DNA from: Desulfobacteraceae bacterium
Lineage (GTDB): Bacteria > Desulfobacterota > Desulfobacteria > Desulfobacterales > Desulfosarcinaceae
Direction of reading: 5' to 3'
Length of the DNA stretch: 64,000 nucleotides
Assembly: GCA_050288425.1 (NCBI GenBank)
Contig: JBNKDU010000124.1
Coordinates: 48,711 to 112,710 of the forward strand
A program made the translations under genes and the position numbers. Below, one piece after another: positions 1-64,000 of this stretch; the stretch's first letter is position 1; the number at the start of each line of letters is the position of its first letter. The notes under the pieces were generated by a model. The model did no database searches and was not told the origin of the DNA. It saw nothing but the letters and a program-made list of their open reading frames with translations.

Positions 1-40
1 CCTCGCGCCTTGGATAGGCCGCAACGTCTTGCAACCCGGA

Positions 41-949
41 TCATACCTTGTCGGTTTCCTTTCGTCCCAGAAGTCCGGATGGACGGAAGATCAGGATAAA
101 GACCAGAAAGAGGAAGGCGAACACATCTTCGTAGTCGCTGGAAATGTAGCCCGTGAAAAAACTCTCCGACCATCCCAGCACCAGGCTGCCCAGTACGGCG
201 CCGGGCATGCTGCCGATGCCGCCCAGCACCGCGGCCACGAACGCTTTGATGCCGGCCAGAAAGCCGATGTAATAGTTGATCTGCCCGATATGGGAGGCGA
301 TGAGAACGCCGCCCAAGGCGGCGGTGGCCGATCCGATGATGAAGGTGGTGGCAATGACGCGGTTGACGTCCACGCCCACCAGAAGCGCCATTTCGCGGTC
401 CTGGCTGGTGGCGCGCATCGCCTTGCCCATCCGGGTGAATTTGATCATGACGGTCAGGGCCACCATGACGATGGCGGTGACGGCATAGATGATGATCTCC
501 GAAGAGCGTACGATGTGCTCGACGGGTTCCAGGAATTTGAATTCGGGTACCAGGTTGGGGAAGGGCAGAAAATCGGAGGTTTGGGCCAGCAGCACGTAGT
601 TTTGCAGAAAAAGGGACATGCCGATGGCGCTGATCAGCGCGGAGAGCCGGGGTGCCTTGCGCAACGGCTTGTAGGCGATCTTCTCTATGGTCCAGCCATA
701 GGCGGCCGAATAAATCACGGCCACCACCGAGGCGATGAGCAGGATGGCCAGGGCATTCCAGTTCAACAGCGTCAGGATGCCGGCCACGATCAAGGCGGTG
801 AAAGCACCGATCATGTAGATTTCACCATGGGCGAAGTTGATCAATTCAATGATCCCGTACACCATGGTGTAGCCCAGTGCGATCAGTGCATAGATGCTCC
901 CCCGGGTCAGGCCTCCGAGAAACAATTCAAAAAAATATTCTAGATCCAT
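41..949 (-). CDS. livH: Branched-chain amino acid ABC transporter permease (LivH/BraD family)
   Basis: 302-aa ORF with ATG at 949. Very hydrophobic multi-TM protein. N-terminus MDLEYFFELFLGGLTRGSIYALIALGYTMVYG and the NFAHGE motif are typical of LivH permeases. Lies directly downstream of a Leu/Ile/Val-type binding-protein gene. Confidence 0.85.
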   Translation of the reverse strand: MDLEYFFELFLGGLTRGSIYALIALGYTMVYGIIELINFAHGEIYMIGAFTALIVAGILTLLNWNALAILLIASVVAVIYSAAYGWTIEKIAYKPLRKAPRLSALISAIGMSLFLQNYVLLAQTSDFLPFPNLVPEFKFLEPVEHIVRSSEIIIYAVTAIVMVALTVMIKFTRMGKAMRATSQDREMALLVGVDVNRVIATTFIIGSATAALGGVLIASHIGQINYYIGFLAGIKAFVAAVLGGIGSMPGAVLGSLVLGWSESFFTGYISSDYEDVFAFLFLVFILIFRPSGLLGRKETDKV

Positions 950-1013
950 AAGCGAAAAAATCAGGGAACAGGCCGTATCCGGCCTGCCCCCTGTCCGTTA
1001 GCCTGATGTCCGG

Positions 1014-2147
1014 CTACTTTAATTCTTCATACTTTCCATTTTTTACCTGATACACGGCGAAACCGACGCCGATGGCATCTCCGCGATCGTCAAACTTGAT
1101 ATTGCCCACGGGAGTGTCGGCCTCCTTGGTGCGCAGGGCAGTGACCAGTGCGTCGTAATCGGTGGATCCGGCGTTCTGGATCGCCGTCAAGAGCGCGATG
1201 CTGGCCGATACGGCATTGTCGAAGAAAGCACCCGGGTCGGATTTGAATTGGTCCTTGTGTTTCTGGGTGTATTCTTTGGTCAGCGGGTTACTGCTGACAT
1301 CTTTGGGACCGGTGGCATATACGCCTTCGGCGTATTGTTTGGCCACCTTGATAAAGGTGTCGTCTTTCACGCCGTCGTCTGAAATGAAAATGGATTTCAT
1401 TTTCTTCTTGCGCATCAGGGTGACGATCTTGGAGGCTTCGGGATGGTAACCGCCGAAGATCACCGCCTCGGCTTGGTTGCGTTTGATTTTCTGGACCACG
1501 GCGGAGTAATCCACGGCCCCGGGTGTGATGCCCTCATAAAGGACGAGTTCCGCACGCGGGTCTTTCTCGATAAAGGCCTTGGCGAATTCGGCCAACCCTT
1601 TTCCGTAGTCGCCCTTGTCATGGAGGACGGCGATCTTCTTCACCTTGAGAACGTCCAGGGCGAAATCCACTTCCAGACGGGCCTGGGCGTCATCCGAAGC
1701 GATGGTTCGGAAGAAATTGGGATAGTCGCCGCTCTGGGTCAGACCAGGGTTGGTGGCCGACGGCGACATGACCACTTTCTTGGAATCCTTGTAGATCCCC
1801 AGGGCCGCCTTGGTGGCGCCGCTGCAGATGTGCCCCAGGACCACCGCCACGTCGTCGCCGACCAGTTTGGTGGCGGTGCTGGTGGCCACTTCGGGTTTGC
1901 AGACGTCGTCTTCCACCACCAGTTCGATCTGCTTGCCCAGTACGCCGCCCTTGGCGTTCCAGTCGGCAACGACCAGCTTGGCGGCATTCACCGTGGGGAT
2001 GCCGTAGGAGGCCAGGTCACCGCTGTGGGGACCGGCCACGCCCAGTTTGATGGTGTCGGCCGCCAGGGCGGTGCCCAGGATGGCCATTGACAGGAACAGC
2101 ACCGCTGCTGTAACGGCTGACAGTCTGACGGATCGATGTTTCCTCAT
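1014..2147 (-). CDS. Branched-chain amino acid ABC transporter substrate-binding protein (LivJ/LivK type)
   Basis: The ORF track starts at a GTG (2183). I prefer the ATG at 2147, preceded by AAGGAGGG. Signal peptide MRKHRSVRLSAVTAAVLFLSMAILGTALA, then ADTIKLGVAGPHSGDLASYG, a periplasmic type-I binding-protein fold signature. Confidence 0.85.
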   Translation of the reverse strand: MRKHRSVRLSAVTAAVLFLSMAILGTALAADTIKLGVAGPHSGDLASYGIPTVNAAKLVVADWNAKGGVLGKQIELVVEDDVCKPEVATSTATKLVGDDVAVVLGHICSGATKAALGIYKDSKKVVMSPSATNPGLTQSGDYPNFFRTIASDDAQARLEVDFALDVLKVKKIAVLHDKGDYGKGLAEFAKAFIEKDPRAELVLYEGITPGAVDYSAVVQKIKRNQAEAVIFGGYHPEASKIVTLMRKKKMKSIFISDDGVKDDTFIKVAKQYAEGVYATGPKDVSSNPLTKEYTQKHKDQFKSDPGAFFDNAVSASIALLTAIQNAGSTDYDALVTALRTKEADTPVGNIKFDDRGDAIGVGFAVYQVKNGKYEELK

Positions 2148-2429
2148 GCTTTCCCTCCTTGATACCAGTTTGTGTTGAAGCACGAAAAGAACCGCTTGCT
2201 AACCTAGAGATTTGATTGTCCTAACAACGACGGCACTTTATACCTATGATTGGTCGGCCGAGTCAAGCGATTCGACCTTTCGTGCCCCCAGTGAACAGAG
2301 AATTGTCCGGAGATGGGATTGGTTGAAAACGGTGGCTCGGACGATATGGGGTTGAAGCCGGCGAATCGAGTCGTGTATAGGTGGGTACTCCGGGGAGGAC
2401 CGGATTGGTGACCGACCATCGGGGATTCC

Positions 2430-3314
2430 ATGGGAGCCCCGGCAAAGGAGCGCAGCGTGACCAAACGAATCGGGCTCGTGGTAAAGGACGATCCAAGGGT
2501 GATCGACCAGGCCGACGATCTTGAGCAGTGGCTTCGGGACCACCATTGCGGGGTGATCCGCAAGGCGGGGGCATCCTTTCAGCGCCGGCAGAAGCGGACC
2601 ACCGGCGATGCGGCGCCGGAAGACCTGTTTTGTGTGGTGGTACTGGGGGGGGACGGCACCTTCCTGGCCGCCGTGCGGTGGTTGGGGGCCAATCAGGTTC
2701 CCGTGCTGGGGGTCAAGTTCGGTGAGGTCGGTTTCATGGCCGATGCGGCGGCGGAACGGCTCTACGAAGTGGTGGAGGCGATCCTGGTTCATCCATTCGA
2801 AACCCAGCCGCGCATGCGCCTGCGGGTCGAAGTGTGGGACGGAGAAACCCTCGTGGCCGGAGAATCGATCTTGAACGACGTGGTGATCAACAAGGGAGCC
2901 CTGGCCCGGCTGGCCCATATCAAGACCTATGTGAACGATACCTTTCTCACCGACTACCGCGCCGACGGCCTGATCGTGGCCACTCCCACCGGTTCCACGG
3001 CGTATTCCCTGGCGGCCGGCGGCCCCATCATCCATCCCTCGGTGCCGGGGATCCTGGTTACCCCCATTTGCCCGTTTACCCTGACCAACCGGCCGCTGAT
3101 CGTTCCCGATTCGGCGACCATCAAGATCCGCCTGGCCCGGAAATCGGCCGATATCATGCTGACCTTCGACGGCCAGGTGGGCATGCCCCTCGACGAACAG
3201 CACACCATCCTGGTCCGCAAGGACCCCCGGCCGGTGAACATGATCGTGCTTCCCGACCGCCACTTTTTCGATGTGCTCAAAGCCAAACTCAGGTGGAGCG
3301 GCAGCCGACTCTAG
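2430..3314 (+). CDS. nadK: NAD+ kinase
   Basis: 294 aa with the GGDGTFL motif, NDVVINKGALARL, and DGLIVATPTGSTAYSLAAGGPI, all hallmark NAD kinase motifs. Confidence 0.9.
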   Translation: MGAPAKERSVTKRIGLVVKDDPRVIDQADDLEQWLRDHHCGVIRKAGASFQRRQKRTTGDAAPEDLFCVVVLGGDGTFLAAVRWLGANQVPVLGVKFGEVGFMADAAAERLYEVVEAILVHPFETQPRMRLRVEVWDGETLVAGESILNDVVINKGALARLAHIKTYVNDTFLTDYRADGLIVATPTGSTAYSLAAGGPIIHPSVPGILVTPICPFTLTNRPLIVPDSATIKIRLARKSADIMLTFDGQVGMPLDEQHTILVRKDPRPVNMIVLPDRHFFDVLKAKLRWSGSRL

Positions 3315-3327
3315 TTTTGAGCAAACC

Positions 3328-3879
3328 CTAAATCCGGCAGATGCTGTCGTCACAGGGGCAGCGGTCGTCCACTTCGTAAGCCACCAAAATGCGCGTTTCC
3401 ATGGTTTTGCGTTGCGGGTCGATCCGGGTCCAGTCGTGGCGCTGCATCCATTGCCGCAACTGGGTGATATGGGGAATATTTTCGAGCTTCGATGCCAGCA
3501 GGCGGCCGTCCGCGCCATGGAGGATATCGGCCAGTTCGCCGTTGGTCACCACCACCACGGGCACCTGGTAATCGGCCACCAGCCGTCCCATGGCCAAGGC
3601 CGGACGGTGACGGGTGACCAGGGAACCCGGGCCGTATTGTACGATCATGGCGACGCGTCCATCGACATCGATGGTATAGGTGATGGGCAGCCGGGCGCAC
3701 TTGTCCTTCGTGGCGACCTCGATAATATGCCGCGGCCGGATTTGTTCCTTCCGATATCCTCTGCCCTGAACCAGCAGACGGCCGATGCGTTGTCGCAGAC
3801 GCTCATCCAGGGTATCGTCCAGGGTATCGCCGCTGATATAGTCGGTGAGCTGCCCTAGTATAAGGTGATGTCCGCTCAT
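3328..3879 (-). CDS. HsdR-N-terminal-like (PD-(D/E)xK-type) domain protein, stand-alone
   Basis: I place the start at the ATG at 3879 (MSGHHLILGQLTDYISG...). The upstream part of the 231-aa track ORF looks non-coding. The family assignment comes from remembered resemblance to small proteins annotated as type I restriction enzyme HsdR N-terminal domain proteins. No methylase or specificity genes are nearby. Confidence 0.45.
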   Translation of the reverse strand: MSGHHLILGQLTDYISGDTLDDTLDERLRQRIGRLLVQGRGYRKEQIRPRHIIEVATKDKCARLPITYTIDVDGRVAMIVQYGPGSLVTRHRPALAMGRLVADYQVPVVVVTNGELADILHGADGRLLASKLENIPHITQLRQWMQRHDWTRIDPQRKTMETRILVAYEVDDRCPCDDSICRI

Positions 3880-4049
3880 GGGCCGTGCCTCGGTCGGGGG
3901 GACCCCCTTCGCATTTTTGCGGTTGCCTGCCCACGCGAATTGGGTTACCGTGGGTACGCTGGAAATATACCATAGCCGGGCGGCCCTGTTAACCAACAAA
4001 CCAGGATGGTGCGTCGTCCGCACCGGGTAGGCCGGCCAAGGTTGGTATC

Positions 4050-5144
4050 ATGACATCGAGTGCAGAACCAGTAGAGCTTCCCTCGTCCGCTACCCTGCGG
4101 GAAGAGTTTGAAAAGCGTGAAACCAAATTCATGTCCCCCTTCGGGTACATGAGTGCCGCCACCCGGGGGCGATCCCGGCCCGAGCCGCCTTGCCCCATCC
4201 GCACCGCCTTTCAACTGGACAAAGACCGCATTCTTTTCAGCAATGCCTTCCGGCGGCTGAAGCACAAGACCCAGGTCTTCCTGAATCCCACGGGGGATGA
4301 ATACCGTACCCGGTTGACCCATACCCTGGAGGTGGCCCAGATGGCCCGCACCATGGCGCGGGCCATGTTTTTGAACGAGGACCTGGCCGAGGCCATTGCC
4401 CTGGGACACGATCTGGGCCACACACCATTCGGACATGGCGGAGAAACCGTGCTCAAGGAGATCTTCTCGGCGGCCTTCTCCCATCAGGCCCAGAGTCTGC
4501 GGGTGGTGCAGGTTCTGGAGAACTGCGGTCAGGGTCTCAACTTGACCTGGGAGGTACGCGACGGAATTCTGCGCCACTCCAAGGGCTATGGCAAGGTCAT
4601 GCCCGACGATCCCAAGGATCAGCCGGCCACCGTCGAGGGACGGCTGGTGCGGGTGGCCGATATCATGGCCTACCTGAACCACGACCTGGATGACGCCGTA
4701 CGCTCCGGCGTGATCACGAAAGACCAGATCCCTGCCGCTTGCAACGATATCCTGGGTCGCACCCACGACCAGCGGGCCACCACCATGATGACCGATTTGA
4801 TTGCCAACACCCGGCCCGACGACGGAAAGCTGGTCCTCGATATGAGCGGCCATGTGTTCGGGGCCATGACCCAACTGCGCCAGTTTCTCTACCAGAAAGT
4901 CTACCGTTCGCCCAAGGTGCACCGGGAGTTCGTCAAGGCCAAGAAGATCATGTCCGAACTCTATACCCACCTGCTGGCAAACGAAGACTTGCTGTCCCAG
5001 GAGTTGGAGAAGATGCGCCTGCCCGCCATCGGCGCAGGACCCGCATCCAGGGAGCGCCTGGCATGCGATCTGCTGGCCTGCATGACCGATCGCTACGCCC
5101 TGTCCCTCTATGCACGCATCTTCTTCCCCGCACCCACGTTCTGA
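4050..5144 (+). CDS. dgt: dGTP triphosphohydrolase-like HD-domain phosphohydrolase
   Basis: 364 aa with RTRLTHTLEVAQMARTMA and LGHDLGHTPFGHGGE, the HD-domain metal-binding motifs of the dGTPase family. Confidence 0.85.
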   Translation: MTSSAEPVELPSSATLREEFEKRETKFMSPFGYMSAATRGRSRPEPPCPIRTAFQLDKDRILFSNAFRRLKHKTQVFLNPTGDEYRTRLTHTLEVAQMARTMARAMFLNEDLAEAIALGHDLGHTPFGHGGETVLKEIFSAAFSHQAQSLRVVQVLENCGQGLNLTWEVRDGILRHSKGYGKVMPDDPKDQPATVEGRLVRVADIMAYLNHDLDDAVRSGVITKDQIPAACNDILGRTHDQRATTMMTDLIANTRPDDGKLVLDMSGHVFGAMTQLRQFLYQKVYRSPKVHREFVKAKKIMSELYTHLLANEDLLSQELEKMRLPAIGAGPASRERLACDLLACMTDRYALSLYARIFFPAPTF

Positions 5145-5731
5145 TGACGCCTGCTCCCATGAAACTGCCGGCCCATCTATCCCGCGATCTGGATCAGCTG
5201 TTCCGGCGCATGGATCGGGCCTATCACGAAACGGCCGGGCGCGCCGGATTCGTCTGTGGGGGATGCGATGACAATTGCTGCCTCACCCGCTTCTATCACC
5301 ACACCCTGGCGGAATACCTCTTCCTGCAAGCCGGTCTTGGGCAAATGCCGACGGACCGACGGGCCGAGGTTCGCCGGCGTGCCGAAGCCGCCGTGGAGCG
5401 GTTATCCCAGGTGCCGCCCGGCGGCGAGCCGCCGCGGGTCATGTGCCCCGTTAATATCGACGGGCGCTGTTCTTTGTATGCCTGGCGCCCCATGATCTGC
5501 CGGCTGCACGGGATTCCCCATCTCCTGCAGCGGCCCGACGGACTCCGCCAGGCCGGACCGGGTTGCAACGAATTTTACGACCAGTGCATCGACTCGCCGG
5601 AGCCGCGGCTGGACCGCACACCGTCGTACGTGGCCATGGCCGCGCTGGAGCAAAAACTTCGACGGCATTTCGATTTCGCATCCAGGATCAAGATGACCAT
5701 CGCGGAGATGATCGTAAATGAAATCCATTGA
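5144..5731 (+). CDS. YkgJ-family Cys-cluster (zinc/iron-chelating, CxxCxxxCC) protein
   Basis: The ATG at 5144 overlaps the dgt stop (ATGA); an alternative ATG is at 5159. Contains FVCGGCDDNCC and CPVNIDGRCSLYAWRPMICRLHG. The track ORF from 4739 is an out-of-gene extension overlapping dgt. Confidence 0.6.
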   Translation: MTPAPMKLPAHLSRDLDQLFRRMDRAYHETAGRAGFVCGGCDDNCCLTRFYHHTLAEYLFLQAGLGQMPTDRRAEVRRRAEAAVERLSQVPPGGEPPRVMCPVNIDGRCSLYAWRPMICRLHGIPHLLQRPDGLRQAGPGCNEFYDQCIDSPEPRLDRTPSYVAMAALEQKLRRHFDFASRIKMTIAEMIVNEIH

Positions 5732-6506
5732 TCCCAAGAACCTGAAGGACCTCCCCGGTCGAAGGCTCGAGGCGGACGAAACCTTCCGTTTCCGATGCCA
5801 CGCGGCCCTTTCGTGCTTCAACCAGTGCTGCCGCAATCTCAACCTCTTTCTCTACCCCTACGACGTCCTGCGATTGAGCCGATATCTGGAGGTGACCACG
5901 GATGCCTTTCTCGAACGGCATGTCGATGTGGTGCTGCGGCCCGAACATTACTTTCCGGAAGTTCTGCTGCGCATGGCCGACAATGCGTCCCGCACCTGCC
6001 CATTTTTGACCGGGGAGGGATGCGGCGTCTATTCCGACCGGCCGGACACCTGCCGGACTTTTCCCGTGGAACAGGGCGCCCTGTTCGATGCATCCGGCGG
6101 CCGCGGCCGGACGGTCCACTTCTTCCGGCCGCCGGAGTTCTGCCTCGGCCAACACGAAGCGCCGTCATGGACACCGCGAACCTGGGCACAGGACCAGGAG
6201 GCCGAGCGCTATCATGAGATGACCCTGCGCTGGGCCGAAATCCGGCGCCTTTTCCAGGAGAACCCCTGGGGGGCGGAAGGCCCCCAGGGCGCCAAGGCCA
6301 AGATGGCTTTCATGGCCACCTACAACCTGGACCGCTTTCGCCGGTTTATCTTCGACAGCAGCTTCCTTGCGCGATACCGGATCAAGCCCGAGCTCAAGCG
6401 CAAGCTGCGGACCAACGACCGGGCCTTGCTGCTGTTCGGCTTCGATTGGGTGCGGTTCTTCGTCTGGGGGCTGCCCAGCAGGCAAATCCGGCTGATATCC
6501 CGGTAG
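5718..6506 (+). CDS. YkgJ-family Cys-cluster protein (about 260-aa subtype)
   Basis: 262 aa with FRFRCHAALSCFNQCCRNLNLFLYPYDVLRL and CPFLTGEGCGVYSDRPDTCRTFP. Clear paralogue of 7375-8106. Confidence 0.7.
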   Translation: MKSIDPKNLKDLPGRRLEADETFRFRCHAALSCFNQCCRNLNLFLYPYDVLRLSRYLEVTTDAFLERHVDVVLRPEHYFPEVLLRMADNASRTCPFLTGEGCGVYSDRPDTCRTFPVEQGALFDASGGRGRTVHFFRPPEFCLGQHEAPSWTPRTWAQDQEAERYHEMTLRWAEIRRLFQENPWGAEGPQGAKAKMAFMATYNLDRFRRFIFDSSFLARYRIKPELKRKLRTNDRALLLFGFDWVRFFVWGLPSRQIRLISR

Positions 6507-6516
6507 GGCCCATCTT

Positions 6517-7371
6517 TCAGACGACCCCTTTGGGCATGGGGGCGATTTTCTCGCCGCCCAGGACATAGCCGCCATCCAGGCGCAGGACGCTGCCGGTCAT
6601 ATAGGGGGCGTCTGAAATGATGAACCGGACGGCCTTGACCACGTCCGCCGGGATTCCGGTCCGTCCTGCCAGGGTGTGGGCGATGATCTGTCTCTTCTGC
6701 TGGGCGTTCAACAATCCCCACCCGCGGGTACCGCGGCCATGGCGGGTATCGAAGATTCCCAGCATGATCTCGTTGACCCGGACTTCCGGGGCACCCAGCC
6801 GCGCCCATGTCTCGGTGAGCAGGGAGACACCGCGGTTGGCGGCCGAATAGCCCTCGTTGAAAAGATACGACGCCGGACCGTTGCGGCCCACCAGGGCGGC
6901 GATGCTGGAAAGGTTGATGGTCACGGCGTCGCCGGCGGCCTTGAGATGAGGCAGGGCGGCTTCCCAGACCCATTGCTTGGCCCGCAGGGTGGTGGCCAGT
7001 TCCAGGTCCCACTGCCCGGTCACATAGGGGCCGTGCACCACCGGCCACCCGCCGCGTTCGATGTTGTTGATCAGAATGTCGAGGCGGCCGAAGCGTCGGA
7101 TGAGACTTGCCATCAGCCCATCCACCTCGTCCCGGTTCCTCAGGTCGACCCGGACGATCCAATGGTCGCGTCCGGTGGCGGCGGCATCTTTTTCAAGCTC
7201 CGGCAGGCTTTCGGGCCAGTCGTGGTGGGTGTAGACGACGAATGCCCCGGATCGGGCCAGGTCCAGGCCGATGGCCTTGCCGATTCCCTTGATACTGCCC
7301 AGCACCAGGGCGACTTTGCCGTCAAGGGGATACGTTTCGCCCACGGGTCGATTCCTCGATGTGTGTTTCAT
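6517..7371 (-). CDS. Short-chain dehydrogenase/reductase (SDR) family oxidoreductase
   Basis: 284 aa with a Rossmann N-terminus GKVALVLGSIKGIGKAIGLDLARSGAFVV, NNIE, and NLSSIAA...YSAAN. The catalytic YxxxK appears altered to YSAAN. Starts 3 nt after the upstream YkgJ gene ends. Confidence 0.75.
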   Translation of the reverse strand: MKHTSRNRPVGETYPLDGKVALVLGSIKGIGKAIGLDLARSGAFVVYTHHDWPESLPELEKDAAATGRDHWIVRVDLRNRDEVDGLMASLIRRFGRLDILINNIERGGWPVVHGPYVTGQWDLELATTLRAKQWVWEAALPHLKAAGDAVTINLSSIAALVGRNGPASYLFNEGYSAANRGVSLLTETWARLGAPEVRVNEIMLGIFDTRHGRGTRGWGLLNAQQKRQIIAHTLAGRTGIPADVVKAVRFIISDAPYMTGSVLRLDGGYVLGGEKIAPMPKGVV

Positions 7372-7374
7372 CGT

Positions 7375-8106
7375 TCATCCGGCCTTGCCGAACAGCCGTC
7401 GGCGAAGCCACTGCAACCCCCATGGGAGCCATGCAACCGCATCGCCTGCTTCGGGAAGATCCGGAAGCCGTGGGTCGTCGAGGCCGGTCAGCCTGCCGGC
7501 ATAGGCTTCCCGGCAGAGGGTCTCCGGTTCGTAGAGGGCCATTGCGGCCATCCGTTGGTGCTCCGCCGTCAGCGTGCCGGGCAGGATCTGGTTTTTCAGG
7601 GCGATCAGTTCCATGAGGGCGTCGTTCATGGTGAAATGATCCGCTACTTCCTGATCGGCAATCCATTGCCGTACCGTCTGGCGAGGCTCCTCTTCGAATC
7701 CAAGGCAATGAGGTTCGTGAATGATCCCGTACTGTTCGCAGAGCGTGCCGTCTTTTCGCGAGCGCCGCAGACCGCGGACCAGGGGATAGAGACGACAGGA
7801 GGTGGGGCGGTCGGCGTAGACGCGGCAGCCTTCCGGAGAGACGAAAGGGCACATGCGGTCGCGGTGGGCGTCGAATCGCAGGGAAACCACCGGCAGTCCG
7901 GTGGCCGGACCGGGGTAGAGCACCGCATAGCGCTCGAAAAATTCGTGGGCATCGACCCTCCGGTTTTGGCGCAGTCGCAGGACATCGTAGGGTGTCAGGG
8001 CCTGGTTCAGGTCCCGGCAGCAACGGTTGAAGCAGGGCACGCGACGATGGCATCCGAAGCGGAAGGCATCGTCGCGTGCCAACGGTCTGATATCGGGCTC
8101 TTTCAT
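7375..8106 (-). CDS. YkgJ-family Cys-cluster protein (paralogue of 5718-6506)
   Basis: The track start at 8112 is TTG; an ATG lies at 8106. Contains FRFGCHRRVPCFNRCCRDLNQALTPYDVLRL and CPFVSPEGCRVYADRPTSCRLYP. Confidence 0.7.
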   Translation of the reverse strand: MKEPDIRPLARDDAFRFGCHRRVPCFNRCCRDLNQALTPYDVLRLRQNRRVDAHEFFERYAVLYPGPATGLPVVSLRFDAHRDRMCPFVSPEGCRVYADRPTSCRLYPLVRGLRRSRKDGTLCEQYGIIHEPHCLGFEEEPRQTVRQWIADQEVADHFTMNDALMELIALKNQILPGTLTAEHQRMAAMALYEPETLCREAYAGRLTGLDDPRLPDLPEAGDAVAWLPWGLQWLRRRLFGKAG

Positions 8107-8413
8107 GGTCAAGGTGTCACTCCTTCGAATGGGTTTCCCTTAGACCAATTCCGGTGGCGATGCAAGTTTCACCGCCGGCTGCGACGGCGATGGTGTCGAA
8201 TCCGACGTCCGATCCAATTTGCTTTGGAGGCTCCTTGCCTGGGCCGTCCCGATACGGTGGGTCGCTTCGGGACGGATCGTCACCGGGTAATCCCGATCCT
8301 CCCGGTTTCCGTTCTACATCTTGTGGCCGAATTGTGTGCATTCTCAATATATGGCAGCGCTTGGGTGGCTGATATTGTTTTCCTTTTTTAACCCCGGGGC
8401 CGGCCGAAAATCA

Positions 8414-8442
8414 TTGACATTGGGGTGGCGGGGTGATATGCA
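8414..8442 (+). promoter_or_regulatory. Candidate sigma70-type promoter for aprBA
   Basis: TTGACA at 8414-8419, a 17-nt spacer containing TG at 8434-8435, then TATGCA at 8437-8442. This would give a 5' leader of about 230 nt before aprB. Pattern match by eye only. Confidence 0.25.
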
Positions 8443-8679
8443 CTCTATCTTGTTCTGTTTATATATGGTTGAAATCATACGCATTTTTTGGCCCAGGCTT
8501 CGATGTGGCACCCAAGGGCCAACCGAATAAAATTAAAGCAAATTATTAAATACAAGTCCGTTTTGGGAGCAGATTCGGACGACAAAGAGGAAGGGAGGTG
8601 TAAGCCAACTCAGTATCACCGTTTAACGTGCGTTTTAATCGTAGATTCTGATTTTAACTTTTTTTGGGAGGTATATTAA

Positions 8680-9111
8680 ATGCCAAGTTTTGTCATTCAG
8701 GAAAAATGTGACGGATGCAAGGGTGGCGACAAGACCGCTTGCATGTACATTTGCCCCAACGACCTGATGGTCCTCGACGCTGACGCGATGAAGGCTTACA
8801 ACCAGGAGCCGGATCAGTGTTGGGAATGCTTTTCCTGTGTAAAAATTTGCCCCACCCAGGCCATTGAAGTCCGCGGCTACGCCGACTTCGTGCCCCTGGG
8901 AAGCTCCATCATGCCGATGATGGGCACCGAAGACGTCATGTGGACCTGCAAGTTCCGCAACGGCCTCATCAAGCGCTTTAAGTTCCCCATCCGTACCACT
9001 CCCGAAGGTGCCGCCAACGCGTACGACAGCCTCAAAGGCCAGGATCTGGAAAGCGGTCTGCTGTCTACGGAAGAAGCCGACGGTTATACCATCCCGACGC
9101 CGAAAGTCTAG
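8680..9111 (+). CDS. aprB: Adenylylsulfate (APS) reductase beta subunit
   Basis: 143 aa; MPSFVIQEKCDGCKGGDKTACMYICPNDLMVLD and CWECFSCVKICP are the two [4Fe-4S] motifs. GGGAGG SD upstream. Immediately precedes aprA. Confidence 0.97.
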   Translation: MPSFVIQEKCDGCKGGDKTACMYICPNDLMVLDADAMKAYNQEPDQCWECFSCVKICPTQAIEVRGYADFVPLGSSIMPMMGTEDVMWTCKFRNGLIKRFKFPIRTTPEGAANAYDSLKGQDLESGLLSTEEADGYTIPTPKV

Positions 9112-9176
9112 TCCGGGCGGATTCCTTTACGAATCGAAATTGAAGCATATTTCAAATATCATCTTAGGAGGAAAAT

Positions 9177-11156
9177 ATGGCAATACCGAATAAACCTTTG
9201 GGTGAGCTTAAAGCCGTTCGTGACCCTGAAGTCGATGAGCGCGAAGTTGATGTCCTGATCGTAGGCGGTGGCATGGCAGCCTGCGGCGCGGCATTCGAGG
9301 TCAAAAAATGGTTGGGCGACAATCAGAGCGTCCTGCTGTGCGACAAAGCCGCCATGGAACGTTCCGGCGCCGTCGCCCAGGGCCTGTCCGCCATCAATAC
9401 CTACATCGGCGATAATGCTCCCGAGGACTATGTCCGCATGGTCCGCAACGACCTGATGGGCCTGGTTCGCGAAGACTTGATTTTCGATCTGGGTTGCCAC
9501 GTCGACGACTCCGTATACCTGTTCGAAGAGTGGGGACTGCCGGTATGGAAGAAATCCGAAGAGGGCAAGAACCTCGACGGTAAAAAAGGCCAGAAAATGG
9601 GTACCCTGAAGGGCGGCGCCCAGCCGGTACGCACCGGTAAATGGCAGATCATGATCAACGGCGAATCCTACAAGCGCATCGTGGCAGAGGCCGCCAAGAA
9701 AGCCCTCGGCGAAGACAACATCATCGAGCGCTGCTTCATCGTCGAGCTGCTGCTGGACGCCAACGTGCCCAATCAGATCGCCGGCGCCGTCGGTTTCTCC
9801 GTTCGCGAAAACAAAGTCTACATCATCAAATGCAAGACCATGATGGTAGCCTGCGGCGGCGCTGTAAACATCTATCAGCCCCGTTCGGTGGGTGAAGGCA
9901 AAGGCCGCGCCTGGTATCCGGTATGGAACGCCGGTTCCACCTACACCATGGCCATGAAAGTCGGCGCCGAACTCACCATGATGGAGAACCGTTTCACCCC
10001 GGCCCGTTTCAAAGACGGTTACGGCCCGGTGGGTGCCTGGTTCCTGCTGTTCAAAGCCAAAACCCTCAATGGCCTGGGCGAAGCCTTCGCCGGCAGCGCC
10101 GCCGCCAAGGCCGAGCTGGAGAAATACGCTCCTTACGGTACCGCCGCCATCACCCCGACCTGTCTGCGGAACCACCTGATGCTGTTCGAAATGAAAGAGG
10201 GCCGCGGCCCCATCATGATGGACACCGTCACCGCGCTGGCCGAACTGGGCAAGACCATGGACAAGAAAGAGCTCAAGCACCTCGAGTCCGAAGCCTGGGA
10301 AGACTTCCTCGACATGACCTGCGGCCAGGCCAACCTGTGGTGCGCCCAGGACTGCGAACCGGAGAAGAAAAACTCCGAGGTTATGCCCACCGAACCGTAT
10401 CTGCTGGGTTCCCACTCCGGCTGCTGCGGTCTGTGGACCTCCGGTCCGGACTTCGACTGGGTGCCGGATGACTACAAGATCAAGGCCCGCAACGGCAAGG
10501 TCTACAAGCAGATGACCACCGTCGAAGGTCTGTTCACCGCCGGCGACGGCACGGGCGGTTCCGGTCACAAGTTCTCCTCCGGTTCCCATGCCGAAGGCCG
10601 CATCGCAGCCAAGCAGATGGTTCGCTATGCCAAGGACTTCGCCGACTTCACTCCGACCCTGAAGCAGTCTGCATCCGAGCTGGTCGACCTGGTTTACAAA
10701 CCGGTTCGCACCTTCCTGGATAACAAAGACTACACCACCGCCATCAACATCAACCCCAATTACATCAAGCCCGAAGGCATGATGTACCGGCTGATGAAGG
10801 CGACCCACGAATATGGTGCCGGAACGGCCACCTACTACATGACCAGCTCCAAGAGCCTCGAGATTGTCATGGATCTGCTGGCCACCATGCGCGAAGACTG
10901 CAAGAAGATGGCAGCCGGCGACCTGCATGAGCTGATGAGAGCTTGGGAAATCGAACACCGCATCTGGACGGTGGAATCCCATCTGCGTCACATCCAGTAC
11001 CGCAAAGAGACCCGCTATCCGGGCTTCTACTATCAAGCCGATTATCCCGGACAGGATGATGAGAACTGGTTCTGCTTCGTCAACTCCAAGTACGATCCGG
11101 AAAAGGGCGAATGGGATGTGAAGAAGGTTCCCTACATCCAGATCATCCCGGCTTAG
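9177..11156 (+). CDS. aprA: Adenylylsulfate (APS) reductase alpha subunit
   Basis: 659 aa flavoprotein with FAD fold VDVLIVGGGMAACGAAFE. Length and overall sequence are characteristic of AprA. TAGGAGG SD upstream. Confidence 0.97.
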   Translation: MAIPNKPLGELKAVRDPEVDEREVDVLIVGGGMAACGAAFEVKKWLGDNQSVLLCDKAAMERSGAVAQGLSAINTYIGDNAPEDYVRMVRNDLMGLVREDLIFDLGCHVDDSVYLFEEWGLPVWKKSEEGKNLDGKKGQKMGTLKGGAQPVRTGKWQIMINGESYKRIVAEAAKKALGEDNIIERCFIVELLLDANVPNQIAGAVGFSVRENKVYIIKCKTMMVACGGAVNIYQPRSVGEGKGRAWYPVWNAGSTYTMAMKVGAELTMMENRFTPARFKDGYGPVGAWFLLFKAKTLNGLGEAFAGSAAAKAELEKYAPYGTAAITPTCLRNHLMLFEMKEGRGPIMMDTVTALAELGKTMDKKELKHLESEAWEDFLDMTCGQANLWCAQDCEPEKKNSEVMPTEPYLLGSHSGCCGLWTSGPDFDWVPDDYKIKARNGKVYKQMTTVEGLFTAGDGTGGSGHKFSSGSHAEGRIAAKQMVRYAKDFADFTPTLKQSASELVDLVYKPVRTFLDNKDYTTAININPNYIKPEGMMYRLMKATHEYGAGTATYYMTSSKSLEIVMDLLATMREDCKKMAAGDLHELMRAWEIEHRIWTVESHLRHIQYRKETRYPGFYYQADYPGQDDENWFCFVNSKYDPEKGEWDVKKVPYIQIIPA

Positions 11157-11195
11157 TCTGCGGGAGTCAATCGTGTACGCGTAGTGTGAAATCCT

Positions 11196-11229
11196 GCCTC
11201 CAGGCGTCCCAGGACGCCTGGAGGTTTTT
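11196..11229 (+). terminator. Rho-independent terminator after aprA
   Basis: A 12-13 bp GC-rich perfect stem (CCTCCAGGCGTCC / GGACGCCTGGAGG) followed by TTTTT. Confidence 0.7.
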
Positions 11230-11467
11230 ATTAATGAAAGCCGGCAACCATACGATCCGTCTCAGGCGATATCCACGGTTTCCTTCCATCGGCCACCCGG
11301 CCGACGAAGGGAGGAATCCGACGCCTTCGCCTGGAGAATGAAGCTGGCAACTGCTCCTCGGGTTGAGCAGCACCGAGCTTCAGGTTTCAGGAATACAGGA
11401 TATCGCCTGATGCCGTATGAGGCGGCAGAACAACAAATCTTCAAACTTCGATGCACGGAGGGATAGC

Positions 11468-12745
11468 ATGACGAATAAAAATACCGCCCTTACGAGCGGA
11501 AGCATCATGGTGGTCGGCGGAGGCATCAGCGGGTTGACCACCGCGCTGGAAGCGGCCGAAGTGGGGTATGAGGTGTACCTGGTGGAGAAGAATCCGTACC
11601 TGGGTGGACGTGTCGCGCAGTTGAATCAGTACTTTCCCAAGCTATGTCCACCGACCTGCGGGTTGGAGATCAATTTTCGCCGCATCAAGGACAATCCCCG
11701 CGTGAAAGTCCTCACCCTGGCGGAAGTGGAAAAAGTCGAGGGCGGTCCAGGCAACTACGATGTCACGGTCAAGGTCAAGCCGCGCTTTGTCAACGAAAAG
11801 TGCACCGCCTGCGGCGCCTGCGCCGATGCCTGCGACGCGGAAGTCAGCGATCCGTTCAATTTCGGCTTGAGCAAAAAGAAAGGCGCCCATATTCCGTTTG
11901 AGATGGCGTTTCCCGCCCGTTACATCCTCTCCCCGGAAATCGTGGGAACCGATGCCGCCCGGAAAGCCAAGGATGCCTGTAAGTACGATGCCATCGACCT
12001 GGACATGACGCCTGAGACCCTGGATCTGAATGTCGGCGCCATCGTCTGGGCCACCGGCTGGGAGCCCTATGATGCCGCCCAGATCGACAACCTGGGGTTC
12101 GGTCAGCACGACAACATCATCACCAACATGATGATGGAGCGGCTGGCCGCTCCCAACGGGCCGACCAACGGCCAGATATTGCGTCCTTCGGATGACAAGG
12201 CGCCCGAGAGCGTGGCCTTCGTCCAGTGCGCCGGGTCCCGCGACGAGAACCATCTGCCGTATTGCTCCTATATCTGCTGCATGGCTTCGTTGAAGCAGGC
12301 CACTTATGTGCGCGAGCGCTATCCGGATGCGAAGATTTACATCTTCTATATCGATCTGCGGGCGCCGGGCCAACGCTACGAGAAATTCTACCAGACCATC
12401 AAGGAAGACGAGAATGTCTTTTTCATCAAAGGCAAAGTCGCCGAAGTGATGGAGGATTCAGCCACCAACGCCGTCACCGTCGTGGCGGAAAACGCCGTCA
12501 CCGGTGAAAAAACAAAACAAACCGTGGACCTGGTCGTCCTTGCCACCGGTATGCAGCCCACCGCCGCCAACGCCAAACTGCCGGCCGATTTGAACTATAA
12601 CGCCGACGGTTTCATCATCAATGACTTCGAGAAGGGCGGCATGTTTGCAGCAGGTTGCGCCAATAAACCTGCCGACGTGGTTTCATCCAATCAGAACGCT
12701 ACCGGTATGGCCTTGAAGGCCATTCAAACCCTGGCAAGGAAGTAG
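11468..12745 (+). CDS. qmoA: Quinone-interacting membrane-bound oxidoreductase subunit A (HdrA-like flavoprotein)
   Basis: ATG at 11468 (MTNKNTALTSGSIMVVGGGISGLTTALEAAEVGYEVYLVEK). HdrA-like FAD fold. Sits between aprA and qmoB, the canonical position. Confidence 0.93.
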   Translation: MTNKNTALTSGSIMVVGGGISGLTTALEAAEVGYEVYLVEKNPYLGGRVAQLNQYFPKLCPPTCGLEINFRRIKDNPRVKVLTLAEVEKVEGGPGNYDVTVKVKPRFVNEKCTACGACADACDAEVSDPFNFGLSKKKGAHIPFEMAFPARYILSPEIVGTDAARKAKDACKYDAIDLDMTPETLDLNVGAIVWATGWEPYDAAQIDNLGFGQHDNIITNMMMERLAAPNGPTNGQILRPSDDKAPESVAFVQCAGSRDENHLPYCSYICCMASLKQATYVRERYPDAKIYIFYIDLRAPGQRYEKFYQTIKEDENVFFIKGKVAEVMEDSATNAVTVVAENAVTGEKTKQTVDLVVLATGMQPTAANAKLPADLNYNADGFIINDFEKGGMFAAGCANKPADVVSSNQNATGMALKAIQTLARK

Positions 12746-12755
12746 GAGGCGATCC

Positions 12756-15092
12756 ATGGACAAGAAATATGGTGTCTATATATGCGAAGGTTGTGGCATC
12801 GGCGAGGCCCTGGATATCGAAGCCCTCAAGGGTGTTGCCGACGAAGAGGGGTTGAACGCCAAGACCCATCCGATTTTATGCAGCCCGGAAGGCGTCGATT
12901 TTCTCAAACAGGATATCGAAGGCGGCGTCAACACCCTGGTGTTGTGCGCCTGCTCCCGGCGGGTGAATTTCGATACGTTTCGATTCGAAGGCTGTATCGT
13001 CGAACGCGTCAACCTGCGGGAAGGTGTCGTCTGGTCGCATCCGCGGTCTGAGTTTCCCGCCCTCACCGAAGAAGAGAAGGAAGACGAAGACAAGTATGAC
13101 CGCGTGCAGATGATGGCCGAAGACTATCTCAAGATGGGGATGGCCCGGGTGGCGAAAGTCAGTCTGCCCGAGCCCTACCAGTTGGAGAAATCCTCCGATA
13201 AGATCCTGGTCATCGGCGGGGGCCTCACCGGCATGTCCGCGGCCCTGGATGCCGCCAATGCCGGTTATGCCGTCACCCTGATCGAGAAAGAGGCCCGGTT
13301 GGGTGGCGCGGCGCTGAACTGGCGCAGCCAGCTGCCGGTGAGCGAACCGTATGATTCGTTGGTGCCGCCGGTGGTGGAGGCGAAGATCAAGGCCGTGGAA
13401 GCCCAGCCCGGCATCACCGTCAGGACGGAAACCGTCCTGGCCCGGCTGGCCGGTCAACCCGGCGAATTCACGGCGACCTTCAAGAAGCCGGGCGAAAAGA
13501 TCGAGTTCGACGTGCCGTACCCCCTGCCCGAAGAGATGAAGGTGGATGAGAGCGGCAAGGAACTGAACGCCGAGCAACAGTTCGAGGCCTATCAGAAATA
13601 CAACGAAGGCCGCAGGGACATCCTCAAGCTGGATCCCGACGGTGAACTTTTCGGCGCCGTCGTCCTGGCCGCAGGCTGGGTGCCGGCCTCGGTGGAAAGT
13701 GAAGCCTACGCCCACCTGGGCTATGCCGACAATGCAGACGTCATTACCAACACGGAATTCGAAGCCATCGCCAAGGCCGGCAAGATCGTGCGCCCGTCCG
13801 ATGGCAAGGCGGCCAAATCGGTGGTCTTCGTGCAGAGCCCGGGCAAGGATGAAGACGATGCCGACTTCTCCTATGCCGGTGCCGTGACCAACATGGTGGC
13901 GCTGAAACAGGCCAGGTACGTGCGCGAAGATTACGAGGACGGCAAGGCCTTCATCTTCTACCAGCACATGCGCACCCCGGGCCTGAGCGAGTACTTTTAT
14001 AAGGGCATGCAGCAGGACCCCGGCGTCTTCATGACCAAGGGCAACGTGATCCAGGTCGTCAAGAACGGCGACGGCATGGTCGTCGAGGCCACCGACACCC
14101 TGCTGGGCAAGCAGCTCAAGGTCAAGGCCGACCTGGTGGTCCTTTCCGCCGGGATGGAGCCGGCCACCAAAAAGGATCCCGTGGTCAACATGGCCTACCG
14201 CCAGGGGCCGTCCTTCCGGGATATCGGCCTGTTCGACGGCTATTGCGACTCCAACTTCATCTGCTTCCCGTACGAAACCCAGCGCACCGGCATCTATGCC
14301 GCCGGCGCCGTTCGCCGGGCCATGACTTCCGAGGAGGCCATGGAGGACGCCGCCGGCGCGACCCTGAAGGCCATTCAGAGCATCGAGTCCGCCAATCGGG
14401 GCGTGGCGGTTCACCCGCGTTCCGGCGACATGACCTTCCCGGACTTCTTCTTCCAACGCTGCACCCAGTGCAAGCGCTGCACCGAAGAGTGTCCCTTCGG
14501 CGCCCTGGATGACGACGAAAAAGGGACGCCCAAGCCCAACCCCACCCGCTGCCGCCGCTGCGGGACCTGCATGGGAGCCTGCCCCGAGCGGATCATCGGC
14601 TTTGCCGATTACAGCATCGACAGCATCGGCTCCCAGGTGAAATCCATCGGCGTGCCCAGCGAGGACGATTTTGGAGATCCGCCCATGCGCGTCCTGGGCC
14701 TGATCTGCGAGAACGATGCCTATCCGGCCCTGGACATGGTGGCCCTGAAGAAGCTGTCCTATTCCGCCGACGTACGCTTCATCCCCGTGCGCTGCCTCGG
14801 TTCGGTGAACGTGATCTGGATCAAGGACGCCCTTTCCCAGGGGATGGACGGCGTCTTTCTGCTGGGTTGCAAACATGGCGATGACTACCAGTGCCATTTC
14901 GTCAAGGGCAGTGAGCTGGCCGATATCCGGATGAAGAAAATCGGCGACGCCCTCGCCAGTCTGGCACTGGAAGAGGAGCGTGTGGCGCAGTTCCAGGTGG
15001 CCATCGACGAGTACGACAAGGTGCCCAAGATCATCAACGATTTCGTTGAAATGATCGAAGAACTGGGTCCGAACCCCTTCAAGGGATTCTAA
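12756..15092 (+). CDS. qmoB: Quinone-interacting membrane-bound oxidoreductase subunit B (HdrA-like plus MvhD-like C-terminus)
   Basis: 778 aa with FAD fold ILVIGGGLTGMSAALDAANAGY, ferredoxin motifs CTQCKRCTEECP and CRRCGTCMGACP, and an MvhD-like C-terminal part (GCKHGDDYQCHF). Confidence 0.93.
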   Translation: MDKKYGVYICEGCGIGEALDIEALKGVADEEGLNAKTHPILCSPEGVDFLKQDIEGGVNTLVLCACSRRVNFDTFRFEGCIVERVNLREGVVWSHPRSEFPALTEEEKEDEDKYDRVQMMAEDYLKMGMARVAKVSLPEPYQLEKSSDKILVIGGGLTGMSAALDAANAGYAVTLIEKEARLGGAALNWRSQLPVSEPYDSLVPPVVEAKIKAVEAQPGITVRTETVLARLAGQPGEFTATFKKPGEKIEFDVPYPLPEEMKVDESGKELNAEQQFEAYQKYNEGRRDILKLDPDGELFGAVVLAAGWVPASVESEAYAHLGYADNADVITNTEFEAIAKAGKIVRPSDGKAAKSVVFVQSPGKDEDDADFSYAGAVTNMVALKQARYVREDYEDGKAFIFYQHMRTPGLSEYFYKGMQQDPGVFMTKGNVIQVVKNGDGMVVEATDTLLGKQLKVKADLVVLSAGMEPATKKDPVVNMAYRQGPSFRDIGLFDGYCDSNFICFPYETQRTGIYAAGAVRRAMTSEEAMEDAAGATLKAIQSIESANRGVAVHPRSGDMTFPDFFFQRCTQCKRCTEECPFGALDDDEKGTPKPNPTRCRRCGTCMGACPERIIGFADYSIDSIGSQVKSIGVPSEDDFGDPPMRVLGLICENDAYPALDMVALKKLSYSADVRFIPVRCLGSVNVIWIKDALSQGMDGVFLLGCKHGDDYQCHFVKGSELADIRMKKIGDALASLALEEERVAQFQVAIDEYDKVPKIINDFVEMIEELGPNPFKGF

Positions 15093-15156
15093 TGCTGACC
15101 CCCTATACGTGGATCCGGCGGCGGCTCGCCGCCGCCGGTGAACAGGAGGAAAATAA

Positions 15157-16305
15157 ATGTCCGATGCATATCTAGTCGAACCGGATGTGGGCTTTATCAA
15201 GGACGTGGTCAATCTTGGCGGCGGTGATGTCAAAAAGTGCTTTCAATGCGCCACATGTTCGGTGGCCTGTCCCATTTCGCCGGATACCAAACCGTTTCCA
15301 CGCAAGGAGATGATCGCCACTTCCTGGGGACTGAAGGACCGTTTGATCGGCAACGGCGACATCTGGCTGTGCCACAACTGCGGCGACTGCTCCACCCGTT
15401 GCCCCCGCGGGGCCAAGCCCGCCGATGTTCTCGCCGCCGTGCGCGCCTATGCCGTCGGCGCCTACGCCGTGCCCAAGGCCCTGGCCAAAGCCGTGAACAA
15501 CCCCGGCATGCTGCCGATCCTGATGGCCATTCCGGTCATCCTCTTCCTGGTGCTGGGGGTGATCTCCAACATCGTGGGCCTCGACTGGCTGAGCTTCGCG
15601 CCGGCCGGCGATGAACTGTGGCAGCACGACTACATCAACAACCTGCTGGTGGATACCATCATGGTCCCGACCTTCTTTGCGGCCGTTGTGGTCTTCGCCC
15701 TGGGGTTGAAGCGTTTCATCGCCGACATGCATGCCAATGCCCGGCTGGAAGGCAAGACCGACAAGCAGACCATCGACCCGGTGGGCTACGTCCAGGCGCT
15801 GATCAAGGTCATCCCCACCATCTTCAAGCACAGCAAATTCAGCGAGTGCACCGAGAACACGGAACGGGCCACTTCGCACATGATGGTGCTCTTCGGCTTC
15901 ATCGGCCTGTTCATCGTCACCAACTGCTTCTTCATCGCCGAGTGGATCCTGCACATCGAAGGACCTTACTCGCAGATCAATCCGGTGAAGTGGGTGGGGA
16001 ACCTGGCCGGCATCGCCCTGATCATCGGCGGCGGCCTGATGATCGCCAAACGCATGAGCAAGGCCGATCAGGTCAGCAGCTACAAGGACTGGTACCTGCT
16101 GGGCCTGGTCATGACCCTGGGGGTCACCGGGCTGCTCACCGAATTGCTGCGCCTGGGGCACCTGTACGGCGCCATGGCCTTGTTCTACTGGCTGCACCTC
16201 ATCGCCATCTGGTCGCTGTTCGCCTATACCCCGTTCTCCAAGCTGGCCCATCTGGTCTACCGCACCGTGGCCATGGCCTACCAGGAGTACTCCGGAAGGG
16301 CCTAA
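15157..16305 (+). CDS. qmoC: Quinone-interacting membrane-bound oxidoreductase subunit C (HdrC-like FeS fused to a membrane cytochrome b)
   Basis: 382 aa. N-terminal CFQCATCSVACP and CHNCGDCSTRCP, followed by several TM helices. Confidence 0.93.
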   Translation: MSDAYLVEPDVGFIKDVVNLGGGDVKKCFQCATCSVACPISPDTKPFPRKEMIATSWGLKDRLIGNGDIWLCHNCGDCSTRCPRGAKPADVLAAVRAYAVGAYAVPKALAKAVNNPGMLPILMAIPVILFLVLGVISNIVGLDWLSFAPAGDELWQHDYINNLLVDTIMVPTFFAAVVVFALGLKRFIADMHANARLEGKTDKQTIDPVGYVQALIKVIPTIFKHSKFSECTENTERATSHMMVLFGFIGLFIVTNCFFIAEWILHIEGPYSQINPVKWVGNLAGIALIIGGGLMIAKRMSKADQVSSYKDWYLLGLVMTLGVTGLLTELLRLGHLYGAMALFYWLHLIAIWSLFAYTPFSKLAHLVYRTVAMAYQEYSGRA

Positions 16306-16340
16306 AGCCGGGCATGTCCGTCAGGCCGGAAACCAAATGA

Positions 16341-16380
16341 AAAAAGGAGCCGCTCCTCGATGGAAGCGGCTCCTTTTATT
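16341..16380. terminator. Bidirectional rho-independent terminator between convergent qmoC and the last cytochrome gene
   Basis: AAAAA-GGAGCCGCT-(loop)-AGCGGCTCC-TTTT. The A-run on one side and the T-run on the other let it serve both strands. Confidence 0.7.
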
Positions 16381-16474
16381 TCGGCGATGGCCTGCTCAAG
16401 ATTCCAAGCAATCCATCCCCCTCGGCAATCCATAAGGTTTCACGCAGAAATAATCTTACATTCATCCCTCATTC

Positions 16475-18175
16475 TTAGGGATATGTTTCGTTATTATGTC
16501 CCTCTCCGTGACAGAGCAGGGTGCAGTTGCCGGTGAAGCGGCCCTGGTCCACGAATGCGAGGGTGCCGCCGTTGGGCGCGACGATGGTGATGTCGAAATT
16601 GATCAGGTGGGTGTTGTTGACGGCGTTTCCCTGGGTGTTGCTGATGCCGTGGGGATCGTGGCAGGCCGAGCAGGGGGCGTTTTGTCCCACGATATGGAAG
16701 TTGTGCAGGCTGAAGCTGTCGTTGCCGAGAATGCTGGCGCGGCTGTGGCAGTTGTAGCACAGCGCATAGGCCGCCGCGCTTTCGGCCGTGTTATCGGCGG
16801 TCACGTAGTTGAGCTCCAGCAGGGGGGCGAAGTCGGATCCGTGGGGCCCCCGGGGACCGGCCGGATCGCTGTTGTTGTGGCAGTCTGTGCAGAAGATCAG
16901 GCTGGCGGTGGTCAAGGGAGGGATCAGGCTGGGCACGTCCGGGTTGACGCCCGGTGCGGCCACCGGATGGTAGGAAGGGTTGCCCGGATTGAATTCCAGA
17001 CGGGTGTTGAGCTGGAGGATCTGCCGGGTGATGTTCAGGACGGCGATGACATTGTTGTCCGCATGGCACTTGAAACAGATCTGGTAGAGGTCGGGCGCCG
17101 GGTCCACCTGGAGACCGGCCAGGTCGATGCCGGTCACCCCGGTGTTGCGCCCCGACACCAGGGGCGCGCCCGGCGACGGAACACCGTTGGCCTGGTGGGG
17201 GTTGTGGCAGTCGACGCACTCCACATGGTTGGAAATGGTGCCGACGGCGAAATTTTCGGCGGCATCGTGCACATCCACGGTGGCCTGAACCGGATGGCGG
17301 GAGGGGCGTGTCAGCAAGACCTCGATGTTGGTCTGGGCCACGTTTCCGTTGTGGCAGGCCAGGCAGGTATCCTCTTCGAAGCGCTGGTTGAGGATGCGCT
17401 GGGGTCTGGGCGCCGTATGGGGACGGTGGCAGGAGATACAGGCGTTCTCCGCCACGGTGGCCAGTTCGGAATTGGGCCATGGATCGACGCCCTGACCGTT
17501 CCACTGGGCGTCGGAGACGGCATGGGAGGCGGCGTTCCAGCCGATCAACTGATGGCAGGTGTTGCACAACCGGCCGAAGGTGTTGGTCATCACCAGGAAC
17601 TTGCCCAGGTCGTTGTTGTGCGGATTGTGGCAGGCGGTGCATTGCAATTGGCTGGTGTCGTCCACCTTGACCTGGGGGGGCAGCAGGGCCGGATCCACGA
17701 GTTCCCCTCGGGTTTGGGCCAATTGACTGTCGTAAATCAGGGAGATCGGGTGGTCGTCGGACAGATCGGTCCCCATCAAGGCCGGGCTGGTGCCGGGCAG
17801 CAGCCGTACACCGCCGGCGAAGGCGATCTCCTGTTCGCGGTCGAGTACGGCGCCCAGGGCGATGGTCCCGTCATGACAGCCGAGGCAAAGACGCGACGCT
17901 CCCGTGGGTTGGCCTACGGCCGCAACCAGGGTGGTGCTCTGGTAAGGGATGTAGTTGGTGGTCTGGTCTTCGCGGTTCCACAGGAAAGGTACATCGTCGC
18001 GGGCGTTGTGGGGGGTGTGGCAGAAGATGCAGATGCGCGATTCGTCCACCGCCCGAAAGGCTCCGGTGCCGCTGGTGGAAAGGTTGTGCGGGGTGGAGGC
18101 GATGTCGGCACCGGCCGTACCGGCGGTCAGCAGCGTGACCAGCATGATGATCCATGGGTTGCCGAGTTTCTTCAT
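16475..18175 (-). CDS. Secreted multiheme c-type cytochrome (11 CxxCH plus 1 Cx3CH)
   Basis: 566 aa with Sec signal MKKLGNPWIIMLVTLLTAGTAGA. Motifs: CIFCH, CLGCH, CTACH, CNTCH, CISCH, CLACH, CVDCH, CFKCH, CTDCH, CYNCH, CSACH, plus C-terminal CTLLCH. Many are CxxCHxPH pairs. The ATG overlaps the upstream NHL gene's stop (ATGA). Confidence 0.9.
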   Translation of the reverse strand: MKKLGNPWIIMLVTLLTAGTAGADIASTPHNLSTSGTGAFRAVDESRICIFCHTPHNARDDVPFLWNREDQTTNYIPYQSTTLVAAVGQPTGASRLCLGCHDGTIALGAVLDREQEIAFAGGVRLLPGTSPALMGTDLSDDHPISLIYDSQLAQTRGELVDPALLPPQVKVDDTSQLQCTACHNPHNNDLGKFLVMTNTFGRLCNTCHQLIGWNAASHAVSDAQWNGQGVDPWPNSELATVAENACISCHRPHTAPRPQRILNQRFEEDTCLACHNGNVAQTNIEVLLTRPSRHPVQATVDVHDAAENFAVGTISNHVECVDCHNPHQANGVPSPGAPLVSGRNTGVTGIDLAGLQVDPAPDLYQICFKCHADNNVIAVLNITRQILQLNTRLEFNPGNPSYHPVAAPGVNPDVPSLIPPLTTASLIFCTDCHNNSDPAGPRGPHGSDFAPLLELNYVTADNTAESAAAYALCYNCHSRASILGNDSFSLHNFHIVGQNAPCSACHDPHGISNTQGNAVNNTHLINFDITIVAPNGGTLAFVDQGRFTGNCTLLCHGEGHNNETYP

Positions 18176-19248
18176 GGCTGTAGATCCTGTGGGTTGAGCA
18201 GTTCAAATATTTGAATGCGTTTGTTGTAGGTATCCGCAACGAAGATGCGGTCATGGTCGTCGATGTGCAGTCCGGCCGGCAGCCAGAATTCGCCCGGCGC
18301 CTGGCCCGATCGTCCCAGGGCCATGAGCAGCCGGAAGCGTGCATCGAAAATCTGTATATTGTCGAAGTTGGCGTCGGCCACGTAAATACGGCCGGCGCTG
18401 TCGGCGGCCACCCCCCGGGGGCGTGAGAACCTGCCGCGGCCGTCCCCGATGCTCCCGAACCCGCCCAGCGGCCGGCCTTCCGCGGTAAAGGTCTGGACTC
18501 GGAAATTCATGGCGTCGGTGACATAAACAGTACCGTCGGCGCCGGCATACAGATGGGTGGGGAAATGCAGTTCTCCCCGTCCCGTTCCGGATCGGCCAAA
18601 GGTGCCGCGCAGCTTTCCGTCTTTCAGTCCGAAGCGCAGGATCTCGTTGCGGCGCGTGTCCACCACCAGCAGTTCCCCGCTGACGGGATTGACGGCCAGG
18701 CCCGTGGGCCGGGTCAATTGCGTCTTTCCCAGCTCGCCCACGGCGCGCCGGCCTGCCAGGTCATAGATCTTCACCACGGCTTGCTGGGAATCGGACACGT
18801 AGATCTTGCCGGTATGCGGCTCCACGGCCACGGCCACCGGCGAAAGCAATGGTTCTTCTTCCGTGGGAATCAGGCGATAGCGGCCGGCCGGCATGTCGAA
18901 CAGATGGATCTTGCGAAGATAACTGTCCACCACATAGATTCTGCCGTCCGGATCGGTGGTGACATCGTAGGGGGACACCAGCACGTCCTGCTGGCGGCCG
19001 GCCATATAGCGAAGGAAGCGGTGCATGAAGGAAGCTTGAATGCCAAGGTCTCCGGGACCGGTGATGCTCGCCAGGTAGCGGATGCGCGCCGGTGCCGACG
19101 GCGGCGGCCAGACTCGCTGCGGCTCCGGAGCCGGCGGCAGCATGCCGGGGTGCTGACAGGCGGTCACCAGTACGAGGATCGAGAGCGCCGTCGCCAGGCG
19201 CACCTGTGGGCCAATGGCTGATGATAGGCGTGTCCGCGAAATTGGCAT
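18172..19248 (-). CDS. NHL-repeat six-bladed beta-propeller lipoprotein
   Basis: 358 aa with a lipobox-like LVLVTAC. Six repeats of the type (R/K)IYV(A/V/S)D...N.RIQ.F, e.g. RIYVVDSYLRKIHLFD, TVYVTDAMNFRVQTFT, RIYVADANFDNIQIFD, RIFVADTYNKRIQIFE. Confidence 0.85.
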   Translation of the reverse strand: MPISRTRLSSAIGPQVRLATALSILVLVTACQHPGMLPPAPEPQRVWPPPSAPARIRYLASITGPGDLGIQASFMHRFLRYMAGRQQDVLVSPYDVTTDPDGRIYVVDSYLRKIHLFDMPAGRYRLIPTEEEPLLSPVAVAVEPHTGKIYVSDSQQAVVKIYDLAGRRAVGELGKTQLTRPTGLAVNPVSGELLVVDTRRNEILRFGLKDGKLRGTFGRSGTGRGELHFPTHLYAGADGTVYVTDAMNFRVQTFTAEGRPLGGFGSIGDGRGRFSRPRGVAADSAGRIYVADANFDNIQIFDARFRLLMALGRSGQAPGEFWLPAGLHIDDHDRIFVADTYNKRIQIFELLNPQDLQP

Positions 19249-19270
19249 GATAATAAGGGTCGATCTCCTT

Positions 19271-21325
19271 TTAAAACGGGATGCGGATCAATTCGACTTG
19301 CACGGTCTGGCGTGTCCGCCGGTCATCATTGGCCTCGTCATGCTCGTCAAGGTAGCTGTAGGTGATGCCGCCGGTCCAGATGCGGTACTTGAATTCGAGC
19401 TTGGCAAGGATGCCGGTATCCACCACTTCGCGTAAATCACCGCTGACGCTTTCCCAGAAACCTTCCAGGCTGAATTTGCTCCATGAGCGCAGCAGGTACT
19501 CGCCCCGCACCCGCAGACTGATCACCTGTTCGGACTGGTCCAGCTCCTTGAAATAGATGTCGGTGTAGCCGCCGGTGATGGAACCGAAGAGACGTCCGCC
19601 GGTATGTTGGCGCAAGGTCTGTTCGGCGCTCCATTGGGTAGTGGAAATCCCGCTGTCGCGCTCGCTGTCCTCCAGGGTCAGCCGGGTCTCGTACATCGGT
19701 TTGGTATAGCGCACCAGGGCCGTGTGGACCTGTTCGCCCGCCGGGCTGCTTGGATCGGGTCCGCTGGTGATGGATTGATCGGCGCGACGGTAGCGGTAGG
19801 AGAGGGTCAGGGCATCCCAGAGGAAAAACTCGAATCCGTAGCGTTGGCGTAGAATGGCATCGTCGAAGCTGGCGTCGGAGGTGAACTGATAGTCCACCAG
19901 TACGGTTTGCCCTTCGGCGATATTCCCCAGCACGGTACGGCTGATCCGGGTCTGATTGCCGATCTGCTCCAGGATGTAATCCGCGCCATTGACATAGACG
20001 ATGGTGGCGTTGCCGTTCGTAACCCGCACCGTGGCAGGATCCACATTGGGATTGTTCAGGAAGGTGACCGCGGATGTGCTCAGGGTCTGGGGTTCTGCGA
20101 TTACCTGGATCTGCAGTGCGTCCAGATTGCGGGTGGTGACGTCGTAGTTGGCGCCTGCGAACAGGTTCATGCGTCCCCACTCGATGGGTTGCCGAAAGGT
20201 GAAATCGAGCCGGCCGCGATAGATTTGCTCGTCGCCTCCGGTGAATTCATTGCCGGTGTAGCCGGCGCCGCCGGCGGTGGTCAGCCTGTCATTATACAAA
20301 TGAGTGACGCGGGCTTCCGCGTCCTGGGATTGAAATTCGGAAACGCCGGTTTCCGCGCGGCTGAAGCCCAGGTTGTAGTCGCTGCGCAGGTTGGTGCGGT
20401 GCTGCCAGTGCAGGTTTTCACGCAGCCGCAGGCTGTTGGTCTCCAAGGTTCCGAAATCGGAGCTCCGGTAATTCCAGAAGGAGTTGAGTTTCACCCGCTG
20501 GTCACGGGCCAGCATCCATTCGTTGTGCAGGTCGGAATTCAAGGTGTCGACGGTATTGGTAAATCCCTGGAGGGTGCGTTCGTTTTCGCTGTAGGTGGCG
20601 CTCAGGCGGGTCTTGCTGCGGATGGCGTTGTGGTGCGTCACCAGGTTGTATTGGTCCTGGGTCTCCTGGGAGTCGAAAAATCCGGATTGGTCCACGTCCC
20701 GGTGAACGTAACCCAGGGTGGTGGGCAGCAGGCGGTTCTTGAGGTAGATGTCGGCGCCGTATGTGTCGATCTCGGATTCGGCGCTCTGGGCAAAGGCGCT
20801 GCGAAGGGTGGTCTCCCGGCGCTGGCCGAAGAGGCGCAGGGAAACCGGTTTGGGGTCCAACAGGCGCGCCTCGGCAAAATAGGACGCCAGGGTATCGCTG
20901 GAATCGTCATTTTCTCCGGAGTCGCGGTCCTGGGTGGATTGCCGGAGCTCCGGCTCCACCCGCAATTTCAATTTCATCAGGGCCGGATGGTAGATCCATC
21001 CGTTGGTTTCCAGGACGAGCCGTTCGCGCCACTCCTGGGTGGTGTCCCGGCTGTCGCCCCGGCCTCCGCGACGTTCCTCCTCTTCGAAATGATAGGCGAG
21101 ACCCAGTCCCACCTTGGGACGTTGGAAGTAGATCCGGCCGGTTTCGCCGTCACTCTCCTTGGCCGCGGGCACGGCCCGCAGGGAAAGGGTCGCTGGAACT
21201 TCCAGCGGAATGACGGTATTTCCATCCGATTCTGGTTGCTCGGCGGCCATCGTCCGATCGTGAACGGCGAGGCTGAGGAGTAACGCGGCTGCGGCGATCC
21301 ATGTACGATATTGGCAAGCTTTCAT
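19271..21325 (-). CDS. Putative outer-membrane beta-barrel (porin-like) protein
   Basis: 684 aa. Signal peptide MKACQYRTWIAAAALLLSLAVHDRTMAAEQ. No haem or Cys motifs. Composition is rich in Y/R/T/N/D/G with alternating hydrophobic residues. The C-terminal ...VQVELIRIPF ends in Phe, like a BAM beta-signal. Size is comparable to MtrB-type barrels. No family recognised by eye. Confidence 0.6.
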   Translation of the reverse strand: MKACQYRTWIAAAALLLSLAVHDRTMAAEQPESDGNTVIPLEVPATLSLRAVPAAKESDGETGRIYFQRPKVGLGLAYHFEEEERRGGRGDSRDTTQEWRERLVLETNGWIYHPALMKLKLRVEPELRQSTQDRDSGENDDSSDTLASYFAEARLLDPKPVSLRLFGQRRETTLRSAFAQSAESEIDTYGADIYLKNRLLPTTLGYVHRDVDQSGFFDSQETQDQYNLVTHHNAIRSKTRLSATYSENERTLQGFTNTVDTLNSDLHNEWMLARDQRVKLNSFWNYRSSDFGTLETNSLRLRENLHWQHRTNLRSDYNLGFSRAETGVSEFQSQDAEARVTHLYNDRLTTAGGAGYTGNEFTGGDEQIYRGRLDFTFRQPIEWGRMNLFAGANYDVTTRNLDALQIQVIAEPQTLSTSAVTFLNNPNVDPATVRVTNGNATIVYVNGADYILEQIGNQTRISRTVLGNIAEGQTVLVDYQFTSDASFDDAILRQRYGFEFFLWDALTLSYRYRRADQSITSGPDPSSPAGEQVHTALVRYTKPMYETRLTLEDSERDSGISTTQWSAEQTLRQHTGGRLFGSITGGYTDIYFKELDQSEQVISLRVRGEYLLRSWSKFSLEGFWESVSGDLREVVDTGILAKLEFKYRIWTGGITYSYLDEHDEANDDRRTRQTVQVELIRIPF

Positions 21326-21388
21326 GCGGAACCCGATTCTTCCGTTTTTGAGGGCAAATGGCTGTAGTCGCTATCCCGATTCATGAGG

Positions 21389-22495
21389 TTACGGCCGGTT
21401 TTCCGGTGAACCGACATATTCGCCAAACCCGTATACATTGATGCGATTGGGGCCGAAGCCGGAGGCCACGTAGACCACATATTCCAGCCGAAATCCCGGA
21501 TCGACGAAGTTGGCGAAATATTGGGCGTTGGCATAATCGATATGTACGCCTGCAGGCAGGTAGAGATTGCCCGCCCCGGTGCCGCCGCCGCCGAAATAGA
21601 GCAGCATGCCGCCGGAGTCGGCATCGAAGATCTGAACATTTTCAAATGCTGCGTCGGCCACGTACAAATGGCCGCTGTGGTCCACGGCCAATCCTTTGGG
21701 ACGGGCGAACGCGCCCAGGTTGTCCCCCGGAAAACCATAGGCCTTGACAAACCGGCCTTCCCCATCGAATTGCTGCACACGGAAATTGAAGGAGTCGGTG
21801 ACGAAGAGATGGCCACGGGGATCGACGGTTAGATGGGACGGCATGCGAAAGGCCCCCGGATCGGCACCGGTGCGGCCGATGCGCTGGAGCACCCTGCCGC
21901 TTGCGCGATCGAGCACCACCACCTGGTTGCGTTTGAGATCGCAGACATAGACGCGGTTTTCATATACCGCCACGTCCACCGGCCTTTCGAAGACCTCTGC
22001 ATTGCCGTATGTCCGCAAATAGCGGTTACGGTCATCGAAGACCACCACCTGTTTGCGCCCCATGTCGGCGATGTACTTGATGTCTTCGGGCGTGACCCAG
22101 ATACCCGACGGGTTCTGAAGGGCGCCCATGCCGGAGTCGGCCAGGGAGTCGATGCGTCGTTTGGCCAGATCGATGATGCGCAGCTTCCGGGGGTTGCGGT
22201 CCAACACGTAGATCTTGCCCGGAACCGAGGCCACATCATAGGGGCGCCCGATGAGTTCGCCGGTCGGCGCCTCTCCCAGCAGAAACCGGTCCCATTTGCT
22301 GCGGCGGCGACCCAAGTCCGCTTCCGCGCTGATGGTGTGCAGGTATTGCAGCCGTGGCCGTTCCGGCGGGGGTGGGTAGAAAACGATGGGTCGCTCCGCC
22401 TGGCGGGACGGGACCGATGCGCAGCCCCCGAGAATGAGCAGGGCCAGTGCGGACGCGGCCCATGCCCGCCACGCAAGCCGGGTGCGAATTTCCAT
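21389..22495 (-). CDS. NHL-repeat six-bladed beta-propeller lipoprotein
   Basis: I prefer the ATG at 22495 (MEIRTRLAWRAWAASALALLILGGCAS, lipobox LGGC), preceded by AGGAGA. The track ORF starts at 22540. NHL blades include KIYVLDRNPRKLRIID, RVYVCDLKRNQVVVLD, HLFVTDSFNFRVQQFD, HLYVADAAFENVQIFD. Confidence 0.85.
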   Translation of the reverse strand: MEIRTRLAWRAWAASALALLILGGCASVPSRQAERPIVFYPPPPERPRLQYLHTISAEADLGRRRSKWDRFLLGEAPTGELIGRPYDVASVPGKIYVLDRNPRKLRIIDLAKRRIDSLADSGMGALQNPSGIWVTPEDIKYIADMGRKQVVVFDDRNRYLRTYGNAEVFERPVDVAVYENRVYVCDLKRNQVVVLDRASGRVLQRIGRTGADPGAFRMPSHLTVDPRGHLFVTDSFNFRVQQFDGEGRFVKAYGFPGDNLGAFARPKGLAVDHSGHLYVADAAFENVQIFDADSGGMLLYFGGGGTGAGNLYLPAGVHIDYANAQYFANFVDPGFRLEYVVYVASGFGPNRINVYGFGEYVGSPENRP

Positions 22496-22553
22496 CTTCT
22501 CCTGATGAGATCGTAGGAATGTGCTTTGCGCCATGACCATCCTGTTCTGTCGT

Positions 22554-23189
22554 CTATAGATTGTGGCAGGTCAAACAAAGGGACGAAGCCGTATTGCTCT
22601 TGCGCAAGAGAGAGACCTGACCGAACTTGTTGTGCACATCGTGACACGACGCACACTCCATGCGACTTCCGAAAAGCATGTCGCTGAGAATGGTTCCCGA
22701 GCTGCCGTCCAGACCCGAAAGCGTGGTGGCCGGATCGCGCAGGCTGCCGTCGGCCAGGGCCAGGTCGGTATTGTAGACGAAAGAGATGGGGTGATCGTTG
22801 CTCAGGTCGGTGCCTAGATTGTTGCGTCCGCTGATCAACTGGCTGCCCGGATTGCCGCCGAATGCATCGATGGCGATGGTGCCGTCATGACACGACAGGC
22901 ACAGTTTGGATGGTCCGATGGGCTGATTCAGCGACCCGGCGGTGGTGCCCGCATCGAGAGTGTCGCTTCCGTAAAGGTTATAGACGGCCGTGGAAACCGC
23001 ATGGTTCCACATGGGGACGTTTTGGACGTCCGTGGATGTGTTGTGGGGCGCATGGCACGGCAGGCAAATTTCTCCCTGGGAGAATCCCAGCCCGCTGAAA
23101 TCGTGGGCGCTGCCCGCGATTTCGGCCATGGCAGTTGCGTAAAGGGCCAATACCAGCATGGTCGTGAAGATGAATAGATTCTTTAACAT
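22554..23189 (-). CDS. Secreted tetrahaem c-type cytochrome
   Basis: ATG at 23189 (MLKNLFIFTTMLVLALYATAMA signal). Motifs CLPCH, CLSCH, CASCH, CLTCH. The sequence is colinear with the N-terminal third of the 566-aa cytochrome (SAHDF..CLPCHAPHN..CLSCHDGTIAID..GTDLSNDHPISFVYN). Confidence 0.85.
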   Translation of the reverse strand: MLKNLFIFTTMLVLALYATAMAEIAGSAHDFSGLGFSQGEICLPCHAPHNTSTDVQNVPMWNHAVSTAVYNLYGSDTLDAGTTAGSLNQPIGPSKLCLSCHDGTIAIDAFGGNPGSQLISGRNNLGTDLSNDHPISFVYNTDLALADGSLRDPATTLSGLDGSSGTILSDMLFGSRMECASCHDVHNKFGQVSLLRKSNTASSLCLTCHNL

Positions 23190-23312
23190 GGGAACACCTA
23201 TCCTAGCTGATGGGCAGCAATTGCTGCATGAAATATGGAATTCGGCTTTCGGCCATTTTCGTGACGGCGTCACGTGTTTTGTGAAGCAAGTTTGCATGGG
23301 CATGGGTTCTCC

Positions 23313-26057
23313 TTATCCCTTCCGGCGTCTGGGATCGTGGTAGTAAAGATATCGGTACAGTCCCTCGGGTCCGTGGCACGCTGCGCAGACGGTGTTTGCG
23401 CTGCCGACCCGGAGATACTTGTTGAGGATATCGTCCGATTTCAATTTTACCATCCTTGTCCCGGATGCGACACCCTGGTGGGCGTTGTGGCAGGAAGGGC
23501 AGCCCAAATCGCCCACCCGCCGCCGGCGACCCTCGGCATCGAACAGCGGGAAGCCTTCGCCCGAGTCGGGGGCTCCCGGCCGGCGGATGGTGGACAACAG
23601 CCTGCCGGTGGGGTGTCCCGCGGCTTGCGGGACGCTTCGGGCGGCAATTTTCCCAGCCGCGTGGCAGCTTCGGCACAGCATGTTTACGCCGATCTCGTCG
23701 ACGTCCGGATCGGTCAGGGGTCGCGCCCACAGCTTCAAGGATCGGGGGCTGTTGTGCACGATATGGCAACCGCCGCAAACGCCGGATTCCGTCGGCGTCT
23801 GGCCCAGGACATTGCGCGATTCGGGAGCCGATACCGTCAGGTCGTGGGTGGTGCCGTCCACCCGCGACATCTTGGGATGGCAGTCCCTGCAAAGGGAAGA
23901 GTTGGCATTGTTGGGCCGCCGGAGAAAACTGGTAGTCGTATCGCCCTCGGTATTTACGGCGCCCGGGGATTCCTTGCGGCCAGCCGCACTCCAGACATGG
24001 GCATCGTGGCAGGTGGTGCAGACCATAAGATCTTCTTCCCCCTGCGGATCCGAGTAAAGCGGCAGGGCAGCCAAACCGCCGGCTTTCGGGGACATCCAGC
24101 GATTCTTGTTCTCAACCTTGCGGCCCACCGGATGGGAATTGTCATTGACCAGCTTTTTGTCTGCCAGGCCGCCGGGCCGATGGCAACTGGCGCATCGGCG
24201 GGTAACCGGATCGCCGCCCGGCCCCGGCGCAAGACCCCATAGACGGTCCGCGGTGCCCTGGTGGGGCGCATGGCAGCCGCTGCACGGATCGCTATCGGCC
24301 CGGATACCGAGGCTGTTGGTATGATCCGGGAAGATCTGCCCGATATGATGTTCGGTCATGGACACCCGGCCGTTACGGCGATGACAACCGACACAGAGCG
24401 CGGCCCGGTCCTGGTTGGCCATGCGCAGGAAACTGCTGCCTGCGTCGCCTTCCTGTTTCGGATCCTCGCTTTTCGCCAAGGCGCCCGGCCGCCAGCGGTG
24501 AACATCATGGCAGGTGGCGCACTGCATACTGCCTGAAGTCGATATGTCGCCTTTAGGAGTAAATCCGGGCAGCAATAGGGGCGAACCCGGGGCGAGGGCC
24601 ACGTTCAACGGATGGGAGCGGCCGGTGGTTTTTCCGGGACGCCAGGGCAAATCTCCGTGGCAGCTCAAACACGTTTGGGTGGCGGGGTGGCCCTGGTCCA
24701 GTGGGCGCGCCCACAACTTCCAGCCCATTGCGTTGTGCGGCAGGTGGCAAGCGCTGCAGGGACCGGATGCGGCCGCCGTGGCCGAATGGGTGTTGCGTAT
24801 CTCCGGGGCTGTATGAACCATGTTGTGCGCCGTGTCGATGACCGTGGCCTTGTCTTGGTGGCAGTTGAGGCACAAGGCCGAATTCCTGGCGCTGGGAACA
24901 CGCAGGAAACTGTTGCCGCCGTCTCCCTGACCATTCTCGGGAGGCAGCCTGGATTCATCCTCAGGCGCCCAGCGGTGGACGTTATGGCAGGTGAAACACT
25001 GCACCTTGCCCCGGTGGGCGGACGGCCTTCCATCGGTGAGATAGAGGGGCAGACCGTCGGCCGGCGGCTTGGCCGGCCGACGGTCCACCGAGTGCGATAC
25101 CTTGCCGATTCCGCGGGCCACGCTGTCGGGACCTTCTGAATGACAACTCAGACACATCCCCGAAGCCGGATTGGAATTGCCGATGTCCCGGTTCCACAGC
25201 CGCTTGCCGTTGGCGTCGTGGGGCGAGTGACATCCGCCGCAAGTGCCCCATTTGTAAACCTTGGCGTCCTTCTTGGTTTTGGGATCCAGGCGCAGGTCAT
25301 GACGGGTGCCGACGATGGTGGTCTTTTCTGCGTGGCAGGCCGTGCAAAGCGTGGCGCTGGTGTCGGCCATGATGCTTATTTTATCTCCACGGGCACCGTG
25401 AACGCGGTGGCAGGTCTGGCAAACCAGGGTGCGGCCGTCCGGTCCGATTTTGCTGCCGGCGGTCCGCAGCAATGCCGGCAGCTTGCGCGGCAGGGGTTTC
25501 AACGGGTGTCCGTTGGTGCGCTGAAAGTCGGCCTTGTCCTGATGGCACATGGCGCACAAGGTGACGGTAGGATTGCTGGTCCGCAGGAAGGAAGTAATTT
25601 CCAGCGGAATTTCGGCAGATTCCTCGGGACCGGTGTGGGGGGTATGGCAGGTGCCGCAGTAGAGTTCATCTTTCCGGCTCAGCGGCAGCGACGCAGGTAC
25701 GCTGACCTTTCGGCTGGGTTTGATCATGGAGGGATGAGATTTGCCCTTCCAGGCCACGGCGCGCGAGTCGCGAACGTAGCCATCGTGACAGGTGTAGCAA
25801 CTATCCTCGGAAGAGACCACCCCCTGGGTATTTTTCATCAGGACATTGCCCGGCTGCCAGGGAATCAACGTTTCCTGGGTGCTGCGGAACTCATCCAGCC
25901 ACATCACATGGCAGATCGCACAATCTCTCTTGGAAGATTGTTCCCTGGCGTCTACCGGAGATGCCAGCAGGAAGAGGATGGCCAGCAGGACCGGCCATCC
26001 GGCCGGCGCCGGGATCCTGGCAATTGGATAACGGGATATGGTCCGGTTCGGGTTCAT
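23313..26057 (-). CDS. Giant modular multiheme c-type cytochrome (22 CxxCH)
   Basis: 914 aa; signal ...GWPVLLAILFLLASPVDA. 22 CxxCH motifs counted: a 6-haem N-terminal region followed by four tandem modules of about 150 aa and 4 haems each. Conserved C-terminus CAACHGPEGLYRYLYYHD. Confidence 0.9.
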   Translation of the reverse strand: MNPNRTISRYPIARIPAPAGWPVLLAILFLLASPVDAREQSSKRDCAICHVMWLDEFRSTQETLIPWQPGNVLMKNTQGVVSSEDSCYTCHDGYVRDSRAVAWKGKSHPSMIKPSRKVSVPASLPLSRKDELYCGTCHTPHTGPEESAEIPLEITSFLRTSNPTVTLCAMCHQDKADFQRTNGHPLKPLPRKLPALLRTAGSKIGPDGRTLVCQTCHRVHGARGDKISIMADTSATLCTACHAEKTTIVGTRHDLRLDPKTKKDAKVYKWGTCGGCHSPHDANGKRLWNRDIGNSNPASGMCLSCHSEGPDSVARGIGKVSHSVDRRPAKPPADGLPLYLTDGRPSAHRGKVQCFTCHNVHRWAPEDESRLPPENGQGDGGNSFLRVPSARNSALCLNCHQDKATVIDTAHNMVHTAPEIRNTHSATAAASGPCSACHLPHNAMGWKLWARPLDQGHPATQTCLSCHGDLPWRPGKTTGRSHPLNVALAPGSPLLLPGFTPKGDISTSGSMQCATCHDVHRWRPGALAKSEDPKQEGDAGSSFLRMANQDRAALCVGCHRRNGRVSMTEHHIGQIFPDHTNSLGIRADSDPCSGCHAPHQGTADRLWGLAPGPGGDPVTRRCASCHRPGGLADKKLVNDNSHPVGRKVENKNRWMSPKAGGLAALPLYSDPQGEEDLMVCTTCHDAHVWSAAGRKESPGAVNTEGDTTTSFLRRPNNANSSLCRDCHPKMSRVDGTTHDLTVSAPESRNVLGQTPTESGVCGGCHIVHNSPRSLKLWARPLTDPDVDEIGVNMLCRSCHAAGKIAARSVPQAAGHPTGRLLSTIRRPGAPDSGEGFPLFDAEGRRRRVGDLGCPSCHNAHQGVASGTRMVKLKSDDILNKYLRVGSANTVCAACHGPEGLYRYLYYHDPRRRKG

Positions 26058-26067
26058 CGGAATTCCA

Positions 26068-27018
26068 TCAATGCCGCAATTGGATACGGCGAATGCGGTT
26101 GGCCCGCATCTCCACTACGTGAATGTCCGTTCCGTTTCCGGCGGCGATCAGACCCACCGGCGTTTTCAACCGATAAACACTGCCGCTGTCGCATACAACG
26201 CCCAGCAAGCGGCCCATATCGGAGAATACCTGGATCACCCCCATATAGCTGTCGCTGATATAAACGCGGTCCTGGTTATCCACCGACACGCCTTTGGGCC
26301 GGACCAGTCTTCCCGGCGTGACCCCCCAGCCGCCGATGGTGTTCAGAAAATTGCCGAAGGGATCGAATTTCTGGATCCGGGTATTGAGCACATCCACCAC
26401 CAACAGCTCGTTGAGGCTGTTCTTCGCCAGCATGGCTGGATAGCGGAATTGGCCGTTGGCCTCGCCATATCCCCCCCAGGCAGTCTGAAATCGGCCCTGC
26501 TGATCGAAGACCTTTATTTTATGGTTGTCGTTGTCCACCACATAAATCCGATTCTTCAGCCCCGAAGCCAGCACATCCACCGGGTCGGCCGGTTTTTCAC
26601 CGGCCGCAGTGGGCACATCGAATTGGGATCGATATTTCCCATTCAAATCAAATACTTGAATGCGCCGATTGCCGCTGTCGGCAATGTAAACGCGTCCCTG
26701 GGCGATATCGATGCCCAGGGGCAGTTGAAATTCTCCCGGCCCCTGGCCGGGGGAACCGAAAGCGGACACCATGTTGCCTTCGGCGTCGATCACCGCCACC
26801 CGGTGGTTGACCCCGTCCACGAGATAGTAGTTGCCGTTGGGTGCCACGGCCACATCGCTGGGTTGATCCACATCCAAATTCCACGACGTTTGCGCACTGA
26901 TTTCGATGCACTCCATGGCCGCGGCCGGCCGGTCCGTGGATAGTGCGGCGAGCAGAATCCATCCTGCGATCAACCCCCCGCGAGTCCACAGCCGTAGGAT
27001 TTGCCGCAGGGTCATCAT
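26068..27018 (-). CDS. NHL-repeat six-bladed beta-propeller protein (secreted)
   Basis: The ATG at 27018 overlaps the upstream gene's stop (ATGA). The track ORF start at 27201 is an extension. Signal MMTLRQILRLWTRGGLIAGWILLAALS. Blades include NYYLVDGVNHRVAVID, RVYIADSGNRRIQVFD, RIYVVDNDNHKIKVFD, ELLVVDVLNTRIQKFD, RVYISDSYMGVIQVF. Confidence 0.85.
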   Translation of the reverse strand: MMTLRQILRLWTRGGLIAGWILLAALSTDRPAAAMECIEISAQTSWNLDVDQPSDVAVAPNGNYYLVDGVNHRVAVIDAEGNMVSAFGSPGQGPGEFQLPLGIDIAQGRVYIADSGNRRIQVFDLNGKYRSQFDVPTAAGEKPADPVDVLASGLKNRIYVVDNDNHKIKVFDQQGRFQTAWGGYGEANGQFRYPAMLAKNSLNELLVVDVLNTRIQKFDPFGNFLNTIGGWGVTPGRLVRPKGVSVDNQDRVYISDSYMGVIQVFSDMGRLLGVVCDSGSVYRLKTPVGLIAAGNGTDIHVVEMRANRIRRIQLRH

Positions 27019-27890
27019 TTGGGCGAATCCTTTCCATCCGCAGGTTTTCCACCGGCCCGGGTATCGGATAATAGATCCGGCAGGTACCAGCTTTCGTATT
27101 TGGCCAACATACCGGTGATATTCAAATGGACCAGATCGGCGATGCGTTTTTCGCTGAAATCGAGGGTGCGGTAGTCGAGGATTCCGTTCTCGGCATGGCA
27201 AGCTTGGCAGTCGGGCCCCTTCGCCTGCGTGTCGGTGTGGAATTGTGCCGCCGCTGCCTTGCGTTCATCGTCGCCCAACTGCCCGCGGGCACGCAAAAAA
27301 TCCCGCGCCGATTGGCGCCGGGCATCTGCCGTCGCCGATGGGGGCCCGTCCGGCAAGGCAGGATCGACGGGCGTAATTTTGGAGAAGGCATCGTCAACCA
27401 TGGCCAGATACCCGGTTTTGTCATCGTAACGCGTACCGGCAAATGGGCCTTCGGGGGCCGGATCGATGGGGCTGGCCCAGCGGAAGACGACGCGATGATG
27501 ATCCTCCGTCTTTATATGACAGCTTTGGCAGGCCAAGTATTGGGTGTGCATATTCAGCAGGGCCCGAATCCGCTTGCTCTTGTTGTGGGGCATTTCCGAA
27601 TGGCAGATCAGGCACAGGGGTTGCTGCGACTCAGACAGCCCGGGGTAGCGGACCAGGTTGTGGAAATGACGGTGGCGGTCCAGTTTGGCCTGGCGCTGTT
27701 CAGCGGTCAAGACCGGCGCACCGGGAGCCGCATGCCGTCCGATCAGCGGTCGCAACAGCCCCGGGCCGTGATGCGAGAGGGTCAGATGATAAATAACGCC
27801 GGCACCCACGCACAGGGACATGGCCAGAAAAATCAGCCCGAGGATATAGGCCAGCAGGGGATGGTTTTTGGGGTGCTGCTCGTTTGTCAA
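27015..27890 (-). CDS. Membrane-anchored trihaem c-type cytochrome
   Basis: 291 aa. TTG start at 27890 with GGGAG 9 nt upstream; there is no ATG before the TM helix. N-terminal TM helix LLAYILGLIFLAMSLCVGAGVIY. Motifs CLICH, CQSCH, CQACH. Confidence 0.75.
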   Translation of the reverse strand: MTNEQHPKNHPLLAYILGLIFLAMSLCVGAGVIYHLTLSHHGPGLLRPLIGRHAAPGAPVLTAEQRQAKLDRHRHFHNLVRYPGLSESQQPLCLICHSEMPHNKSKRIRALLNMHTQYLACQSCHIKTEDHHRVVFRWASPIDPAPEGPFAGTRYDDKTGYLAMVDDAFSKITPVDPALPDGPPSATADARRQSARDFLRARGQLGDDERKAAAAQFHTDTQAKGPDCQACHAENGILDYRTLDFSEKRIADLVHLNITGMLAKYESWYLPDLLSDTRAGGKPADGKDSPK

Positions 27891-27896
27891 TCTAGA

Positions 27897-28907
27897 TTAC
27901 TCCCTATGGCCGCCCGGAATTCCGGCATCTTCCGCTGCAGCTTCTTCCCTGTCCTTTTCGGCGTCTTTCCTATTGGCGGCTACATCCCGTTGCCGATCTT
28001 CGAGTCCGACCAGCAAGCGCCTCATGTAAGCCCGCTCTTCCGGCATCTCTTCCAGATTGCGGATATATTCCAGGAAATGTTCCTCGATCTGGTGTTCCCG
28101 GGTAATCTTGCCGGTGAGAAACGTCCATTGCACGGGAAAGCGGCCCGGAACGAAGTGGACGTTGCCCCAGTGCCAGAAGGCAAGAACAATCAGAGCCATG
28201 ACAGCCTCGTCGGCGTGCATCAACCTGGCCAGGTCCTGAATCAGACCTGGGGCCGTGCGGCTGACTTCAGGATCTCCCAAAAGCACATCCGCGATGCTTC
28301 TGGGGATCACGCCGGACAATTGGTCCGGCAGCAGCAATGCCAATCCGGCAATGGTAAGGACCGCCGTACCCCAGATAATGGCCAGGTAGTGAATCTTCTG
28401 CTTGTACATGAATTTTTCCATCATGGGCCGCTGGGGCGTCCTTCCCAAGAAATATTGGATGTCCTGGAAAATATCTTTGAGATCTTGCAGCCGGGGCAAT
28501 TGCGTGCGCCGGTAGTCGAAACGACCCTGGATCAGTTGCAGGCCGGTTCCGCCGAGAATGGTGAGAATATGGTAGGCCGAGGCGAACATCATGACATAGG
28601 CGCCGATTCTGTGGATGGCCATGGCGTTGTCGATGCCGCCGTACAGGGCGATCACATAGGGGGACCAGAACTCGTCGCTGAAGTAAAGCGGCACCCCCGT
28701 GGATGCCAGCACGAGGAAGCTGACGAATACCAGAAGATGCTGAATGACGATATGAGGAGAATAACGGGGCAGGTCCCCATAGGGATTGGAGGCGACATGT
28801 TTATAGATATCCCTGGGAACGAAACCGACCCCCTCGACGAAAAATCCGCCCTGCGGCCGCGTTGTGCCTTCCCCGGTGCCATCGGTGGTGAGGATTGTTT
28901 CCGTCAT
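27897..28907 (-). CDS. Integral-membrane dihaem cytochrome b (FdnI/PhsC/CbcB-like)
   Basis: The ATG at 28907 overlaps the upstream cytochrome c gene's stop (ATGA). About four TM helices carry conserved His: HIVIQHLLVF, AIHRIGAYVMMFASAYHIL, and MHADEAVMALIVLAFWHW. Ends in a charged C-terminal tail. Confidence 0.75.
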   Translation of the reverse strand: MTETILTTDGTGEGTTRPQGGFFVEGVGFVPRDIYKHVASNPYGDLPRYSPHIVIQHLLVFVSFLVLASTGVPLYFSDEFWSPYVIALYGGIDNAMAIHRIGAYVMMFASAYHILTILGGTGLQLIQGRFDYRRTQLPRLQDLKDIFQDIQYFLGRTPQRPMMEKFMYKQKIHYLAIIWGTAVLTIAGLALLLPDQLSGVIPRSIADVLLGDPEVSRTAPGLIQDLARLMHADEAVMALIVLAFWHWGNVHFVPGRFPVQWTFLTGKITREHQIEEHFLEYIRNLEEMPEERAYMRRLLVGLEDRQRDVAANRKDAEKDREEAAAEDAGIPGGHRE

Positions 28908-29986
28908 GATGGATTGTCTCCCGCGGAGGATGGGTGCCCTCGCCATGAGGACCCCTGATACAGCACGAATCGGATGCCGTTTCGCTTGCGGCCAAAGGTT
29001 TCCAACAACAGCAGGCCCATCAGGCCTCCCATGGTCCCGTACAATACCAGACGCAACATCAGGTTGATGATGTAGATAACCGGATTTTCATCTTTGCCGG
29101 TTTCCGGGTGCACCGCCACGTTGACGAACCAGTCGTTGGTCCGCTGGTGGCACTGCCGGCAGGTGGTCCGCAGATTGTTGGCGTTGATGGAGGCCCGGGG
29201 ATCTTCCTTGGCAAAGATATCGTGCAAGGCATTGCTGGCATGGCAACTGAGGCAATCGGCGGTCCTCTCCGATCCCAGCATGATGGCCTGGCCGTGTATG
29301 CTGCGGGAATAGGTGGCCACTGCTTTCATCGATCTTGGACTCAGCTGGAAAGGCGCCAACAGCCGCTGGTCGGCATGGCAGTCGGCACACAGGCGATCGA
29401 TTTCCACCGGCAAACGCGTGGTTTTTTTGCGCAGGCGGTGGGTGACATGCATGTACGCGCGGGTTACTCCCTCCTGCTGGTGGCAATTGAGGCAGCGTTT
29501 CAACGTCCGTTCGTAAGAGATCCGTTCTTCCAGGGGTCTGGCCAGCAGGGGGTTGAGATGGCAGTATTTGCAGTCCGGTCGGGCCTGGCGCATTTCCGGC
29601 GTATCCTCCGGTTTGGGGGCATGCACGCTGCTGTTGAACAGGTCCGCGATTTTGCGGTGGGAGAAGACATCGTCGGCAAAGGGGGGTCTGACATGGCAGG
29701 CCGTGGCGCAATCGACGTTTTGGCTGATCGGATCGTGGGGTATCTTGCGGATCGAGGTGTGGCACTCGCGGCAACCGACGCTGCGGTGGACGCTATGGGC
29801 GTACATGGTAGGGTCGACATGATAGGTGATCCGCCGGCCCGTTTCATCCATTCTTCCCAGGTACGGGTATTTGTGGCACATCAGGCAGTTCTCCTTGTCC
29901 GCACCGACTGCCCAAACCGGCGAGAAGTTGGATAACAGGCCCCATAGGATTGCCGCAGCGATCGATATTTTGAGACGCGAATCCAT
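28904..29986 (-). CDS. Multiheme c-type cytochrome with C-terminal membrane anchor (7 CxxCH plus 1 Cx3CH; CbcA-like)
   Basis: 360 aa. Signal MDSRLKISIAAAILWGLLSNFSPVWA. Motifs CLMCH, CRECH, CATACH, CKYCH, CLNCH, CADCH, CLSCH, CRQCH. C-terminal TM helix VIYIINLMLRLVLYGTMGGLMGLLLL. Confidence 0.85.
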   Translation of the reverse strand: MDSRLKISIAAAILWGLLSNFSPVWAVGADKENCLMCHKYPYLGRMDETGRRITYHVDPTMYAHSVHRSVGCRECHTSIRKIPHDPISQNVDCATACHVRPPFADDVFSHRKIADLFNSSVHAPKPEDTPEMRQARPDCKYCHLNPLLARPLEERISYERTLKRCLNCHQQEGVTRAYMHVTHRLRKKTTRLPVEIDRLCADCHADQRLLAPFQLSPRSMKAVATYSRSIHGQAIMLGSERTADCLSCHASNALHDIFAKEDPRASINANNLRTTCRQCHQRTNDWFVNVAVHPETGKDENPVIYIINLMLRLVLYGTMGGLMGLLLLETFGRKRNGIRFVLYQGSSWRGHPSSAGDNPS

Positions 29987-30030
29987 GAATTTCGTTCACC
30001 TATCGGTTAATTCATAACCGGTCCGCCCAC

Positions 30031-30954
30031 CTATAAGCGATGGCATTCGATGCACAACCGGCCGGGCAGGCGGTGCCGGTATTTGGAACCGGCACCTTTT
30101 GCGCTGGGCCGTGACGCAGGGATAATGCCTTGGTCGTGGGGGTTGTGGCAGGTGATGCAAGTCAATTTGCCTTCGGCGTCCAACGGCAGAATGATGTCGA
30201 ACTTGGCTTCCATCTTTTTCATGACCCCCAGCATCTTTTCCGAAGGCTTAACCAGGTGGTTGAAATTGCCGGAATGTCTGCCTTCGATTCGATGACACCG
30301 TTGGCAGATCATTTCCAGATCGCCGACATATTCCAGCGAGGCGTACGTGTCGGTTTCGGTGTTCGGCACGGAGGCATGGCAGTAGAGGCAGGTTTGCTCC
30401 TTAATTTCACCGGATTCTAATTTCTGCAGGTGAGGATTAAAGGCCTGGTAAATATCGGGGTTGTGGCAACGAAAGCAAATTCCCGTGCGGTTGGCATAGG
30501 GTGCCCCGCGCACCGAGTTTTTCTCAAAATCCCGCCGCGAGCATTGGTAGTGGATATCGTGGCAGGTCAGGCAGGTGATTTTCCCTTTTTCCAACGGAAA
30601 CTCCCGGGGAATTCTCGCTGCCAGGGCATTGGACGGCACAATCCCCACCGGGTGTACATAACGTTGGGGGTCATGACATTTGCACAGCAGATTGTAGTCC
30701 CCCTTGTATTTGAGCTGGCTATCGCTTTTTCCTGCGGGAACGCGGACGTGACAGGCCTTGCAGTACTGTCCGGTATAATGAAAGGGGCCCTGGGTCCAAC
30801 CGTCCCAGTCTTCTTGCGATGCGGCGTGACAGACTGTCTTGGCGATAAGGATTACCAGGACCAGAGCAACGAGACTCAGCACCCTTCCCATGGTTTGGGG
30901 GATGCTCTTCTCGACTCCGGTGGACCGGTGGAGTATGAGGCGAGAAGGAACCAT
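30031..30954 (-). CDS. Secreted heptahaem c-type cytochrome
   Basis: Motifs CKACH, CLTCH, CFRCH, CLYCH, CQRCH, CITCH, CIECH. Hydrophobic signal GRVLSLVALVLVILIAKTVCHA. The start is uncertain: ATG at 30954 or 30891. The track start at 31083 is TTG and adds an implausible 64-aa extension. Confidence 0.8.
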   Translation of the reverse strand: MVPSRLILHRSTGVEKSIPQTMGRVLSLVALVLVILIAKTVCHAASQEDWDGWTQGPFHYTGQYCKACHVRVPAGKSDSQLKYKGDYNLLCKCHDPQRYVHPVGIVPSNALAARIPREFPLEKGKITCLTCHDIHYQCSRRDFEKNSVRGAPYANRTGICFRCHNPDIYQAFNPHLQKLESGEIKEQTCLYCHASVPNTETDTYASLEYVGDLEMICQRCHRIEGRHSGNFNHLVKPSEKMLGVMKKMEAKFDIILPLDAEGKLTCITCHNPHDQGIIPASRPSAKGAGSKYRHRLPGRLCIECHRL

Positions 30955-31079
30955 CGTCTTTTCAACCCTTCCATCAATCATGGGGTTTGGCAATAGCTTT
31001 CTCCTGATCCTCCTCTCATCGGGAGGCAATTCCTGCAATTGCGCAAAATGCGATAACGCGCATCGTGAAGACGGACAAA

Positions 31080-33362
31080 TCAATTCACCTTATGTTGTCC
31101 AGGGGGCCCTGGACGGCGCCACAGTTCGCGTTTTTCAGTGTCGTGAAAATAGAGATACCGAAACAGACTATCGATACCATGGCAATCCATACAGAGGATT
31201 TCACTGCTCGAGTTGCGCAGGAAACGAAATCGCACTTGCACCGGGTAAGGATCGGCGGGGTGCGGCGCGGCAGCGGGCAAATGTCCGTTGTGGCATGTTG
31301 GACAACCGATATCGCCAACCCGCGTGCGATGTCCGAGATCGTCGAAAACGGGCGTGGACTTTTCCCTGCCCCGGGTGGGGTCTGCATGGCCGGCGACCAA
31401 TTTGCCGGCTGGGTGGCTGGCGATGGCCGGAATTCTTTTCTCGGCTGGTTTGCCCCTGGCGTGGCAGCTGGTGCACAATCCGCCGATGGGATTTACGTTT
31501 TCGGATAGCGGTCCATACTCGCGGGCCCACAGCCGCATGGAGTTGGGGCTGTTGTGGGGCAGATGGCAGGCGCCGCAAAGACCGGAGGATTGAACGGTCT
31601 GGCCCGCCAGGTTAGTCGCTTCCGGCGCTGTGTTTCTCAGGTCGTGGGAGGATCCCGCCATGTTGGCCTGGGCCATGTGGCAACTTTTGCACAGATCCGG
31701 TTCCGGCGCGTTGGCGATGCGCAGAAAGCTGTCGGCGGCCGTGCCCTCGACATTTGCGGAGTATGAATCGGCGTCGGGAGAGGACCGCCGGCTCCAGATA
31801 TGTGGTTCGTGACAGGTCAGGCAGACCATATTCCGGTCGGGATTCCGGTTCCCCTTGTCATCGTACCGCGGCAGGGTCGGGGCGATGTCCCCGCCACCCG
31901 GCCGCAGGGCGGCCAGGGAAACATGGATCGGGTGGTCGTTGCCGCCCACCAGTTTGTTTTTGGCGGATCCCCGGGCGTTATGGCATGAGGTACAAACCTG
32001 GGAGGCCCAATCCTCATCGGCTGTCAGCGGTCTGGCCCACAGGCGTCTCTGCGCGGCGTGATGCGGCACGTGGCAGGTGCTGCAGGGGCCTGCATTCTCC
32101 GGGGTCATCGATAGCGCGTTCTTCTCCAGGGGGGCCGTGATCCCAAGATTGTGGTCGGAGGTGAGCAGAGGTCGTTTGTCCGAGTGGCAGGTGACGCAGA
32201 GCGCGGAAGTGCCGTCGTTGGCTATTCTGAGAAAACTGTTGCCTGCGTCCCCATCCACCTTTACGTCGCCTCCATTGGCGGTGGCGTTCGGGTCCCAGCG
32301 ATGCACGTTATGGCAGGAGAAGCATTGCACGCTTCCGGTGGGTGTTTTGACGCCATTGGCGGAAAACAACGGCAGGTGGACGCCGCCGGCATATCGATCC
32401 TTCGGTCTTACGTTCACCGGATGGTTGTATTGTCCGAGACGTTTGGCTTGCAGTTCGCCATTCTCGCCATGACAGGTGAGGCACATCTGCTTGGCCGGCG
32501 GGTCGCCCGTCAAGGGACGGGCCCAGATTTTATTGCCGGCGGCATGATGGGGTACATGGCAGACGCCGCAGGGGCCTGATTTCACCGGCGTCTGGTGGCG
32601 GATGTTTTTGAGGTTGGGGAACTGCGCGCGCATGTCGTGTCTGGAATTCAGGAGACCGGCCTGCTCCTGGTGGCAGGTCAGACACAACGCGGATTTGGCT
32701 GTGGACGCTGTCAGAGCGCGCTTTCCGTGTGCCTGGTGGCAGGATTGACAGATCATCTCTCCTGCCGGACTGAATTTCGCACCCAGCTCGGCCGCTTTAA
32801 TTCTCGATTGCGCCTTGACGACTCTCAGCACCGGATGGCTGGCGCCCTCCTTTCGGCCGGTCCGGTTTCCGTGACAGGCGACGCACAGCTGGGATTTATC
32901 GTTGTCCATGCGCATGAACGCCGTACTGCCCACCTGGGCACTGTCTTTGAAATCGTGCAGCGTGTGGCAAGTGCCGCAGTAGATCTCGTTGTCGCTGTCC
33001 AGCCGCAGGATATCCGGGAGCTTCAGATTTTCCGGCACCTTCTTGAGCAGATGATGGGGATTGTCGGCCTCCACGGTGAGCCGGCTGTCGACCACATAGC
33101 CGTCATGACAGGTGATGCACATGGATTCGGTGGAGACCAGGCCGGTGGAACCGGCCACCACGATGGGCGATGCGGTTTCGGGCACCAGGGTCGCCTGGTG
33201 GGTCTGAACGGCGTCGAACCACGACACATGGCATAGCAGGCACTCTTTGTCGGCACGTCGGGTCAGGGCCTGGGCCGGCGCCGCCGTGAGCAGCCAGCCG
33301 CAGAGCAGCAAAAGGGACCATGCCCATGAAAGCGTTTTTTTATGGACGTGAATGGGGATCAT
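31080..33362 (-). CDS. Giant modular multiheme c-type cytochrome (18 CxxCH), paralogue of 23313-26057
   Basis: 760 aa; signal LSWAWSLLLLCGWLLTAAPAQA; GAAGGAAG SD. 18 CxxCH: the same 6-haem N-terminal region plus three 4-haem modules. C-terminus CMDCHGIDSLFRYLYFHD matches the paralogue. Confidence 0.9.
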   Translation of the reverse strand: MIPIHVHKKTLSWAWSLLLLCGWLLTAAPAQALTRRADKECLLCHVSWFDAVQTHQATLVPETASPIVVAGSTGLVSTESMCITCHDGYVVDSRLTVEADNPHHLLKKVPENLKLPDILRLDSDNEIYCGTCHTLHDFKDSAQVGSTAFMRMDNDKSQLCVACHGNRTGRKEGASHPVLRVVKAQSRIKAAELGAKFSPAGEMICQSCHQAHGKRALTASTAKSALCLTCHQEQAGLLNSRHDMRAQFPNLKNIRHQTPVKSGPCGVCHVPHHAAGNKIWARPLTGDPPAKQMCLTCHGENGELQAKRLGQYNHPVNVRPKDRYAGGVHLPLFSANGVKTPTGSVQCFSCHNVHRWDPNATANGGDVKVDGDAGNSFLRIANDGTSALCVTCHSDKRPLLTSDHNLGITAPLEKNALSMTPENAGPCSTCHVPHHAAQRRLWARPLTADEDWASQVCTSCHNARGSAKNKLVGGNDHPIHVSLAALRPGGGDIAPTLPRYDDKGNRNPDRNMVCLTCHEPHIWSRRSSPDADSYSANVEGTAADSFLRIANAPEPDLCKSCHMAQANMAGSSHDLRNTAPEATNLAGQTVQSSGLCGACHLPHNSPNSMRLWAREYGPLSENVNPIGGLCTSCHARGKPAEKRIPAIASHPAGKLVAGHADPTRGREKSTPVFDDLGHRTRVGDIGCPTCHNGHLPAAAPHPADPYPVQVRFRFLRNSSSEILCMDCHGIDSLFRYLYFHDTEKRELWRRPGPPGQHKVN

Positions 33363-33368
33363 CTTCCT

Positions 33369-34316
33369 TCACTGCAACGCATACACACTGACCATGTTCA
33401 GCGTCGATTGGACGACATAGAGCCGCTTATCCGAGTCGATGGCAATTCCCAGCGGTGTGACCAGCCGCAGGTGGCCGGGGCCGTCCGGCGAAGCCAATAT
33501 GCCACGGAACCGTCCCGTGGGTTCGAACACCTGAATCACTCCGGTGTAGCTGTCGGATATGTAGACGCCGCCGTCGCCGTCCAGGGCGATCCCTTTGGGG
33601 CGATAGAGCTGGCCGGGCAGCACGCCCAGTTGCGAGATTTGCCGCGGGTTCCCGCCGCCGGCATCGAACACCTGGACACGTCCGTTCAAAATATCGACGA
33701 CATAGAGATCGTCGCCGTCACGGGCGGCCATCATGCCGGGGAACCGCAGTTGTCCTTTCTGGTTTCCCATGCGGCCCCATCGGGCCGTCAGACTGCCGTC
33801 GGCCGCAAATACCATCACCTGGTGGTTGCGGGCGTCGCTGACGTAGATCCGCTTACCGCCCTGCCGGGCTTCCACCTCCACCGGCCGCGATTGCCAGGGT
33901 TTCAGGTCGATCTGGCGCTGGAACTTGCCGGTGCGGCCGAAAATCTGGATGCGCTGGTTCCCGGTATCCGCCACGTAGATCCGGCCCGCTTCGTCGATAT
34001 CGATGCCCACGGGGCTGTGGAATTGGCCCGCCTCCCGGCCCTGGCGGCCGATGGCGCCGATGTAGCGCCATTTGGCGTCGAACATTTTGACCTGGTGGTT
34101 GGCGCCGTCCAGCACATAGAGCCGGCTGTCCGGACCCACGGCGACTTCCGTGGGTTGATTGAAATCCTGTCGGATATCGGCGAGATGTTTCACCTGGATG
34201 GGTCGAACGGTTTCGCCGACGGCCGGCTGGGCAGTGGCGATGCCCGCACCGCCGATGGTCAGGCAAAGCCAGACCCACAAACCCGAGGTGATCTTGGCAA
34301 GACGGTTTTCGATCAT
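33369..34316 (-). CDS. NHL-repeat six-bladed beta-propeller protein (secreted)
   Basis: 315 aa. The ATG overlaps the upstream gene's stop (ATGA). Signal SGLWVWLCLTIGGAGIATA. Blades include RLYVLDGANHQVKMFD, RIYVADTGNQRIQIFG, RIYVSDARNHQVMVFA, DLYVVDILNGRVQVFD, GVYISDSYTGVIQVFE, RLYVVQSTLNMVSVY. Confidence 0.85.
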   Translation of the reverse strand: MIENRLAKITSGLWVWLCLTIGGAGIATAQPAVGETVRPIQVKHLADIRQDFNQPTEVAVGPDSRLYVLDGANHQVKMFDAKWRYIGAIGRQGREAGQFHSPVGIDIDEAGRIYVADTGNQRIQIFGRTGKFQRQIDLKPWQSRPVEVEARQGGKRIYVSDARNHQVMVFAADGSLTARWGRMGNQKGQLRFPGMMAARDGDDLYVVDILNGRVQVFDAGGGNPRQISQLGVLPGQLYRPKGIALDGDGGVYISDSYTGVIQVFEPTGRFRGILASPDGPGHLRLVTPLGIAIDSDKRLYVVQSTLNMVSVYALQ

Positions 34317-35284
34317 CGATTCTTGTCCGAAGTCGCCCGCGGCGGCATCCCGGTTTTCTGGCCGGCCGCCGACTCGATTTGCTCTTTCAGCCTGGAGATG
34401 ATCCGGTTCACACTGTCCCGGTTCGCCGGGTCCGTATCGAACAGGCCCGGCTCGAGCGCCTGTTTCACCTTCTCGCGGATCTGGTTGTTGCGGATCCCGA
34501 AGGCCATGGAAATGATGATGGAGTTTTGTTCCTCTTCTCTCCGGGAGGCCAGGTGGGAGACAAACACCTTGGGAGCGGTGAGAAACATGTCCACGAACAT
34601 ATGCGATAAATACTCGGCGGGAAAACCATAGGCGTTGGTGGAATAATCGAACAATGCCTGGAGGATGGTTTCGTCCTGCCGGTAGGCGAACAGGTCTGCC
34701 AGGTAGGAGAGAAAGTTCATGATATCGATGATCGCCTGGGAGGCCTCCACCGCCTGGGTCGGGTCCGCATTGCCGTCGTATTGCGGCAGAACCCGCAGCA
34801 GGAAGTCGCGGTTTTGTTCGTACCGGAACCCCCGTCTGGCCGCCATGAAGGCCAGCAGCGCCTTCTCCCGGTTCTCCCAGCCGCTTTGTTGGTTCAGGTT
34901 GTCGATCAGTCGATTGGCCACCGGCAGGTCGTGCTCGTCCAGCAGGCGCAAGGCGTCGCAGATGGTTTCCGTGCGGGTAAAGTAGTCGAATCGCGTGCGG
35001 GCGTGGATGGCGTCGCGGTCTTTTAGGATCTTCTGCAGCACATCGATGCGGTTCTTGGTGTCGAAACGCATGCCGATGTTGTCCAGGGCGATGATATCGG
35101 TGCGGTCCAGGGGGTAGCCGATCTTGATCAGGTTTCGAATCAAATTGCGGGTGTTGTAGTTCTGGGCCTGCGCTTCAGGGGGTACGATGCCGGACAGGGC
35201 GATCGTGAACAGCACCACCGCGCAGGCGATGGCGGCGGGCAGAAGCATGAGCCTCCGGTTCCGGACGTCGTGGATCCGGCCCAT
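34313..35284 (-). CDS. Hypothetical exported or membrane-anchored protein, no recognisable family
   Basis: ATG at 35284, preceded by GAGGGA; the track start at 35308 is TTG. N-terminal hydrophobic segment LMLLPAAIACAVVLFTIALSG, then about 300 aa of apparently helical, haem-motif-free sequence. Translationally coupled to the downstream NHL gene. Confidence 0.55.
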   Translation of the reverse strand: MGRIHDVRNRRLMLLPAAIACAVVLFTIALSGIVPPEAQAQNYNTRNLIRNLIKIGYPLDRTDIIALDNIGMRFDTKNRIDVLQKILKDRDAIHARTRFDYFTRTETICDALRLLDEHDLPVANRLIDNLNQQSGWENREKALLAFMAARRGFRYEQNRDFLLRVLPQYDGNADPTQAVEASQAIIDIMNFLSYLADLFAYRQDETILQALFDYSTNAYGFPAEYLSHMFVDMFLTAPKVFVSHLASRREEEQNSIIISMAFGIRNNQIREKVKQALEPGLFDTDPANRDSVNRIISRLKEQIESAAGQKTGMPPRATSDKNR

Positions 35285-35304
35285 GGTTTCCCTCGTATCG
35301 GAAT

Positions 35305-36726
35305 TCAATCGATACCCCCCGCCGATGGCCGCTCCCTATATTGCGGTTCGTGATACCCGCGCTCGCTCAGGAACCCCTTGGCCTTGCGTCCGAGGATCTT
35401 CCTGACTTCGGGGATGAATTCCAGGTAGTAACGATCGGCCACCTCCTGCAGCCCCTTGCTCCAGGCGTAGGCGGGGCCCATCATGGCGGCGCCGTGCCGG
35501 GCCCGCCGTCCCTCGTGGTATACCAGCTTCACATAGATTCTGTCCAATGGCTCGTCATGGAAACCGGCGGTGGACTTGCCCTGTTTGATCAGGTCGTCAC
35601 GAATCCGGGTCGCCGGCTCGGCAATGGTTTGGTTGTAGCGTTCGACGAAGTCGTCGAATTGGGTGTAGAACTGCTTGATGAAATCGTCGGCGTGGCATTG
35701 CCGACAGACATGTTGCATGGTTTTCCGCCGCGACTCCCAGTTCTCCTGTTTGAAGGCGATGGGTTTGCGCAGGTTCCACGACAATCGCAGACCGACATCG
35801 TGGTTGACACCCAGATCGATTCTCTTGTCGGCTTGCGGCGGGGGCAGCAGTGCTTTATACACCTCGTTGTCCGTTCCGGACAATACCGTCTTCAATGCTT
35901 CCTCCAACCGACGGTCGGCATCCTTGACGTCCCGTTGGGGCGGCACATCGCCCATGTGACAGCCGGCGCAGGTCGGACCGTGGAAGTAATCCACTCCGGC
36001 CCGCCAGCGGCGGCGGTCCATGTTCAGGCGATCCTGGTAGGCGGCATAGGTCATGCCGTGCTTGCTGCCCCGGTAGATCTCGATGTGCGGGTTTTCCGGT
36101 CCGTTGTGGCAGCGGCCGCAGGTATCCGGCCTGCGGGACTGCTCCGTGGAGAAGAGATGGCGGGGATGGCATGCGGTGCAGGCCCCCTTGCTGCCGTCCA
36201 GATTGATCCTGCCGATGCCCGTGTTGGGCCAAGTGTCGGGGTCCAGCCGTCCGCTGCCGTCCTTTTGCAATTTGACCACCGTGCCGTGGCAGGCTTCGCA
36301 GCCTTTGTACTGGTCTTCGATGCCCCACATGGCCTGTCCCAGAAAATTGTCGATGCTTTCGAGGGTCTGAATGGCATCGGCGTGATGGGAGTTGGTGTAT
36401 TGACCGTATTCCTTCTCATGGCACTGGCCGCAGTCCTTGGGGGTGGGTACGATGGCGATGCGCTCCTTGTGTTCGTATCCGTCGGCGTCCTCGGCGCCGG
36501 CCTTGTGGCAGTCGTAGCAATTGACACCGGCCTGACCCATGGCGCTCTGGTTCCACTGGTTGTAAATTCCCGGCGTGACTTCGCGGTGACATACCACGCA
36601 GACATCTCCCCTGGAATCGCCGTACTTGTCCGGGGGGACATAATAGGCTTCCGCGATACCGGTACAGAACAGGCACACGGTCAAAACGAGAAGTAGTGCT
36701 TTCCAGCAAGATTCTGATTGCGGCAT
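35305..36726 (-). CDS. Octahaem c-type cytochrome of the hydroxylamine-oxidoreductase (HAO) family
   Basis: ATG at 36726, preceded by AAGGAG; signal CWKALLLVLTVCLFCTGIAEA. 8 CxxCH. Stretches colinear with HAO as I remember the Nitrosomonas sequence: CTACHPRHLFSTEQSRRPDTCGRCHNGPENPHIEIYRGSKHG, GPTCAGCHMG, CRQCHADDFIKQFY. Confidence 0.8.
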   Translation of the reverse strand: MPQSESCWKALLLVLTVCLFCTGIAEAYYVPPDKYGDSRGDVCVVCHREVTPGIYNQWNQSAMGQAGVNCYDCHKAGAEDADGYEHKERIAIVPTPKDCGQCHEKEYGQYTNSHHADAIQTLESIDNFLGQAMWGIEDQYKGCEACHGTVVKLQKDGSGRLDPDTWPNTGIGRINLDGSKGACTACHPRHLFSTEQSRRPDTCGRCHNGPENPHIEIYRGSKHGMTYAAYQDRLNMDRRRWRAGVDYFHGPTCAGCHMGDVPPQRDVKDADRRLEEALKTVLSGTDNEVYKALLPPPQADKRIDLGVNHDVGLRLSWNLRKPIAFKQENWESRRKTMQHVCRQCHADDFIKQFYTQFDDFVERYNQTIAEPATRIRDDLIKQGKSTAGFHDEPLDRIYVKLVYHEGRRARHGAAMMGPAYAWSKGLQEVADRYYLEFIPEVRKILGRKAKGFLSERGYHEPQYRERPSAGGID

Positions 36727-36803
36727 GACGGCTCCTTTCCCCAACCCCTCGGCAAGCGCTCTGTCCATGGCCCGTTTGCCATCCTTCTTATGCGGCGTTC
36801 GGG

Positions 36804-38102
36804 TCAGGACACCCTTGGCAGCTCGTTAATGGAAACATCCACGGCCCCGACCGATTCCCGGGGAACGGAAGGTTCTTTTTTTTCTTCAGGCCCGGCTCCC
36901 GCAACCCGCAGTTCTCCGGTTTCGATGGGAATGGCGATTTTCAAGGCCAGGGTGTAAATCAACAGGCCGATGCCCAGTACGCCGATGGAAATCATGATCT
37001 CCGGCGTTTTCGGTGAGTATTCCCAGATTTCGCCCATGGGGGAAGGCACGAACCCGGGCACGATGAAGCCCAGGCCTTTCTCCAGCCAGACGCCGACGAT
37101 GATCAGCACGCAGGCCAGGTTCAGGGTGATGAAGTTCTTCTTGGTCCAGGGGATCAGGAAGAGAAGGAAGGCCGTGATATTGAACGTGATGGCCGTCCAG
37201 ATCCAGGGTACCAGGCCGCTATGGCCGTGCAATCCGACGAAGAGATATATGATGGGCGCCTTGTGCCAGCTGTCGGTGTAGAGTTCCTTGAAGACTTCGG
37301 CTCCCAGAAACAGCAGGTTGATGCCCATGGCGATACAGACCATCTCGGCGATCTTGAACAGCGCCGCGTCCTTGACTTTGAACCTGGTGAATCTGCGGAT
37401 CACCTGAAAGATAATGATGCAAAGGGACGGGCCGGAACAGAAGGCCGAAGCCAGAAACCGCGGCGCCAGGATGGCCGTGTTCCAGAACGGACGCGCCCCC
37501 AATCCATTATACAGGTAGGCCGTGACGGTATGGATGCCCACCGCCCAGGGAATGGAGAGCAGCACCAAAGGCATGTAGACCCATTTATTGGCCTCCTTCT
37601 GCAGGTAGATCATGGTCAACAGGTAGAGAGAGACGGCCATGTTGATGAACAGGTACCCGTTCAATACCAGGATGTCCCAGTCCAGCATGGAGGCCGGGAA
37701 ATTGGGCCTGCCGACGAATGGGAGCAGGTGCCATATTCGTTCCGGATGTCCCAGGTCCAGGGTCACGAAGAGCATGGCCATGAGCAGGGCGCTGACGGCC
37801 AGGATTTCTCCCAGTACGGTGATCTCCTTAATGGGCCCGAAATCATAGACATAGGCCGGGATGACCAGCAATACGGCGGCGGCGGCGACTCCGACCAGAT
37901 AGGTGAAGTTGCCGATATAGAATCCCCAGGAGACCTGGTCCACCATGCCGGTGACCGCCAGTCCGGATGCAAATTGATAGGAGTAGCCCCGCAGGCCGAT
38001 GGCGATCATGCCCAGGATAACGATGATCCAGGCATAGTAGATGGGCGGTCCCTCGATCCATCGGCTGCTGACCTGGCGGATAAAATGGATGGCTTTTTGC
38101 AT
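36804..38102 (-). CDS. NrfD/PsrC-family integral-membrane quinone-interacting subunit
   Basis: ATG at 38102; the track start at 38123 is TTG. About 430 aa and highly hydrophobic with many TM helices. N-terminus ...PPIYYAWIIVILGMIAIGLRGYSYQFASGLAVTGMVDQVSWGFYIGNFTYLVG is typical of NrfD-like proteins. Follows a NrfC-like FeS gene. Confidence 0.8.
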   Translation of the reverse strand: MQKAIHFIRQVSSRWIEGPPIYYAWIIVILGMIAIGLRGYSYQFASGLAVTGMVDQVSWGFYIGNFTYLVGVAAAAVLLVIPAYVYDFGPIKEITVLGEILAVSALLMAMLFVTLDLGHPERIWHLLPFVGRPNFPASMLDWDILVLNGYLFINMAVSLYLLTMIYLQKEANKWVYMPLVLLSIPWAVGIHTVTAYLYNGLGARPFWNTAILAPRFLASAFCSGPSLCIIIFQVIRRFTRFKVKDAALFKIAEMVCIAMGINLLFLGAEVFKELYTDSWHKAPIIYLFVGLHGHSGLVPWIWTAITFNITAFLLFLIPWTKKNFITLNLACVLIIVGVWLEKGLGFIVPGFVPSPMGEIWEYSPKTPEIMISIGVLGIGLLIYTLALKIAIPIETGELRVAGAGPEEKKEPSVPRESVGAVDVSINELPRVS

Positions 38103-38139
38103 GAATGCGATTCCTTCTTCCAACCCGACGATGGCCGGA

Positions 38140-39057
38140 CTAAAGCGAAAAGAAATAGAAGAACTTGGGCTGCGTATTCAAATCTTCTTTCAGCTTGAAT
38201 ACCCGCTGGTGTTCCAGCACCTTGCTGATCTCGCTGTCGGGATCGAGAAGGTTGCCGAATTTGCGCGCGCCCACCGGGCAGGCTTCCACACATGCCGGGT
38301 AGCGTCCCTTGCGGGTGCGCTGCACACAGAACGTGCATTTCTCCACGACGCCCCGGTGGCGGGGGCGGTTGCCCAGGTAGTGTACGTTGGTGTTCAACTC
38401 CTCTCGCGGAATGTACGGATCGGCAAAATTGAACCGCCTGGCCCAGTAGGGACAGGCCGCCATGCAGTAGCGGCAGCCGATACACCAGTTATAATCGATG
38501 ACGACGATCCCGTCCTCATCCTTCCAAGTCGCCTGGGTGGGGCAGACCTTCACGCATGGCGGGTTTTCGCATTGCTGGCATTGTACCGGCATCGTGTAGG
38601 TTCCTTCCGTGGGTACCATGCCGGCCTCGTAGTAATGTTCGGACTCTTCGAAATTCATGGTGCCTTTTTCGAACCGCAACACGCGGATCCATTGAATTTG
38701 CGGTTTGCGGCTCTGGTTGTTCTCCTTTACGCAGGCATAGACGCAGCGCCGGCAACCGATACAGCGAGAAAGATCCAGGGCATAGCCGAAGAGCACATTG
38801 GGATACGGTGGTTCGCTACCCAGGATAAAATCACGGCCGTATTTTTCTTTGTACTGCTTTTGCAGCCGTGATTTTACGCGCTGGAGCTCTTCCGGACTCA
38901 TCTCTTCGAAATGGCTTTGGATATACTCATCCAGCTTTTCCCCGGGCACCGCGCCACCGAGGCCGCAACCTCCGAGGGCCAGCGACGCCGAAGCGACTCC
39001 CGCGGTCTGCAGGAAAGTTCTGCGACTCACGTGTTTGGCAAATTTGGGTTTCATCAT
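38140..39057 (-). CDS. Tat-exported 4x[4Fe-4S] ferredoxin-type subunit (NrfC/PsrB/HybA/QrcC-like)
   Basis: Twin-arginine signal MMKPKFAKHVSRRTFLQTAGVASASLALGG. Cys clusters CIGCRRCVYAC, CQQCENPPCVKVCP, CIGCRYCMAACP, CTFC...CVEACP. Confidence 0.85.
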   Translation of the reverse strand: MMKPKFAKHVSRRTFLQTAGVASASLALGGCGLGGAVPGEKLDEYIQSHFEEMSPEELQRVKSRLQKQYKEKYGRDFILGSEPPYPNVLFGYALDLSRCIGCRRCVYACVKENNQSRKPQIQWIRVLRFEKGTMNFEESEHYYEAGMVPTEGTYTMPVQCQQCENPPCVKVCPTQATWKDEDGIVVIDYNWCIGCRYCMAACPYWARRFNFADPYIPREELNTNVHYLGNRPRHRGVVEKCTFCVQRTRKGRYPACVEACPVGARKFGNLLDPDSEISKVLEHQRVFKLKEDLNTQPKFFYFFSL

Positions 39058-39102
39058 GCGTTCCTGTGATCGGTCTGGCAATTTATACATTGTGGGCCGA
39101 AA

Positions 39103-39723
39103 TCAATGGCCGGGAGAAGCTTCCTGCGCCGATTCCCAGCGGCCGTAGCCGGGAGGTTTCGGTGGTTCCTGCGCCATGAGCTTCCGGAATCTGGGGCTGT
39201 GCGGATCATGGCAGTGGGCGCAGAGCAGATAGAGTTTGTCACCGTTCCATTGCCCCACGCGACGGCCGTGAATGCCCATCTTCCAGTCGTTGTAAATCTG
39301 GCCGTGGCATTGGCCGCAAAGGCGGTAGGATTGTTCGAAGGGAATCTTTTCCCCGGTGATCAGTTTCAGGGAGTTGCGTTCCTCGAGGTCGTGGCAATTG
39401 AGGCACCATTGCCAGTCGGCGTGTTTGAGCTCGATGTCCTGATGCATCTGCACCAGCAGGCGCGGCGTGGGATCGGGCGCATGGTAGAACCGGCCGAGAA
39501 AGGACGGTCCGAGGCCCTCGCGGTCATCCGGGCCGCCGGCATCCCGGCGGTGGCACGCCTGGCAAGGAAACAACCCCTGGTAGACCAGGGGCGGCGGGAC
39601 CGGATAGAGGGTTTCATCCGCCGGGGAAGGCTGGCCGGCAAGGATTTTTCCAGGCGCCAGCGTCAACGCCGCCATCAGCAGGATGAGCAGGGCGGCTGAT
39701 TTTCGAGGTTTGGCGATGGACAT
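39103..39723 (-). CDS. Secreted tetrahaem c-type cytochrome (first gene of the cluster)
   Basis: ATG at 39723, preceded by a perfect AAGGAGGA. Signal MSIAKPRKSAALLILLMAALTLAPG. Motifs CQACH, CLNCH, CGQCH, CAHCH. The upstream 105 codons of the track ORF look non-coding. Confidence 0.85.
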   Translation of the reverse strand: MSIAKPRKSAALLILLMAALTLAPGKILAGQPSPADETLYPVPPPLVYQGLFPCQACHRRDAGGPDDREGLGPSFLGRFYHAPDPTPRLLVQMHQDIELKHADWQWCLNCHDLEERNSLKLITGEKIPFEQSYRLCGQCHGQIYNDWKMGIHGRRVGQWNGDKLYLLCAHCHDPHSPRFRKLMAQEPPKPPGYGRWESAQEASPGH

Positions 39724-40067
39724 GGTCCTCCTTCTTGCTTTGGAACGAAAGGCGGCTCTCCGGACAGTGGTGAGTCGGGATCGTCTGCCGGTCCGGTTCG
39801 GGAGCAAAATCCACTTGGAGGACAACGCGCGGCGCAGCAACCATAAGGGCGACATCTGTTCGCAGCTCTTCACGGGGATGGGGGGATTTCGGCAATCCGA
39901 CCCTCGTGAGATTATTTGACCAATCCAATTTGTTTTTGGCAATAGTTTTTTTGGGAATGAAGTCACAAACCCCGGAACGGGGGATGCGCCGGTGGACAAA
40001 CCCCGGGATGGGGAATGAATGGGAAGGCGTGCTGGCACAGGAGTTGGCGGATATGACGAGAGGGGAA

Positions 40068-40105
40068 ATAAAAAGGGGGAGACGCGACCGGCGCATCTCC
40101 CCCCT
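40068..40105 (-). terminator. Rho-independent terminator downstream of sat
   Basis: On the - strand: GGGGGAGA-(13-nt loop)-TCTCCCCC followed by TTTTTATTT. Separates sat from the cytochrome cluster promoter region. Confidence 0.65.
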
Positions 40106-40133
40106 GGAATGTCGGATGGTGACTTCCGTGCGG

Positions 40134-41405
40134 TTAATCGCCCGTGGCGGCCTTGTGAGTTTTGATGGTTACTTTTTCGGTCAGGCCTTCGTAGTACTTG
40201 CGCAGGATGGCAACGACTTCATCGCGTCCGAAGTGATCCGGCAGCTCGCCGCCTTCGCTGAGCATCTTGCGCAGCATGGTGCCGGAGAGCAGCACGCGGT
40301 CTTCCTTCTTGTGCGGGCAGGTGCGCAGGGAGGCCATGCCGTCGCATTTATAGCAGTAAAATGTCCAGTCGATCTTGAGCGGCTGGCACAGCAGGGCTTT
40401 GCCGCCTTCGGGGGAGGGGATCTTGTCGAAGATCGTCTGGGCTTCGAACATGCCGTAGAAGTCACCCACGCCGGCATGGTCGCGGCCGATGATCATCTTG
40501 GAGCAGCCATAGTTCTGGCGGAAGGTTGCATGCAGCAGGCCTTCGCGCGGTCCGGCGTAGCGCATGTCCAAAGGATATCCGCCCTGAACCACGTTCGCCT
40601 CTACGAAGTAGTTTTTCACCAGGGCATCGATGCATTTGACGCGCACGTCGGCGGGAATGTCGCCGGGTTTCAGGTTGCCCACCAGCGAGTGGATGTATAC
40701 GCCGTCACAGACTTCCACGGCGATCTTGCACAGGTATTCGTGGGAACGGTGCATGGGATTGCGCAGCTGCAGCGCAGCCACTTCGCTCCAGCCTTTTCCT
40801 TCGAAGATCTTGCGGGCCTCTGCGGGGCGGTGGTAGACACCGGCGTACTTGGTCGGATAATCGCCTTCGCTGAGCACTTTGACGTTGCCGGCGAGGTTGA
40901 CCGGCCCCTGTTTCATGACCATCTGGACGCCCGGGTGATCCTCTTCGGCGATTTTCCAGAACTCCTCGGATGTGGGTGTGCCTTCGCCCATGTAAACCTT
41001 TTCACATTCCCACTTTTTCTCTTCTTCGCTGATTTCCCACTTTTCATCGACCTTGATGGTGGCCATGATCTCATCGCCATCGGGATCATACAGGGCCACT
41101 TCGTCGCCTACGCTGATCTCGGCGGCTTCTGCGGCAGTGATGTCCAGGCACACCGGCACCGGCCAGAAGGTGCCATCGGCCAGCAGGAAATTTTCGCAGA
41201 TGCCTTTCCAGTCGGCCTTGGTGTTGAATCCGGTCAGCGGGCTGAAACCACCGTTGCCGATCATGATCAGGTCGCCTTTGACGCGTGGAGAGATGTTGAC
41301 CTTCATCAGTCCGGCGGCCTTGGCTTTTTCTGCCTCAAGCGCGGCACCTTCCAGCAGGCAAACGGTCAGACCTTTGCCGCCATGGGGAGGAATAAGTTGT
41401 GACAT
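40134..41405 (-). CDS. sat: Sulfate adenylyltransferase (ATP sulfurylase)
   Basis: 423 aa. [13 protein letters not shown] (QxRNPxHxxH) and GRDHAGVG motifs. AAGGAGA SD. Confidence 0.95.
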
Positions 41406-41704
41406 GTTCGGTTCTCCTTTCAGGGTTTGTTGATATGTCTTGGCAAACTGCCTTTTGTTGGTGGATTCGCTGAGTGAAGAATCAAGAGGCTATCATTATT
41501 CGGCACGGCCTGATTTGTCAAGGGTAATTGCAGCGGTGTGCAGGGCGTTTCGAGCCTGCAAAATCAAGGATCGACGATGGTTTGCCGGCACTGTCCAACC
41601 GGATTTTCCGGCCCCGGCCTCAAGCCCGGTGTCGTTGAATCCGATAATGGTTTCGGCTCGCCTTTTCGCGGGTTGTGCATTGATTTCCTCTGGAGGGTAA
41701 TGTT

Positions 41705-42247
41705 ATGAATGTTCACGCTGTTTGCAAGGTGCATGCATGCAAGGAGGCCGTTGCCATGCCCAGCGCTAAAAAATACAAGGGCGACGTCGATATCATTGAA
41801 AAAATCAAGACGTTGCCGGCCCTCGAATCCTTTGAGGAAAAGGATCTCAAGGAACTGCTGCGGATCAGCAAGATCGTTCAATATGAACCGGGTGATCTGA
41901 TCGTCGATGAGAGCAGCTATGACGGCTGGATCTACTACCTGATTTCCGGCCGCGTCCGCATCGTCAAGTCGGGAAATGAGTTGGCCGTACTGCAACGCAC
42001 CGGCGATGTGTTCGGCCAGGTGGGCGGCATGGGCAGCGGTGAGCTGTCCGTTTCGGTGTTCGCCCTGGATGCGGCCACCTGCCTGAAAATCGACATCTCC
42101 AGCGTGGATGGCCTGCCCAATGAGAACCGCTATGTATTCCGCTACGTCATCTTCCGGGGGTTTGCCGAGGTGCTGGCCAAGCGCCTGCGGATCATCACCG
42201 AAAAATTCATGGCCGCCAAGGAGGAGTTGGATAAGTTGAATCGTTAA
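41705..42247 (+). CDS. Single-domain cyclic-nucleotide-binding (cNMP/CAP-effector-like) protein
   Basis: 180 aa. The beta-roll region DLIVDESSYDGWIYYLISGRVRIVKSGNELAVLQRTGDVFGQ has cNMP-binding-domain character, and there is no DNA-binding or other output domain. Alternative start at 41756; both ATGs have good SD sequences. Confidence 0.65.
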   Translation: MNVHAVCKVHACKEAVAMPSAKKYKGDVDIIEKIKTLPALESFEEKDLKELLRISKIVQYEPGDLIVDESSYDGWIYYLISGRVRIVKSGNELAVLQRTGDVFGQVGGMGSGELSVSVFALDAATCLKIDISSVDGLPNENRYVFRYVIFRGFAEVLAKRLRIITEKFMAAKEELDKLNR

Positions 42248-42362
42248 ATGGTTGAATGGTAAAAATGGGTACATCACCGCCCAAGCCAGAGCAGTGCCGC
42301 ATAGCAAGGCCGATACCTCAAGTCCAAAATAACAAATTAACGAATCGACCAAATCAACAAAA

Positions 42363-42389
42363 AAGCCCGACCGAACGGTCGGGCTTTTT
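42363..42389. terminator. Bidirectional hairpin terminator (after the cNMP gene on + and after tRNA-Ser on -)
   Basis: AAAA-GCCCGACC-GAAC-GGTCGGGC-TTTTT. Confidence 0.65.
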
Positions 42390-42392
42390 AAC

Positions 42393-42486
42393 TGGCGGAG
42401 AGAGAGGGATTCGAACCCTCGGTGGGGCTTTACACCCCACACTCGCTTAGCAGGCGAGCGCCTTCAGCCGGCTCGGCCATCTCTCC
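42393..42486 (-). tRNA. tRNA-Ser (anticodon GCU)
   Basis: 94 nt including an encoded CCA. The reverse complement reads GGAGAGATGGCCGAG...; anticodon stem CTCGC/GCGAG with loop CTGCTAA; long variable arm; T-arm GGTTCGAATCC. Confidence 0.93.
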
Positions 42487-42491
42487 GGGGT

Positions 42492-42599
42492 TTGATAATT
42501 GGTTGATTAGTTGATTTGTTCATTCGGGCGACGCTGTCGATTTCAATCGAAGGGGTCGACGGCGCAGGCGGCCGAATCAACCAATCAACTAATTATCAA
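42492..42599. repeat. 25-nt imperfect inverted repeat (23/25) bracketing the tRNA-tRNA spacer
   Basis: TTGATAATTGGTTGATTAGTTGATT (42492-42516) versus AATCAACCAATCAACTAATTATCAA (42575-42599). The centre holds a small palindrome TCGATT-TC-AATCGA. Confidence 0.7.
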
Positions 42600-42603
42600 A
42601 AGC

Positions 42604-42689
42604 TGGCGGAGGGAGTAGGATTCGAACCCACGGAGCTTTCACTCAACGGTTTTCAAGACCGCCGCCTTAAACCACTCGGCCATCCCTCC
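42604..42689 (-). tRNA. tRNA-Ser (anticodon UGA)
   Basis: 86 nt including an encoded CCA. The reverse complement reads GGAGGGATGGCCGAGTGGTTTAAGGCG...; anticodon loop CTTGAAA; long variable arm; T-arm GGTTCGAATCC. Confidence 0.93.
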
Positions 42690-42853
42690 CGAAAAAACGG
42701 TTCCGTTTTGTAGCACCATGTCCCTTTGGGGTCAATAAGTTTATGCAACCCACCGTGGATTAAAGGGAATTGGGAGTTGACTTTGATGGATATTGGTGAT
42801 TAGTTCAGCCCCAAAAATCGCCCATCCGCGATCCTGGTTTGAGGAGAAGCCAA

Positions 42854-43318
42854 ATGAAACAAAAATATGCCATCATTCGCGACGACGGTCAGAGGACGCT
42901 GATCGTGAGGGAATATGCAGAGCTGGATAAAGAGATGATGTCGCTGTTGTGTGAAGAGTCCTATCCCCTGGACACCATGGCATCCGCCGTCGAGGCCGGA
43001 CATCAGGCGGTCATCGATGCCATCCGAACCAACAACATGTATCCACCCAATGTCTTTGCCGGCCCCATCGCCTCGGCCATCGAGGGGCTGTTTCAGGAAG
43101 GGGGCAACCTCTCCGCTGAATTGTTCTTTGACGACAAGGAACTGTTCACCAAGGCGGGAGAGGAACCGGCGCCCGAGGAAGAAGAGTCGGACGAAGATGT
43201 GGATGTCGATGATCTGCTGGACGATGACGAGATCGAGGACGATGTCGATGACGAAAAGGTCCTCAAGAGTCTGAAATCGAGTCTGCAGGTCGCCGATGAC
43301 GACGGCGACGTCGACTGA
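42854..43318 (+). CDS. Hypothetical protein with a strongly acidic C-terminal tail
   Basis: ATG at 42854, preceded by GAGGAG; the track start at 42839 is TTG. 154 aa. The C-terminal 50 aa are dominated by D/E (EEEESDEDVDVDDLLDDDEIEDDVDDE...DDDGDVD). Confidence 0.55.
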   Translation: MKQKYAIIRDDGQRTLIVREYAELDKEMMSLLCEESYPLDTMASAVEAGHQAVIDAIRTNNMYPPNVFAGPIASAIEGLFQEGGNLSAELFFDDKELFTKAGEEPAPEEEESDEDVDVDDLLDDDEIEDDVDDEKVLKSLKSSLQVADDDGDVD

Positions 43319-43361
43319 TCCGGCAACCCTGGCGATCCAGAATTTACCAGACGATTTTTCC

Positions 43362-43390
43362 AACGCCCATCCTTGGATGGGCGTTTTGTA
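43362..43390. terminator. Hairpin terminator between convergent genes
   Basis: AACGCCCATCC-TT-GGATGGGCGTT followed by TTGTATT. Lies between the ends of 42854-43318 (+) and 43402-43965 (-). Confidence 0.55.
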
Positions 43391-43401
43391 TTGCGGGAAC
43401 C

Positions 43402-43965
43402 CTATTGCGTCCCGACACCGGTGGATCGCTCCAATAGATCCTCGATCTTTTTTTCGATGAAGCGGCGGGGGTGACGGCCCGGTATCGTTTCCAACCTGCG
43501 CCCCCCCCGGATGGTCATGATGGTGGGGATACCGGCGATCCGGTAGTGCTGTGTGGCCGCGGGACCGGCCCAGTAGACGGGAAACGGGATCTTCAATTCA
43601 TCCACCAGCGGCTGGATCTCCCTGGGGCCGCCGCTGTCAATCCCCACGGCCACGATACGAATGCCCCTGTCCCGGTAGGCAGCGTATAGTTCGGCCAGGT
43701 CGGGCAACTCCTCCCGGCAGGGCCGGCACCAGGCCGCCATGATTACCACCAAGCCGTTGAAATCCGGATTGCCCATCAGTCGGTCCAGGGCCGCGATATC
43801 GATGGTGCGAACCGGATTGCCCACCGGCGGCGGTGGATCGCATTGCATGGTGCCCGCCGAGAGGACGGCCAGCAGGCAAACCAGGACGATGGGTCGTTTG
43901 AATATGCCGGGGATCGACAGAATCGGCTCCTTTGCCAAAGGGATTATCTGGTTCGGCACTCCCAT
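43402..43965 (-). CDS. TlpA/ResA-like thiol:disulfide oxidoreductase (thioredoxin fold, WCRPC)
   Basis: Motif VVIMAAWCRPCREELPDL in a thioredoxin-like fold; hydrophobic anchor IVLVCLLAVLSAG. The start is uncertain: I chose the ATG at 43965, whereas the track ORF extends to 44133. Confidence 0.65.
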   Translation of the reverse strand: MGVPNQIIPLAKEPILSIPGIFKRPIVLVCLLAVLSAGTMQCDPPPPVGNPVRTIDIAALDRLMGNPDFNGLVVIMAAWCRPCREELPDLAELYAAYRDRGIRIVAVGIDSGGPREIQPLVDELKIPFPVYWAGPAATQHYRIAGIPTIMTIRGGRRLETIPGRHPRRFIEKKIEDLLERSTGVGTQ

Positions 43966-44291
43966 TCCATCGGGAGACCATATCTCATACAACGCCAATT
44001 CGGCGTGCGGTGCAACCCCGGATTGGGTATCCGGAAACTTCCCGCCGGAACCGAGCCCGTCCCGGATGACGATGCCCGGATCTGCTGTACCGGCTCCTTG
44101 CGTGCCAGGTTGTTTGGTGGTAGGTTCCATCATCCTTTGTGCCGGAGCCTTCCGGAGTTACTGGAAAATTCCCGTCTTCCCCGACCGCCTCGAGGATGGC
44201 CTGCCACGGGTGACGGCGCACGACCCCCGCTTGGGACCGGCCACCGAAATATTCGCGGCCGGACCCAGCGGATTCCTGGCCAAGGAGACCC

Positions 44292-44789
44292 ATGGGACGA
44301 CAGATCTGGGTCGTCGGCCTTTTCCTGCTACTGGTATCCGCCTGTGGCGCCAGGGATGAAGCCGACGTCATACGAAATATGATCCGCGAAAGCGCCGGCA
44401 TGGCCGAAGCCAAGCAGGTGGGGGCGCTCATGCGGCAGACCGGCCGGGGATTCGTGGCCCTGCCGGGAAGACGGAATGCCGATGAAGTCAAACCGATCCT
44501 GTTTGCCGCATTCATGCACTACGGTCGCTTCGAGATTCAATATCCCAGGCCGGAGGTGCATATCGCGCCGGAAGGCCGCCAGGCCCAATCCACCGTCTAC
44601 TTCATCATCCTGCGCAAGGATCAGCCGTTGCCGGGGCTGCGCAAATTATATGAAAACCCGCGCAAATGGCTGGCAATGGCCGGCGAGAAAGCCGATCTCT
44701 ACCAGTTGAAGCTCGAACTGGAGAAAAAAGAGAAGCAATGGGTGGTCATGCAGGCTCACCTGGAAGGGTTCAAGGGGCTCCATTTCTAA
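44292..44789 (+). CDS. Hypothetical lipoprotein
   Basis: 165 aa, AAGGAGA SD, signal plus lipobox MGRQIWVVGLFLLLVSAC. No family recognised. Confidence 0.55.
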   Translation: MGRQIWVVGLFLLLVSACGARDEADVIRNMIRESAGMAEAKQVGALMRQTGRGFVALPGRRNADEVKPILFAAFMHYGRFEIQYPRPEVHIAPEGRQAQSTVYFIILRKDQPLPGLRKLYENPRKWLAMAGEKADLYQLKLELEKKEKQWVVMQAHLEGFKGLHF

Positions 44790-44915
44790 TGGATCGGCCG
44801 GAGAATGACGGAACCATTCCGTAGTCGCCCGAATCCCCATTTCCGTCGGCATCGGGAGCCGTCTTGCGATCCGTTGTCGATGCAACCGAAACGATACCGA
44901 CGCCTAGGAGCAAGG

Positions 44916-45860
44916 ATGCATAAGAAAGAACTCGTTGATCGCGTACTGGCCGGGGAGGAAGTCGAACGGCCACCGATTTCCTTTTGGTACCACTTCGGGG
45001 TGCAACACGGCAGTGGTGAAGCGTTCGCCCGGATCGTCCTGGATTACTTCCGGCACTACGATCTCGATTTTCTCAAGGTTATGAACGACCATTTCTACCC
45101 CCTGCCGGAGGGGCTCGAGGCCATCCGTACCCGGGAAGACCTGCAGCGACTGGCTCCTTTCGACCCCGCAGACACCCCCTGGCGGGAGCAGTTCAAGGCG
45201 CTGGAGATCCTGCAGGCGGCCCTCGCAGAGGAGGCCTACTTCCTCGATACGGTCTTCGATCCCTGGCAAAGCCTGAATCGAGCACTGGCCGCCGAGAACC
45301 TGGCCCATCTGATGCGCAACGAGCCGAAAGCCCTGCTGGCCGCACTGGACGTGGTGACCGACAATCTGATCGCTTATTGCCGGCAGTCGTTGCAGCGTGG
45401 TACGGCCGGGATTTTTCTCTCGATTCCGGCCGGGGCCGAGATCATCGGCCACCGGGATTTCCTTACCTTCGTAAAACCTTTCGTGGCCCGGCTGCTAACC
45501 GCCATCCAGGGGCTGGGCCCCATGACCACCCTGCATGTGCATGGCAAGAACCTCTATTTCGAGGATGTCATCGACTTGCCGGCTCCCATTTTCAACTGGT
45601 GGGATCGAGGCCCCACGGGACCGTCCCTGGCTTCGGTCCGCGACCGGATTCCGGGATGCGTAATGGGCGGTATCGATCAGACCCTCGTGGCCCGGCGCAC
45701 TCCGTCCTTTCTGCGCGATCATGTGCATGAAGCCGTGAAAATGGGCTGCGGATCGCGGTTTTTCCTGGCCAACGGGTGCAGCATCGACACCTGGGTGTCT
45801 CCCGAGGCGGTAAAGACCATGGTGGCGGCGGCAAGGAAAACCGCGCCGCAGCGGTTGTAG
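44916..45860 (+). CDS. Uroporphyrinogen-decarboxylase (URO-D) family protein
   Basis: ATG at 44916, preceded by AGGAGCAAGG. MHKKELVDRVLAGEEVERPPISFWYHF...DLDFLKVMND resembles URO-D/MtaA-like family proteins as I remember them. Function not assignable. Confidence 0.55.
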   Translation: MHKKELVDRVLAGEEVERPPISFWYHFGVQHGSGEAFARIVLDYFRHYDLDFLKVMNDHFYPLPEGLEAIRTREDLQRLAPFDPADTPWREQFKALEILQAALAEEAYFLDTVFDPWQSLNRALAAENLAHLMRNEPKALLAALDVVTDNLIAYCRQSLQRGTAGIFLSIPAGAEIIGHRDFLTFVKPFVARLLTAIQGLGPMTTLHVHGKNLYFEDVIDLPAPIFNWWDRGPTGPSLASVRDRIPGCVMGGIDQTLVARRTPSFLRDHVHEAVKMGCGSRFFLANGCSIDTWVSPEAVKTMVAAARKTAPQRL

Positions 45861-45870
45861 GCGGGCGCCC

Positions 45871-46263
45871 TTAGCAGGTCAGATGAAAGCAAGCCGCCAC
45901 GCGGCGCCCCTGTTCTGATAACTGGTTATAGAGGCTTGCCGCCTCCTTGGTCCAGGCCGATTGCATTTCGATCCGGCGGCTTTTCAGGTAGGGTTCGATG
46001 TCATTGTCGATACGCATCCGGCCGTAAATCCCCGTTCCCACCACCAGCACCTCCGGCCGGGTGGCAACCAGGGAGGCGATGTCCTCGCGGTGCAGGCGAT
46101 GCCCGTCCTTGCGCCACCAGCCGTCCTGGATGCTTCCATCCGGCAGAATCCACAAATCGGAGCCGAAACTGCGACCGGCCACCACCATTCCTCCAAATTC
46201 GCAGCTGTCAATCATCATCCGACCCCCATGCCCGAGGGAAGTTTCGTTCCTGTTTCCGCTCAT
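45871..46263 (-). CDS. Mth938-like (DUF498) domain protein
   Basis: The core MMIDSCEFGGMVVAGRSFGSDLWILPDGSI...PEVLVVGTGIYGRMRI matches my memory of the Mth938/NDUFAF3-like domain. The start is ambiguous: ATG at 46263, 46218 or 46215. Confidence 0.5.
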   Translation of the reverse strand: MSGNRNETSLGHGGRMMIDSCEFGGMVVAGRSFGSDLWILPDGSIQDGWWRKDGHRLHREDIASLVATRPEVLVVGTGIYGRMRIDNDIEPYLKSRRIEMQSAWTKEAASLYNQLSEQGRRVAACFHLTC

Positions 46264-46438
46264 GGTAATGCCTCTCATCGCAGGTTGCAAACGGGCTTGA
46301 CCCGCCGGCCCCATGTGGTTACCCGGACCGACACCCAAGGTTCCGGCGGCGGCGATGCTCAAGTATCGCCGCCGGGTGCCGATATACCGGCCAGGGTGAT
46401 CACCACCCCTGAATATCCGATGACAAGGAACCTCGTGA

Positions 46439-46963
46439 ATGCCTGCCGCTGATTCCGACAATCGCATCTACGCCGGCCTCGCGGCCATGCCCAAAGTCGA
46501 CCTGACCGTCCTGGAGAAGAGCAACCTGATCGACGGCACCCAATGGGCCGATGAATTCAGTTTCGCCCAGGTCAAAATCCTGGCGGCCTACATGGATGTC
46601 CACCAGGTCCCCAAGGAATCGGTCCTCTTTTTCGAAGGCGACAAAACCCCATATCTGGTACTGATCGTCAACGGCCGGGTACACGTGGTCAAATACGATT
46701 CCCAACGGACCCCCAAACGAATCGCCACCCTGGGGCCCGGCAAAACCATCGGCGAAATGACCATTATCGACGGCGAGCCCCGCTCCGCCTCGGCAGTGAC
46801 CGCCACCCAGGCCACGCTGATGACCATGACCGCCGAAAAATTCAATTGTCTGGTGAACGACCGCCCCCGGGTGGCCGTGATCCTGGTGCTGAAAATCGCC
46901 AAGTTGATGAGCCAGTACCTGCGCCAGACCAGCGGCCGGCTCATCGATCATCTCGGCGGGTAG
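46439..46963 (+). CDS. Single-domain cyclic-nucleotide-binding protein
   Basis: 174 aa. FFEGDKTPYLVLIVNGRVHVVKYD...LGPGKTIGEMTIIDGEPRSASAVA is a typical cNMP-binding beta-roll with the GE...R(S/T)A phosphate-binding cassette. No output domain. Confidence 0.7.
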   Translation: MPAADSDNRIYAGLAAMPKVDLTVLEKSNLIDGTQWADEFSFAQVKILAAYMDVHQVPKESVLFFEGDKTPYLVLIVNGRVHVVKYDSQRTPKRIATLGPGKTIGEMTIIDGEPRSASAVTATQATLMTMTAEKFNCLVNDRPRVAVILVLKIAKLMSQYLRQTSGRLIDHLGG

Positions 46964-47046
46964 CCTCGCCGGGTCGTTTTGACTTCCCCGGATATTTAAG
47001 TATATAAATCGGAATAGCTACCAACCGACATGCCCCGGCGAGTCTT

Positions 47047-47979
47047 ATGCACACTTCACGTCTGTTGCCATGGATATCGATGGCCCTTCTTTTGCTGGGC
47101 TGCAGCTCCACCCCACTTCCGGAACGGATGCCGTCTTACCTTCGGCAAAGCATTCGCCACTTGAACAAGGGCACGCAGTACTACACCAAGGGATGCTACC
47201 CGCTTGCGTTGCGCCAGTTCCAGGAATCCCATGAGCGCTATGTGGCGGCGGACCATCTGCCGGGTACGGCCGCCAGCCTCAACAGCCTGGCCAATACGTA
47301 TTACCGCATGAAAGATTTCGAAGGCGCGCTGGCCGTCTACGACGAGGCCATCGCGTTGTACCGGCAGCTTGAAGATCGTCCCGGGCTGACATTGGCCCTT
47401 GCCAACAAAGCCGCCGCTTTGATCGCCACCGGTCAGATGGAATCGGCCGGTTTGCATTTGGACGAGGCGGACCGGGTGGCCGGCGATGAGGCCCTGATGG
47501 CCAGTCAACGATTGCGAACGCGTGCGATCTGGCTGATGCGGAGGGGCGATCCGGGGCAGGCGGAGAAGCTGCTCAGACAAGCCTTACGCCTCACGCCGGA
47601 TTCGGCGCAGGCGCAAATTGCCGCCGTACAGTATGCCCTGGGTCGTTTGTTTATGGATTCCCGGCGTCCCGCCCAAGGATTGTCTCATCTCGAAGCCGCC
47701 CTGGAAGCCGATCGAAAATTGGGGGCTTTCCACGGCATTGCCCTTGATCTGGCGGCATTGGGAGACTCCCGGGCGCGGCTGAACCGTCACGATCTGGCGG
47801 TTTCCTATTTTAAGCGCAGCATGAAGATTTTTGCCTTGTTGGGGGACGCCCCCATGGTGGATGAGATTCGTACCCGGCTGGTGGCCAGCGGCCGTAGTGC
47901 GGATGTCGATATCCTTGCGTCGTTGCAATGGGTCGATCGCTGGCTGGCCGGCGATCGGACTGCCAACATCTGCCGGTAA
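47047..47979 (+). CDS. Tetratricopeptide-repeat (TPR) lipoprotein
   Basis: 310 aa. Signal plus lipobox WISMALLLLGCSS. Repeated A/L/Y-rich 34-mer-like helices, e.g. AASLNSLANTYYRMKDFEGALAVYDEAIALY. Confidence 0.7.
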   Translation: MHTSRLLPWISMALLLLGCSSTPLPERMPSYLRQSIRHLNKGTQYYTKGCYPLALRQFQESHERYVAADHLPGTAASLNSLANTYYRMKDFEGALAVYDEAIALYRQLEDRPGLTLALANKAAALIATGQMESAGLHLDEADRVAGDEALMASQRLRTRAIWLMRRGDPGQAEKLLRQALRLTPDSAQAQIAAVQYALGRLFMDSRRPAQGLSHLEAALEADRKLGAFHGIALDLAALGDSRARLNRHDLAVSYFKRSMKIFALLGDAPMVDEIRTRLVASGRSADVDILASLQWVDRWLAGDRTANICR

Positions 47980-48743
47980 TCCCGACCTCCGGCTCCCTTT
48001 CTCAACTCTGCCCGGAAGCGATTCAAATTCTCCTGGCTGTCCAATGCACCGGCCAAACAAAAGGGACGGCTAATCGTTTTGCGATTAGCCGTTTAGGAGG
48101 AGAACAGATGAAAAAATTATTGGGTTTGGCGTTTTATGATAATGCAATAAGGCTGCCAAAATCCTTAAAAAACATGCGTGTGCGTGAAATTTTTTATATT
48201 TTAATAATTTAAGTAGGTTATATGCATGGTAGCCGATGCCTGACAGCGGCGGATGCGCTGCTCGCAGGAGGTCGGAGTGGGGGCATCGGTTCAAAATAAT
48301 GAACCCATTAAGGCGAAAAAATATATATCACTTTGTAATTATTGATTAAAAAAACTTTATGCCATGGTTCATGATTATAAACTGTCATGGCCGGCTATCG
48401 GCACGCATCGCTTTAGTATCTGAAATCAAATCATATTTTACGGGTTTGCAGTTTTGAACGCCGGTGTGGCAAGGGAACCGAACCTCTTCATCCGGGCGCC
48501 GCGAGCCTGGCATGCGGTCCCGGAATCGGAAGATGTCGGGAGGATCGCGGCAGTTTGATCGATAAGCGTGTTGAGTCGTTGGATACCTTAACTTTCCGGA
48601 CCGTCGACCGATATCAGGTTCATGGCCGTCAGGGTCTGAATGGTGGATATCCAACCGCATCGGCGGTCAGGGTGCCCAATTCTTTTCATATGGTTTTACA
48701 AAGTGATCGTTTGCGGAGGTTCAGGGAGGACGTGATTACGGAA

Positions 48744-49751
48744 ATGAAGGTCAATGCCAGATGGGTCCCATGGTTTCTGGTGGCGGCGGCTTTGGGCCTG
48801 TTTGCCGCCGAACCGGCTATCGGCCGTGTCCTGATTCTGCACAGCTACCATGCAGAGTTTGACTGGGTGCAGGGAATCAATGATGAACTGATGCCCTCCC
48901 TGGAAGCTGCCGGCATCCCCTTTCGGACATTCTACATGGATACCAAGCGCCGATCCGGTATGGCCTGGAAAAAGGAATCCGCGCGCCTGGCCAAGGAAAT
49001 CATCGACACCTACGCGCCGGATGTGGTGATTGCCGTGGATGACAATGCCCAGGAACATGTCGTGCGCGACTATTGCGGCCGCAGCCCGATCCAGTTCGTC
49101 TTTGCCGGTGTCAATGCCGATCCGGAAACTTATGGCTATCCCGCCCCCAATGTCACCGGTATCCTCGAGCGGACCTATCCCGGCCAAACCCTGAATCTGC
49201 TGAAAATAATGCTGGCCAAACCCGTCCATCTGGTCTGGATCAGCGACGACAGCGCCACATCCAGTCAGATCCTGCAACGGGTGCGTCCCAAGGCTGAAAA
49301 GGGTCAATTGCCCCTGCCGGTCGATGCATTCGAACGGCCGTCCACCTTCCGTCAGTGGAAAACCGCCATCGGCAAATACGATGACGATCCCCACATCGGT
49401 GGTTTTCTCATACCCCTCTACCATACGGTTCGGACCCATGCCGATGGACCCAGCATGGAACCGGCCAAGGTGATGCAATGGACCGTCGCCCACACCCGCA
49501 AGCCCGTCGTCGGTCTTTGGCGCTTTGGGGTGGATGACGGTGCGGTGGGCGCCGTCGTGGTGGATCCCAAGGAACACGGCAAGGTGGCCGGCTTGATGGC
49601 CAGGCAGATTCATGCCGGCAAAAAAGCGGCGGAGATGCCCCTGGTGACCAACCGTGAAGGGTTTGTGATCATCAATATCGCCGCCGCCGGCCGGCTGGGG
49701 ATCGAGGTCCCGTTCGAAGTCCTGCTGAGCGCGGATAAGATCATCGAATGA
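48744..49751 (+). CDS. Periplasmic substrate-binding-like protein (ABC_sub_bind-type), probable sensor partner
   Basis: ATG at 48744 (MKVNARWVPWFLVAAALGLFAAEPAIG signal), then RVLILHSYHAEFDWVQGINDEL. Lies immediately upstream of a hybrid histidine kinase. Family assignment from memory. Confidence 0.55.
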   Translation: MKVNARWVPWFLVAAALGLFAAEPAIGRVLILHSYHAEFDWVQGINDELMPSLEAAGIPFRTFYMDTKRRSGMAWKKESARLAKEIIDTYAPDVVIAVDDNAQEHVVRDYCGRSPIQFVFAGVNADPETYGYPAPNVTGILERTYPGQTLNLLKIMLAKPVHLVWISDDSATSSQILQRVRPKAEKGQLPLPVDAFERPSTFRQWKTAIGKYDDDPHIGGFLIPLYHTVRTHADGPSMEPAKVMQWTVAHTRKPVVGLWRFGVDDGAVGAVVVDPKEHGKVAGLMARQIHAGKKAAEMPLVTNREGFVIINIAAAGRLGIEVPFEVLLSADKIIE

Positions 49752-49839
49752 CGCCGGCTGCGCGATCGGGGCAGGCGGGACGAACTCCGTTCATCGTCCT
49801 TGCAATCACCGGCAGGACCGGCCGGACGATCGGAAAATT

Positions 49840-52800
49840 ATGAGAAAGAGCCTCAAGGGTCGTTTTCTGCTCACCATTGCCGCCATGATTACCATCGGTA
49901 TGAGCCTGGCGACCATCGCCTCTTATATCAACAGCCGGAAGGCCGTGGAACATGAAGCGACCATGCGGCTGTTGCAGGTGCGCGATACCAGCGTACGGCT
50001 GATCTCCACTTGGTTTCAACACCAGGAAGTCAATCTGGTCAACTGGGCCTCCCAGAAACTATTCCAGATCGCCCTCGATGAGGGCTTCATCGGGCGTGCG
50101 GCCCGTCGCAGCGCCAACGGTGAACTCGACCGCCAATTGGTCAACTATCCATATTATGAATTGTTGGGCGTGGCCGACGGCGAAGGTCGGGTGGTGGCCT
50201 CATCCACTTTTTACGAGAACACGTGGCGGGACGTCCACGACCGGCAATTCTTTATCGAGAGCATCGACGGCAATATCGCCTACAGTCGAATTTTCAAGAG
50301 CCCCAAGACAGCCGCCTGGGTATTTGCCATCAGCATGCCCATCAAAGGGCCGGAGCTGGAGATCAAAGGCGTCTTATTCGTCTTGATCCGCCTGTCGGAT
50401 TTCAACGAGATGTTCGTCAACCCGCTGCACATGGGGGAGAGCGGTTTCGCCTTCGTCTACGATGATCGCGGACAGATCCTCTCCCATCCGGACCGCCGGC
50501 TGGTGATGCAGGAGAAGATCGACCGGTTCGATTTCGGCAGGCAGATGCTCGCCACCCACACCGGCATTCAGGAATGCGACTGGCAGGGAGCCCGGCGGAT
50601 CATTGCCTATGGCCTGCTGCCGCCGGTCAACTGGCACATCGGAATCGTGGCCTCGACCCGGGAATTCCTGGCGCCGGCGCGGCGCATGGGCTTGATCAAT
50701 GTAGGGATCATCATTCTCGTGAACCTGATCGCCGTGGTACTGGTCTTCTTCTTATACCGCCGATTGATCGCGGCGCCGCTCCAGCAATTGCTGGAGGGGA
50801 TCGACCGTTTCGGCAGGCAGGGCTTGCGTCAGCCCATCGAAATGGAGCGCCAGGATGAATTCGGCCTCATGGCCACCGCTTTCAATGACATGGCATCCAG
50901 TCTCAAGAAATCCACCGTCTCCATCAAGGAACTGGAGAAATCCCAGCGCCGCTTCCAGGATGTCGTCGAGAATACGGGCGATTGGATCTGGGAAATCGAC
51001 TTCCAGGGAAACTGTTCCTATTCCAGCCCGGCGGTGGAAAAGATTCTGGGATTTCGACCCGAAGAGATTCAAGGAACCCGGCTCTACGACTATTTCGAGG
51101 ACCCTCCGCGCGACGATATGATCCGTTTTTTCGAAACCCACTTCCAGAGCGGGCTTTCCTTCGCCGGCAAAGTCATGCCCATCCACCACCGCAGCGGCGC
51201 CATCGTCCAGTTGGAGGCCAGCGGCGTGGCGATTTCCGACGGTTCGGGCAGGGTGATTGGATTCCGGGGGGGAAGTCGCGATATCACCCAACGCATCGAG
51301 GCGGAAAAGGCGTTGAAGCTGGCCATGGAGGAGGCCGAATCCGCCAACCGATCCAAGAGTGCCTTCGTGGCCAACATGAGCCACGAAATCCGGACCCCGA
51401 TGAACGGCATCATCGGGATGGCCAACTTCCTGCTCGACACCGACCTTACCCATGAGCAGCGCGAATATGCCCAGATCGTCGCCCACAGCGCGGACAGCCT
51501 GTTGATGATCCTCAATGACATTCTCGATTTTTCCAAGATCGAAGCCGGAAAGCTGGAATTTGAAACCATCGATTTCAATATGCGCAGCGCCATCGAAGAG
51601 ACCGCCCAACTCATCGCCCACAAGGCACATGAGAAGCAGTTGGAACTGGTGTGCATGGTGGACCCCCAGGTTCCGTCCCTGCTGCGGGGGGATCCCGGAC
51701 GGCTGCGGCAGGTGCTGACCAACCTGGCCGACAACGCCATCAAATTCACCAGTCAGGGGGAAGTGTCCATCACGGTCAAGCTGGAACAGGAACTCGACAG
51801 GAGCGTGGAACTGCGCTTCGAAATCAAGGACACGGGCATCGGCATTCCCGCGGACCGCATGGACCGCCTGTTCAAATCTTTCTCTCAGGTGGACGCTTCC
51901 ACCACACGGCGGTACGGCGGAACAGGGCTCGGGCTGGCGATTTGCAAGCGGCTCATCGAGATGATGGACGGAAAAATCGGTGTCAAAAGCCGGGAGGGAG
52001 AAGGGGCCACCTTCTGGTTCACCGCCCGGTTCCAGTGTCAGTCGCTGACTGAGGATCTGCAGAACGGAATCCCGGGGCTTTTCAAGAACAAGCGCATTCT
52101 CATCGTGGACGACAACCGTTCCAATCGGGAAGTACTCAGTACCTACCTGCGCGGGTGGGGCTGCCTGCACAGTTCCGCCGCCAGCGCCCCCGAGGCACTG
52201 CAGCTGCTGCATGAGGCCCGGGACGCCGACAGGCCCTTCGATCTGGCCATCATCGACCAGCGGATGCCCGATATGGACGGCAAAGCCCTGGGGATGGCCA
52301 TCAAGGCGAGTCCCAGCCTCTCCGCCACCCTGATGGTGCTCTTGACCTCGGGCGGCATGCAGGGCGATGCATTTCGCATGAAGGAAATCGGTTTCAGCGC
52401 CTACCTGCGGAAACCGGTGAAGCAGTCGATGATTTACGATTGTCTGGTCACTGTTTTCGGCGATCCCGGTCACGAGGAAGAGGTCGGTCTTGCGGAAGAG
52501 GACCCGGTGACCCGGCACAGCCTGCGCGAGGCCCGGCGCAAGCAGATCCGGGTACTGCTGGTGGAAGACAACCCCATCAACCGCAAAGTGGCCTTGAAGA
52601 TGTTGGAGAGTTTTGGTATTCCGGCCGATACCGCCAACAACGGCGAAGAGGCCCTCCAGCGGCTGCAGGAGAAGCATTACGATTTGGCATTGATGGATGT
52701 CCAGATGCCGGAGATGGATGGTTTCGAAGCCACCCGCCGCATCCGGGAGTCGTCCGCGGATGGGCGCTTCAAGGACCTCTTCATCATCGCCATGACGGCC

Positions 52801-52953
52801 AACGCCATGAAGGGCGACCGCGAGAAATGTCTCCGGGTGGGCATGGACGATTATATATCCAAGCCGGTGGACGCCGAGGAGTTGCTGGCCAAACTGGATC
52901 ACTGGATCTCGAAAACCACCCATTCATCGCCCATCAAGCCCATCGTCAATTAG
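49840..52953 (+). CDS. Hybrid sensor histidine kinase/response regulator (periplasmic Cache-like sensor, HAMP, PAS, HisKA-HATPase, two REC domains)
   Basis: 1037 aa. Two TM segments flank a sensor domain of about 270 aa. H-box [15 protein letters not shown]-box [13 protein letters not shown]-box [21 protein letters not shown]1 ILIVDDN...[11 protein letters not shown]; REC2 VLLVEDN...[11 protein letters not shown]...DDYISKP. Confidence 0.9.
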
Positions 52954-53005
52954 GGGAGCCGGAGGCACCCCTTCCATCCTTGGATGAACTACGGGAAGGC
53001 ATGTC

Positions 53006-54676
53006 ATGACCTCATCCCATCGCATTCTGATCGTCGGCGGGGTAGCCGGAGGAGCCTCTTGCGCCGCCCGCTGCCGCCGCCTGTCGGAGCAGGCCGAAAT
53101 CATCATGTTCGACCGGGGCCCCTACGTCTCCTTCGCCAATTGCGGATTGCCCTATTACGTGGGCGACGTGATCAAGAAGGAGTCCCATCTCCTGGTGGCC
53201 TCCCCGGAACTGTTTCGCGACCGGTTCAATATCGAAGTCCGTCTCCACTCGGACGTCGTCGGCATCGATCGGGAACGCCGGACCCTCCGGATCCGGGACC
53301 TGGCCTCCCAAAGGCAATATGAGGAAGCCTACGATACCCTGGTACTCTCACCGGGTGCGCAGCCCGTACGTCCGGAACTGCCCGGCATCGATCTGCCCGG
53401 TATCTTTTCGTTGCGCACCATTCCGGACAGCCGTCAGATCCGCCGTTGGATCGAAGACCGACAGGCGACCAGCGCCGTGGTGGTTGGCGGCGGCTATATC
53501 GGCATGGAGATGACCGAGAACCTGCACCGACGGGGGCTGAAGGTGACGGTGGTTGAGATGCAAAACCAGGTAATGCCCATCCTGGATGCGGAGATGGTGG
53601 CCGCCGTTCACGAAACGTTGAAAAAACACGGAGTCGACCTGCTGCTCCAAGAGCGCGTCGAACGGTTCGACAACGGCCGGGGGCATGCCCTGGGGCTGCA
53701 GCTGGCGTCGGGGCGTCGTCTGGACGCGGACCTGGTGGTCCTGTGCATCGGTGTACGACCGGAAACCGGACTGGCCCGGTCGGCCGGCCTGGAGATCGGC
53801 GAGAGCGGCGGTATTCGTGTGGATACCCGCATGTACACCAGCGATCCCCATATCCTGGCCGTGGGGGATGCCGTCGAGATCGATGAGGTGGTCACCGGTG
53901 AGAAGAGCGTGATTCCCCTGGCCGGTCCGGCCAACCGCCAGGGACGCATCGCGGCCAACGTCATCATGGGGCGGCAGGATGCGTTTCGCGGCGCCCAGGG
54001 AACGTCGATCGTGGGGGTCCTCGACCAGGTGGCGGCCATCACCGGTCCCAGCGAAAAGAGACTACGGACGTTGGGGCGGTGGCAGGGGAAGGAGAAGATC
54101 TACCTGCATCCGGGGCATCACGCCAATTACTATCCCGGCGCCACCCCCATCAGCCTGAAGCTGATTTTCGAGAAGACCGGCGGACGCATCATCGGCGCCC
54201 AGGCCGTGGGCCGGGCCGGGGTGGCCAAACGCATCGATGTGATTTCCATGGCCATTCAGAAAGGAGCCACGGTCTTCGATCTGGAAGAGGCCGAACTATG
54301 CTACGCGCCCCAGTTCGGATCGGCCAAGGATCCGGTCAACGTGGCCGGCATGATCGCCGCCAATGTGGTCCGCGGCGATGTCGAGCTGGTTCATTGGGAG
54401 GATGTGTCCGGCGCCCGTGCCCGGGTATTCGACGTGCGCGGGCCCAAGGAGTACGCCCGCGGACACATCGAAGGCGCGCAGAACCTGCCCCTGGACGATA
54501 TCCGCGGCCGCATGGCCGAATTGCCCAGGGAGGAAGAGATCTGGACCTATTGCTTCGTGGGGCAGCGTTCGTACTATGCCGCCCGGGCGATGGCCCAGCA
54601 CGGCTTTAACGTGAAGAACATCAGCGGCGGATATAAAACCCATTTGCTGCATCGGGCCGTGGCCGATGACCAATAG
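53006..54676 (+). CDS. CoA-disulfide reductase-family FAD/NAD(P) oxidoreductase fused to a C-terminal rhodanese domain
   Basis: 556 aa. ILIVGGVAGGASCAAR (FAD), SFANCGLPYY (redox-active Cys), VVVGGGYIGMEMTE (NAD(P)). C-terminal rhodanese with active-site loop YCFVGQRSYYAA. Confidence 0.85.
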   Translation: MTSSHRILIVGGVAGGASCAARCRRLSEQAEIIMFDRGPYVSFANCGLPYYVGDVIKKESHLLVASPELFRDRFNIEVRLHSDVVGIDRERRTLRIRDLASQRQYEEAYDTLVLSPGAQPVRPELPGIDLPGIFSLRTIPDSRQIRRWIEDRQATSAVVVGGGYIGMEMTENLHRRGLKVTVVEMQNQVMPILDAEMVAAVHETLKKHGVDLLLQERVERFDNGRGHALGLQLASGRRLDADLVVLCIGVRPETGLARSAGLEIGESGGIRVDTRMYTSDPHILAVGDAVEIDEVVTGEKSVIPLAGPANRQGRIAANVIMGRQDAFRGAQGTSIVGVLDQVAAITGPSEKRLRTLGRWQGKEKIYLHPGHHANYYPGATPISLKLIFEKTGGRIIGAQAVGRAGVAKRIDVISMAIQKGATVFDLEEAELCYAPQFGSAKDPVNVAGMIAANVVRGDVELVHWEDVSGARARVFDVRGPKEYARGHIEGAQNLPLDDIRGRMAELPREEEIWTYCFVGQRSYYAARAMAQHGFNVKNISGGYKTHLLHRAVADDQ

Positions 54677-54697
54677 ATTACCGGTGCCCGGGTTTTC

Positions 54698-55735
54698 TTA
54701 CGAATCGGCGGCCCTGGTGTCGATCCAGCGGGTCAGCTCTTCGATGGCGATATCCTTTACGACCGCCTTGCCGATGCCATCCAGGAGAACGAATTTTATC
54801 AGGTCGCTGTGACGTTTCTTGTCCTTGCCCACGGCATCGATGACCGCCCGGGGATTGAATTCGATCCGGGTGGGCAGGTTCAGGCGGGTCAGCAGTTCCT
54901 GAATGCGCCGGGACTGCTCATCCGATAGCAGTCCATGTTCCCGCGACAGATCGGCGGCCAGCACCATGCCCGCGCTGACGGCGGCGCCATGGGAGAGCCC
55001 CAATGTCTTCTCCAGTGCATGTCCGACGGTATGGCCGAAGTTGAGCTTGCGCCGTTCGCCGGCCTCCTGTTCATCCTTGTTGACCACATCGGCCTTGATG
55101 ACCACCGAATCATGGACCAGCTTGTGGATCACCTCCGGATCGAGGCGTTGGATGGCGTCGGCATGATGTTCGATGAACTCGAAATAGCCGGCATCGGCAA
55201 TGCAGGCGTGTTTGACGATCTCTGCCAGACCACAGGCCAATTCTTCTTTCGGCAGGGTCGCCAGCAGCTGGATATCGGCGATGACGAACTGGGGCTGGTT
55301 GAAGACGCCCACCATATTCTTATAGCCTTTGAAATTGACGCCGTTTTTGCCGCCCACGCTGGCATCCACCTGGGCCAGCAGCGTGGTGGCCACGAACCCG
55401 AATCCCAGTCCGCGCATATAGGTGGAGGCGGCGAAGCCGGTAATGTCGCCGACGATGCCGCCGCCGATGCCCACAATGAAGGTGGCGCGGTCGGCTTCCA
55501 TGGAGATGAGTTGGGCGAAGATTTCTTCCAGCGTGGCCAGGGTCTTGATTCTTTCCCCCATGCCGATGGTGATGATATCCCCGCCGGGAAGCTGGTCTTT
55601 GTAGAGGCGGGCGACATTCTCATCGGTGATGATCACCGTCCGGCCGGGGGGCAGATGGTTGCCCAGGTTGGCCAGGGTCTCGCCGATCATGATATGGGAG
55701 CGGCCGGTCTGGCCTTCTACGACAATGGATTGCAT
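54698..55735 (-). CDS. aroB: 3-dehydroquinate synthase
   Basis: ATG at 55735 (MQSIVVEGQTGRSHIMIG). GGGIVGDITGFAASTYMRGL, KNGVN, and FGHTVGHALE motifs. Confidence 0.9.
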   Translation of the reverse strand: MQSIVVEGQTGRSHIMIGETLANLGNHLPPGRTVIITDENVARLYKDQLPGGDIITIGMGERIKTLATLEEIFAQLISMEADRATFIVGIGGGIVGDITGFAASTYMRGLGFGFVATTLLAQVDASVGGKNGVNFKGYKNMVGVFNQPQFVIADIQLLATLPKEELACGLAEIVKHACIADAGYFEFIEHHADAIQRLDPEVIHKLVHDSVVIKADVVNKDEQEAGERRKLNFGHTVGHALEKTLGLSHGAAVSAGMVLAADLSREHGLLSDEQSRRIQELLTRLNLPTRIEFNPRAVIDAVGKDKKRHSDLIKFVLLDGIGKAVVKDIAIEELTRWIDTRAADS

Positions 55736-55740
55736 GGGAA

Positions 55741-56757
55741 TCACCTGATGGTTGAATGTTCCAGTGCATGTATCGCCTTGGCGTACTTGCACAAGGCCGT
55801 GAACTGTTCGGGATAGAGGGATTGGGCCCCGTCGCTCAACGCCGTCTCCGGTGCATGGTGGACTTCCACCATCAGGCCGTGGGCTCCCACGGCCACCGCG
55901 GCCCGGCTCAATGGGATCACCTGGTCACGGTGTCCGGATGCGTGACTGGGGTCGATGACGATGGGCAAATGGCTTTCCCGGCGGATCACCGGCACGGCGG
56001 AGAGATCCAGGGTGTTGCGACTGTGGCGTGCGAAGGTGCGCACGCCGCGTTCGCACAAGATGACCTGCGGATTGCCCTCGGACAGGATATATTCGGCAGC
56101 CATCAACCACTCGTCCAGGGTGGCCGACATGCCCCGTTTGAGCAATACGGGTCGCTTTGACTGGCCGGCGCGTTTCAACAGGCTGTAGTTCTGCATGTTG
56201 CGGGTGCCGATCTGCAGGATGTCGGCGTAGGCCTCCACCAGGTCGAAGGTTTCGGTGTCCATGACTTCCGTGACCACCGGCAGGCCGAACGTGTCGCGAA
56301 CCTTGGCCAGGATCCTGAGGCCGTCTTCGCCCATGCCTTGAAAGGTGTAAGGCGATGTACGCGGCTTGAATGCACCTCCGCGGAACAGGTTGGCACCGGC
56401 GGTCTTCACCTTTTCGGCGATGGTCATGGCCTGCTCCTCGCTTTCGATGGCGCAGGGTCCGGCGATGAGGGCCAGCTCTCCCCCGCCGATGGTAACGCCT
56501 CCCACACGCACCCGGGTGTCCTCGGGTTTGACCTCCCGACTCACCAACTTGTAGGGCCGGGTCACCGGAATGGCTTCCTTGACTCCGGGCAGTCCCATGA
56601 ACAGGGTCTGATCCACCGGCCCCTTGTTATTGAGGATTCCGATGGAGACCCGGTCGCCTCCGGGGATCGGCCGGGCGGTCATGCCCCGGGCTTCGATTGT
56701 CTGCACGACCATGTCGATCTGTTCGGGGGTCGCCTCCCGATTCATCACCACCAGCAT
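55741..56757 (-). CDS. aroF: 3-deoxy-7-phosphoheptulonate (DAHP) synthase, type I-beta with an N-terminal regulatory domain
   Basis: 338 aa. N-terminal ferredoxin-like domain MLVVMNREATPEQIDMVVQTIEARG, then GPCAIESEEQ, KPRTSPYTFQG, LCERG, and DPSHASG. Confidence 0.88.
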   Translation of the reverse strand: MLVVMNREATPEQIDMVVQTIEARGMTARPIPGGDRVSIGILNNKGPVDQTLFMGLPGVKEAIPVTRPYKLVSREVKPEDTRVRVGGVTIGGGELALIAGPCAIESEEQAMTIAEKVKTAGANLFRGGAFKPRTSPYTFQGMGEDGLRILAKVRDTFGLPVVTEVMDTETFDLVEAYADILQIGTRNMQNYSLLKRAGQSKRPVLLKRGMSATLDEWLMAAEYILSEGNPQVILCERGVRTFARHSRNTLDLSAVPVIRRESHLPIVIDPSHASGHRDQVIPLSRAAVAVGAHGLMVEVHHAPETALSDGAQSLYPEQFTALCKYAKAIHALEHSTIR

Positions 56758-56867
56758 ATTACGTCCTCCTTGGTATGAGTTGTTCTATCCACTTTAAAAC
56801 GAAACAATCAAATAAAAAAAACCTTGACGATGGTCCCATTCTATTCGTAAAGGAGTGGTTCAAAAGG

Positions 56868-56966
56868 ATGATCAATATGCTGATTCAACAAAAACTACGG
56901 ATTCGAAACGGATGGTGGCGCTGGTGGCCCGGGTGCGCCTTGGGAGCCTTGCCGTCTGATCGATAA
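56868..56966 (+). CDS. Candidate trp-operon leader peptide (32 aa, four Trp codons)
   Basis: ATG at 56868, with an in-frame ATG at 56877, after AAGGAG (56850-56855). Encodes MINMLIQQKLRIRNGWWRWWPGCALGALPSDR, with TGG TGG CGC TGG TGG at 56913-56927 and stop TAA at 56964-56966. Lies 180 nt upstream of trpE and is followed by terminator-like hairpins. Confidence 0.6.
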   Translation: MINMLIQQKLRIRNGWWRWWPGCALGALPSDR

Positions 56967-56981
56967 ATCGCAGAATGTTTC

Positions 56982-57058
56982 AAGGACCGTGGGCGCACAT
57001 CATATGCCCCGGTCCTTTTCGTTGAGGGTCGTGGGTAAGTCGCCGCGACCCTTTTTGC
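56982..57058 (+). promoter_or_regulatory. Candidate transcription attenuator: two tandem terminator-like hairpins before trpE
   Basis: Hairpin A: AAGGACCG(T)GGGC...GCCCCGGTCCTT followed by TTCGTT (56982-57020). Hairpin B: AGGGTCGTGG-GTAAGTCG-CCGCGACCCT followed by TTTTGCG (57025-57058). No + strand gene other than the leader ORF ends upstream of them. Confidence 0.5.
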
Positions 57059-57145
57059 GTTCTGGCTCGCTGCTTCCCATTTTATGCCGCCGCCGCGTCT
57101 GTCTGCGGCGACTGCCTTGATGAAGACCGAACAAAGGAGCAATCG

Positions 57146-58645
57146 ATGTTGATTCGCAAATTTCCCGACCGTGAACGCTTCGAAGAGTTGTCCCGGGATC
57201 ACAATGTGGTGCCGGTCTGCGTGGAGATCCTGGCCGATATGGAAACGCCGGTATCGCTGCTCGCCAAGCTTTACCGAAACCAGGGGCCCCTGTTTCTGCT
57301 GGAGAGCGTGGAGGGGGGGGAAAAATGGGGCCGTTACAGCTTCCTGGGCACATCGGCCCGGGCCTCGGTGGAGATTTTCCAGGATACCGTGGTCCTGGAT
57401 TCCAACGGACGCCGGGAGACCGTCGCCCATGATCAGGATCCGCTGGGCGTGCTGAAATCTTTCATGGAACGCTACAAGGCGGTCCAGTTGCCGGAGCTTC
57501 CCCGCTTCTGGGGCGGCCTGGTGGGCTACCTGACCTATGAAATGGTCTCCTTTTTCGAACGCATCCCCAATCCATTGCCCGCCGATCGCCCCATGGCCCG
57601 ATTTGTTCTGCCTGAGGAGCTCCTGATTTTCGACAACATCCAGAATACGCTGATGTGCATTGCCGTCGGCTTTCTGGATGGCCCGGATTCGGCCGGCGAG
57701 GTTTATGATGCTGCCTGCCGGCGCCTGGAGCGGTTGCAGGCCCTGATCAATACGCCGTTGGCCGAAGGCCAGAGCGCCCTGTCCACCAGCGGGCATACGG
57801 TCCGCTCGCCCATCGGCGAGGAAGCCTTCCGGAAGAAGGTGGTCAAGGTAAAGGAATATATTCGGGAAGGCGACATCATCCAGGCCGTGATTTCCCAGCC
57901 GTTCCGTTGCCCGGCCCCGGAAGATGTCCTGGCCCTCTACCGGGCCCAGCGCTACATCAACCCGTCGCCCTACCTCTTCTTCATGCACCTGGGCGACACG
58001 GCCCTGGCCGGCTCCTCGCCGGAAACCATGGTGCGTCTGGAAAACAACGTGGCCACCCTGCGGCCCATCGCCGGCACCCGTCCGCGGGGTTCCTCCGAGC
58101 AGCAGGACCGCGATCTGGCCGACGAAATGCTGGGCGATGAAAAGGAGCGCGCCGAACACCTGATGCTGGTGGATCTGGGGCGCAACGACCTGGGCCGTGT
58201 GGCGCGAACCGGTACGGTGCAGGTCACCGATCTCATGGTGGTGGAGCGCTACTCCCACGTGATGCACCTGGTATCCAACATCATCTGCGATCTCAAGCCC
58301 GAGCATGACGCCTGGGACCTGCTCCGGGCCACTTTCCCCGCCGGCACCCTTTCGGGAGCGCCGAAAGTGCGGGCCATGGAGATCATCGCCGAGATGGAGG
58401 AATCTCCGCGCGGTCCCTACGGCGGCGCCGTGGGGTACATCTCCTTCACCGGCAACATGGATCTGGCCATCACCATCCGCACGGCCATCGTAGAGGACGG
58501 CCTTCTCACCGTGCGCGCTGGCGCCGGCATCGTGGCCGATTCCGACCCCGAGCGCGAGCGTCAGGAAACGGTGAACAAGGCCAAATCGGTTCAAAAAGCG
58601 CTGCAATTGTCACAGGCTCCGCAGGACAAGGAGGTGGCGTCATGA
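57146..58645 (+). CDS. trpE: Anthranilate synthase component I
   Basis: 499 aa. LLESVEGGEKWGRYSF, IAGTRPRG, LSGAPKVRAMEII, and RGPYGGAVGY. Confidence 0.95.
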   Translation: MLIRKFPDRERFEELSRDHNVVPVCVEILADMETPVSLLAKLYRNQGPLFLLESVEGGEKWGRYSFLGTSARASVEIFQDTVVLDSNGRRETVAHDQDPLGVLKSFMERYKAVQLPELPRFWGGLVGYLTYEMVSFFERIPNPLPADRPMARFVLPEELLIFDNIQNTLMCIAVGFLDGPDSAGEVYDAACRRLERLQALINTPLAEGQSALSTSGHTVRSPIGEEAFRKKVVKVKEYIREGDIIQAVISQPFRCPAPEDVLALYRAQRYINPSPYLFFMHLGDTALAGSSPETMVRLENNVATLRPIAGTRPRGSSEQQDRDLADEMLGDEKERAEHLMLVDLGRNDLGRVARTGTVQVTDLMVVERYSHVMHLVSNIICDLKPEHDAWDLLRATFPAGTLSGAPKVRAMEIIAEMEESPRGPYGGAVGYISFTGNMDLAITIRTAIVEDGLLTVRAGAGIVADSDPERERQETVNKAKSVQKALQLSQAPQDKEVAS

Positions 58646-59238
58646 TTCTGATGCTCGACAACTACGATTCCTTTACCTATAACCTGGTTCAGTATATCGA
58701 AGAGATCGGCCGGCCGGTGCGCGTGGTGCGCAACGACGTCATGACCGTCGATGAACTGGAGGCCTTGCATCCCGGCGCCCTGGTCATTTCACCGGGGCCG
58801 GGGCGCCCCGAAGATGCCGGCGTTACCATAGAAGCCATCCGGCACTTCGCGGGCAAGCTGCCCATCCTGGGCGTCTGCCTGGGGCATCAGGCCATTGCCC
58901 AGGCGTACGGCGGCAGGATCGTGGGGGCCGCACGCCTGATGCACGGCAAGACCTCATCGGTGGAGAGCGACGGCCGGGGGGTCTTCCAGGGGGTGAAGAA
59001 AGCCTTCCAGGCCATGCGCTACCATTCACTGGTGGTGGCGCGGGACGGCCTGCCCGACGATTTGATGATCACCGCGACCTCGGACGACGGCGAGATCATG
59101 GGACTGCGGCACAAAACCCATGTCATCGAAGGCATCCAGTTTCACCCCGAGTCCATCATGACCACCATCGGCAAGCGGCTGCTGCGCAATTTCGTGAACA
59201 TGATGGATGGTGAACAAAAGAACCCGGGAACAGAATAA
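58642..59238 (+). CDS. trpG: Anthranilate synthase component II (glutamine amidotransferase)
   Basis: 198 aa. ATGA overlap with trpE. LGVCLGHQAI (catalytic Cys) and FHPES. Confidence 0.93.
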   Translation: MILMLDNYDSFTYNLVQYIEEIGRPVRVVRNDVMTVDELEALHPGALVISPGPGRPEDAGVTIEAIRHFAGKLPILGVCLGHQAIAQAYGGRIVGAARLMHGKTSSVESDGRGVFQGVKKAFQAMRYHSLVVARDGLPDDLMITATSDDGEIMGLRHKTHVIEGIQFHPESIMTTIGKRLLRNFVNMMDGEQKNPGTE

Positions 59239-59248
59239 GGAGATTGTC

Positions 59249-60265
59249 ATGTTTCGCGACCTATTGTCCCAGATCATCCAGCGCCAGAATCTTTCCGAAT
59301 CCCAGATGGCCGACATGATGAATATCGTGCTCACCGGCCAGGCCACCGAAGCCCAGATCGGCGCCATGATGGCGGCTTTGGCCACCAAAGGGGAGACCTT
59401 TGCCGAACTGGCCGGGGCGGCGCGTGCCATGCGGAACAACGCCCGCCGCATCCAGGCCACGGGAACGCCGGTGGTGGACACCTGCGGCACCGGGGGCGAC
59501 GGAGCCCAGACCTTCAACATCTCCACCACCACCGCCTTCGTCGTGGCCGGCGCCGGTGTCACGGTGGCCAAGCACGGTAACCGCAGCGTTTCCAGCAAAT
59601 GCGGCAGCGCCGATGTGCTCGAAGCCCTGGGGGTCAAGCTCGACACGCCGCCGGAAATCGTCGAGGAGGCCATCCAGGAAATCGGCATCGGGTTCATGTT
59701 CGCGCCCCTCTATCACAGCGCCATGAAGTATGCCGTCAAACCACGCAAAGAGCTGGCCGTGCGGTCCATATTCAATATGCTGGGTCCCCTGACCAATCCG
59801 GCTTCGGCCGGTTGTCAGCTGTTGGGGGTGTTCGCCCCCCAGCTTACCGAGATGTTCGCCGAGGCCCTCAAACTGCTGGGCGGCCACTCCGCCATGGTGG
59901 TTCATGGCCATGACGGCCTGGACGAGATCAGCGTCTGCGCCCCGACCCGGGTGAGTGAACTCAAAGACGGGACGGTGCGCACCTATGACATCGATCCTGC
60001 GCAGTACTTCGGCGGCCTGGCCGCCGCCGGGGATCTGGCCGGCGGAGATGTCGAGGAAAACGCCGCCATCATCCGGGATATCCTCGACGGCCGGCCCGGT
60101 GCGAGGCGCGATGTGGTTCTGATCAATGCCGGCGCCGCGCTCATGGCCGCGGGCAAGGCCCGGGACCTGAAAACCGGCATCGAAATGGCCTCGGAATCCA
60201 TCGAAGAGGGCCGGGCCCGGGAGAAGCTGGCGGCGCTCGTCGACTATACCCGGGAAAACGGATAG
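59249..60265 (+). CDS. trpD: Anthranilate phosphoribosyltransferase
   Basis: ATG at 59249 after AAGGAG. DTCGTGGDGAQTFNISTT and KHGNRSVSSKCGSADVLEALG. Confidence 0.93.
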   Translation: MFRDLLSQIIQRQNLSESQMADMMNIVLTGQATEAQIGAMMAALATKGETFAELAGAARAMRNNARRIQATGTPVVDTCGTGGDGAQTFNISTTTAFVVAGAGVTVAKHGNRSVSSKCGSADVLEALGVKLDTPPEIVEEAIQEIGIGFMFAPLYHSAMKYAVKPRKELAVRSIFNMLGPLTNPASAGCQLLGVFAPQLTEMFAEALKLLGGHSAMVVHGHDGLDEISVCAPTRVSELKDGTVRTYDIDPAQYFGGLAAAGDLAGGDVEENAAIIRDILDGRPGARRDVVLINAGAALMAAGKARDLKTGIEMASESIEEGRAREKLAALVDYTRENG

Positions 60266-60309
60266 CGCCTTCCCATCGCCTCGCCGGATTCACGAGGAGC
60301 GCCCGTACC

Positions 60310-61107
60310 ATGACCATACTCGATCGCATCGTCGCCGACAAAAGGGCCGAAGTGGCCGACAACCGAAAGCGCGTCCCCCTGGAGCGGTTGCAGGCCTACA
60401 TCGCGACCACCCCCTGGGCGGCGCGCGGCTTTTATGGCCGCTTGATGACCCCGGGGCCGGGAGGGGCGAACGTCATCGCCGAAGTAAAGCGGGCATCCCC
60501 CTCCAAGGGGATGATCTGCGAAGACCTGCAGGCCGGAATTTGCGCCGCTTCCTATGAGGCCGGCGGTGCGGCCGCAATCTCGGTACTCACCGATGGACCC
60601 TATTTCCGGGGCTCCCTGGCCGACTTGCGACAGGTACGCCGGAGTGTGGATCTGCCGGTCCTGCGCAAGGAGTTCATCATCGACGAATACCAGGTCTTCG
60701 AATCGCGGGCCGCCGGCGCGGATGCCATCTTGCTCATCGCCCGCATTCTCGAACCCGGACTCCTGTCGGATCTGCTCGCCCTGACCCACGAGCAGGGGAT
60801 GGATGCCCTGGTGGAGATCCACGACACCGCGGATTACGATGCGGCCCACCGGGCCGGCGCCCGGTTGATCGGAATCAACAACCGCAACCTGGCTACCTTC
60901 GACACCGACATCGGCACGGCCATGACCCTGGCCGAAATGCTCCAACCCGGTGAAGTTCCGGTGGCGGCCAGCGGCATCGGCAGCCGCGAAGATGTCGAAC
61001 GCAATCTGCGTAAAGGGGTTTTCAATTTCCTCATCGGCGAAAGCCTGGTGCGGTCCGATAACCGTGCGGCCATGCTGCGCCGGCTGATTCATGGCGAGGA
61101 AGGATGA
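60310..61107 (+). CDS. trpC: Indole-3-glycerol-phosphate synthase
   Basis: 265 aa. IAEVKRASPSKG, LRKEFIIDEYQ, GINNRNLATF. Confidence 0.92.
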   Translation: MTILDRIVADKRAEVADNRKRVPLERLQAYIATTPWAARGFYGRLMTPGPGGANVIAEVKRASPSKGMICEDLQAGICAASYEAGGAAAISVLTDGPYFRGSLADLRQVRRSVDLPVLRKEFIIDEYQVFESRAAGADAILLIARILEPGLLSDLLALTHEQGMDALVEIHDTADYDAAHRAGARLIGINNRNLATFDTDIGTAMTLAEMLQPGEVPVAASGIGSREDVERNLRKGVFNFLIGESLVRSDNRAAMLRRLIHGEEG

Positions 61108-61120
61108 TCGCGGGAGGCGG

Positions 61121-61807
61121 ATGAGAACTGACCCTGAACATCCCCAGATCAAGGTGTGCGGGCTGACCCAGCCGGACGAGGCCCGGGCCGTGGCCGACCT
61201 CGGCGCCGATGCCGTCGGACTGGTCTTCTACCCCAGGAGCCCACGCAACGTGACCGTTGACCGGGCCGCCGCCATTGCGGCCGCCCTGCCGGCCAGCGTG
61301 GCGGCGGTGGCCGTGGTCGTCGATCCCACGCTGGAGCGCCTGGTGCGGATCGTGGGCGAGTGCGGCGTGAAGACGATCCAGCTTCACGGCTCGGAGGCCC
61401 CCGGCTTCATTGCCGCGGCAAAGGAGACCCTGGACGTGCGCGTGGTCAAGGTCCTCTTTACCCACCGGACCCCCACCTTGGCCGAAGCCGACGATTATGC
61501 CGTGGACGCCTATCTGGTGGAGTGTGGCCGGGGAAGTCTGCCCGGCGGCAATGCGGCTGTCTGGGACTGGTCCCTCACCAAGGGCTTTGCCCGGTCCCAT
61601 CCCATGGCCCTGGCCGGCGGCCTGGATCCGGCCAACGTGACCGAGGCGATTTCCGCCTGCCTGCCCGCGGCCGTGGATGCCAGCTCTGGCCTGGAAGCCG
61701 CTCCGGGGCGCAAGGACCTGGCCAAGGTGGAGCGCTTCATCGCCCGGGTGCGATCCACTGCGCACCTGTATGAAGATCGATGGGGAGTGGTCCAACCGGT
61801 ATTCTGA
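61121..61807 (+). CDS. trpF: Phosphoribosylanthranilate isomerase
   Basis: ATG at 61121 after GGGAGG. IKVCGLTQPDEA, GADAVGLVFYPRSPR, LAGGL. Confidence 0.88.
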   Translation: MRTDPEHPQIKVCGLTQPDEARAVADLGADAVGLVFYPRSPRNVTVDRAAAIAAALPASVAAVAVVVDPTLERLVRIVGECGVKTIQLHGSEAPGFIAAAKETLDVRVVKVLFTHRTPTLAEADDYAVDAYLVECGRGSLPGGNAAVWDWSLTKGFARSHPMALAGGLDPANVTEAISACLPAAVDASSGLEAAPGRKDLAKVERFIARVRSTAHLYEDRWGVVQPVF

Positions 61808-61904
61808 TGGTTCCTTTTCCGAGGACCATATGCTTTGCCTTTGGCGGACCCCTATAGTATGATGCCGCCAATCCATCGTTAATGACCCGAATCGCGGAGT
61901 CGCC

Positions 61905-62420
61905 ATGAGCGCAGAGAAAAAAGAACACGCATCCATCGAGATTTTGAAGGAAGCCATCCTGCTGGAGCGGCGCGGCCACGCATTTTATCGCAAGGTGGCC
62001 GAGGAGGCCGCCGACAATTCGGTGCGTGAGTTCTTTGATACCATGGCCCGGGAAGAGCTCCAGCATATCGAAATTCTGGAAACCCAGTTCAGCGCCTTTG
62101 TCCAGAGCAATGAATTCGAATCCATCGATCCCCGGCCCATCGAAACTCCGCCCCAGGTCCACCCGGTCTTGAACGACGCCGTAAAAAAACGCATCGCGGC
62201 GGCCGATTTCGAAGCCGCGGCCATCTCGGCCGCCATGCTCATGGAGGAGCGGGCCATTGCCCTTTACAGTCAGCGGGCCGACGCCGCCACGGATCCGGCG
62301 GAAGAAGTACTCTACCGCTGGCTGGCCGAGTGGGAGCAGAATCACCTGGCCTCCTTGGTCTCCCTGGACAAGGAGATCAAGGAGGCCATCTGGAACGATC
62401 AGCAGTTCTGGCCGTTTTAG
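61905..62420 (+). CDS. Ferritin-like/rubrerythrin-type di-iron domain protein
   Basis: 171 aa. ILLERRGHAFYRKVAEEA and REELQHIEILE (ExxH), plus a second half with MLMEERAIALY...WLAEWEQNH. Confidence 0.65.
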   Translation: MSAEKKEHASIEILKEAILLERRGHAFYRKVAEEAADNSVREFFDTMAREELQHIEILETQFSAFVQSNEFESIDPRPIETPPQVHPVLNDAVKKRIAAADFEAAAISAAMLMEERAIALYSQRADAATDPAEEVLYRWLAEWEQNHLASLVSLDKEIKEAIWNDQQFWPF

Positions 62421-62468
62421 GGCCCGCGCAAAAATAACTTCCCGTTTTCAAGCGCCGAGGCACCACCT

Positions 62469-62609
62469 TCATTCCGGCCGGCGGCATGCTTCCCGGCATA
62501 CTCGCAAGGCTTCGATGCCCCCCGCCCGTTTACGGGCCGTATAGCGGATAAAGGCCGTTTCGCACGCCTCTTTGCATTGCCCTGCGGTATGGTTGGTATC
62601 CTTCGACAT
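62469..62609 (-). CDS. Possible small Cys-motif protein (46 aa), low confidence
   Basis: ATG at 62609, preceded by GGAGAGG (5-nt spacing). Encodes MSKDTNHTAGQCKEACETAFIRYTARKRAGGIEALRVCREACRRPE, with two Cx3C motifs. Too short for the supplied ORF track; found by hand translation. Confidence 0.3.
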   Translation of the reverse strand: MSKDTNHTAGQCKEACETAFIRYTARKRAGGIEALRVCREACRRPE

Positions 62610-62918
62610 AACGACCTCTCCATGGCTGGTGGGTAAATTCCGAACTGACTAACACTAACCATCGGTGCGATTTCGACAATGCCCTGGATACTCCGAAACC
62701 GGAACGGGCGGGACGACACCGGCCCCCTGCCCGCTTCGCCGGCTACTTCGTTGGGCTGCTTGTAATTGTCCTGCTCCGACCCCGATGAGGGGGTTGACCC
62801 TGCCAAAGGGATCGCCTATATAAGATCATTTTTACCGCTGATGCCGTCGAGACGGCGCGGAAAGCGCATTCAAGGCCCATTGCGCCGATGGGCCGCAGAA
62901 ACAAATTGGGAGAAGGAA

Positions 62919-64000
62919 ATGAGCAAGACCTATCGAATTGCAGTGATTCCCGGTGACGGCACCGGACCGGAAGTCGTCGACGAAGGGCGCAAGGCCCTCA
63001 ACGCCGCAGCCGCCAAATTCGGTTTCAAACTGGACATGACCGATTTCGACTTCGGAGGCGACCGATACCTGCGCACCGGCGAAGTGCTGCCCGATTCCGC
63101 CGGTGACGATCTCAAACAATTTGACGCCATCTATCTGGGCGCCATCGGTCATCCGGATGTCAAACCGGGAATTCTGGAGAAGGGGATCCTGCTGCGGTTG
63201 CGGTTCGAACTCGATCAATACATCAACCTGCGGCCGGTGCGCCTCTATCCGGGCGTGGCCACGCCCCTGAAGGACAAGGGACCCGCGCAGGTCGATTACG
63301 CCGTGATCCGGGAGAACTCCGGCGGCATCTATACGGGCACCGGGGGCATATCCATGAAAGGCACGCCCCACGAAGTGGCCGTGCAGAGCATGGTCTACAA
63401 CCGCCATCAGGTGGAACGCTGCCTGCGCTACGCTTTCGAATATGCCCGCAAGTTCGGCAAGAAGGCCCGCGGCAAAGGCGACGCCAACACCCTGGGGCTG
63501 GTGGGCAAGACCAATGTGCTGACCTATGTCTTCGATCTCTGGGAACGCGCTTTCCACGAGATCGGCGAGACGGACTATCCCGATGTCCGGCGCGAATACT
63601 ACCACGTGGACGCCACCTGCATGTGGATGGTCAAGAGTCCGGAATGGTTCGACGTCCTGGTGACCAGCAACATGTTCGGCGACATCATCACCGACCTGGG
63701 GGCCGAGACCCAGGGCGGCATGGGCATTGCCGCCGGCGGCAACATCAACCCCCTGGGGGTGAGCATGTTCGAGCCCATCGGCGGATCGGCGCCCAAATAT
63801 ACCGGCATGAACATCATCAATCCCCTGGCGGCCATTTGTGCCGGGGCCATGATGCTGGAAACCCTGGGAGAGACAGACGCCGCGTTGGCCGTCGAAGACG
63901 CGGTCAAGGATGTCACCGCGACCAAGATCAAGAGCCTGTCCGCCGGCAAGATGGGATACACCACCTCCGAGGTCGGCGACCTGGTGGCCGAGCGGGTGTA
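62919..64000 (+). CDS. Isocitrate/isopropylmalate dehydrogenase-family enzyme (probably 3-isopropylmalate dehydrogenase), 3'-partial
   Basis: Hand-translated; it is absent from the ORF track because no stop falls in the window. ATG at 62919 after GGGAGAAGGA. MSKTYRIAVIPGDGTGPEVV..., IRENSGGIY, SNMFGDIITDLGAE, GGSAPKY. Runs off the window end. Confidence 0.85.
   Translation, partial: MSKTYRIAVIPGDGTGPEVVDEGRKALNAAAAKFGFKLDMTDFDFGGDRYLRTGEVLPDSAGDDLKQFDAIYLGAIGHPDVKPGILEKGILLRLRFELDQYINLRPVRLYPGVATPLKDKGPAQVDYAVIRENSGGIYTGTGGISMKGTPHEVAVQSMVYNRHQVERCLRYAFEYARKFGKKARGKGDANTLGLVGKTNVLTYVFDLWERAFHEIGETDYPDVRREYYHVDATCMWMVKSPEWFDVLVTSNMFGDIITDLGAETQGGMGIAAGGNINPLGVSMFEPIGGSAPKYTGMNIINPLAAICAGAMMLETLGETDAALAVEDAVKDVTATKIKSLSAGKMGYTTSEVGDLVAERV

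Follow-up and report, generated by a model that had tools for sequence, protein, structure and literature searches.

A described system of matching make-up is the 'minimal omcE cluster' defined in 2025, which brings together OmcE, a large outer-membrane barrel, two propeller lipoproteins and multihaem cytochromes (bioRxiv 10.1101/2025.10.22.684050). According to the same preprint, OmcE-like tetrahaem proteins are widespread and not all of them need form filaments. OmcE of Geobacter sulfurreducens is dispensable for current production and for Fe(III) oxide reduction (PMC13194489). The Uet cluster of Tenderiales combines NHL, barrel, tetrahaem and undecahaem proteins, and on biocathodes the expression of its genes varies with electrode potential (bioRxiv 10.1101/2022.05.06.490989). 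NHL and multihaem cytochrome clusters of Desulfovibrio ferrophilus are up-regulated in electron-donor starvation and while electrons are taken up from electrodes, and have been tied to electron uptake (PMC5815863). Homologues of the D. ferrophilus cytochromes are found in sulfate-reducing partners of ANME (PMC5815863), which lends indirect support to the statement, in the preliminary description of the locus studied here, that NHL genes next to large cytochromes and a barrel occur in such partners. The main comparative paper on these partners describes OetABI and OmcKL and mentions neither NHL proteins nor propellers (PMC10553843).

The window, the whole stretch of 64,000 nucleotides analysed here, comes from an uncultured sulfate reducer and carries a 23-kb operon (16475-39723, - strand) that parallels the Uet cluster and contains all signature parts of the omcE nanowire clusters. 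Judged from sequence, it is a relative of the Geobacter OmcE 'cytochrome nanowire' machinery, extended by very long periplasmic cytochromes and two quinone modules. The preliminary description had taken it for an uncharacterised system unlike known ones. This view does not hold: its 4-haem protein is a homologue of OmcE, its barrel, two NHL lipoproteins, OmcE and multihaem cytochromes reproduce the published omcE signature, the set of NHL, barrel, tetrahaem and undecahaem is published as Uet, and NHL-cytochrome clusters were already linked to electron uptake in D. ferrophilus. The distinction from MtrCAB and Pcc/Ext is retained; identity with either was rejected, all family scores being below cut-off and the cytochromes having no lipobox. 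Geobacter-type omcE loci differ from the window cluster in gene order and have companion cytochromes of other sizes, whose similarity to those of the window is weak, repetitive and limited to 20-28%. The general reading given earlier is also kept: a sulfate reducer moves electrons across its envelope by means of quinone modules, long cytochromes and a barrel in the outer membrane. We consider it likely that the cluster encodes an extracellular cytochrome system of the OmcE/Uet superfamily and that the same operon wires this system to the menaquinone pool, in a sulfate reducer of Desulfobacterales type.

All 18 consecutive, co-directional ORFs previously reported are confirmed, and the largest intergenic gap is indeed 125 nt. 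Four of the five proposed ATGA junctions are present (18172, 27015, 28904, 34313), while the fifth (35305), marked from the start as 'possibly' of this type, is TTGA. A terminator-like hairpin after sat (40073-40105, - strand; 14-bp stem with 9 GC pairs, T-run) forms the upstream boundary, and a hairpin with a 15-bp stem (16342-16377), between the 3' end of the cluster and qmoC, the downstream one. The latter, scored on the - strand only, has an A-run on its 5' side and a T-run on its 3' side and may thus act bidirectionally. The scan found no hairpin of comparable strength inside the cluster. Short gaps, ATGA overlaps and the restriction of strong terminators to the two ends suggest a single transcription unit. 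The nine cytochromes have exactly the 84 CxxCH and 2 Cx3CH motifs first counted: 4 in cyt4b, 8 in cyt8b, 18 in cyt18, 7 in cyt7, 7+1 in cyt8a, 3 in cyt3, 22 in cyt22, 4 in cyt4a and 11+1 in cyt12. A six-frame count gives 85 CxxCH in the - frames of the cluster and 1 in the remaining 40.7 kb of the window, an enrichment far above chance. Pfam likewise matches the claimed domains, namely NHL in four proteins, NrfD, and Fer4_11 with a TAT signal; the domain search assigned no family to the proteins of 684 aa and 331 aa.

The neighbours of the cluster are sat on one side and aprBA-qmoABC on the other. The sat, aprB, aprA and qmoC products score above the cut-off of NCBIfam equivalog models; the two genes in the places of qmoA and qmoB give HdrA-type matches only, below cut-off, and are named here from their position before qmoC. 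Because of this setting, the most likely direction would be uptake, with a mineral, a metal or a partner cell giving electrons that pass to menaquinol and on to QmoABC/AprAB. The adjacency to apr/qmo is not kept in L008, a 74%-identical relative. The same machinery could conversely export electrons, with Fe(III)/Mn(IV) minerals, an electrode or a partner as acceptor, possibly while sulfide or sulfur is oxidised by the Sat/Apr/Qmo pathway running in reverse. Multihaem chains are reversible, OmcE and its clusters are described in metal reducers, Fe(III) oxide is also reduced by D. ferrophilus (PMC9769857), and in Desulfurivibrio a reversed DSR pathway is coupled to iron oxide reduction with Geobacter-type cytochromes (PMC12545173). 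The sequence itself fixes neither direction. Published electrode-linked expression precedents for NHL clusters outside Desulfuromonadia (D. ferrophilus, Tenderia) are of uptake, and we regard export as possible though rather unlikely.

The outer module (16475-23189) begins upstream with cyt4a (22554-23189), a 211-aa tetrahaem protein with a Sec signal. It aligns end to end with OmcE filament subunits (9YUQ, E 2.8e-24; 7TFS, E 7.5e-23), and its 4 CxxCH motifs and 4 further histidines all align with their OmcE counterparts, the latter coordinating haem in OmcE (bioRxiv 10.1101/2025.10.22.684050). On this alignment cyt4a is homologous along its whole length to OmcE, from which the extracellular cytochrome filaments of known structure (PDB 7TFS, 9YUQ) are built, and it is a candidate filament subunit. 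The dodecahaem cyt12 (16475-18175) is a 566-aa protein, composed of an OmcE-like N-terminal tetrahaem domain (residues 8-209 match 7TFS, E 4e-28) and an 8-haem C-terminal part. It shares 38.6% identity with cyt4a. Its relatives number over 6900, and the best 120 of them are 56-82% identical over the full length.

Between these genes lies that of a heme-free 684-aa protein (19271-21325) with the C-terminus IRIPF; its homologues finish in F or W, and a profile search retrieves 2219 representative relatives. Its AF2 model (pLDDT 74.5) has about 31 long antiparallel strands over residues 73-683, and the top Foldseek matches are all large outer-membrane barrels. The protein proposed earlier as a putative barrel is therefore predicted by structural modelling to be a large outer-membrane barrel of about 30 strands. 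At the sequence level, no homology is detectable between its family and the barrels encoded in Geobacter-type omcE loci (HMM E 2-40; hhalign probability 0.75%) or in Uet-like loci (HMM E 1.3 and 22). The barrel gene is flanked by NHL2 upstream (21389-22540; NHL E 2e-19, lipobox LGGC) and NHL1 downstream (18172-19248; NHL E 6e-30, lipobox VTAC). The cysteine after the hydrophobic region of NHL2 is conserved among homologues. Both propellers are probably lipoproteins; the earlier statement that there is no lipoprotein decahaem stands for the cytochromes, and absence of lipoproteins does not extend to NHL1 and NHL2. An ATGA overlap suggests translational coupling of NHL1 to cyt12, and this pair is kept in every related locus examined.

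Secreted cyt4a would be the extracellular element, probably polymerising, with the barrel as its outer-membrane passage or anchor. NHL1 and NHL2 would flank and stabilise the barrel complex, and cyt12 could connect the haem chain outside the cell with the periplasm by way of the barrel. An alternative is a porin-cytochrome conduit without nanowire, in which the barrel sheathes cyt12 as MtrB does MtrA, cyt4a is a cytochrome of the surface or the periplasm, either monomeric or oligomeric, and the NHL lipoproteins take over from the lipoprotein decahaem by acting as clamps at the surface or in the periplasm. MtrB (6R2Q_B) has the highest TM-score (0.41) among the structural matches of the barrel model, and the C-terminal part of cyt12 gives weak DmsE/MtrA-family and NrfB-like matches, but the DmsE-family score of 49.9 is far under the cut-off of 192.2. 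The cultured Desulfosediminicola flagellatus has barrel, NHL and dodecahaem genes without an adjacent OmcE-like gene, which shows that the outer module can exist without a separate filament subunit, and the omcE preprint allows for non-filament tetrahaems. However, cyt4a keeps all eight haem-ligating histidines of filament-forming OmcE, in a gene context that those authors use to define nanowire-capable homologues (bioRxiv 10.1101/2025.10.22.684050). We consider the conduit without filament unlikely and favour the OmcE-type system.

In that system, two very long cytochromes, each with a soluble NHL propeller, would span the periplasm to the inner membrane. Cyt22 (23313-26057, 914 aa, 22 CxxCH) and cyt18 (31080-33362, 760 aa, 18 CxxCH, Sec signal, no lipobox) share 35.5% identity over their full length. 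Their neighbours NHL3 (26068-27018; NHL E 8e-25) and the six-bladed NHL4 (33369-34316; NHL E 9e-31), both with a Sec signal and no lipobox, share 40% identity, making two paralogous pairs by sequence comparison. Homologues with 18-24 haems occupy the cyt22 position in L002, L003, L006, L008, L009, L074 and L080. The heptahaem cyt7 (30031-30954, 7 CxxCH), with a signal-like hydrophobic segment, has homologues in L006 and L049-51.

One inner-membrane module would exchange electrons with menaquinone through cyt8a, cytochrome b and cyt3, an architecture resembling Geobacter CbcBA. Cyt8a (28904-29986) is a periplasmic 7+1-haem protein with a signal peptide and a C-terminal transmembrane helix (309-327). 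The four-helix dihaem cytochrome b of FdnI/HydC type (27897-28907; Ni_hydr_CYTB 34.9 bits, cut-off 30.1) has His70, His126, His244 and His259 in its 4 transmembrane segments, the expected pattern, and is 80% identical to its L008 homologue and 45% to those of L074 and L080, where homologues of cyt8a precede it. The trihaem cyt3 (27015-27890, 3 CxxCH), anchored by transmembrane segment 12-30, overlaps NHL3 by ATGA.

The other module, unit 1, would likewise connect to menaquinone. It starts with cyt4b (39103-39723), the 206-aa tetrahaem protein whose gene opens the operon. Its N-terminus carries a signal or membrane anchor (hydrophobic segment after Met106 of the long ORF), and it shows 64% identity to an L007 homologue also placed before FeS and NrfD genes. 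A Tat-exported DsrO/NrfC-like 4Fe-4S protein follows (38140-39090; DsrO 199.8 bits for a cut-off of 200, QrcC 158, both NCBIfam), then a DsrP-like NrfD-family quinone-interacting subunit (36804-38123; Pfam NrfD E 8e-38, NCBIfam DsrP equivalog 402.5 bits, cut-off 350) with about 10 hydrophobic segments. The octahaem cyt8b (35305-36768, 8 CxxCH) belongs to the HAO/OCC family (Pfam Multi-haem_cyto E 4e-20; PDB 4QO5 E 9e-40, 6H5L E 7e-21, HAO structures about 1e-13) and could be an enzyme, not a wire.

The neighbourhood search suggested earlier recovered the core order tetrahaem-NHL-barrel-NHL-dodecahaem across lineages, both from metagenome loci and from MAGs of Desulfobacteraceae, Nitrospirota and Desulfatiglandales. 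With OmcE of G. sulfurreducens as seed, a scan yielded loci of the window type (L049-51), loci of the Geobacter type (L013 and L023 among others) and Uet-like ones (L068, L077). The genes cyt8a-cytochrome b-cyt3-NHL-giant cytochrome lie directly upstream of OmcE-like and cyt12-like genes in L074, L080 and L008, the contig of the last ending at cytochrome b, and the order from cytochrome b onwards is also kept in L011. Unit 1 is conserved in L007, L010 and L011, the cyt8b position being filled in the last two. Reductases of the periplasm, NrfA and MccA among them, are served by modules of the NrfCD type, and unit 1, with its HAO/OCC-family member, might be a quinol-dependent periplasmic reductase that acts on a soluble N- or S-oxyanion and has nothing to do with the outer-membrane module. 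In L007 and L010 no barrel gene lies 10 kb or less from unit 1, and in L002 and L009 the locus analysed around unit 2 contains no unit-1 gene. Yet a mosaic of independent respiratory modules, adjacent by chance, is improbable: unit 1 is always followed by orphan, NHL and large cytochrome genes, the same NHL-giant cytochrome pairing as in unit 2, it adjoins cytochrome b, cyt3, NHL and 932-aa cytochrome genes in L011 in another order, L007 lacks the octahaem and keeps the rest of unit 1, and the window cluster has start/stop overlaps and no internal terminator.

The orphan (34313-35308, 331 aa) has no match in Pfam or NCBIfam and 108 homologues, all unnamed. Its AF2 model (pLDDT 83) is all-alpha with 16 helices and resembles no fold in the PDB (best E 0.013, TM <0.4), indicating a putatively secreted or anchored, novel helical-repeat protein. 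In L007, L010 and L011 alike, the genes that come after it encode an NHL protein and a large cytochrome.

Eighteen consecutive ORFs run along the - strand of the window from 39723 down to 16475, with gaps of at most 125 nt and five overlapping junctions, four of the ATGA type and one TTGA. Their products include nine cytochromes, in which regular-expression counts find 84 CxxCH and 2 Cx3CH motifs, exactly the numbers of the preliminary description. In a six-frame count, the - frames of the cluster hold 85 CxxCH and the other 40.7 kb of the window only 1. Pfam recognises four NHL propellers, a Ni_hydr_CYTB protein, an NrfD protein and a Tat-signal 4Fe-4S protein, and gives no match to the 684-aa and 331-aa products. 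Long ORFs of 429-610 aa on the + strand (16496-18214, 27126-28958, 33342-34631 and 39906-41402) overlap the real - strand genes; none of them has a CxxCH and they are dismissed as antisense artefacts of the ~60% G+C content. Strong hairpin terminators lie on both sides of the cluster, at 40105-40073 and 16377-16342, and the terminator scan reveals none of similar strength within it. A single transcription unit is therefore plausible.

The cytochrome operon is inserted inside the core locus of sulfate activation and APS reduction. The sat gene (40134-41405, - strand; NCBIfam equivalog above cut-off) is found directly upstream in the same orientation as the cluster, and aprB, aprA and qmoABC (8680-16305, + strand) converge on its 3' end. 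NCBIfam equivalogs match aprB, aprA and qmoC above their cut-offs; the products of qmoA and qmoB give only HdrA-type matches that stay under the cut-off, and their position ahead of qmoC supplied the names. Clustering at 90% identity groups AprA with MAGs of Desulfobacterales and Desulfobacteraceae. These flanks and the AprA grouping therefore assign the cluster to a Desulfobacterales-like host of sulfate-reducer type, in agreement with its initial description. A conserved siting beside apr/qmo was considered and rejected, being absent in L008, a 74%-identical relative; the position is a hint rather than a diagnostic feature.

The decisive result of the analysis concerns cyt4a (22554-23189, 211 aa). 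This is a secreted tetrahaem cytochrome of ~200 aa with a Sec signal, alignable end-to-end with the subunits of the OmcE filaments of Desulfuromonas soudanensis (PDB 9YUQ; E 2.8e-24, residues 3-210 on 2-217) and Geobacter sulfurreducens (PDB 7TFS; E 7.5e-23, residues 9-210 on 11-231). The preprint describing the omcE cluster (bioRxiv 10.1101/2025.10.22.684050) provided the criterion of four CxxCH and four further haem-ligating His. In the alignment with OmcE, the four CxxCH and the His of the HD(F/L)S, PH, DHP and (V/P)H columns are kept in cyt4a and also in the amino-terminal domain of cyt12. This homology identifies cyt4a as an OmcE-family tetrahaem and a candidate filament subunit.

The last gene of the operon, cyt12 (16475-18175), codes for a 566-aa dodecahaem protein composed of an OmcE-like tetrahaem domain (residues ~8-209; E 4e-28 to 7TFS and 38.6% identity to cyt4a) fused to an 8-haem carboxyl-terminal part. 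Its family has 6907 matches, the best 120 of which align over their full length with 56-82% identity. Members occur in the cultured Desulfosediminicola flagellatus, which has the barrel-NHL-dodecahaem core, and, as close homologues, in 'Ca. Mariimomonas ferrooxydans', whose papers treat Cyc2 only. That this widespread dodecahaem carries an OmcE-like domain is a new observation.

Between the two OmcE-related genes, the 684-aa putative barrel (19271-21325) is flanked by NHL1 (18172-19248), which overlaps cyt12 by 4 nt, and NHL2 (21389-22540). Both NHL proteins have NHL repeats and a lipobox (VTAC in NHL1, LGGC in NHL2) whose Cys is kept in homologues, while NHL3 (26068-27018) and NHL4 (33369-34316) have plain Sec signals. 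The barrel protein has an amino-terminal signal and ends in IRIPF, with Phe as last residue; its homologues terminate in F or W. The AlphaFold2 model, computed from a 10-sequence alignment (pLDDT 74.5), is all-beta, its ~31 long antiparallel strands beginning at residue 73 and running to the carboxyl terminus. Foldseek matches it only to large outer-membrane barrels (Cir, LptD, FimD and MtrB), MtrB having the highest TM-score of these matches, 0.41. The protein had been put forward as an outer-membrane barrel on the understanding that a failure to fold as one would overturn the proposal, and this assignment is upheld by the model. The idea that the barrel is a rare protein was discarded. A word-indexed search finds 10 relatives and a full profile search 2219 representative ones, which points to a large family that diverges fast; cluster look-up of the distant relatives returned only the annotation 'hypothetical protein'.

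The six genes at the 3' end of the operon match the published description of the omcE cluster (bioRxiv 10.1101/2025.10.22.684050), whose authors report homologues of OmcE from five phyla. Common to both are an OmcE-family tetrahaem that keeps every haem motif and ligand His, two beta-propeller lipoproteins, companion multihaem cytochromes and a large heme-free outer-membrane barrel ending in Phe. The gene order differs, being OmcE-NHL-barrel-NHL-cyt12 in the window and cyt9-cyt8-NHL-OmcE-NHL-barrel in the omcE cluster. The companions of the latter are 8-9-haem cytochromes, whereas the window has the dodecahaem with its fused OmcE-like domain and 18- and 22-haem giants; similarity between the two sets of companions is weak and repetitive. 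Unlike the omcE cluster, that of the window lacks a glycosylation gene block, is fused to two quinone modules and belongs to a sulfate-reducer host. The osc (OmcS companion) cluster is not mentioned in PMC10954620.

Synteny places the core OmcE-NHL-barrel-NHL-dodecahaem in MAGs of Desulfobacteraceae, Nitrospirota and Desulfatiglandales as well as in a number of loci from metagenomes. Three sub-types emerged when metagenomes were scanned with G. sulfurreducens OmcE as seed. Geobacter-type loci (L013, L023, L024, L028, L033, L035 and L036) have the order cyt9-cyt8-NHL-OmcE-NHL-barrel, with a barrel of ~750 aa ending in RKIF. Uet-like loci (L068 and L077) have the order cyt4-NHL-OmcE-like-SurA-type PPIase-barrel-c7-c7-x-c7-NHL-cyt12-like, and window-type loci (L049-51) the order OmcE-NHL2-barrel-NHL1-cyt12. 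The OmcE and NHL proteins are homologous across the sub-types and the dodecahaem is homologous between the Uet-like and window types. The window barrel family is not detectably homologous to the Geobacter-type barrels: its HMM gave E 2-40 against the 744-769-aa barrels of L013, L023, L024, L032, L033, L035 and L036 and no match in L028, and hhalign of the two barrel alignments gave a probability of 0.75%. The same HMM finds no detectable similarity to the Uet-like barrels. Shared OmcE, NHL and dodecahaem proteins combined with barrels of no detectable homology argue that the window represents a distinct variant in an OmcE/Uet superfamily and, on these comparisons, does not strictly belong to the Geobacter-type cluster. 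In another metagenome locus, L057, a 2317-aa ORF with 43 CxxCH (from 10831 onward, + strand) directly follows genes for an OmcE-like tetrahaem and a 945-aa NHL-containing product.

The Uet system of 'Ca. Tenderia electrophaga' (proteins ALP54622-ALP54630) comprises the tetrahaem UetA, the PPIase UetB, the barrel UetC, the c7 trihaems UetDEG, the cupredoxin UetF, the NHL proteins UetH/I and the undecahaem UetJ (bioRxiv 10.1101/2022.05.06.490989), and is also present in some Gallionella (bioRxiv 10.1101/2022.05.06.490989; PMC10734462). Our comparison covers this gene list and architecture-matched metagenome loci. L068 (7662-20807) and L077 (7449-19757), both retrieved with OmcE, repeat the published order of tetrahaem, SurA-like PPIase, ~740-800-aa barrel, c7 trihaems, NHL and cyt12-like protein. 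Their order points to homology between UetA and OmcE, and to the Geobacter omcE, Tenderia Uet and widespread window-type clusters being sub-types of one superfamily. The two loci encode homologues of NHL1 (37-38% identity) and cyt12 (27-40%), the cyt12 homologue of the Uet-like locus L072 reaching 44%. Uet and the window share a tetrahaem, a large barrel, NHL proteins and a terminal cytochrome with 11-12 motifs of 'doubled CXXCH' character directly after an NHL gene. The PPIase, c7 trihaems and cupredoxin of Uet have no counterpart in the window, where Pfam finds no Rotamase/PPIase, c7-only trihaem or cupredoxin among the 18 genes. The hosts of Uet are electroautotrophs and iron oxidisers that live under aerobic or microaerobic conditions, unlike the sulfate-reducer-type host of the window.

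Desulfovibrio ferrophilus IS5 provides a second precedent. Its outer-membrane cytochrome clusters (DFE_0448-0451 and DFE_0461-0465) associate NHL and multihaem genes, whose expression rises on starvation for electron donor, along with electron uptake from the cathode (PMC5815863; PMC9769857). The likeness is one of gene content: a sulfate-reducer host and multihaem cytochromes, including a 12-haem protein, beside NHL genes. Unlike the window, these clusters have no apparent porin or barrel gene (PMC9769857) and no quinone modules are reported for them. The occurrence of NHL proteins in both Uet and D. ferrophilus thus makes NHL-associated cytochromes a recurrent theme that had already been noticed, and the system is not without precedent. 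The preliminary description of an 18-gene cytochrome/NHL/barrel trans-envelope electron-transfer system is sound in its trans-envelope outline; it overstated novelty, given the omcE, Uet and D. ferrophilus precedents, and did not recognise the OmcE homologue. The novelty lies in bringing these parts together in one operon and in the siting of that operon in the sat/apr/qmo locus.

The other twelve genes form two units with paralogous ends: NHL3 and NHL4, preceding cyt22 and cyt18 respectively, share 40% identity, and cyt22 and cyt18 share 35.5% over their full length in an all-against-all comparison. Both giant cytochromes have Sec signals, no lipobox and ~42 residues per haem. Unit 2 has the order cyt8a, cytochrome b, cyt3, NHL3 and cyt22, followed by the OmcE module. 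Cyt8a has a signal peptide and a carboxyl-terminal transmembrane helix, the cytochrome b is a 4-TM dihaem protein (His70/126/244/259) and cyt3 is a membrane-anchored trihaem. The association of a cytochrome b of this kind with a membrane-anchored multihaem c presumably resembles Geobacter CbcBA in architecture. Unit 2 is found in L008 (55-80% identity), L074, L080, L002, L003 and L009, and partially in D. flagellatus. In L009 (13910-21731) the related cluster is followed by genes for a SurA-like PPIase, a TPR protein and ResB/CcsA system II cytochrome c maturation, and in L010 (14256-18257) by the haem biosynthesis genes URO-D, HemN and ferrochelatase instead.

Unit 1, at the operon start, encodes a tetrahaem, a DsrO-like FeS protein, a DsrP-like NrfD protein, a HAO-family octahaem, an orphan protein, NHL4 and cyt18. 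With complexes of the DsrMKJOP / NrfBCD type it has in common an NrfD protein above the DsrP equivalog cut-off (402.5 bits, cut-off 350) and an FeS subunit on the border for DsrO (199.8 bits, cut-off 200). It differs by a tetrahaem in place of the trihaem DsrJ and by the extra octahaem, and Pfam and NCBIfam show no DsrM or DsrK-like (heterodisulfide-reductase-type) match among the 18 proteins. The octahaem cyt8b (35305-36768, - strand) belongs to the HAO/OCC family (PF13447, E 4e-20), its eight haems and HAO-type core being alignable to solved members (best PDB 4QO5, E 9e-40; 6H5L, E 7e-21; NeHAO, ~7e-14). Its family membership means that it could work as an enzyme instead of just carrying electrons. 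The orphan (34313-35308, - strand) has ~108 unnamed homologues and no Pfam domain. Its AlphaFold2 model is a confident all-alpha helical repeat for which a PDB fold search gives nothing beyond generic helical repeats. Genes for an NHL propeller and a large cytochrome always follow its own gene immediately. Unit 1 is also present in L010 and L011, both with the cyt8b homologue; in the 'Ca. Desulfatibia' MAG (L007) it lacks the octahaem, and a shorter cytochrome with 5 haems replaces cyt18. In L011, unit 1 adjoins genes for cytb, cyt3, NHL and a 932-aa cytochrome in a different order, which argues for functional linkage of both kinds of modules.

With MtrCAB, Pcc/Ext and OetABI the operon shares the logic of a periplasmic multihaem, an outer-membrane barrel and an extracellular cytochrome. 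The window barrel resembles MtrB in fold (TM 0.41) but has ~30 strands, compared with 26 in MtrCAB-type conduits. Its operon has NHL lipoproteins and no cytochrome with a lipobox, unlike MtrCAB and Pcc/Ext, and the Oet system of ANME-partner sulfate reducers is described without NHL proteins (PMC10553843). The window proteins reach <=58 bits for TIGR03508 (DmsE/MtrA family, cut-off 192) and <=24 for TIGR03507 (OmcA/MtrC family, cut-off 209). Membership in MtrCAB, Pcc/Ext, Hmc or Qrc is rejected, all scores being below cut-offs.

The direction of electron flow is not readable from sequence. The gene context and the analogy with D. ferrophilus and Tenderia lead us to prefer uptake, in the direction of menaquinone and Qmo/Apr; electron export, or sulfur oxidation by the reversed pathway, is a serious rival. 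Each inner-membrane module would associate periplasm-facing redox subunits with membrane subunits that interact with quinone. The giant 18- and 22-haem cytochromes are candidate periplasm-spanning wires, with the soluble NHL propellers as putative partners. Since its translation is coupled to that of the lipoprotein NHL1 and it joins an OmcE-like domain with eight further haems, cyt12 would be the leading candidate for a link that crosses the barrel and touches OmcE subunits on the outside.

How OmcE filaments start and anchor is unknown according to the authors who described the cluster, who found no OmcE-like candidate for the filament tip in OmcE operons (bioRxiv 10.1101/2025.10.22.684050). 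A joint reading, which we offer tentatively and regard as rather unlikely, is that cyt12 forms the 'base' of OmcE-type nanowires, as a subunit not recognised before. The amino-terminal domain would dock on the first OmcE subunit through the same inter-subunit His-haem contact, and the eight remaining haems would run through the ~30-strand barrel, with the two NHL lipoproteins as a clamp. If so, together with the NHL-bound 18/22-haem cytochromes and the quinone modules, a complete and continuous haem path would lead from an extracellular filament to menaquinone and feed QmoABC/AprAB, driving sulfate reduction on extracellular electrons. The way in which sulfate reducers draw electrons from minerals, steel or methane-oxidising partners is still argued, and how cytochrome nanowires are anchored and charged is unresolved in the field. 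One probable transcription unit unites here a nanowire-subunit homologue, a barrel, propeller lipoproteins, putative periplasm-spanning cytochromes and two quinone modules, and the fusion cytochrome cyt12 could be the missing link across the outer membrane. The operon offers a concrete parts list for experiments, for which D. flagellatus is a cultured relative with the barrel-NHL-dodecahaem core.

Several other genes of the window lie beyond sat. A URO-D-like gene is found at 44805-45860 (+ strand). About 10 kb upstream of the cluster, a gene at 49840-52953 (+ strand) codes for a 1037-aa hybrid sensor kinase with dCache, HAMP, PAS, HisKA/HATPase and two receiver domains, and is preceded by that of an ABC substrate-binding-like protein (48555-49751). 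The product of 53006-54676 (+ strand) is a pyridine nucleotide-disulfide oxidoreductase fused to a carboxyl-terminal rhodanese domain, similar to CoA-disulfide reductase, and may have a sulfur-related role.

Follow-up and report, generated by a model that had tools for sequence, protein, structure and literature searches.

Organization of the locus

The window analyzed here, a 64,000-nucleotide stretch of contig JBNKDU010000124.1 from a Desulfobacteraceae bacterium, contains five neighboring minus-strand genes that encode two multihaem cytochromes, two NHL propellers and a large outer-membrane β-barrel. In the direction of transcription, these are cyt4 (22554-23189; 211 residues), an OmcE-family tetrahaem with a Sec signal and a putative nanowire subunit; NHLa (21389-22495; 368 residues), a six-bladed NHL β-propeller and predicted outer-membrane lipoprotein; the barrel itself (19271-21325; 684 residues), with ~30 strands; NHLb (18172-19248; 358 residues), a second six-bladed NHL β-propeller and predicted outer-membrane lipoprotein; and cyt12 (16475-18175; 566 residues), a dodecahaem cytochrome that joins an OmcE-like N-terminal unit to a C-terminal 8-haem extension. 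The initial annotation had described these five genes correctly in every detail, including the ATGA overlap by which NHLb is translationally coupled to cyt12; the remaining intergenic gaps around the five genes measure 22, 63, 58 and 123 nt. Between cyt12 and the convergent qmoC gene lies a strong bidirectional intrinsic terminator (16342-16377), a 15-bp stem followed by a T-run, which marks the 3′ end of the operon. The island that holds the module as a whole sits between sat and aprBA-qmoABC.

With respect to the start of cyt4, an upstream ATG at 23303 offers an alternative: its Shine-Dalgarno sequence (AAGGAG) is better, its product would have 249 residues and it is the start used by the annotation of the metagenome-assembled genome. 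We prefer the 211-residue version, given that nearly all homologues are 200-215 residues long and begin at the signal peptide.

Further upstream, the gene string continues on the same minus strand with a 22-haem cytochrome (23313-26057; 22 CxxCH motifs, Pfam Paired_CXXCH) and NHLc (26068-27018), a soluble propeller with a Pfam NHL match, a Sec signal and no lipobox. This pair is also found upstream of the module in other loci (L002, L005, L008, L009 and L012). The adjoining block (27015-34316) encodes a 3-haem protein, a cytochrome b (27897-28946), 8-haem and 7-haem proteins, an 18-haem cytochrome (31080-33362) and the soluble NHL protein NHLd (33369-34316), with matches to Pfam Ni_hydr_CYTB, NHL and multihaem families, and is the probable inner-membrane and periplasmic electron feed. 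The gaps that separate NHLd from the 18-haem gene and NHLc from the 22-haem gene are just 6-10 nt.

Conservation of the gene order

The five genes form one conserved module, as had been proposed from this single sequence. We find the same order in 22 non-redundant loci. They span at least four phyla, with representatives in Desulfobacterota, Nitrospirota and Acidobacteriota and on a Caldithrix-like contig, and the arrangement is far beyond chance. The barrel is always accompanied by two NHL genes, in agreement with the linkage that was expected: NHLa lies upstream of it in 19/19 informative loci, and NHLb directly downstream in 16 of 17, with NHLb on the same contig in the seventeenth. The overlap between NHLb and cyt12 is kept in all loci, and in L013 the two genes have relocated together.

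Across phyla, the full order is cyt4, NHLa, a pentahaem lipoprotein cytochrome, barrel, NHLb and cyt12. The pentahaem gene stands between NHLa and the barrel, with both NHL genes present, in 16 of the 20 informative relatives, and its overlap with NHLa is conserved. The genome analyzed here and three close relatives have lost the pentahaem lipoprotein. The suggestion that the NHL lipoproteins take the place of a lipoprotein cytochrome thus does not hold, as the two coexist in most relatives.

The two OmcE-related cytochromes

The identity of the tetrahaem had been missed initially. Cyt4 belongs to the OmcE family and is a homologue of the Geobacter nanowire subunit, as is evident from its sequence, its haem ligands and its fold. 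In phmmer searches it matches 9yuq_N (E 2.8e-24) and 7tfs_A (E 7.5e-23) over its full length; 7TFS is the OmcE nanowire structure (PMC12954529), and the two entries together represent both solved OmcE filaments. The sole Foldseek match in the PDB to the AlphaFold2 model of cyt4 is again 7tfs (E 7.6e-9; TM 0.58/0.60). Its four CxxCH motifs, together with four distal His, do not vary among 86 homologues, G. sulfurreducens OmcE included, such that all eight haem-ligand His of the family are preserved. Cyt4 carries a signal peptide (AMA|E), and inspection of its N-terminus revealed no lipobox. OmcE-like tetrahaems are numerous (>6000 clusters at 90% identity) and many of them may be monomeric, a point that we counted against a nanowire reading.

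Cyt12 has 12 haem sites, comprising 11 CxxCH motifs and one C-terminal Cx3CH (CTLLCH), all of which are kept in 11 homologues. A Sec-type signal (TAGA|D) is present, and there is no Cys ahead of the first haem motif. Residues 8-209 match full-length OmcE (7tfs_A) with an E value of 4.3e-28, and the N-terminal domain (about residues 24-210) keeps 4/4 CxxCH motifs and 4/4 distal His of OmcE. By sequence, then, the first ~210 residues of cyt12 are a complete OmcE-like tetrahaem unit. Orthologues in four phyla score 387-825 bits. Membership of the DmsE/MtrA family was considered for cyt12 and rejected, the score being 49.9 bits against a model cutoff of 192. The fusion of an OmcE-like head to an 8-haem tail is a new point and makes cyt12 a candidate for the base of a filament.

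Propeller lipoproteins and outer-membrane barrel

NHLa matches Pfam NHL (1.3e-19) as well as DUF5128, a 6-bladed propeller family, and NHLb matches Pfam NHL (5.7e-30). The NHLa lipobox (ILGGC|AS) retains its Cys in 10/11 orthologues, and the tether that follows leads into a conserved motif, YPPxPxxPR(I/L)xYL; the NHLb lipobox (LVTAC|QH) is kept in most relatives. Both propellers were initially taken to be lipidated, membrane-tethered partners of the barrel, and an outer-membrane location is supported by the +2 residue, which is A or Q and not Asp, together with the retention of the lipobox Cys in most relatives. NHLa and NHLb are accordingly predicted to be outer-membrane lipoproteins. The NHL proteins of the Acidobacteria version are non-lipidated, so lipid anchoring is not universally required; this was counted against the nanowire reading as drawn below. 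NHLb aligns at 150 bits with the NHL lipoprotein of the G. sulfurreducens omcE cluster, which shares the N-terminal motif WPPxPxxPRIxWL.

A further new point is that no NHL gene stands without a partner cytochrome gene: each of the four in the island is immediately followed by a cytochrome gene or, in the genome analyzed here, by the barrel. The view that the propellers are partners of the cytochromes fits this tight coupling. As to whether such a role is novel, none has been experimentally shown for the propellers of OmcE clusters, as had been supposed, but the idea itself has already been proposed (Deng et al. 2018; Petersen et al. 2025). Specifically, NHL propellers have been suggested to stabilize outer-membrane cytochrome complexes (Deng et al. 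2018, PMC5815863), and OscD, which is β-propeller-like, is given a role in OmcS nanowires in work cited in PMC13194489 (Shen et al. 2025).

The large barrel that had been proposed was recovered in an AlphaFold2 model (pLDDT 74.5), which is all-β with ~30 strands over residues 73-683, includes a conserved insert domain of ~70 residues (about residues 405-480) and has no plug-sized domain. The protein ends in IRIPF, and a C-terminal F/W is kept in homologues. No Pfam or NCBIfam family was matched, and Foldseek returned only generic large barrels (Cir, LptD, FimD and MtrB) at 6-11% identity. A profile search gave 2219 clusters at 50% identity with E<=1e-3, 587 of them with E<=1e-30. Comparison with the barrel of the Geobacter omcE cluster gave no HMM-search match and an hhalign probability of <=5%. 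On this profile evidence, the barrel belongs to a large family that has no name and shows no detectable relationship to the barrel of Geobacter, which is also new. The width of the lumen, the placement of the insert domain and the identity of the protein inside the barrel are features that we infer.

Proposed model and alternatives

Our preferred reading, to which we give a probability of roughly 0.6, is that this Desulfobacterales-like sulfate reducer has an extracellular cytochrome (nanowire) system of the OmcE type and that the five genes encode the outer-membrane end of that system. Because cyt4 belongs to the OmcE family and cyt12 has an OmcE-like N-terminal unit, an omcE-type nanowire cluster is a better reading of the module than a plain Mtr/Pcc conduit, and the products of the module are most likely the machinery to export, anchor and wire up a conductive cytochrome filament. 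In this model, haem-loaded cyt4 monomers folded in the periplasm would cross the wide barrel, or be assembled at it, and polymerize extracellularly via inter-subunit His-haem ligation, as OmcE does. Cyt12 would serve as a junction, its OmcE-like head docking on the filament end as if it were a subunit and its rod-like 8-haem tail residing in or under the barrel, as MtrA does in MtrB. The tail could thereby provide an electrical connection between the filament and the periplasmic cytochromes whose genes lie upstream (the 22-haem and 18-haem proteins and the cytochrome b complex). Each lipid-anchored propeller would keep its cognate cytochrome at the outer membrane, with NHLb assigned to cyt12 and NHLa to the pentahaem lipoprotein in relatives and perhaps to cyt4 here, and could act as a dock, chaperone or clamp.

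The model favored initially was a porin-cytochrome conduit of the Mtr/Pcc kind, with no filament, a monomeric cytochrome spanning the barrel and the NHL lipoproteins acting as tethered scaffolds, plugs or docks in place of a lipoprotein cytochrome. Such an arrangement, which has also been proposed for D. ferrophilus (Deng 2018, PMC5815863), would account for a large barrel with cytochromes on both flanks, for a cyt12 with enough haems to span the membrane, for the coupling of NHL and cytochrome genes and for the pentahaem lipoprotein that adjoins the barrel in relatives, as in Pcc and Ext conduits. We nonetheless regard it as doubtful, since the barrel lacks any Pfam or NCBIfam match, and hence any to a conduit-barrel family, cyt12 stays below the DmsE/MtrA cutoff (49.9 bits against 192), the NHL proteins are not substitutes for a lipoprotein cytochrome with which they mostly coexist, and a complete OmcE nanowire unit in both cytochromes is left unexplained.

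Cytochromes of the c type reach their mature form in the periplasm and have to be translocated across the outer membrane in a folded state. The unusually wide barrel fits such folded transit, and the module might thus be an export machine only: an usher-like pore for OmcE-like subunits, with the NHL proteins as periplasmic chaperones that block premature polymerization of subunits with an unsatisfied haem ligand, and with electrons crossing the outer membrane elsewhere or via the filament. A chaperone-usher analogy and a porin-mounted filament have been discussed (bioRxiv 10.1101/2025.10.22.684050), and for OmcS, OscEFG is described as taking part in secretion and OscD as affecting morphology (PMC13194489). 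Pfam, NCBIfam and Foldseek comparisons gave no homology to ushers or chaperones, and export by itself fails to explain a strictly conserved cyt12 with its OmcE-like head, 8-haem tail and translational coupling to NHLb, which makes this account unlikely. Finally, lactonases, lyases and arylesterases are found among proteins of the NHL/SGL fold, and the propellers could in principle be enzymes that modify cytochromes or the cell surface, or the barrel a generic transporter that is fortuitously linked. Matches to SGL, Vgb_lyase, arylesterase and phytase-like Pfam families are weak and all fall below curated cutoffs, the placement of 4/4 NHL genes before a cytochrome gene or the barrel speaks against such readings, and barrel-NHL-cytochrome synteny in at least four phyla excludes fortuitous linkage of the barrel; we judge this last pair of explanations highly improbable.

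Relation to known systems

Among the closest counterparts of the proposed nanowire module is the omcE cluster of Desulfuromonadia (the G. sulfurreducens GSU0615-0619 and D. soudanensis DSOUD_2954 regions; Wang et al. 2022, PDB 7TFS; Petersen et al. 2025). Both have an OmcE-family tetrahaem with identical haem-ligand residues, accompanying multihaem cytochromes and a homologous NHL lipoprotein in which the motif after the lipobox is the same; alongside, both also have an outer-membrane barrel that is very large and unannotated. In its minimal form, the cluster consists of two multihaem cytochromes, two β-propeller lipoproteins, OmcE and a large β-barrel termed "secretion or anchor," and its census takes in Thermodesulfobacteriota and Nitrospirota (Petersen et al. 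2025, bioRxiv 10.1101/2025.10.22.684050). For OmcS, a porin-mounted arrangement has been put forward as a model (bioRxiv 10.1101/2025.10.22.684050; PMC13194489). The differences are that the two barrels have no detectable homology, that the Geobacter order is MHC-MHC-NHL-OmcE-barrel as opposed to OmcE-NHL-(5-haem)-barrel-NHL-12-haem, and that Geobacter has neither the OmcE-headed dodecahaem fusion nor the pentahaem lipoprotein of the relatives; the barrel, the order and the missing fusion were counted against the nanowire reading. Unlike the omcE cluster, the module has no glycosylation gene block, and its host is a sulfate reducer.

Several other systems are alike in their described gene content. 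The uet cluster of 'Ca. Tenderia electrophaga'/Tenderiales, which is expressed on cathodes and implicated in cathode electron uptake, combines the tetrahaem UetA, a 28-strand barrel (UetC) with a ~5 nm pore, the NHL proteins UetH and UetI and the rod-like UetJ, whose 11 CxxCH motifs equal those of cyt12 without its additional Cx3CH; a PPIase, three trihaem c7 proteins and a cupredoxin in uet are all absent from our module (bioRxiv 10.1101/2022.05.06.490989). In the sulfate reducer D. ferrophilus IS5, multihaem outer-membrane cytochromes cluster with NHL propellers (DFE_0448-0451 and DFE_0461-0465) and are induced under electron-donor limitation, but no porin is recognized there (PMC5815863; PMC9769857). 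The osc cluster of G. sulfurreducens, as presented in PMC13194489 (Shen et al. 2025), is a dedicated nanowire assembly system with channel-like outer-membrane OscEFG and propeller-like OscD; according to that account, it is dedicated to OmcS, a hexahaem that has no sequence relationship to OmcE, and includes the PPIase OscH, whereas the scanned genes of our island gave no PPIase match in Pfam.

In MtrCAB, Pcc (OmaB-OmbB-OmcB) and Ext, too, multihaem cytochromes are encoded beside a large barrel, of 26 strands in MtrB, through which, as here, a rod-like cytochrome could be threaded, and a lipoprotein cytochrome is present as in relatives of our module. The barrel and cytochromes described here nevertheless lie outside the MtrCAB/Pcc/Ext sequence families (Pfam, NCBIfam and Foldseek), to which propeller lipoproteins and OmcE units are foreign. 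The large-cytochrome operon of ANME-partner sulfate reducers, with a six-bladed propeller and 16- and 26-haem cytochromes, resembles the NHLc-22-haem and NHLd-18-haem pairs and has its counterpart upstream in the island rather than in the five-gene module; its core has a PPIase and no identified porin (Skennerton et al. 2017, PMC5539420).

This type of cluster was already described in 2025 (bioRxiv 10.1101/2025.10.22.684050), and the idea of NHL proteins as stabilizers dates from 2018 (PMC5815863). In terms of physiology, the location of the island between sat and aprBA-qmoABC makes electron exchange coupled to sulfate respiration likely, and the module is thus likely used for electron uptake from, or export to, a partner or solid.

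Organization of the five-gene module

The module comprises five genes on the minus strand, each of which was recovered by an ORF check exactly as described in the initial annotation. Specifically, a tetrahaem cytochrome (cyt4; 22554-23189, 211 aa, four CxxCH motifs) is followed by an NHL beta-propeller lipoprotein (NHLa; 21389-22495, lipobox ILGGC before AS), an outer-membrane beta-barrel (19271-21325, 684 aa, C-terminal IRIPF), a second NHL lipoprotein (NHLb; 18172-19248, lipobox LVTAC before QH) and a dodecahaem cytochrome (cyt12; 16475-18175, 566 aa), whose 11 CxxCH motifs and C-terminal Cx3CH amount to 12 haem sites. An ATGA overlap joins NHLb to cyt12, the remaining gaps in the module measure 22-123 nt, and a bidirectional terminator with a 15-bp stem lies 3' of cyt12. 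In Pfam, both NHLa and NHLb matched NHL repeats and a six-bladed-propeller family, and both cytochromes matched multihaem families. A feature shared by all four NHL genes of the window is that each directly precedes the next gene, giving the pairs NHLd and an 18-haem cytochrome, NHLc and a 22-haem cytochrome, NHLb and cyt12, and NHLa and the barrel. In the last of these, the barrel occupies the position held in relatives by a pentahaem cytochrome gene.

With respect to the 5' end of cyt4, the annotation of MAG GCA_050287185.1, to which the window belongs as contig JBNKBK010000197.1, chose an in-frame ATG at 23303 (window 23190-23303) that has a canonical AAGGAG Shine-Dalgarno sequence. This start yields a 249-aa protein in which the signal peptide is buried 38 residues inside; starts of this type are annotated in two 86%-identical homologues, and the signal-peptide start in almost all others. 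The ATG at 23303 could represent either a mis-called start or a short leader.

An OmcE-family cytochrome and a dodecahaem cytochrome with an OmcE-like head

In a PDB sequence search, cyt4 matched end to end with 9yuq_N (E 2.8e-24) and 7tfs_A (E 7.5e-23). The latter is the OmcE nanowire filament of G. sulfurreducens (PMC12954529), as its Foldseek description also states, and cyt4 is 34% identical to G. sulfurreducens OmcE. The 9YUQ entry contains 16 chains of 218 aa each and is presumably the D. soudanensis OmcE bundle of bioRxiv 10.1101/2025.10.22.684050. As a secreted tetrahaem protein with significant similarity to solved OmcE filaments, cyt4 also falls within the size range of the family (~200-235 aa). 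Its ligand set is equally characteristic, consisting of four CxxCH motifs and four further conserved haem-ligating His residues: C42/C45/H46, C97/C100/H101, C179/C182/H183 and C205/C208/H209, along with H29, H49, H133 and H186, are invariant across an 86-sequence alignment that includes Geobacter OmcE. These are exactly the eight ligands reported as conserved among OmcE homologues (bioRxiv 10.1101/2025.10.22.684050), and reviews describe one haem-ligating His of OmcE as acting across the subunit interface. The AlphaFold2 model of cyt4 (pLDDT 76) had 7tfs as its sole PDB match (E 7.6e-9, TM 0.58/0.60, rmsd 5.2 over 189 columns), a moderate fit that is explained by the model being built without haems. 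Taken together, these observations establish cyt4 as a member of the OmcE family and a putative nanowire subunit.

The second cytochrome of the module also matches OmcE in sequence. Residues 8-209 of cyt12 match full-length OmcE (E 4.3e-28) with all eight OmcE ligands retained, and cyt12 thus combines an OmcE-like unit with an 8-haem extension behind it. Among 11 cyt12 orthologues, conservation covers all 12 haem motifs and another 17 His residues. By sequence comparison, none of the cytochromes of the Geobacter omcE locus carries such an OmcE-like head. Published omcE clusters are described as holding two multihaem cytochromes (Petersen et al., bioRxiv 10.1101/2025.10.22.684050). The multihaem cytochromes found at the module are cyt12 within the operon and the 22-haem protein directly upstream, and neither is clearly orthologous to the 370-aa and 330-aa cytochromes of Geobacter, the best score being 18 bits.

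A barrel predicted to be very wide, from a family without a model

The AlphaFold2 model of the barrel, built with ten homologues, is all-beta (pLDDT 74.5), with ~30 strands over residues 73-683; the turns are very short on either side, and a single domain of ~70 residues is inserted. The strand count was read from a DSSP string with 31 segments, and since this is an odd number the true count is uncertain, at roughly 28-32. Our own barrel-geometry estimate (n=30, b=4.4 Å, tilt ~40 degrees) would put the C-alpha diameter at roughly 55 Å. A barrel of this width would suffice for a folded tetrahaem protein or a haem rod, and the ~70-residue insert appears too small to plug it. When the model was compared using Foldseek, only generic large barrels were returned (Cir, LptD, FimD and MtrB, at 6-11% identity, with MtrB represented by 6r2q_B at 8%).

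Neither the barrel nor its insert domain alone matched any Pfam or NCBIfam model in searches up to E=10, and the barrel profile gave no match when searched against PDB sequences. Close relatives were limited to ten in a word-indexed search. Searching the profile against 1.84 billion representatives returned 2219 clusters at E<=1e-3 and 587 at E<=1e-30, which, given the lack of a Pfam or NCBIfam model, makes this a large family without a model, and with >2000 sequence clusters one that deserves a family definition.

Two regions of the barrel stand out in the alignments. The insert domain (residues ~405-480, ~nt 19885-20110) is the most conserved part of the family; 75 diverse members show no variation at Y479 and almost none at E411, L423, D449 and Y450. 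Against NCBIfam NF052337, a phage tail-tube protein model, this domain reaches 20-32 bits over positions 90-170 in approximately half of the relatives, short of the cutoff of 60. The segment between the signal peptide and the first strand (residues 28-72, ~nt 21110-21245) is predicted to be disordered (pLDDT <50), and yet an invariant P-L-E-V motif (P40-V43) lies within it. Among relatives with proteins of 792-879 aa, this N-terminal extension reaches ~200 residues.

Propeller lipoproteins and the missing pentahaem cytochrome

Both propellers that flank the barrel conform to the lipobox pattern [LVI][ASTVIG][GAS]C (LGGC before AS in NHLa, VTAC before QH in NHLb) and have no Asp at +2, calls that are purely pattern matches and that apply a +2 rule from E. 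coli. Orthologues of NHLa and NHLb retain the lipobox Cys in Desulfobacterota and Nitrospirota, as does the NHL protein encoded in Geobacter's omcE cluster; the Acidobacteria orthologues do not have it. In the window, lipidation is predicted only for the two NHL genes that flank the barrel, NHLc and NHLd having ordinary signal peptides.

NHLa, NHLb and the Geobacter NHL lipoprotein further share the motif (F/W/Y)-P-P-x-P-x-x-P-R-(I/L)-x-(Y/W/F)-(L/V/I) after a tether of ~20 residues. This proline-rich motif, located ~20 residues past the lipid Cys, reads FYPPPPERPRLQYL, VWPPPSAPARIRYL and FWPPLPERPRIEWL in the N-termini of NHLa (22400-22440), NHLb (19090-19130) and the Geobacter protein (8338-9423 of the G. 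sulfurreducens omcE locus, L015), respectively. Judged from its sequence, it looks like a conserved docking segment.

In most relatives, a pentahaem cytochrome is encoded between NHLa and the barrel (8447-9283 in comparison locus L002, 9132-9971 in L008, 9159-9884 in L010, 12472-13038 in the Caldithrix-like contig L013 and 4357-4944 in L014). This protein, too, is a lipoprotein, in which a conserved segment, C-x3-RHKVLTFFFTGVPP, directly follows the lipid Cys, and in relatives its gene is overlapped by that of NHLa. No orthologue was found within the 64-kb window, where NHLa and the barrel are separated by 63 nt (21326-21388), and three related lineages (L016/18, L017 and L034) likewise have no such gene between the two. 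The statement in the initial annotation that neither cytochrome carries a lipobox therefore holds for cyt4 and cyt12 of this genome. This absence reflects a secondary loss and not a design principle of the module. The accompanying proposal, that the NHL lipoproteins are the membrane-tethered partners, is sustained insofar as they accompany the barrel and the cytochromes as conserved partners, and is weakened in that most versions also possess a lipoprotein cytochrome.

Conservation of gene order

Comparison loci were gathered through OmcE-like matches and from collections of genomes and metagenomes, and they collapse to 22 non-redundant loci. The 17 metagenome loci were found with the narrow barrel alignment A1 and are biased to closer relatives. 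Mapping with tblastn revealed a single order wherever the contig permits, namely cyt4, NHLa, the pentahaem lipoprotein when present, barrel, NHLb and cyt12. The expectation that the barrel travels with two NHL genes was borne out, with NHLa upstream of the barrel at all 19 informative loci and NHLb directly downstream at 16 of 17. At the one exception, L013, NHLb and cyt12 have been relocated jointly, 8 kb away, and the two genes overlap by 1-11 nt at every locus. Labelled carriers include Desulfobacteraceae and Desulfatiglandales MAGs, a Nitrospirota MAG, an Acidobacteria MAG and a contig with a Caldithrix-labelled cyt4.

One further locus comes from a cultured Desulfobulbales isolate, Desulfosediminicola flagellatus (CP050698.1, 787818-808441). 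Here, cytochrome b, NHLc and 22-haem genes follow the orthologues of cyt4 and NHLa. Ahead of these orthologues lie genes for a pentahaem lipoprotein, a cytochrome with 12 CxxCH motifs and a 675-aa protein that has no Pfam family. HMM searches detected no relation between the 675-aa protein and the window barrel. It is possible that this protein represents a third barrel type, and that the isolate could serve as an experimental host.

Relation to known systems

The initial annotation had likened the module to an Mtr/Pcc-type conduit. Our searches do not bear out this assignment, as the barrel matched no Mtr/Pcc barrel family (MtrB/PioB or OmbB) in Pfam or NCBIfam, cyt12 scored 49.9 bits against the MtrA/DmsE-family decahaem model TIGR03508 (cutoff 192.2), and neither cyt4 nor cyt12 has the lipobox of an Mtr/Pcc lipoprotein cytochrome. 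The system had been mis-filed, since cyt4 and cyt12 match OmcE nanowire structures. A chaperone-usher pilus system was also considered and set aside: FimD appeared solely as a generic match to the barrel model, and Pfam returned no usher (PF00577) or PapD-like chaperone. The OetABI conduit (PMC10553843) and that of PMC12133095 are different again and have no NHL or propeller component.

Instead, the module is a variant of the omcE-type nanowire cluster, a type described only recently. Such clusters have a large barrel next to omcE, here the 684-aa, ~30-strand barrel 1.2 kb from cyt4, and beta-propeller lipoproteins, two in minimal clusters, here NHLa and NHLb with their lipoboxes. The omcE-cluster barrel has been described as a putative secretion pore or anchor, and OmcE homologues with a nearby porin were found in five phyla, including Thermodesulfobacteriota and Nitrospirota (Petersen et al., bioRxiv 10.1101/2025.10.22.684050). 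The NHL lipoprotein of the Geobacter omcE cluster is homologous to NHLa and NHLb (150 bits). The variant differs in its barrel family, its dodecahaem cytochrome with an OmcE head, its gene order, its loss of the pentahaem protein and its sulfate-reducing host. In G. sulfurreducens (L015) and a Desulfuromonadales locus (L035), the order is purHDE, ppcA, resB, ccsB, two multihaem cytochromes, NHL lipoprotein, OmcE, a barrel-sized protein of ~750 aa (752 aa in Geobacter) without a Pfam family, and glycosyltransferases. When the window barrel was compared with this Geobacter-type barrel, a 129-member HMM found nothing in L015 or in the D. flagellatus locus, and hhalign gave a probability of <=5%, so that any homology of the two would lie below the reach of these comparisons.

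Other clusters resemble the module in composition. The uet cluster of Tenderiales combines a tetrahaem protein, a 28-strand barrel with a ~5 nm pore, two NHL proteins and a rod-like cytochrome with 11 CxxCH motifs (bioRxiv 10.1101/2022.05.06.490989). In the osc cluster of the Geobacter OmcS system, the work of Shen et al. 2025, as relayed in PMC13194489, links the channel-like OscEFG to secretion and the beta-propeller-like OscD to filament morphology. A role for NHL propellers beside cytochromes is less novel than the initial annotation had it, as the propellers of D. ferrophilus were proposed in 2018 to stabilize outer-membrane cytochrome complexes (Deng et al. 2018, PMC5815863).

An electron-transfer island among sulfate-respiration genes

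The module forms one end of a continuous minus-strand island (16475-41405) of OmcE module and further cytochromes, flanked on its far side by sat, encoding ATP sulfurylase (40134-41405), and on the other by the convergent plus-strand genes aprBA (8680-11156) and qmoABC (11417-16305). In addition to the OmcE module, this region contains 22-, 18-, 8- and 7-haem cytochromes, a cytochrome b, four NHL propellers and an NrfD/FeS/multihaem complex. It is an extracellular-electron-transfer island embedded in a core sulfate-reduction neighbourhood, and its location between sat and aprBA-qmoABC suggests coupling to sulfate respiration. At 90% identity, the AprA of the window groups into a cluster in which all members that carry a name are MAGs of Desulfobacterales or Desulfobacteraceae. 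The set at 35305-40038, all on the minus strand, consists of a 4-haem protein (39103-40038), a TAT-signal 4Fe-4S protein (38140-39090), an NrfD-family membrane protein (36804-38123) and an 8-haem cytochrome (35305-36768), and resembles a Qrc/Nrf/Act-type quinone-interacting membrane complex that would feed or drain the periplasmic cytochrome pool. Beside it, also on the minus strand, lies a gene for a 331-aa protein without a Pfam family (34313-35308).

The two upstream propellers, NHLc (26068-27018) and NHLd (33369-34316), carry plain Sec signals with no lipobox and end 6-10 nt before the 22-haem and 18-haem genes, respectively. These pairs resemble the core operon of beta-propeller and 16/26-haem genes in the sulfate-reducing partners of ANME (PMC5539420), but have no recognizable PPIase.

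A candidate junction between nanowire and cell

In c-type cytochromes, haem is inserted in the periplasm, and cyt4 would therefore have to cross the outer membrane in a folded state. Starting from what was directly observed, namely the family to which cyt4 belongs, the domains that make up cyt12, the fold and approximate size of the barrel, the lipoprotein signals, the synteny and the gene coupling, we suggest that cyt12 may act as a junction, with its OmcE-like head joining the filament end. The 8-haem tail would lie in or under the barrel and lead to the giant periplasmic cytochromes and the cytochrome b complex, whose genes lie upstream, and each propeller lipoprotein would hold its gene-coupled cytochrome at the outer membrane. 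In such an arrangement the barrel might serve mainly for export, as a sheath around cyt12 or as the mount of the filament.

In its fullest form, this proposal has the head of cyt12 incorporated at the cell-proximal end of the cyt4 filament as its terminal subunit, the 8-haem tail threading the ~30-strand barrel, and the two propeller lipoproteins clamping the assembly to the outer membrane, in a second, widespread mounting machine distinct from that of Geobacter. It is a tentative reading, to which we assign a probability of about 0.3. For comparison, Geobacter-type omcE operons are reported to encode no initiator or tip candidate (Petersen et al., bioRxiv 10.1101/2025.10.22.684050).

Electromicrobiology has yet to explain how nanowires are exported, started, anchored and linked to the electron pool of the periplasm. 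A testable candidate for the junction is provided by this cluster type, in the form of a conserved cytochrome made of one nanowire-like unit and an 8-haem rod, whose gene invariably accompanies those for a very wide barrel and two propeller lipoproteins. If cyt12 is indeed the filament base, the finding would be considerably more significant: a junction of this kind would answer how filaments start, anchor and connect electrically, and the second mounting machine would be present in Desulfobacterota, Nitrospirota, Acidobacteriota and Calditrichota. For the Desulfobacterales-like organism studied here, OmcE-type machinery resides in the sat/aprBA/qmoABC neighbourhood, and its occurrence in sulfate reducers bears on direct interspecies electron transfer, iron corrosion and electron uptake.

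Follow-up and report, generated by a model that had tools for sequence, protein, structure and literature searches.

The window, i.e., the whole stretch of 64,000 nucleotides that was analyzed, contains four genes for haem-free, six-bladed NHL propellers that adjoin multihaem cytochrome genes within one large electron-export operon. All genes of this NHL/cytochrome cluster are encoded on the minus strand, and the supercluster that they form is located between sat and aprA-qmoABC (Table 1). As it carries sat, aprA and qmoABC, the host is a sulfur-cycling organism, and the nearest relatives of this metagenome-assembled genome are Desulfobacterota. No peptidyl-prolyl isomerase gene is found among the 22 genes examined.

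Table 1. Features of the NHL/cytochrome supercluster and its flanks, in the direction of transcription of the cluster
Feature	Position in window	Strand	Description
sat (ATP sulfurylase)	40134..41405	-	Co-directional, immediately upstream of cluster; context only
Tetrahaem cytochrome of quinone module	39103..40038	-	True start probably internal to ORF
4Fe-4S ferredoxin subunit	38140..39090	-	Tat-exported; DsrO/NrfC-like
NrfD-family membrane subunit	36804..38123	-	402 bits, above DsrP equivalog cut-off (350)
c8	35305..36768	-	Octahaem cytochrome, Multi-haem_cyto / HAO-like type
unk331	34313..35308	-	Conserved protein, no family match; stop overlaps NHL1 start (ATGA)
NHL1	33369..34316	-	315 aa, type-A six-bladed NHL propeller; Sec signal, no lipobox, 0 CxxCH
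c18	31080..33362	-	18-haem cytochrome c, 760 aa, 18 CxxCH; 6 nt downstream of NHL1; c22 paralogue
c7a	30031..31083	-	Heptahaem cytochrome; ORF start over-extended, public gene call begins ~86 nt past c18 stop
c7b	28904..29986	-	7-8 haems, C-terminal transmembrane helix
Membrane cytochrome b	27897..28946	-	PF01292 Ni_hydr_CYTB
c3	27015..27890	-	Trihaem, N-terminal transmembrane helix; stop overlaps NHL2 start (ATGA)
NHL2	26068..27018	-	316 aa, type-A NHL propeller; Sec signal, no lipobox
c22	23313..26057	-	22-haem cytochrome c, 914 aa, 22 CxxCH; 10 nt downstream of NHL2
c4	22554..23189	-	OmcE-family tetrahaem, putative nanowire subunit; signal peptide, no lipobox
NHL4	21389..22495	-	Type-B NHL propeller lipoprotein, lipobox LGGC; conserved N-terminal motif
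Large outer-membrane beta-barrel	19271..21325	-	684 aa, ~30 strands; insert at residues 415-470; C-terminal Phe
NHL3	18172..19248	-	358 aa, type-B NHL propeller lipoprotein; lipobox VTAC, lipid Cys31
c12	16475..18175	-	566 aa, 12-haem; OmcE-like N-terminal tetrahaem domain + octahaem extension; ATGA overlap with NHL3
Intrinsic-terminator-like hairpin	16342..16377	-	15-bp stem + T run; closes operon after c12
aprA-qmoABC	9177..16305	+	Convergent with cluster end; context only

Translation and motif counts bore out the spacing that a sequence-only reading of this DNA had given between three NHL genes and the 18-, 22- and 12-haem genes downstream of them (6 nt, 10 nt and an ATGA overlap), and the fourth, NHL4, does lie between the tetrahaem gene and the 684-aa barrel gene, as that reading had it. 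Since c12 contains 11 CxxCH motifs and one CxxxCH motif, it is counted as a 12-haem protein. The start of c4 is probably at 23189, with the longest ORF reaching 23303. NHL1 is preceded by an inner-membrane quinone module of tetrahaem cytochrome, FeS subunit, DsrP-like subunit, octahaem cytochrome and unk331 (with an unk331 orthologue at the equivalent position in the related loci L003 and L006), and NHL2 by one of a 7/8-haem cytochrome, cytochrome b and a trihaem cytochrome.

Two families of haem-free propellers

Pfam assigned the NHL repeat (PF01436) and the six-bladed propeller family PF17170 to all four NHL proteins, and the AlphaFold2 model of NHL3 (pLDDT 91) has six four-stranded blades, in agreement with the blade number originally proposed. 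The closest solved folds to this model are the NHL domains of TRIM2/3/71, Thin, Brat and PknD, with target-normalised TM-scores of 0.80-0.86. The earlier description of the propellers as free of haem motifs and catalytic residues also holds, in that there is no CxxCH in NHL1 and no haem motif in any of the four, and alignments of both propeller families contain no conserved Cys or His fit for haem binding or a catalytic site. It is therefore very improbable that these proteins are enzymes of the NHL, SGL, arylesterase or PAL type, with a small molecule or the cytochromes as substrate: the similarities to SGL, Arylesterase, Vgb_lyase and ScyF in Pfam/NCBIfam are weak and sub-threshold, and these and the match to the peptidylglycine alpha-amidating lyase 3FVZ fall under curated cut-offs and over generic blade repeats, whereas the top matches are non-enzymatic NHL domains and neither family conserves a His triad, Cys or other active-site set.

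NHL1 and NHL2 share 40% identity and their 18- and 22-haem partners 35%; NHL3 and NHL4 share 35%, and the tetrahaem protein is 38% identical to the N-terminal 210 residues of c12. Judged by these similarities, the three NHL-cytochrome pairs represent only two module types, type A (NHL1/NHL2) and type B (NHL3/NHL4), and because of this the claim that three of four NHL genes are each followed by a large cytochrome gene, while correct as to adjacency, overstates the independence of what are paralogous modules.

The two types also differ in their N-termini. In type B, a lipid Cys is followed by a Pro-rich tether, by a conserved WP / PRIR(Y/F) strand closing the propeller and by the six blades; the Cys is retained in 98% of 122 sequences, and W47-P48 is invariant. 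In the NHL3 model, the Pro-rich tether after Cys31 leads to an N-terminal strand (residues 56-62), with which blade 6 is closed. At the alignment column of the lipid Cys, type A has no conserved Cys, and NHL1 and NHL2 have no lipobox. With no anchor on the propellers and no porin gene within their modules, a periplasmic location is the simplest for type A. This location speaks against the propellers being surface adhesins, or modules that bind minerals or partner cells and so bring the cytochromes to solid substrates, which we regard as improbable: NHL proteins have been suggested as binders of mineral nanocrystals (PMC12016550), and the type-B lipoproteins could be surface-exposed, but a general adhesin fails to explain why each propeller gene is so strictly paired with a gene of a particular cytochrome family. 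Conserved propeller positions are mostly those of the structural NHL motif plus family-specific residues, and alignment conservation by itself identified no distinctive binding patch.

The cytochromes of the type-B module belong to the OmcE family. The alignment of c4 with the OmcE filament subunits 7TFS_A and 9YUQ_N covers the full length, and in it the four CxxCH motifs as well as HD(F/L)S, PLWN and SNDHPI all keep their register; residues 8-209 of c12 match the same chains (E = 4e-28). The model of the 684-aa barrel, which ends in ...IRIPF, is all-beta with ~30 long strands, but is of medium confidence (pLDDT 74.5, pTM 0.58, 10 sequences); it matches large outer-membrane barrels, MtrB among them, with MtrB giving the top query-normalised TM-score among the listed matches (0.41). 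By homology, the c4-to-c12 stretch of the window can thus be identified as the published OmcE nanowire gene cluster. The sequence-only reading mentioned neither the lipoprotein nature of NHL3 and NHL4, nor their OmcE-family cytochrome neighbours, nor that the association was already in the literature.

Conservation of the propeller-cytochrome pairing

When the gene order of the window was shuffled, 29% of the permutations left at least three of four NHL genes with a cytochrome c of some kind next downstream (P = 0.29), so that chance suffices for adjacency to any cytochrome c, whereas it does not for adjacency to the three cytochromes with at least 12 haems (P = 0.005). The proposed tight translational coupling does not set the pairs apart: overlap and short gaps are present, but equally at the genes upstream of NHL, with ATGA overlaps at the unk331-to-NHL1 and c3-to-NHL2 junctions, and type-A NHL-to-cytochrome spacing elsewhere varies from -4 to about 250 nt. 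Tight spacing is thus general in the operon and not specific to the NHL-to-cytochrome junctions. Since any-cytochrome adjacency is not significant inside such a cytochrome-dense operon, support for the pairing comes from other genomes.

We analyzed loci seeded on NHL proteins or close barrel homologues. A gene for a 13-28-haem cytochrome is next downstream in 19 of 21 informative loci of type-A relatives, with orthologues drawn from Nitrospirota, Desulfobacterota, Gammaproteobacteria, Deferribacteres and Phycisphaerae. NHL3 orthologues have a cytochrome next downstream in 70 of 73 loci, with a 4-nt gene overlap in 52 of these 70, and of the 54 loci whose downstream sequence suffices, 47 have a 12-haem cytochrome there. 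By comparison, no cytochrome was found within 10 kb on either side of generic NHL genes (0/57 loci). The pairing thus recurs in many bacterial phyla. That propeller and cytochrome genes are neighbors simply because the operon is dense in cytochromes, without specific meaning, is contradicted by these cross-genome data, in which specific orthologous pairs are kept across phyla, and is the least credible of the explanations considered here. As the pairing is conserved and family-specific, some functional partnership of propeller and cytochrome is very likely.

Larger blocks are also conserved. The five-gene module c7b-cytb-c3-NHL-large cytochrome is present in most of 25 labelled type-A loci, as is a c3-like ORF upstream (n = 25), and of 21 type-A loci scanned for ORFs, 16 have a 3-haem ORF immediately before the NHL gene. 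The whole type-A module is tandemly duplicated in L012, L019 and L022, and each large cytochrome has its own propeller despite module duplication in these loci, in L003 and in the window. Exceptions occur, with one c7b-cytb-c3-cytochrome module in L014 having no NHL gene, and L024 containing a fragmented NHL gene with no large cytochrome downstream. The order [OmcE-like]-[NHL4-type]-[barrel]-[NHL3-type]-[12-haem] is present in Desulfosediminicola flagellatus, a Desulfurivibrio sp., a Nitrospiraceae MAG and a Desulfuromonadaceae MAG, in most of 80 metagenome loci seeded on the NHL3 family, and in barrel-seeded loci. Because the OmcE-like gene is upstream of NHL4 in the window and in several loci, a strict propeller-then-cytochrome polarity is not universal. 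As in the window, type A adjoins type B in six loci (L014, L016, L017, L086, L126 and L135).

Related systems and proposed roles

The association of propellers and cytochromes is already published (Skennerton 2017, PMC5539420; Deng 2018, PMC5815863; the Uet cluster, 10.1101/2022.05.06.490989; the 2025 OmcE-cluster preprint, 10.1101/2025.10.22.684050), and the window is a new example. The named comparator for window positions 23189-16475 is the OmcE nanowire cluster of Desulfuromonadia (10.1101/2025.10.22.684050; OmcE filament PDB 7TFS, bundled filament 9YUQ), with which it shares an OmcE-family tetrahaem, two beta-propeller lipoproteins, a large beta-barrel and further multihaem cytochromes. 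It differs in that its host is sulfur-cycling with nearest relatives in Desulfobacterota, not Geobacter/Desulfuromonas, in that the small 5-haem gene usual between first propeller and barrel is missing and the OmcE-like gene precedes NHL4, and in being fused downstream of a type-A propeller and 22-haem module; its filament is putative.

The other comparisons are of gene content. The conserved "cytochrome operon" described in syntrophic SEEP-SRB1, Ca. Desulfofervidus, Desulfuromonadales, Geobacter and Anaeromyxobacter, present in sulfate reducers and proposed for extracellular electron transfer (PMC5539420), likewise keeps a six-bladed beta-propeller gene beside very large multihaem cytochromes, all with signal peptides, but its core is a propeller, 16- and 26-haem cytochromes and a peptidyl-prolyl isomerase, whereas the window has 18 and 22 haems, no isomerase, and a propeller and inner-membrane module for each large cytochrome. 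In the sulfate reducer Desulfovibrio ferrophilus IS5 (DFE_0448-0451 and DFE_0461-0465), NHL six-bladed propellers, of which DFE_0463 is a lipoprotein, are interleaved with multihaem cytochromes (PMC5815863; PMC8322314; PMC9769857); unlike the window, these clusters include OmpA, a PPIase and a 7-bladed propeller, and OmcE-type homology is not reported for them. The Uet cluster of Ca. Tenderia electrophaga and Gallionella (10.1101/2022.05.06.490989; PMC10734462) has the NHL proteins UetH and UetI directly upstream of the undecahaem UetJ and, like the window, tetrahaem and trihaem cytochromes and a beta-barrel porin, but also a cupredoxin and PPIase, one propeller predicted to be seven-bladed, electron-uptake lithoautotroph hosts, and no described quinone module of the window's kind. 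In Geobacter metallireducens, an NHL gene adjoins tetrahaem and 27-haem genes (Gmet_0556-0558; PMC10989804, cited in 10.1101/2022.05.06.490989), with gene order and haem counts differing from the window; cytochrome gene deletion there impaired Fe(III) oxide reduction and interspecies electron transfer (PMC10989804). The barrel gene, flanked by multihaem cytochrome genes, resembles MtrCAB (6R2Q), OmaB-OmbB-OmcB and ExtABCD, but the window barrel is larger (~30 strands vs 26), and in these classical porin-cytochrome conduits the outer cytochrome is a lipoprotein and there is no propeller, whereas in the window the lipoboxes are on the propellers and not the cytochromes.

We consider it reasonably probable that all four NHL proteins serve an extracellular-electron-transfer supercluster as propeller subunits with neither redox nor catalytic function, and that they come from two old families with different locations. 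It is possible, though rather unlikely, that they instead help only transiently, as periplasmic chaperones or secretion helpers, in the assembly or export of cytochromes that are very large or that polymerise, and are not stable stoichiometric subunits of the mature complex. A passage of PMC13194489 citing Shen et al. 2025 gives OscE, OscF and OscG as needed for OmcS secretion and OscH for folding, the OmcE preprint labels the barrel "a secretion or anchor" (10.1101/2025.10.22.684050), a peptidyl-prolyl isomerase is frequent in related operons (PMC5539420, PMC8322314), and type-A propellers occur only with the largest cytochromes (13-28 haems). However, propellers and cytochromes of D. ferrophilus are co-detected in protein samples of both planktonic cells and the extracellular fraction (PMC8322314, Table 2), consistent with a lasting association, and one propeller per cytochrome paralogue with frequent start-stop overlap is a better fit to equimolar synthesis than to a catalytic helper.

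The NHL proteins most likely act as non-redox docking or assembly subunits, lipid-anchored in type B, which may contact their cytochromes in a fixed stoichiometry. NHL propellers have been proposed to stabilise an outer-membrane cytochrome complex (PMC5815863), and OscE/F/G have been proposed for OmcS secretion (in work cited in PMC13194489); no solved structure of a propeller-cytochrome complex was found among the structure matches. NHL3 and NHL4, with genes on either side of the ~30-strand barrel gene, would be outer-membrane lipoproteins, c4 would be a filament subunit of the OmcE type, and c12 would join an OmcE-like domain to eight further haems; the two propellers and the barrel may form an outer-membrane platform that exports and/or holds OmcE-family cytochromes. 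As the propellers are lipidated, and these cytochromes, with their plain signal peptides, are not, membrane anchoring and a docking surface would come from the propellers, replacing what MtrC-/OmcB-type lipoprotein cytochromes provide themselves in classical porin-cytochrome complexes. NHL1 and NHL2 would be soluble periplasmic propellers, each a dedicated docking or assembly partner that may position or stabilise its own 18- or 22-haem cytochrome as a long periplasmic haem wire, which would span from the inner-membrane module to the outer-membrane platform.

Gene organization of the propeller and cytochrome cluster

Translation of the open reading frames (ORFs) and counting of haem motifs reproduced all the coordinates, intergenic gaps and haem counts of the sequence-only reading, and the features are collected in the table below. 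The minus strand carries the whole co-directional chain of genes, from sat at about 41405 to 16475, and the operon ends after the gene for the 12-haem cytochrome (c12) in a strong hairpin followed by a T run at 16377-16342. In the longest ORF of the tetrahaem cytochrome (c4), 38 extra residues precede a canonical signal peptide, and its alignment to OmcE chains indicates that translation probably begins at the ATG at 23189, so that 123 nt separate c4 from the preceding 22-haem gene (c22).

Features of the window, with lengths and haem motifs of the propeller, cytochrome and barrel genes
Feature	Coordinates	Strand	Length (aa)	Haem motifs	Remarks
aprA-qmoABC	9177-16305	+			convergent with the cluster
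c12, cytochrome	16475-18175	-	566	11 CxxCH + 1 CxxxCH	
NHL3, type-B propeller	18172-19248	-	358	0	ATGA overlap with c12
Barrel, outer-membrane protein	19271-21325	-	684	0	
NHL4, type-B propeller	21389-22495	-	368	0	
c4, tetrahaem cytochrome	22554-23303	-	249 (longest ORF)	4	
c22, cytochrome	23313-26057	-	914	22	
NHL2, type-A propeller	26068-27018	-	316	0	10-nt gap to c22
c18, cytochrome	31080-33362	-	760	18	
NHL1, type-A propeller	33369-34316	-	315	0	6-nt gap to c18
unk331, protein upstream of NHL1	34313-35308	-			no family match
NrfD-family (DsrP-like) gene set	36804-40038	-			
sat	40134-41405	-			
ORF	41564-42442				looks spurious
Two tRNA-Ser genes	42393-42689	-			GCT and TGA anticodons
ORF	42800-43363				looks spurious
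Thioredoxin/TlpA-like gene	43402-44133	-			

The cluster lies between sat and aprA-qmoABC, with AprA scoring 956 bits against TIGR02061 and QmoC 486 bits against NF038018. With these genes flanking the cluster, the host is a sulfate reducer or a sulfur oxidizer, and the placement of electron-transfer genes within its core sulfur-respiration locus favors a direct connection of sulfur respiration to electron exchange with the cell exterior. In the same region, one protein of the NrfD family scores 402 bits against the DsrP equivalog model, above the cut-off of 350, and its neighbors encode a Tat-exported FeS subunit, a tetrahaem cytochrome and an HAO-like octahaem cytochrome, without DsrM or DsrK; in a Deltaproteobacteria MAG (L003) this set is likewise found ahead of an NHL-cytochrome pair. 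Upstream of sat are the two tRNA-Ser genes, which the two spurious-looking ORFs overlap or flank. A thioredoxin/TlpA-like gene is located near the cluster, and thioredoxin-TPR (CcmH-like) genes are located near related OmcE-type clusters (L086, 12982-14109; L170, from 14067); these genes possibly have a role in cytochrome maturation. The protein encoded directly upstream of NHL1 (unk331, ~300-350 aa) contains a single N-terminal hydrophobic segment, has orthologues in other genomes (L003, 9112-9999; L006, from 8827) that are always directly upstream of an NHL1-type propeller, and occupies the slot that the trihaem cytochrome gene (c3) occupies before NHL2.

The sequence-only reading had counted three of the four NHL genes as paired with a downstream cytochrome gene and had proposed a 1:1 partnership. 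c-type cytochromes make up 9 of the 14 non-NHL genes of the chain, and 29% of random gene-order shuffles place a cytochrome gene after three or more of the NHL genes, a figure that is compatible with adjacency by chance; within the window, only the pairing of NHL genes with the three cytochromes of at least 12 haems is unusual (P = 0.005). Overall, we give chance little weight. The pairs are related to one another: NHL1 and NHL2 are paralogues (40% identity), as are c18 and c22 (35% over their full length) and NHL3 and NHL4 (35%), and homology (38%) also links c4, beside NHL4, to the N-terminal 210 residues of c12, beside NHL3. This paralogy among the propellers and among their partner cytochromes means that the pairs are not independent, and the proposed series of pairings therefore reduces to two module types, and all four NHL genes do touch a cytochrome gene.

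Conservation of the two module types across genomes

The NCBI MAG GCA_050287185.1 has a contig identical in sequence to the window. Using an alignment of NHL1, NHL2 and their relatives as the query against one genome per species, we recovered 80 loci that split cleanly into 23 short orthologues of ~310-350 aa, i.e., type A, and 57 generic NHL proteins, mostly long and multidomain, from archaea, Chloroflexota, Nitrospira and others. The type-A loci are distributed across Nitrospirota, Desulfobacterota, Thiobacillus, Sulfurimicrobium, Acidiferrobacteraceae, Sedimenticola, Deferribacteres and Phycisphaerae. An ORF scan, with inspection of those loci with over-extended ORFs, placed a 13-28-haem gene directly downstream and on the same strand in 19 of the 21 type-A loci with enough downstream DNA, at a spacing of -4 to ~250 nt, whereas none of the 57 generic loci has an ORF with at least three haem motifs within 10 kb on either side. 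This phyletic co-occurrence, which like most of our neighborhood statistics comes from loci seeded on the propellers, agrees with the proposed partnership.

The conserved unit extends beyond the pair itself. In 16 of 21 core loci a 3-haem ORF is located directly upstream of the type-A NHL gene, and upstream of this ORF are genes for cytochrome b and a 7-8-haem cytochrome, in the same five-gene order as at 29986-23313 of the window. The arrangement around NHL1 recurs in L003, as tetrahaem, FeS subunit, NrfD/DsrP-like protein, octahaem, unk331, NHL and a ~775-aa cytochrome. Where tandem duplicates are present (L012, L019 and L022), each large cytochrome has kept its own propeller. These three loci contain two diverged tandem copies of the five-gene module (7/8-haem, cytochrome b, trihaem, NHL and 18-20-haem), and one copy is the more diverged in every one of its five genes, so whole modules duplicate and evolve together. 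The pairing has exceptions: in L014 (15819-18047) one module of 7-8-haem cytochrome, cytochrome b, trihaem and large cytochrome genes is without an NHL gene, and in L024 (9899-10868) the NHL gene is fragmented, with inspection confirming that no large cytochrome is located downstream. We found no description of the five-gene module in the literature searched, and the CbcBA paper never mentions a propeller.

The relatives of NHL3 form a family separate from type A, which we class as type B. The order cytochrome, NHL, small cytochrome, barrel, NHL and 509-591-aa cytochrome is present in Desulfosediminicola flagellatus (CP050698, 802956-820014), Desulfurivibrio sp. C05AmB, a Nitrospiraceae MAG and a Desulfuromonadaceae MAG. 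A metagenome scan added 80 type-B loci, with 73 NHL3-type genes that have at least 400 nt of downstream DNA; 70 of these are followed by a cytochrome gene, the other three being ORF-calling artefacts, and the recurrent pairing is thus upheld for type B as well. Among the 54 loci whose downstream sequence is complete, 47 have a 12-haem cytochrome at this position, and the barrel gene is directly upstream of the NHL3-type gene in 54 of 67; loci seeded on the barrel also show an NHL gene on both sides. The start-stop overlap between the NHL3-type gene and its cytochrome gene is 4 nt in 52 of the 70 loci. The tight spacing from which translational coupling was claimed is not special to NHL-cytochrome junctions, as ATGA overlaps also occur upstream of NHL starts, at the unk331-NHL1 and c3-NHL2 junctions. 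Two metagenomic loci (L126 and L135) contain the whole arrangement of the window, i.e., NHL2-type, 18-20-haem, OmcE-like, NHL4-type, barrel, NHL3-type and 12-haem genes, and the two module types are adjacent in a further three (L014, L016 and L017).

Propeller fold, lipid anchors and OmcE-family cytochromes

Pfam assigns all four propellers to both PF01436 (NHL) and PF17170 (six-bladed propeller), with scores of 69-105 bits where the cut-off is 20. For NHL3, the one propeller that we modelled and to which the other three align, the AlphaFold2 model was built on 36 sequences (pLDDT 91, pTM 0.87) and contains 24 strands in six four-stranded blades, with blade 6 completed by an N-terminal strand (residues 56-62). 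The solved folds nearest to this model are the NHL domains of TRIM2/3/71, Thin, Brat and PknD, with target-normalized TM-scores of 0.80-0.86 for the TRIM, Thin and Brat domains; the PDB matches to the propellers comprise eukaryotic NHL domains, the designed Pizza proteins and the PknD sensor domain, and neither sequence searches nor the fold search returned a propeller-cytochrome complex in the PDB.

The absence of haem motifs noted previously was confirmed by translation and motif counting for all four NHL proteins, and the observation that they have no obvious catalytic residues also held, since neither family contains a conserved Cys or His able to bind a cofactor. The conserved positions in both families mostly belong to the structural NHL motif. 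Donation of a propeller His to an unsatisfied haem was considered and rejected, as the FPTH and GLHID histidines common to NHL3 and NHL4 are not conserved in the 122 members of the NHL3 family. The propellers could alternatively be enzymes, and PAL-, SGL- and arylesterase-like proteins do appear among the matches; all of these are sub-threshold and no conserved set of metal-site residues is present, and this explanation was likewise rejected.

The two families differ in their export signals. Type-A propellers have ordinary, non-lipidated signal peptides and are always encoded after an inner-membrane quinone module and before a very large cytochrome, whereas NHL3 and NHL4 contain lipoboxes (VTAC and LGGC), and an alignment of the NHL3 family places the lipid-modified Cys in 98% of its 122 members. 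This family shares an invariant Trp-Pro and the motif V-W-P-x-P-P-E-x-P-R-I-R-F, which in the NHL3 model is the strand that closes blade 6; a tether of ~25 residues connects it to the lipid Cys. Of the cytochromes, c4, c12 and c22 lack a Cys in their signal regions, c18 offers no more than a non-canonical LLLC within its hydrophobic core, and both c4 and c12 have plain signal peptides. It is thus the propellers and not the cytochromes that bear the lipid anchors, which suggests a concrete, testable role for the propellers.

Searches of solved structures matched residues 8-209 of c12 to two chains, 7TFS_A (E = 4e-28), which we take to be the OmcE filament of Geobacter sulfurreducens, and 9YUQ_N, from a 16-chain entry that is presumably a bundled OmcE filament. 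With its start at 23189, c4 aligns to both over its full length (9YUQ_N, E = 3e-24; 7TFS_A, E = 7e-23), with the haem motifs (all four CxxCH) in register, as are HD(F/L)S, PLWN and SNDHPI. c12 joins an OmcE-like tetrahaem domain to an octahaem extension, and in several metagenome loci (L154, L161, L162, L164 and L166) its position is taken by an OmcE-like 4-haem gene followed by an 8-haem gene; these two-gene loci suggest gene fusion or splitting and make c12 a possible base or adaptor subunit of the filament. c22 has no meaningful relative in the PDB, NCBIfam assigns only generic doubled-CXXCH domains to the large cytochromes, and searching for their exact sequences yielded no names. The barrel protein has no family match. 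Its model is all-beta, with ~30 long antiparallel strands (pLDDT 74.5), and resembles the large outer-membrane barrels Cir, LptD, FimD and MtrB; the sequence ends in IRIPF, i.e., a C-terminal Phe, and confidence in the model is medium because just 10 homologous sequences were returned. Between strands, residues 415-470 form a small extra beta domain that is conserved in the 10 homologues and might be a plug or an extracellular cap.

Relation to known systems and proposed roles of the propellers

The propeller-cytochrome feature is real, conserved and biologically meaningful, and the kind of association is already known from the literature. By gene content, the region 23189-16475 is an OmcE nanowire gene cluster, with a tetrahaem gene of the OmcE family for the putative filament subunit, two propeller lipoprotein genes and a large barrel gene. 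Of the two further multihaem cytochromes of such clusters, c12 is present and conserved; the usual second one, a gene with 5-13 haems ahead of the first propeller and/or one with 5 haems ahead of the barrel, is missing, and c22 occupies the upstream position. The likeness to the Geobacter, D. ferrophilus and Tenderia proteins is drawn from their descriptions. Gmet_0556 (NHL) adjoins the 4-haem Gmet_0557 and the 27-haem Gmet_0558, deletion of which impairs Fe(III) oxide reduction (PMC10989804), and in Geoalkalibacter an OmcE homologue is accompanied by two NHL proteins (PMC12016550). For syntrophic sulfate reducers, Desulfuromonadales, Geobacter and Anaeromyxobacter, Skennerton et al. (2017) defined a conserved core operon in which a six-bladed propeller gene is joined by genes for two very large cytochromes and a prolyl isomerase (PMC5539420). 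Compared by description, that core has adjacent 16-haem and 26-haem cytochromes with one propeller, whereas the window has its 18-haem and 22-haem cytochromes in separate modules with a propeller each, and no rotamase/PPIase family is found among its 22 genes at 16475-44133. In the Uet cluster of Tenderiales, two NHL genes are directly upstream of an undecahaem gene (10.1101/2022.05.06.490989; PMC10734462); we set the NHL proteins of the window beside UetH/UetI by description, and unlike the UetA-J set the window cluster has no cupredoxin or PPIase domain. As in the Mtr, Pcc and Ext porin-cytochrome systems, a porin gene adjoins periplasmic multihaem cytochrome genes, but here the cytochromes lack a lipobox and the lipoboxes are on the propellers instead. 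PCC3/PCC4 of iron oxidizers (PMC5566968), with no propeller described and a different inner-membrane protein, is not the same system.

Deng et al. (2018) noted two NHL propellers in the D. ferrophilus cytochrome clusters and proposed that they stabilize the outer-membrane cytochrome complex (PMC5815863); a lipoprotein is among the two, and both have been found in planktonic-cell as well as extracellular protein samples (PMC8322314). Surface-exposed propellers might also be adhesins, and we give this explanation only a small weight. From these published clusters, the idea of a scaffold, docking or attachment subunit is the field's standing hypothesis. We know of no propeller of these clusters with a demonstrated function.

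We favor the propellers being structural subunits, which we consider probable. In type B, the propellers and the barrel would form an outer-membrane platform that exports and/or holds the OmcE-family cytochromes, with the propellers supplying the lipid anchor that in MtrC- or OmcB-type cytochromes is part of the cytochrome; in type A, the propellers would be dedicated docking or assembly partners of long periplasmic haem wires. A transient action in export, or as a chaperone, is a less likely but serious alternative that would fit our data as well. For OmcS, a role in secretion is proposed for OscE/F/G of the osc operon (PMC13194489, citing Shen et al. 2025).

Two linked extensions of the structural reading are, taken together, tentative. 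The type-A unit may be a self-contained, so far unnamed periplasmic conduit, present in at least five phyla, of an inner-membrane quinone module, a trihaem cytochrome (or unk331), a soluble NHL protein and a 13-28-haem cytochrome, in which the propeller may be an obligatory 1:1 subunit of the haem wire. c12, in turn, may form the base of the OmcE filament or an adaptor to it: the OmcE-like domain at its N terminus, with the N-terminal His motif, may join the filament end, its octahaem tail may pass through the barrel, and NHL3, encoded by the overlapping reading frame, may hold it at the outer membrane. According to the OmcE preprint, OmcE operons contain no candidate resembling a tip or a base (10.1101/2025.10.22.684050).

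A lipid-anchor role for the propellers leaves the existing picture in the literature unchanged. The leads from this survey are a widespread, apparently unnamed five-gene type-A module and the OmcE-like head on c12 as a possible filament base, and the window itself holds both propeller families in one operon, with quinone modules at its start and an OmcE-type outer-membrane unit at its end. Among the non-redox genes of these clusters, those for the haem-free propellers are co-inherited most consistently, and their relevance is to the export, anchoring and inner-membrane wiring of micrometre-long cytochrome wires and very large multihaem proteins.
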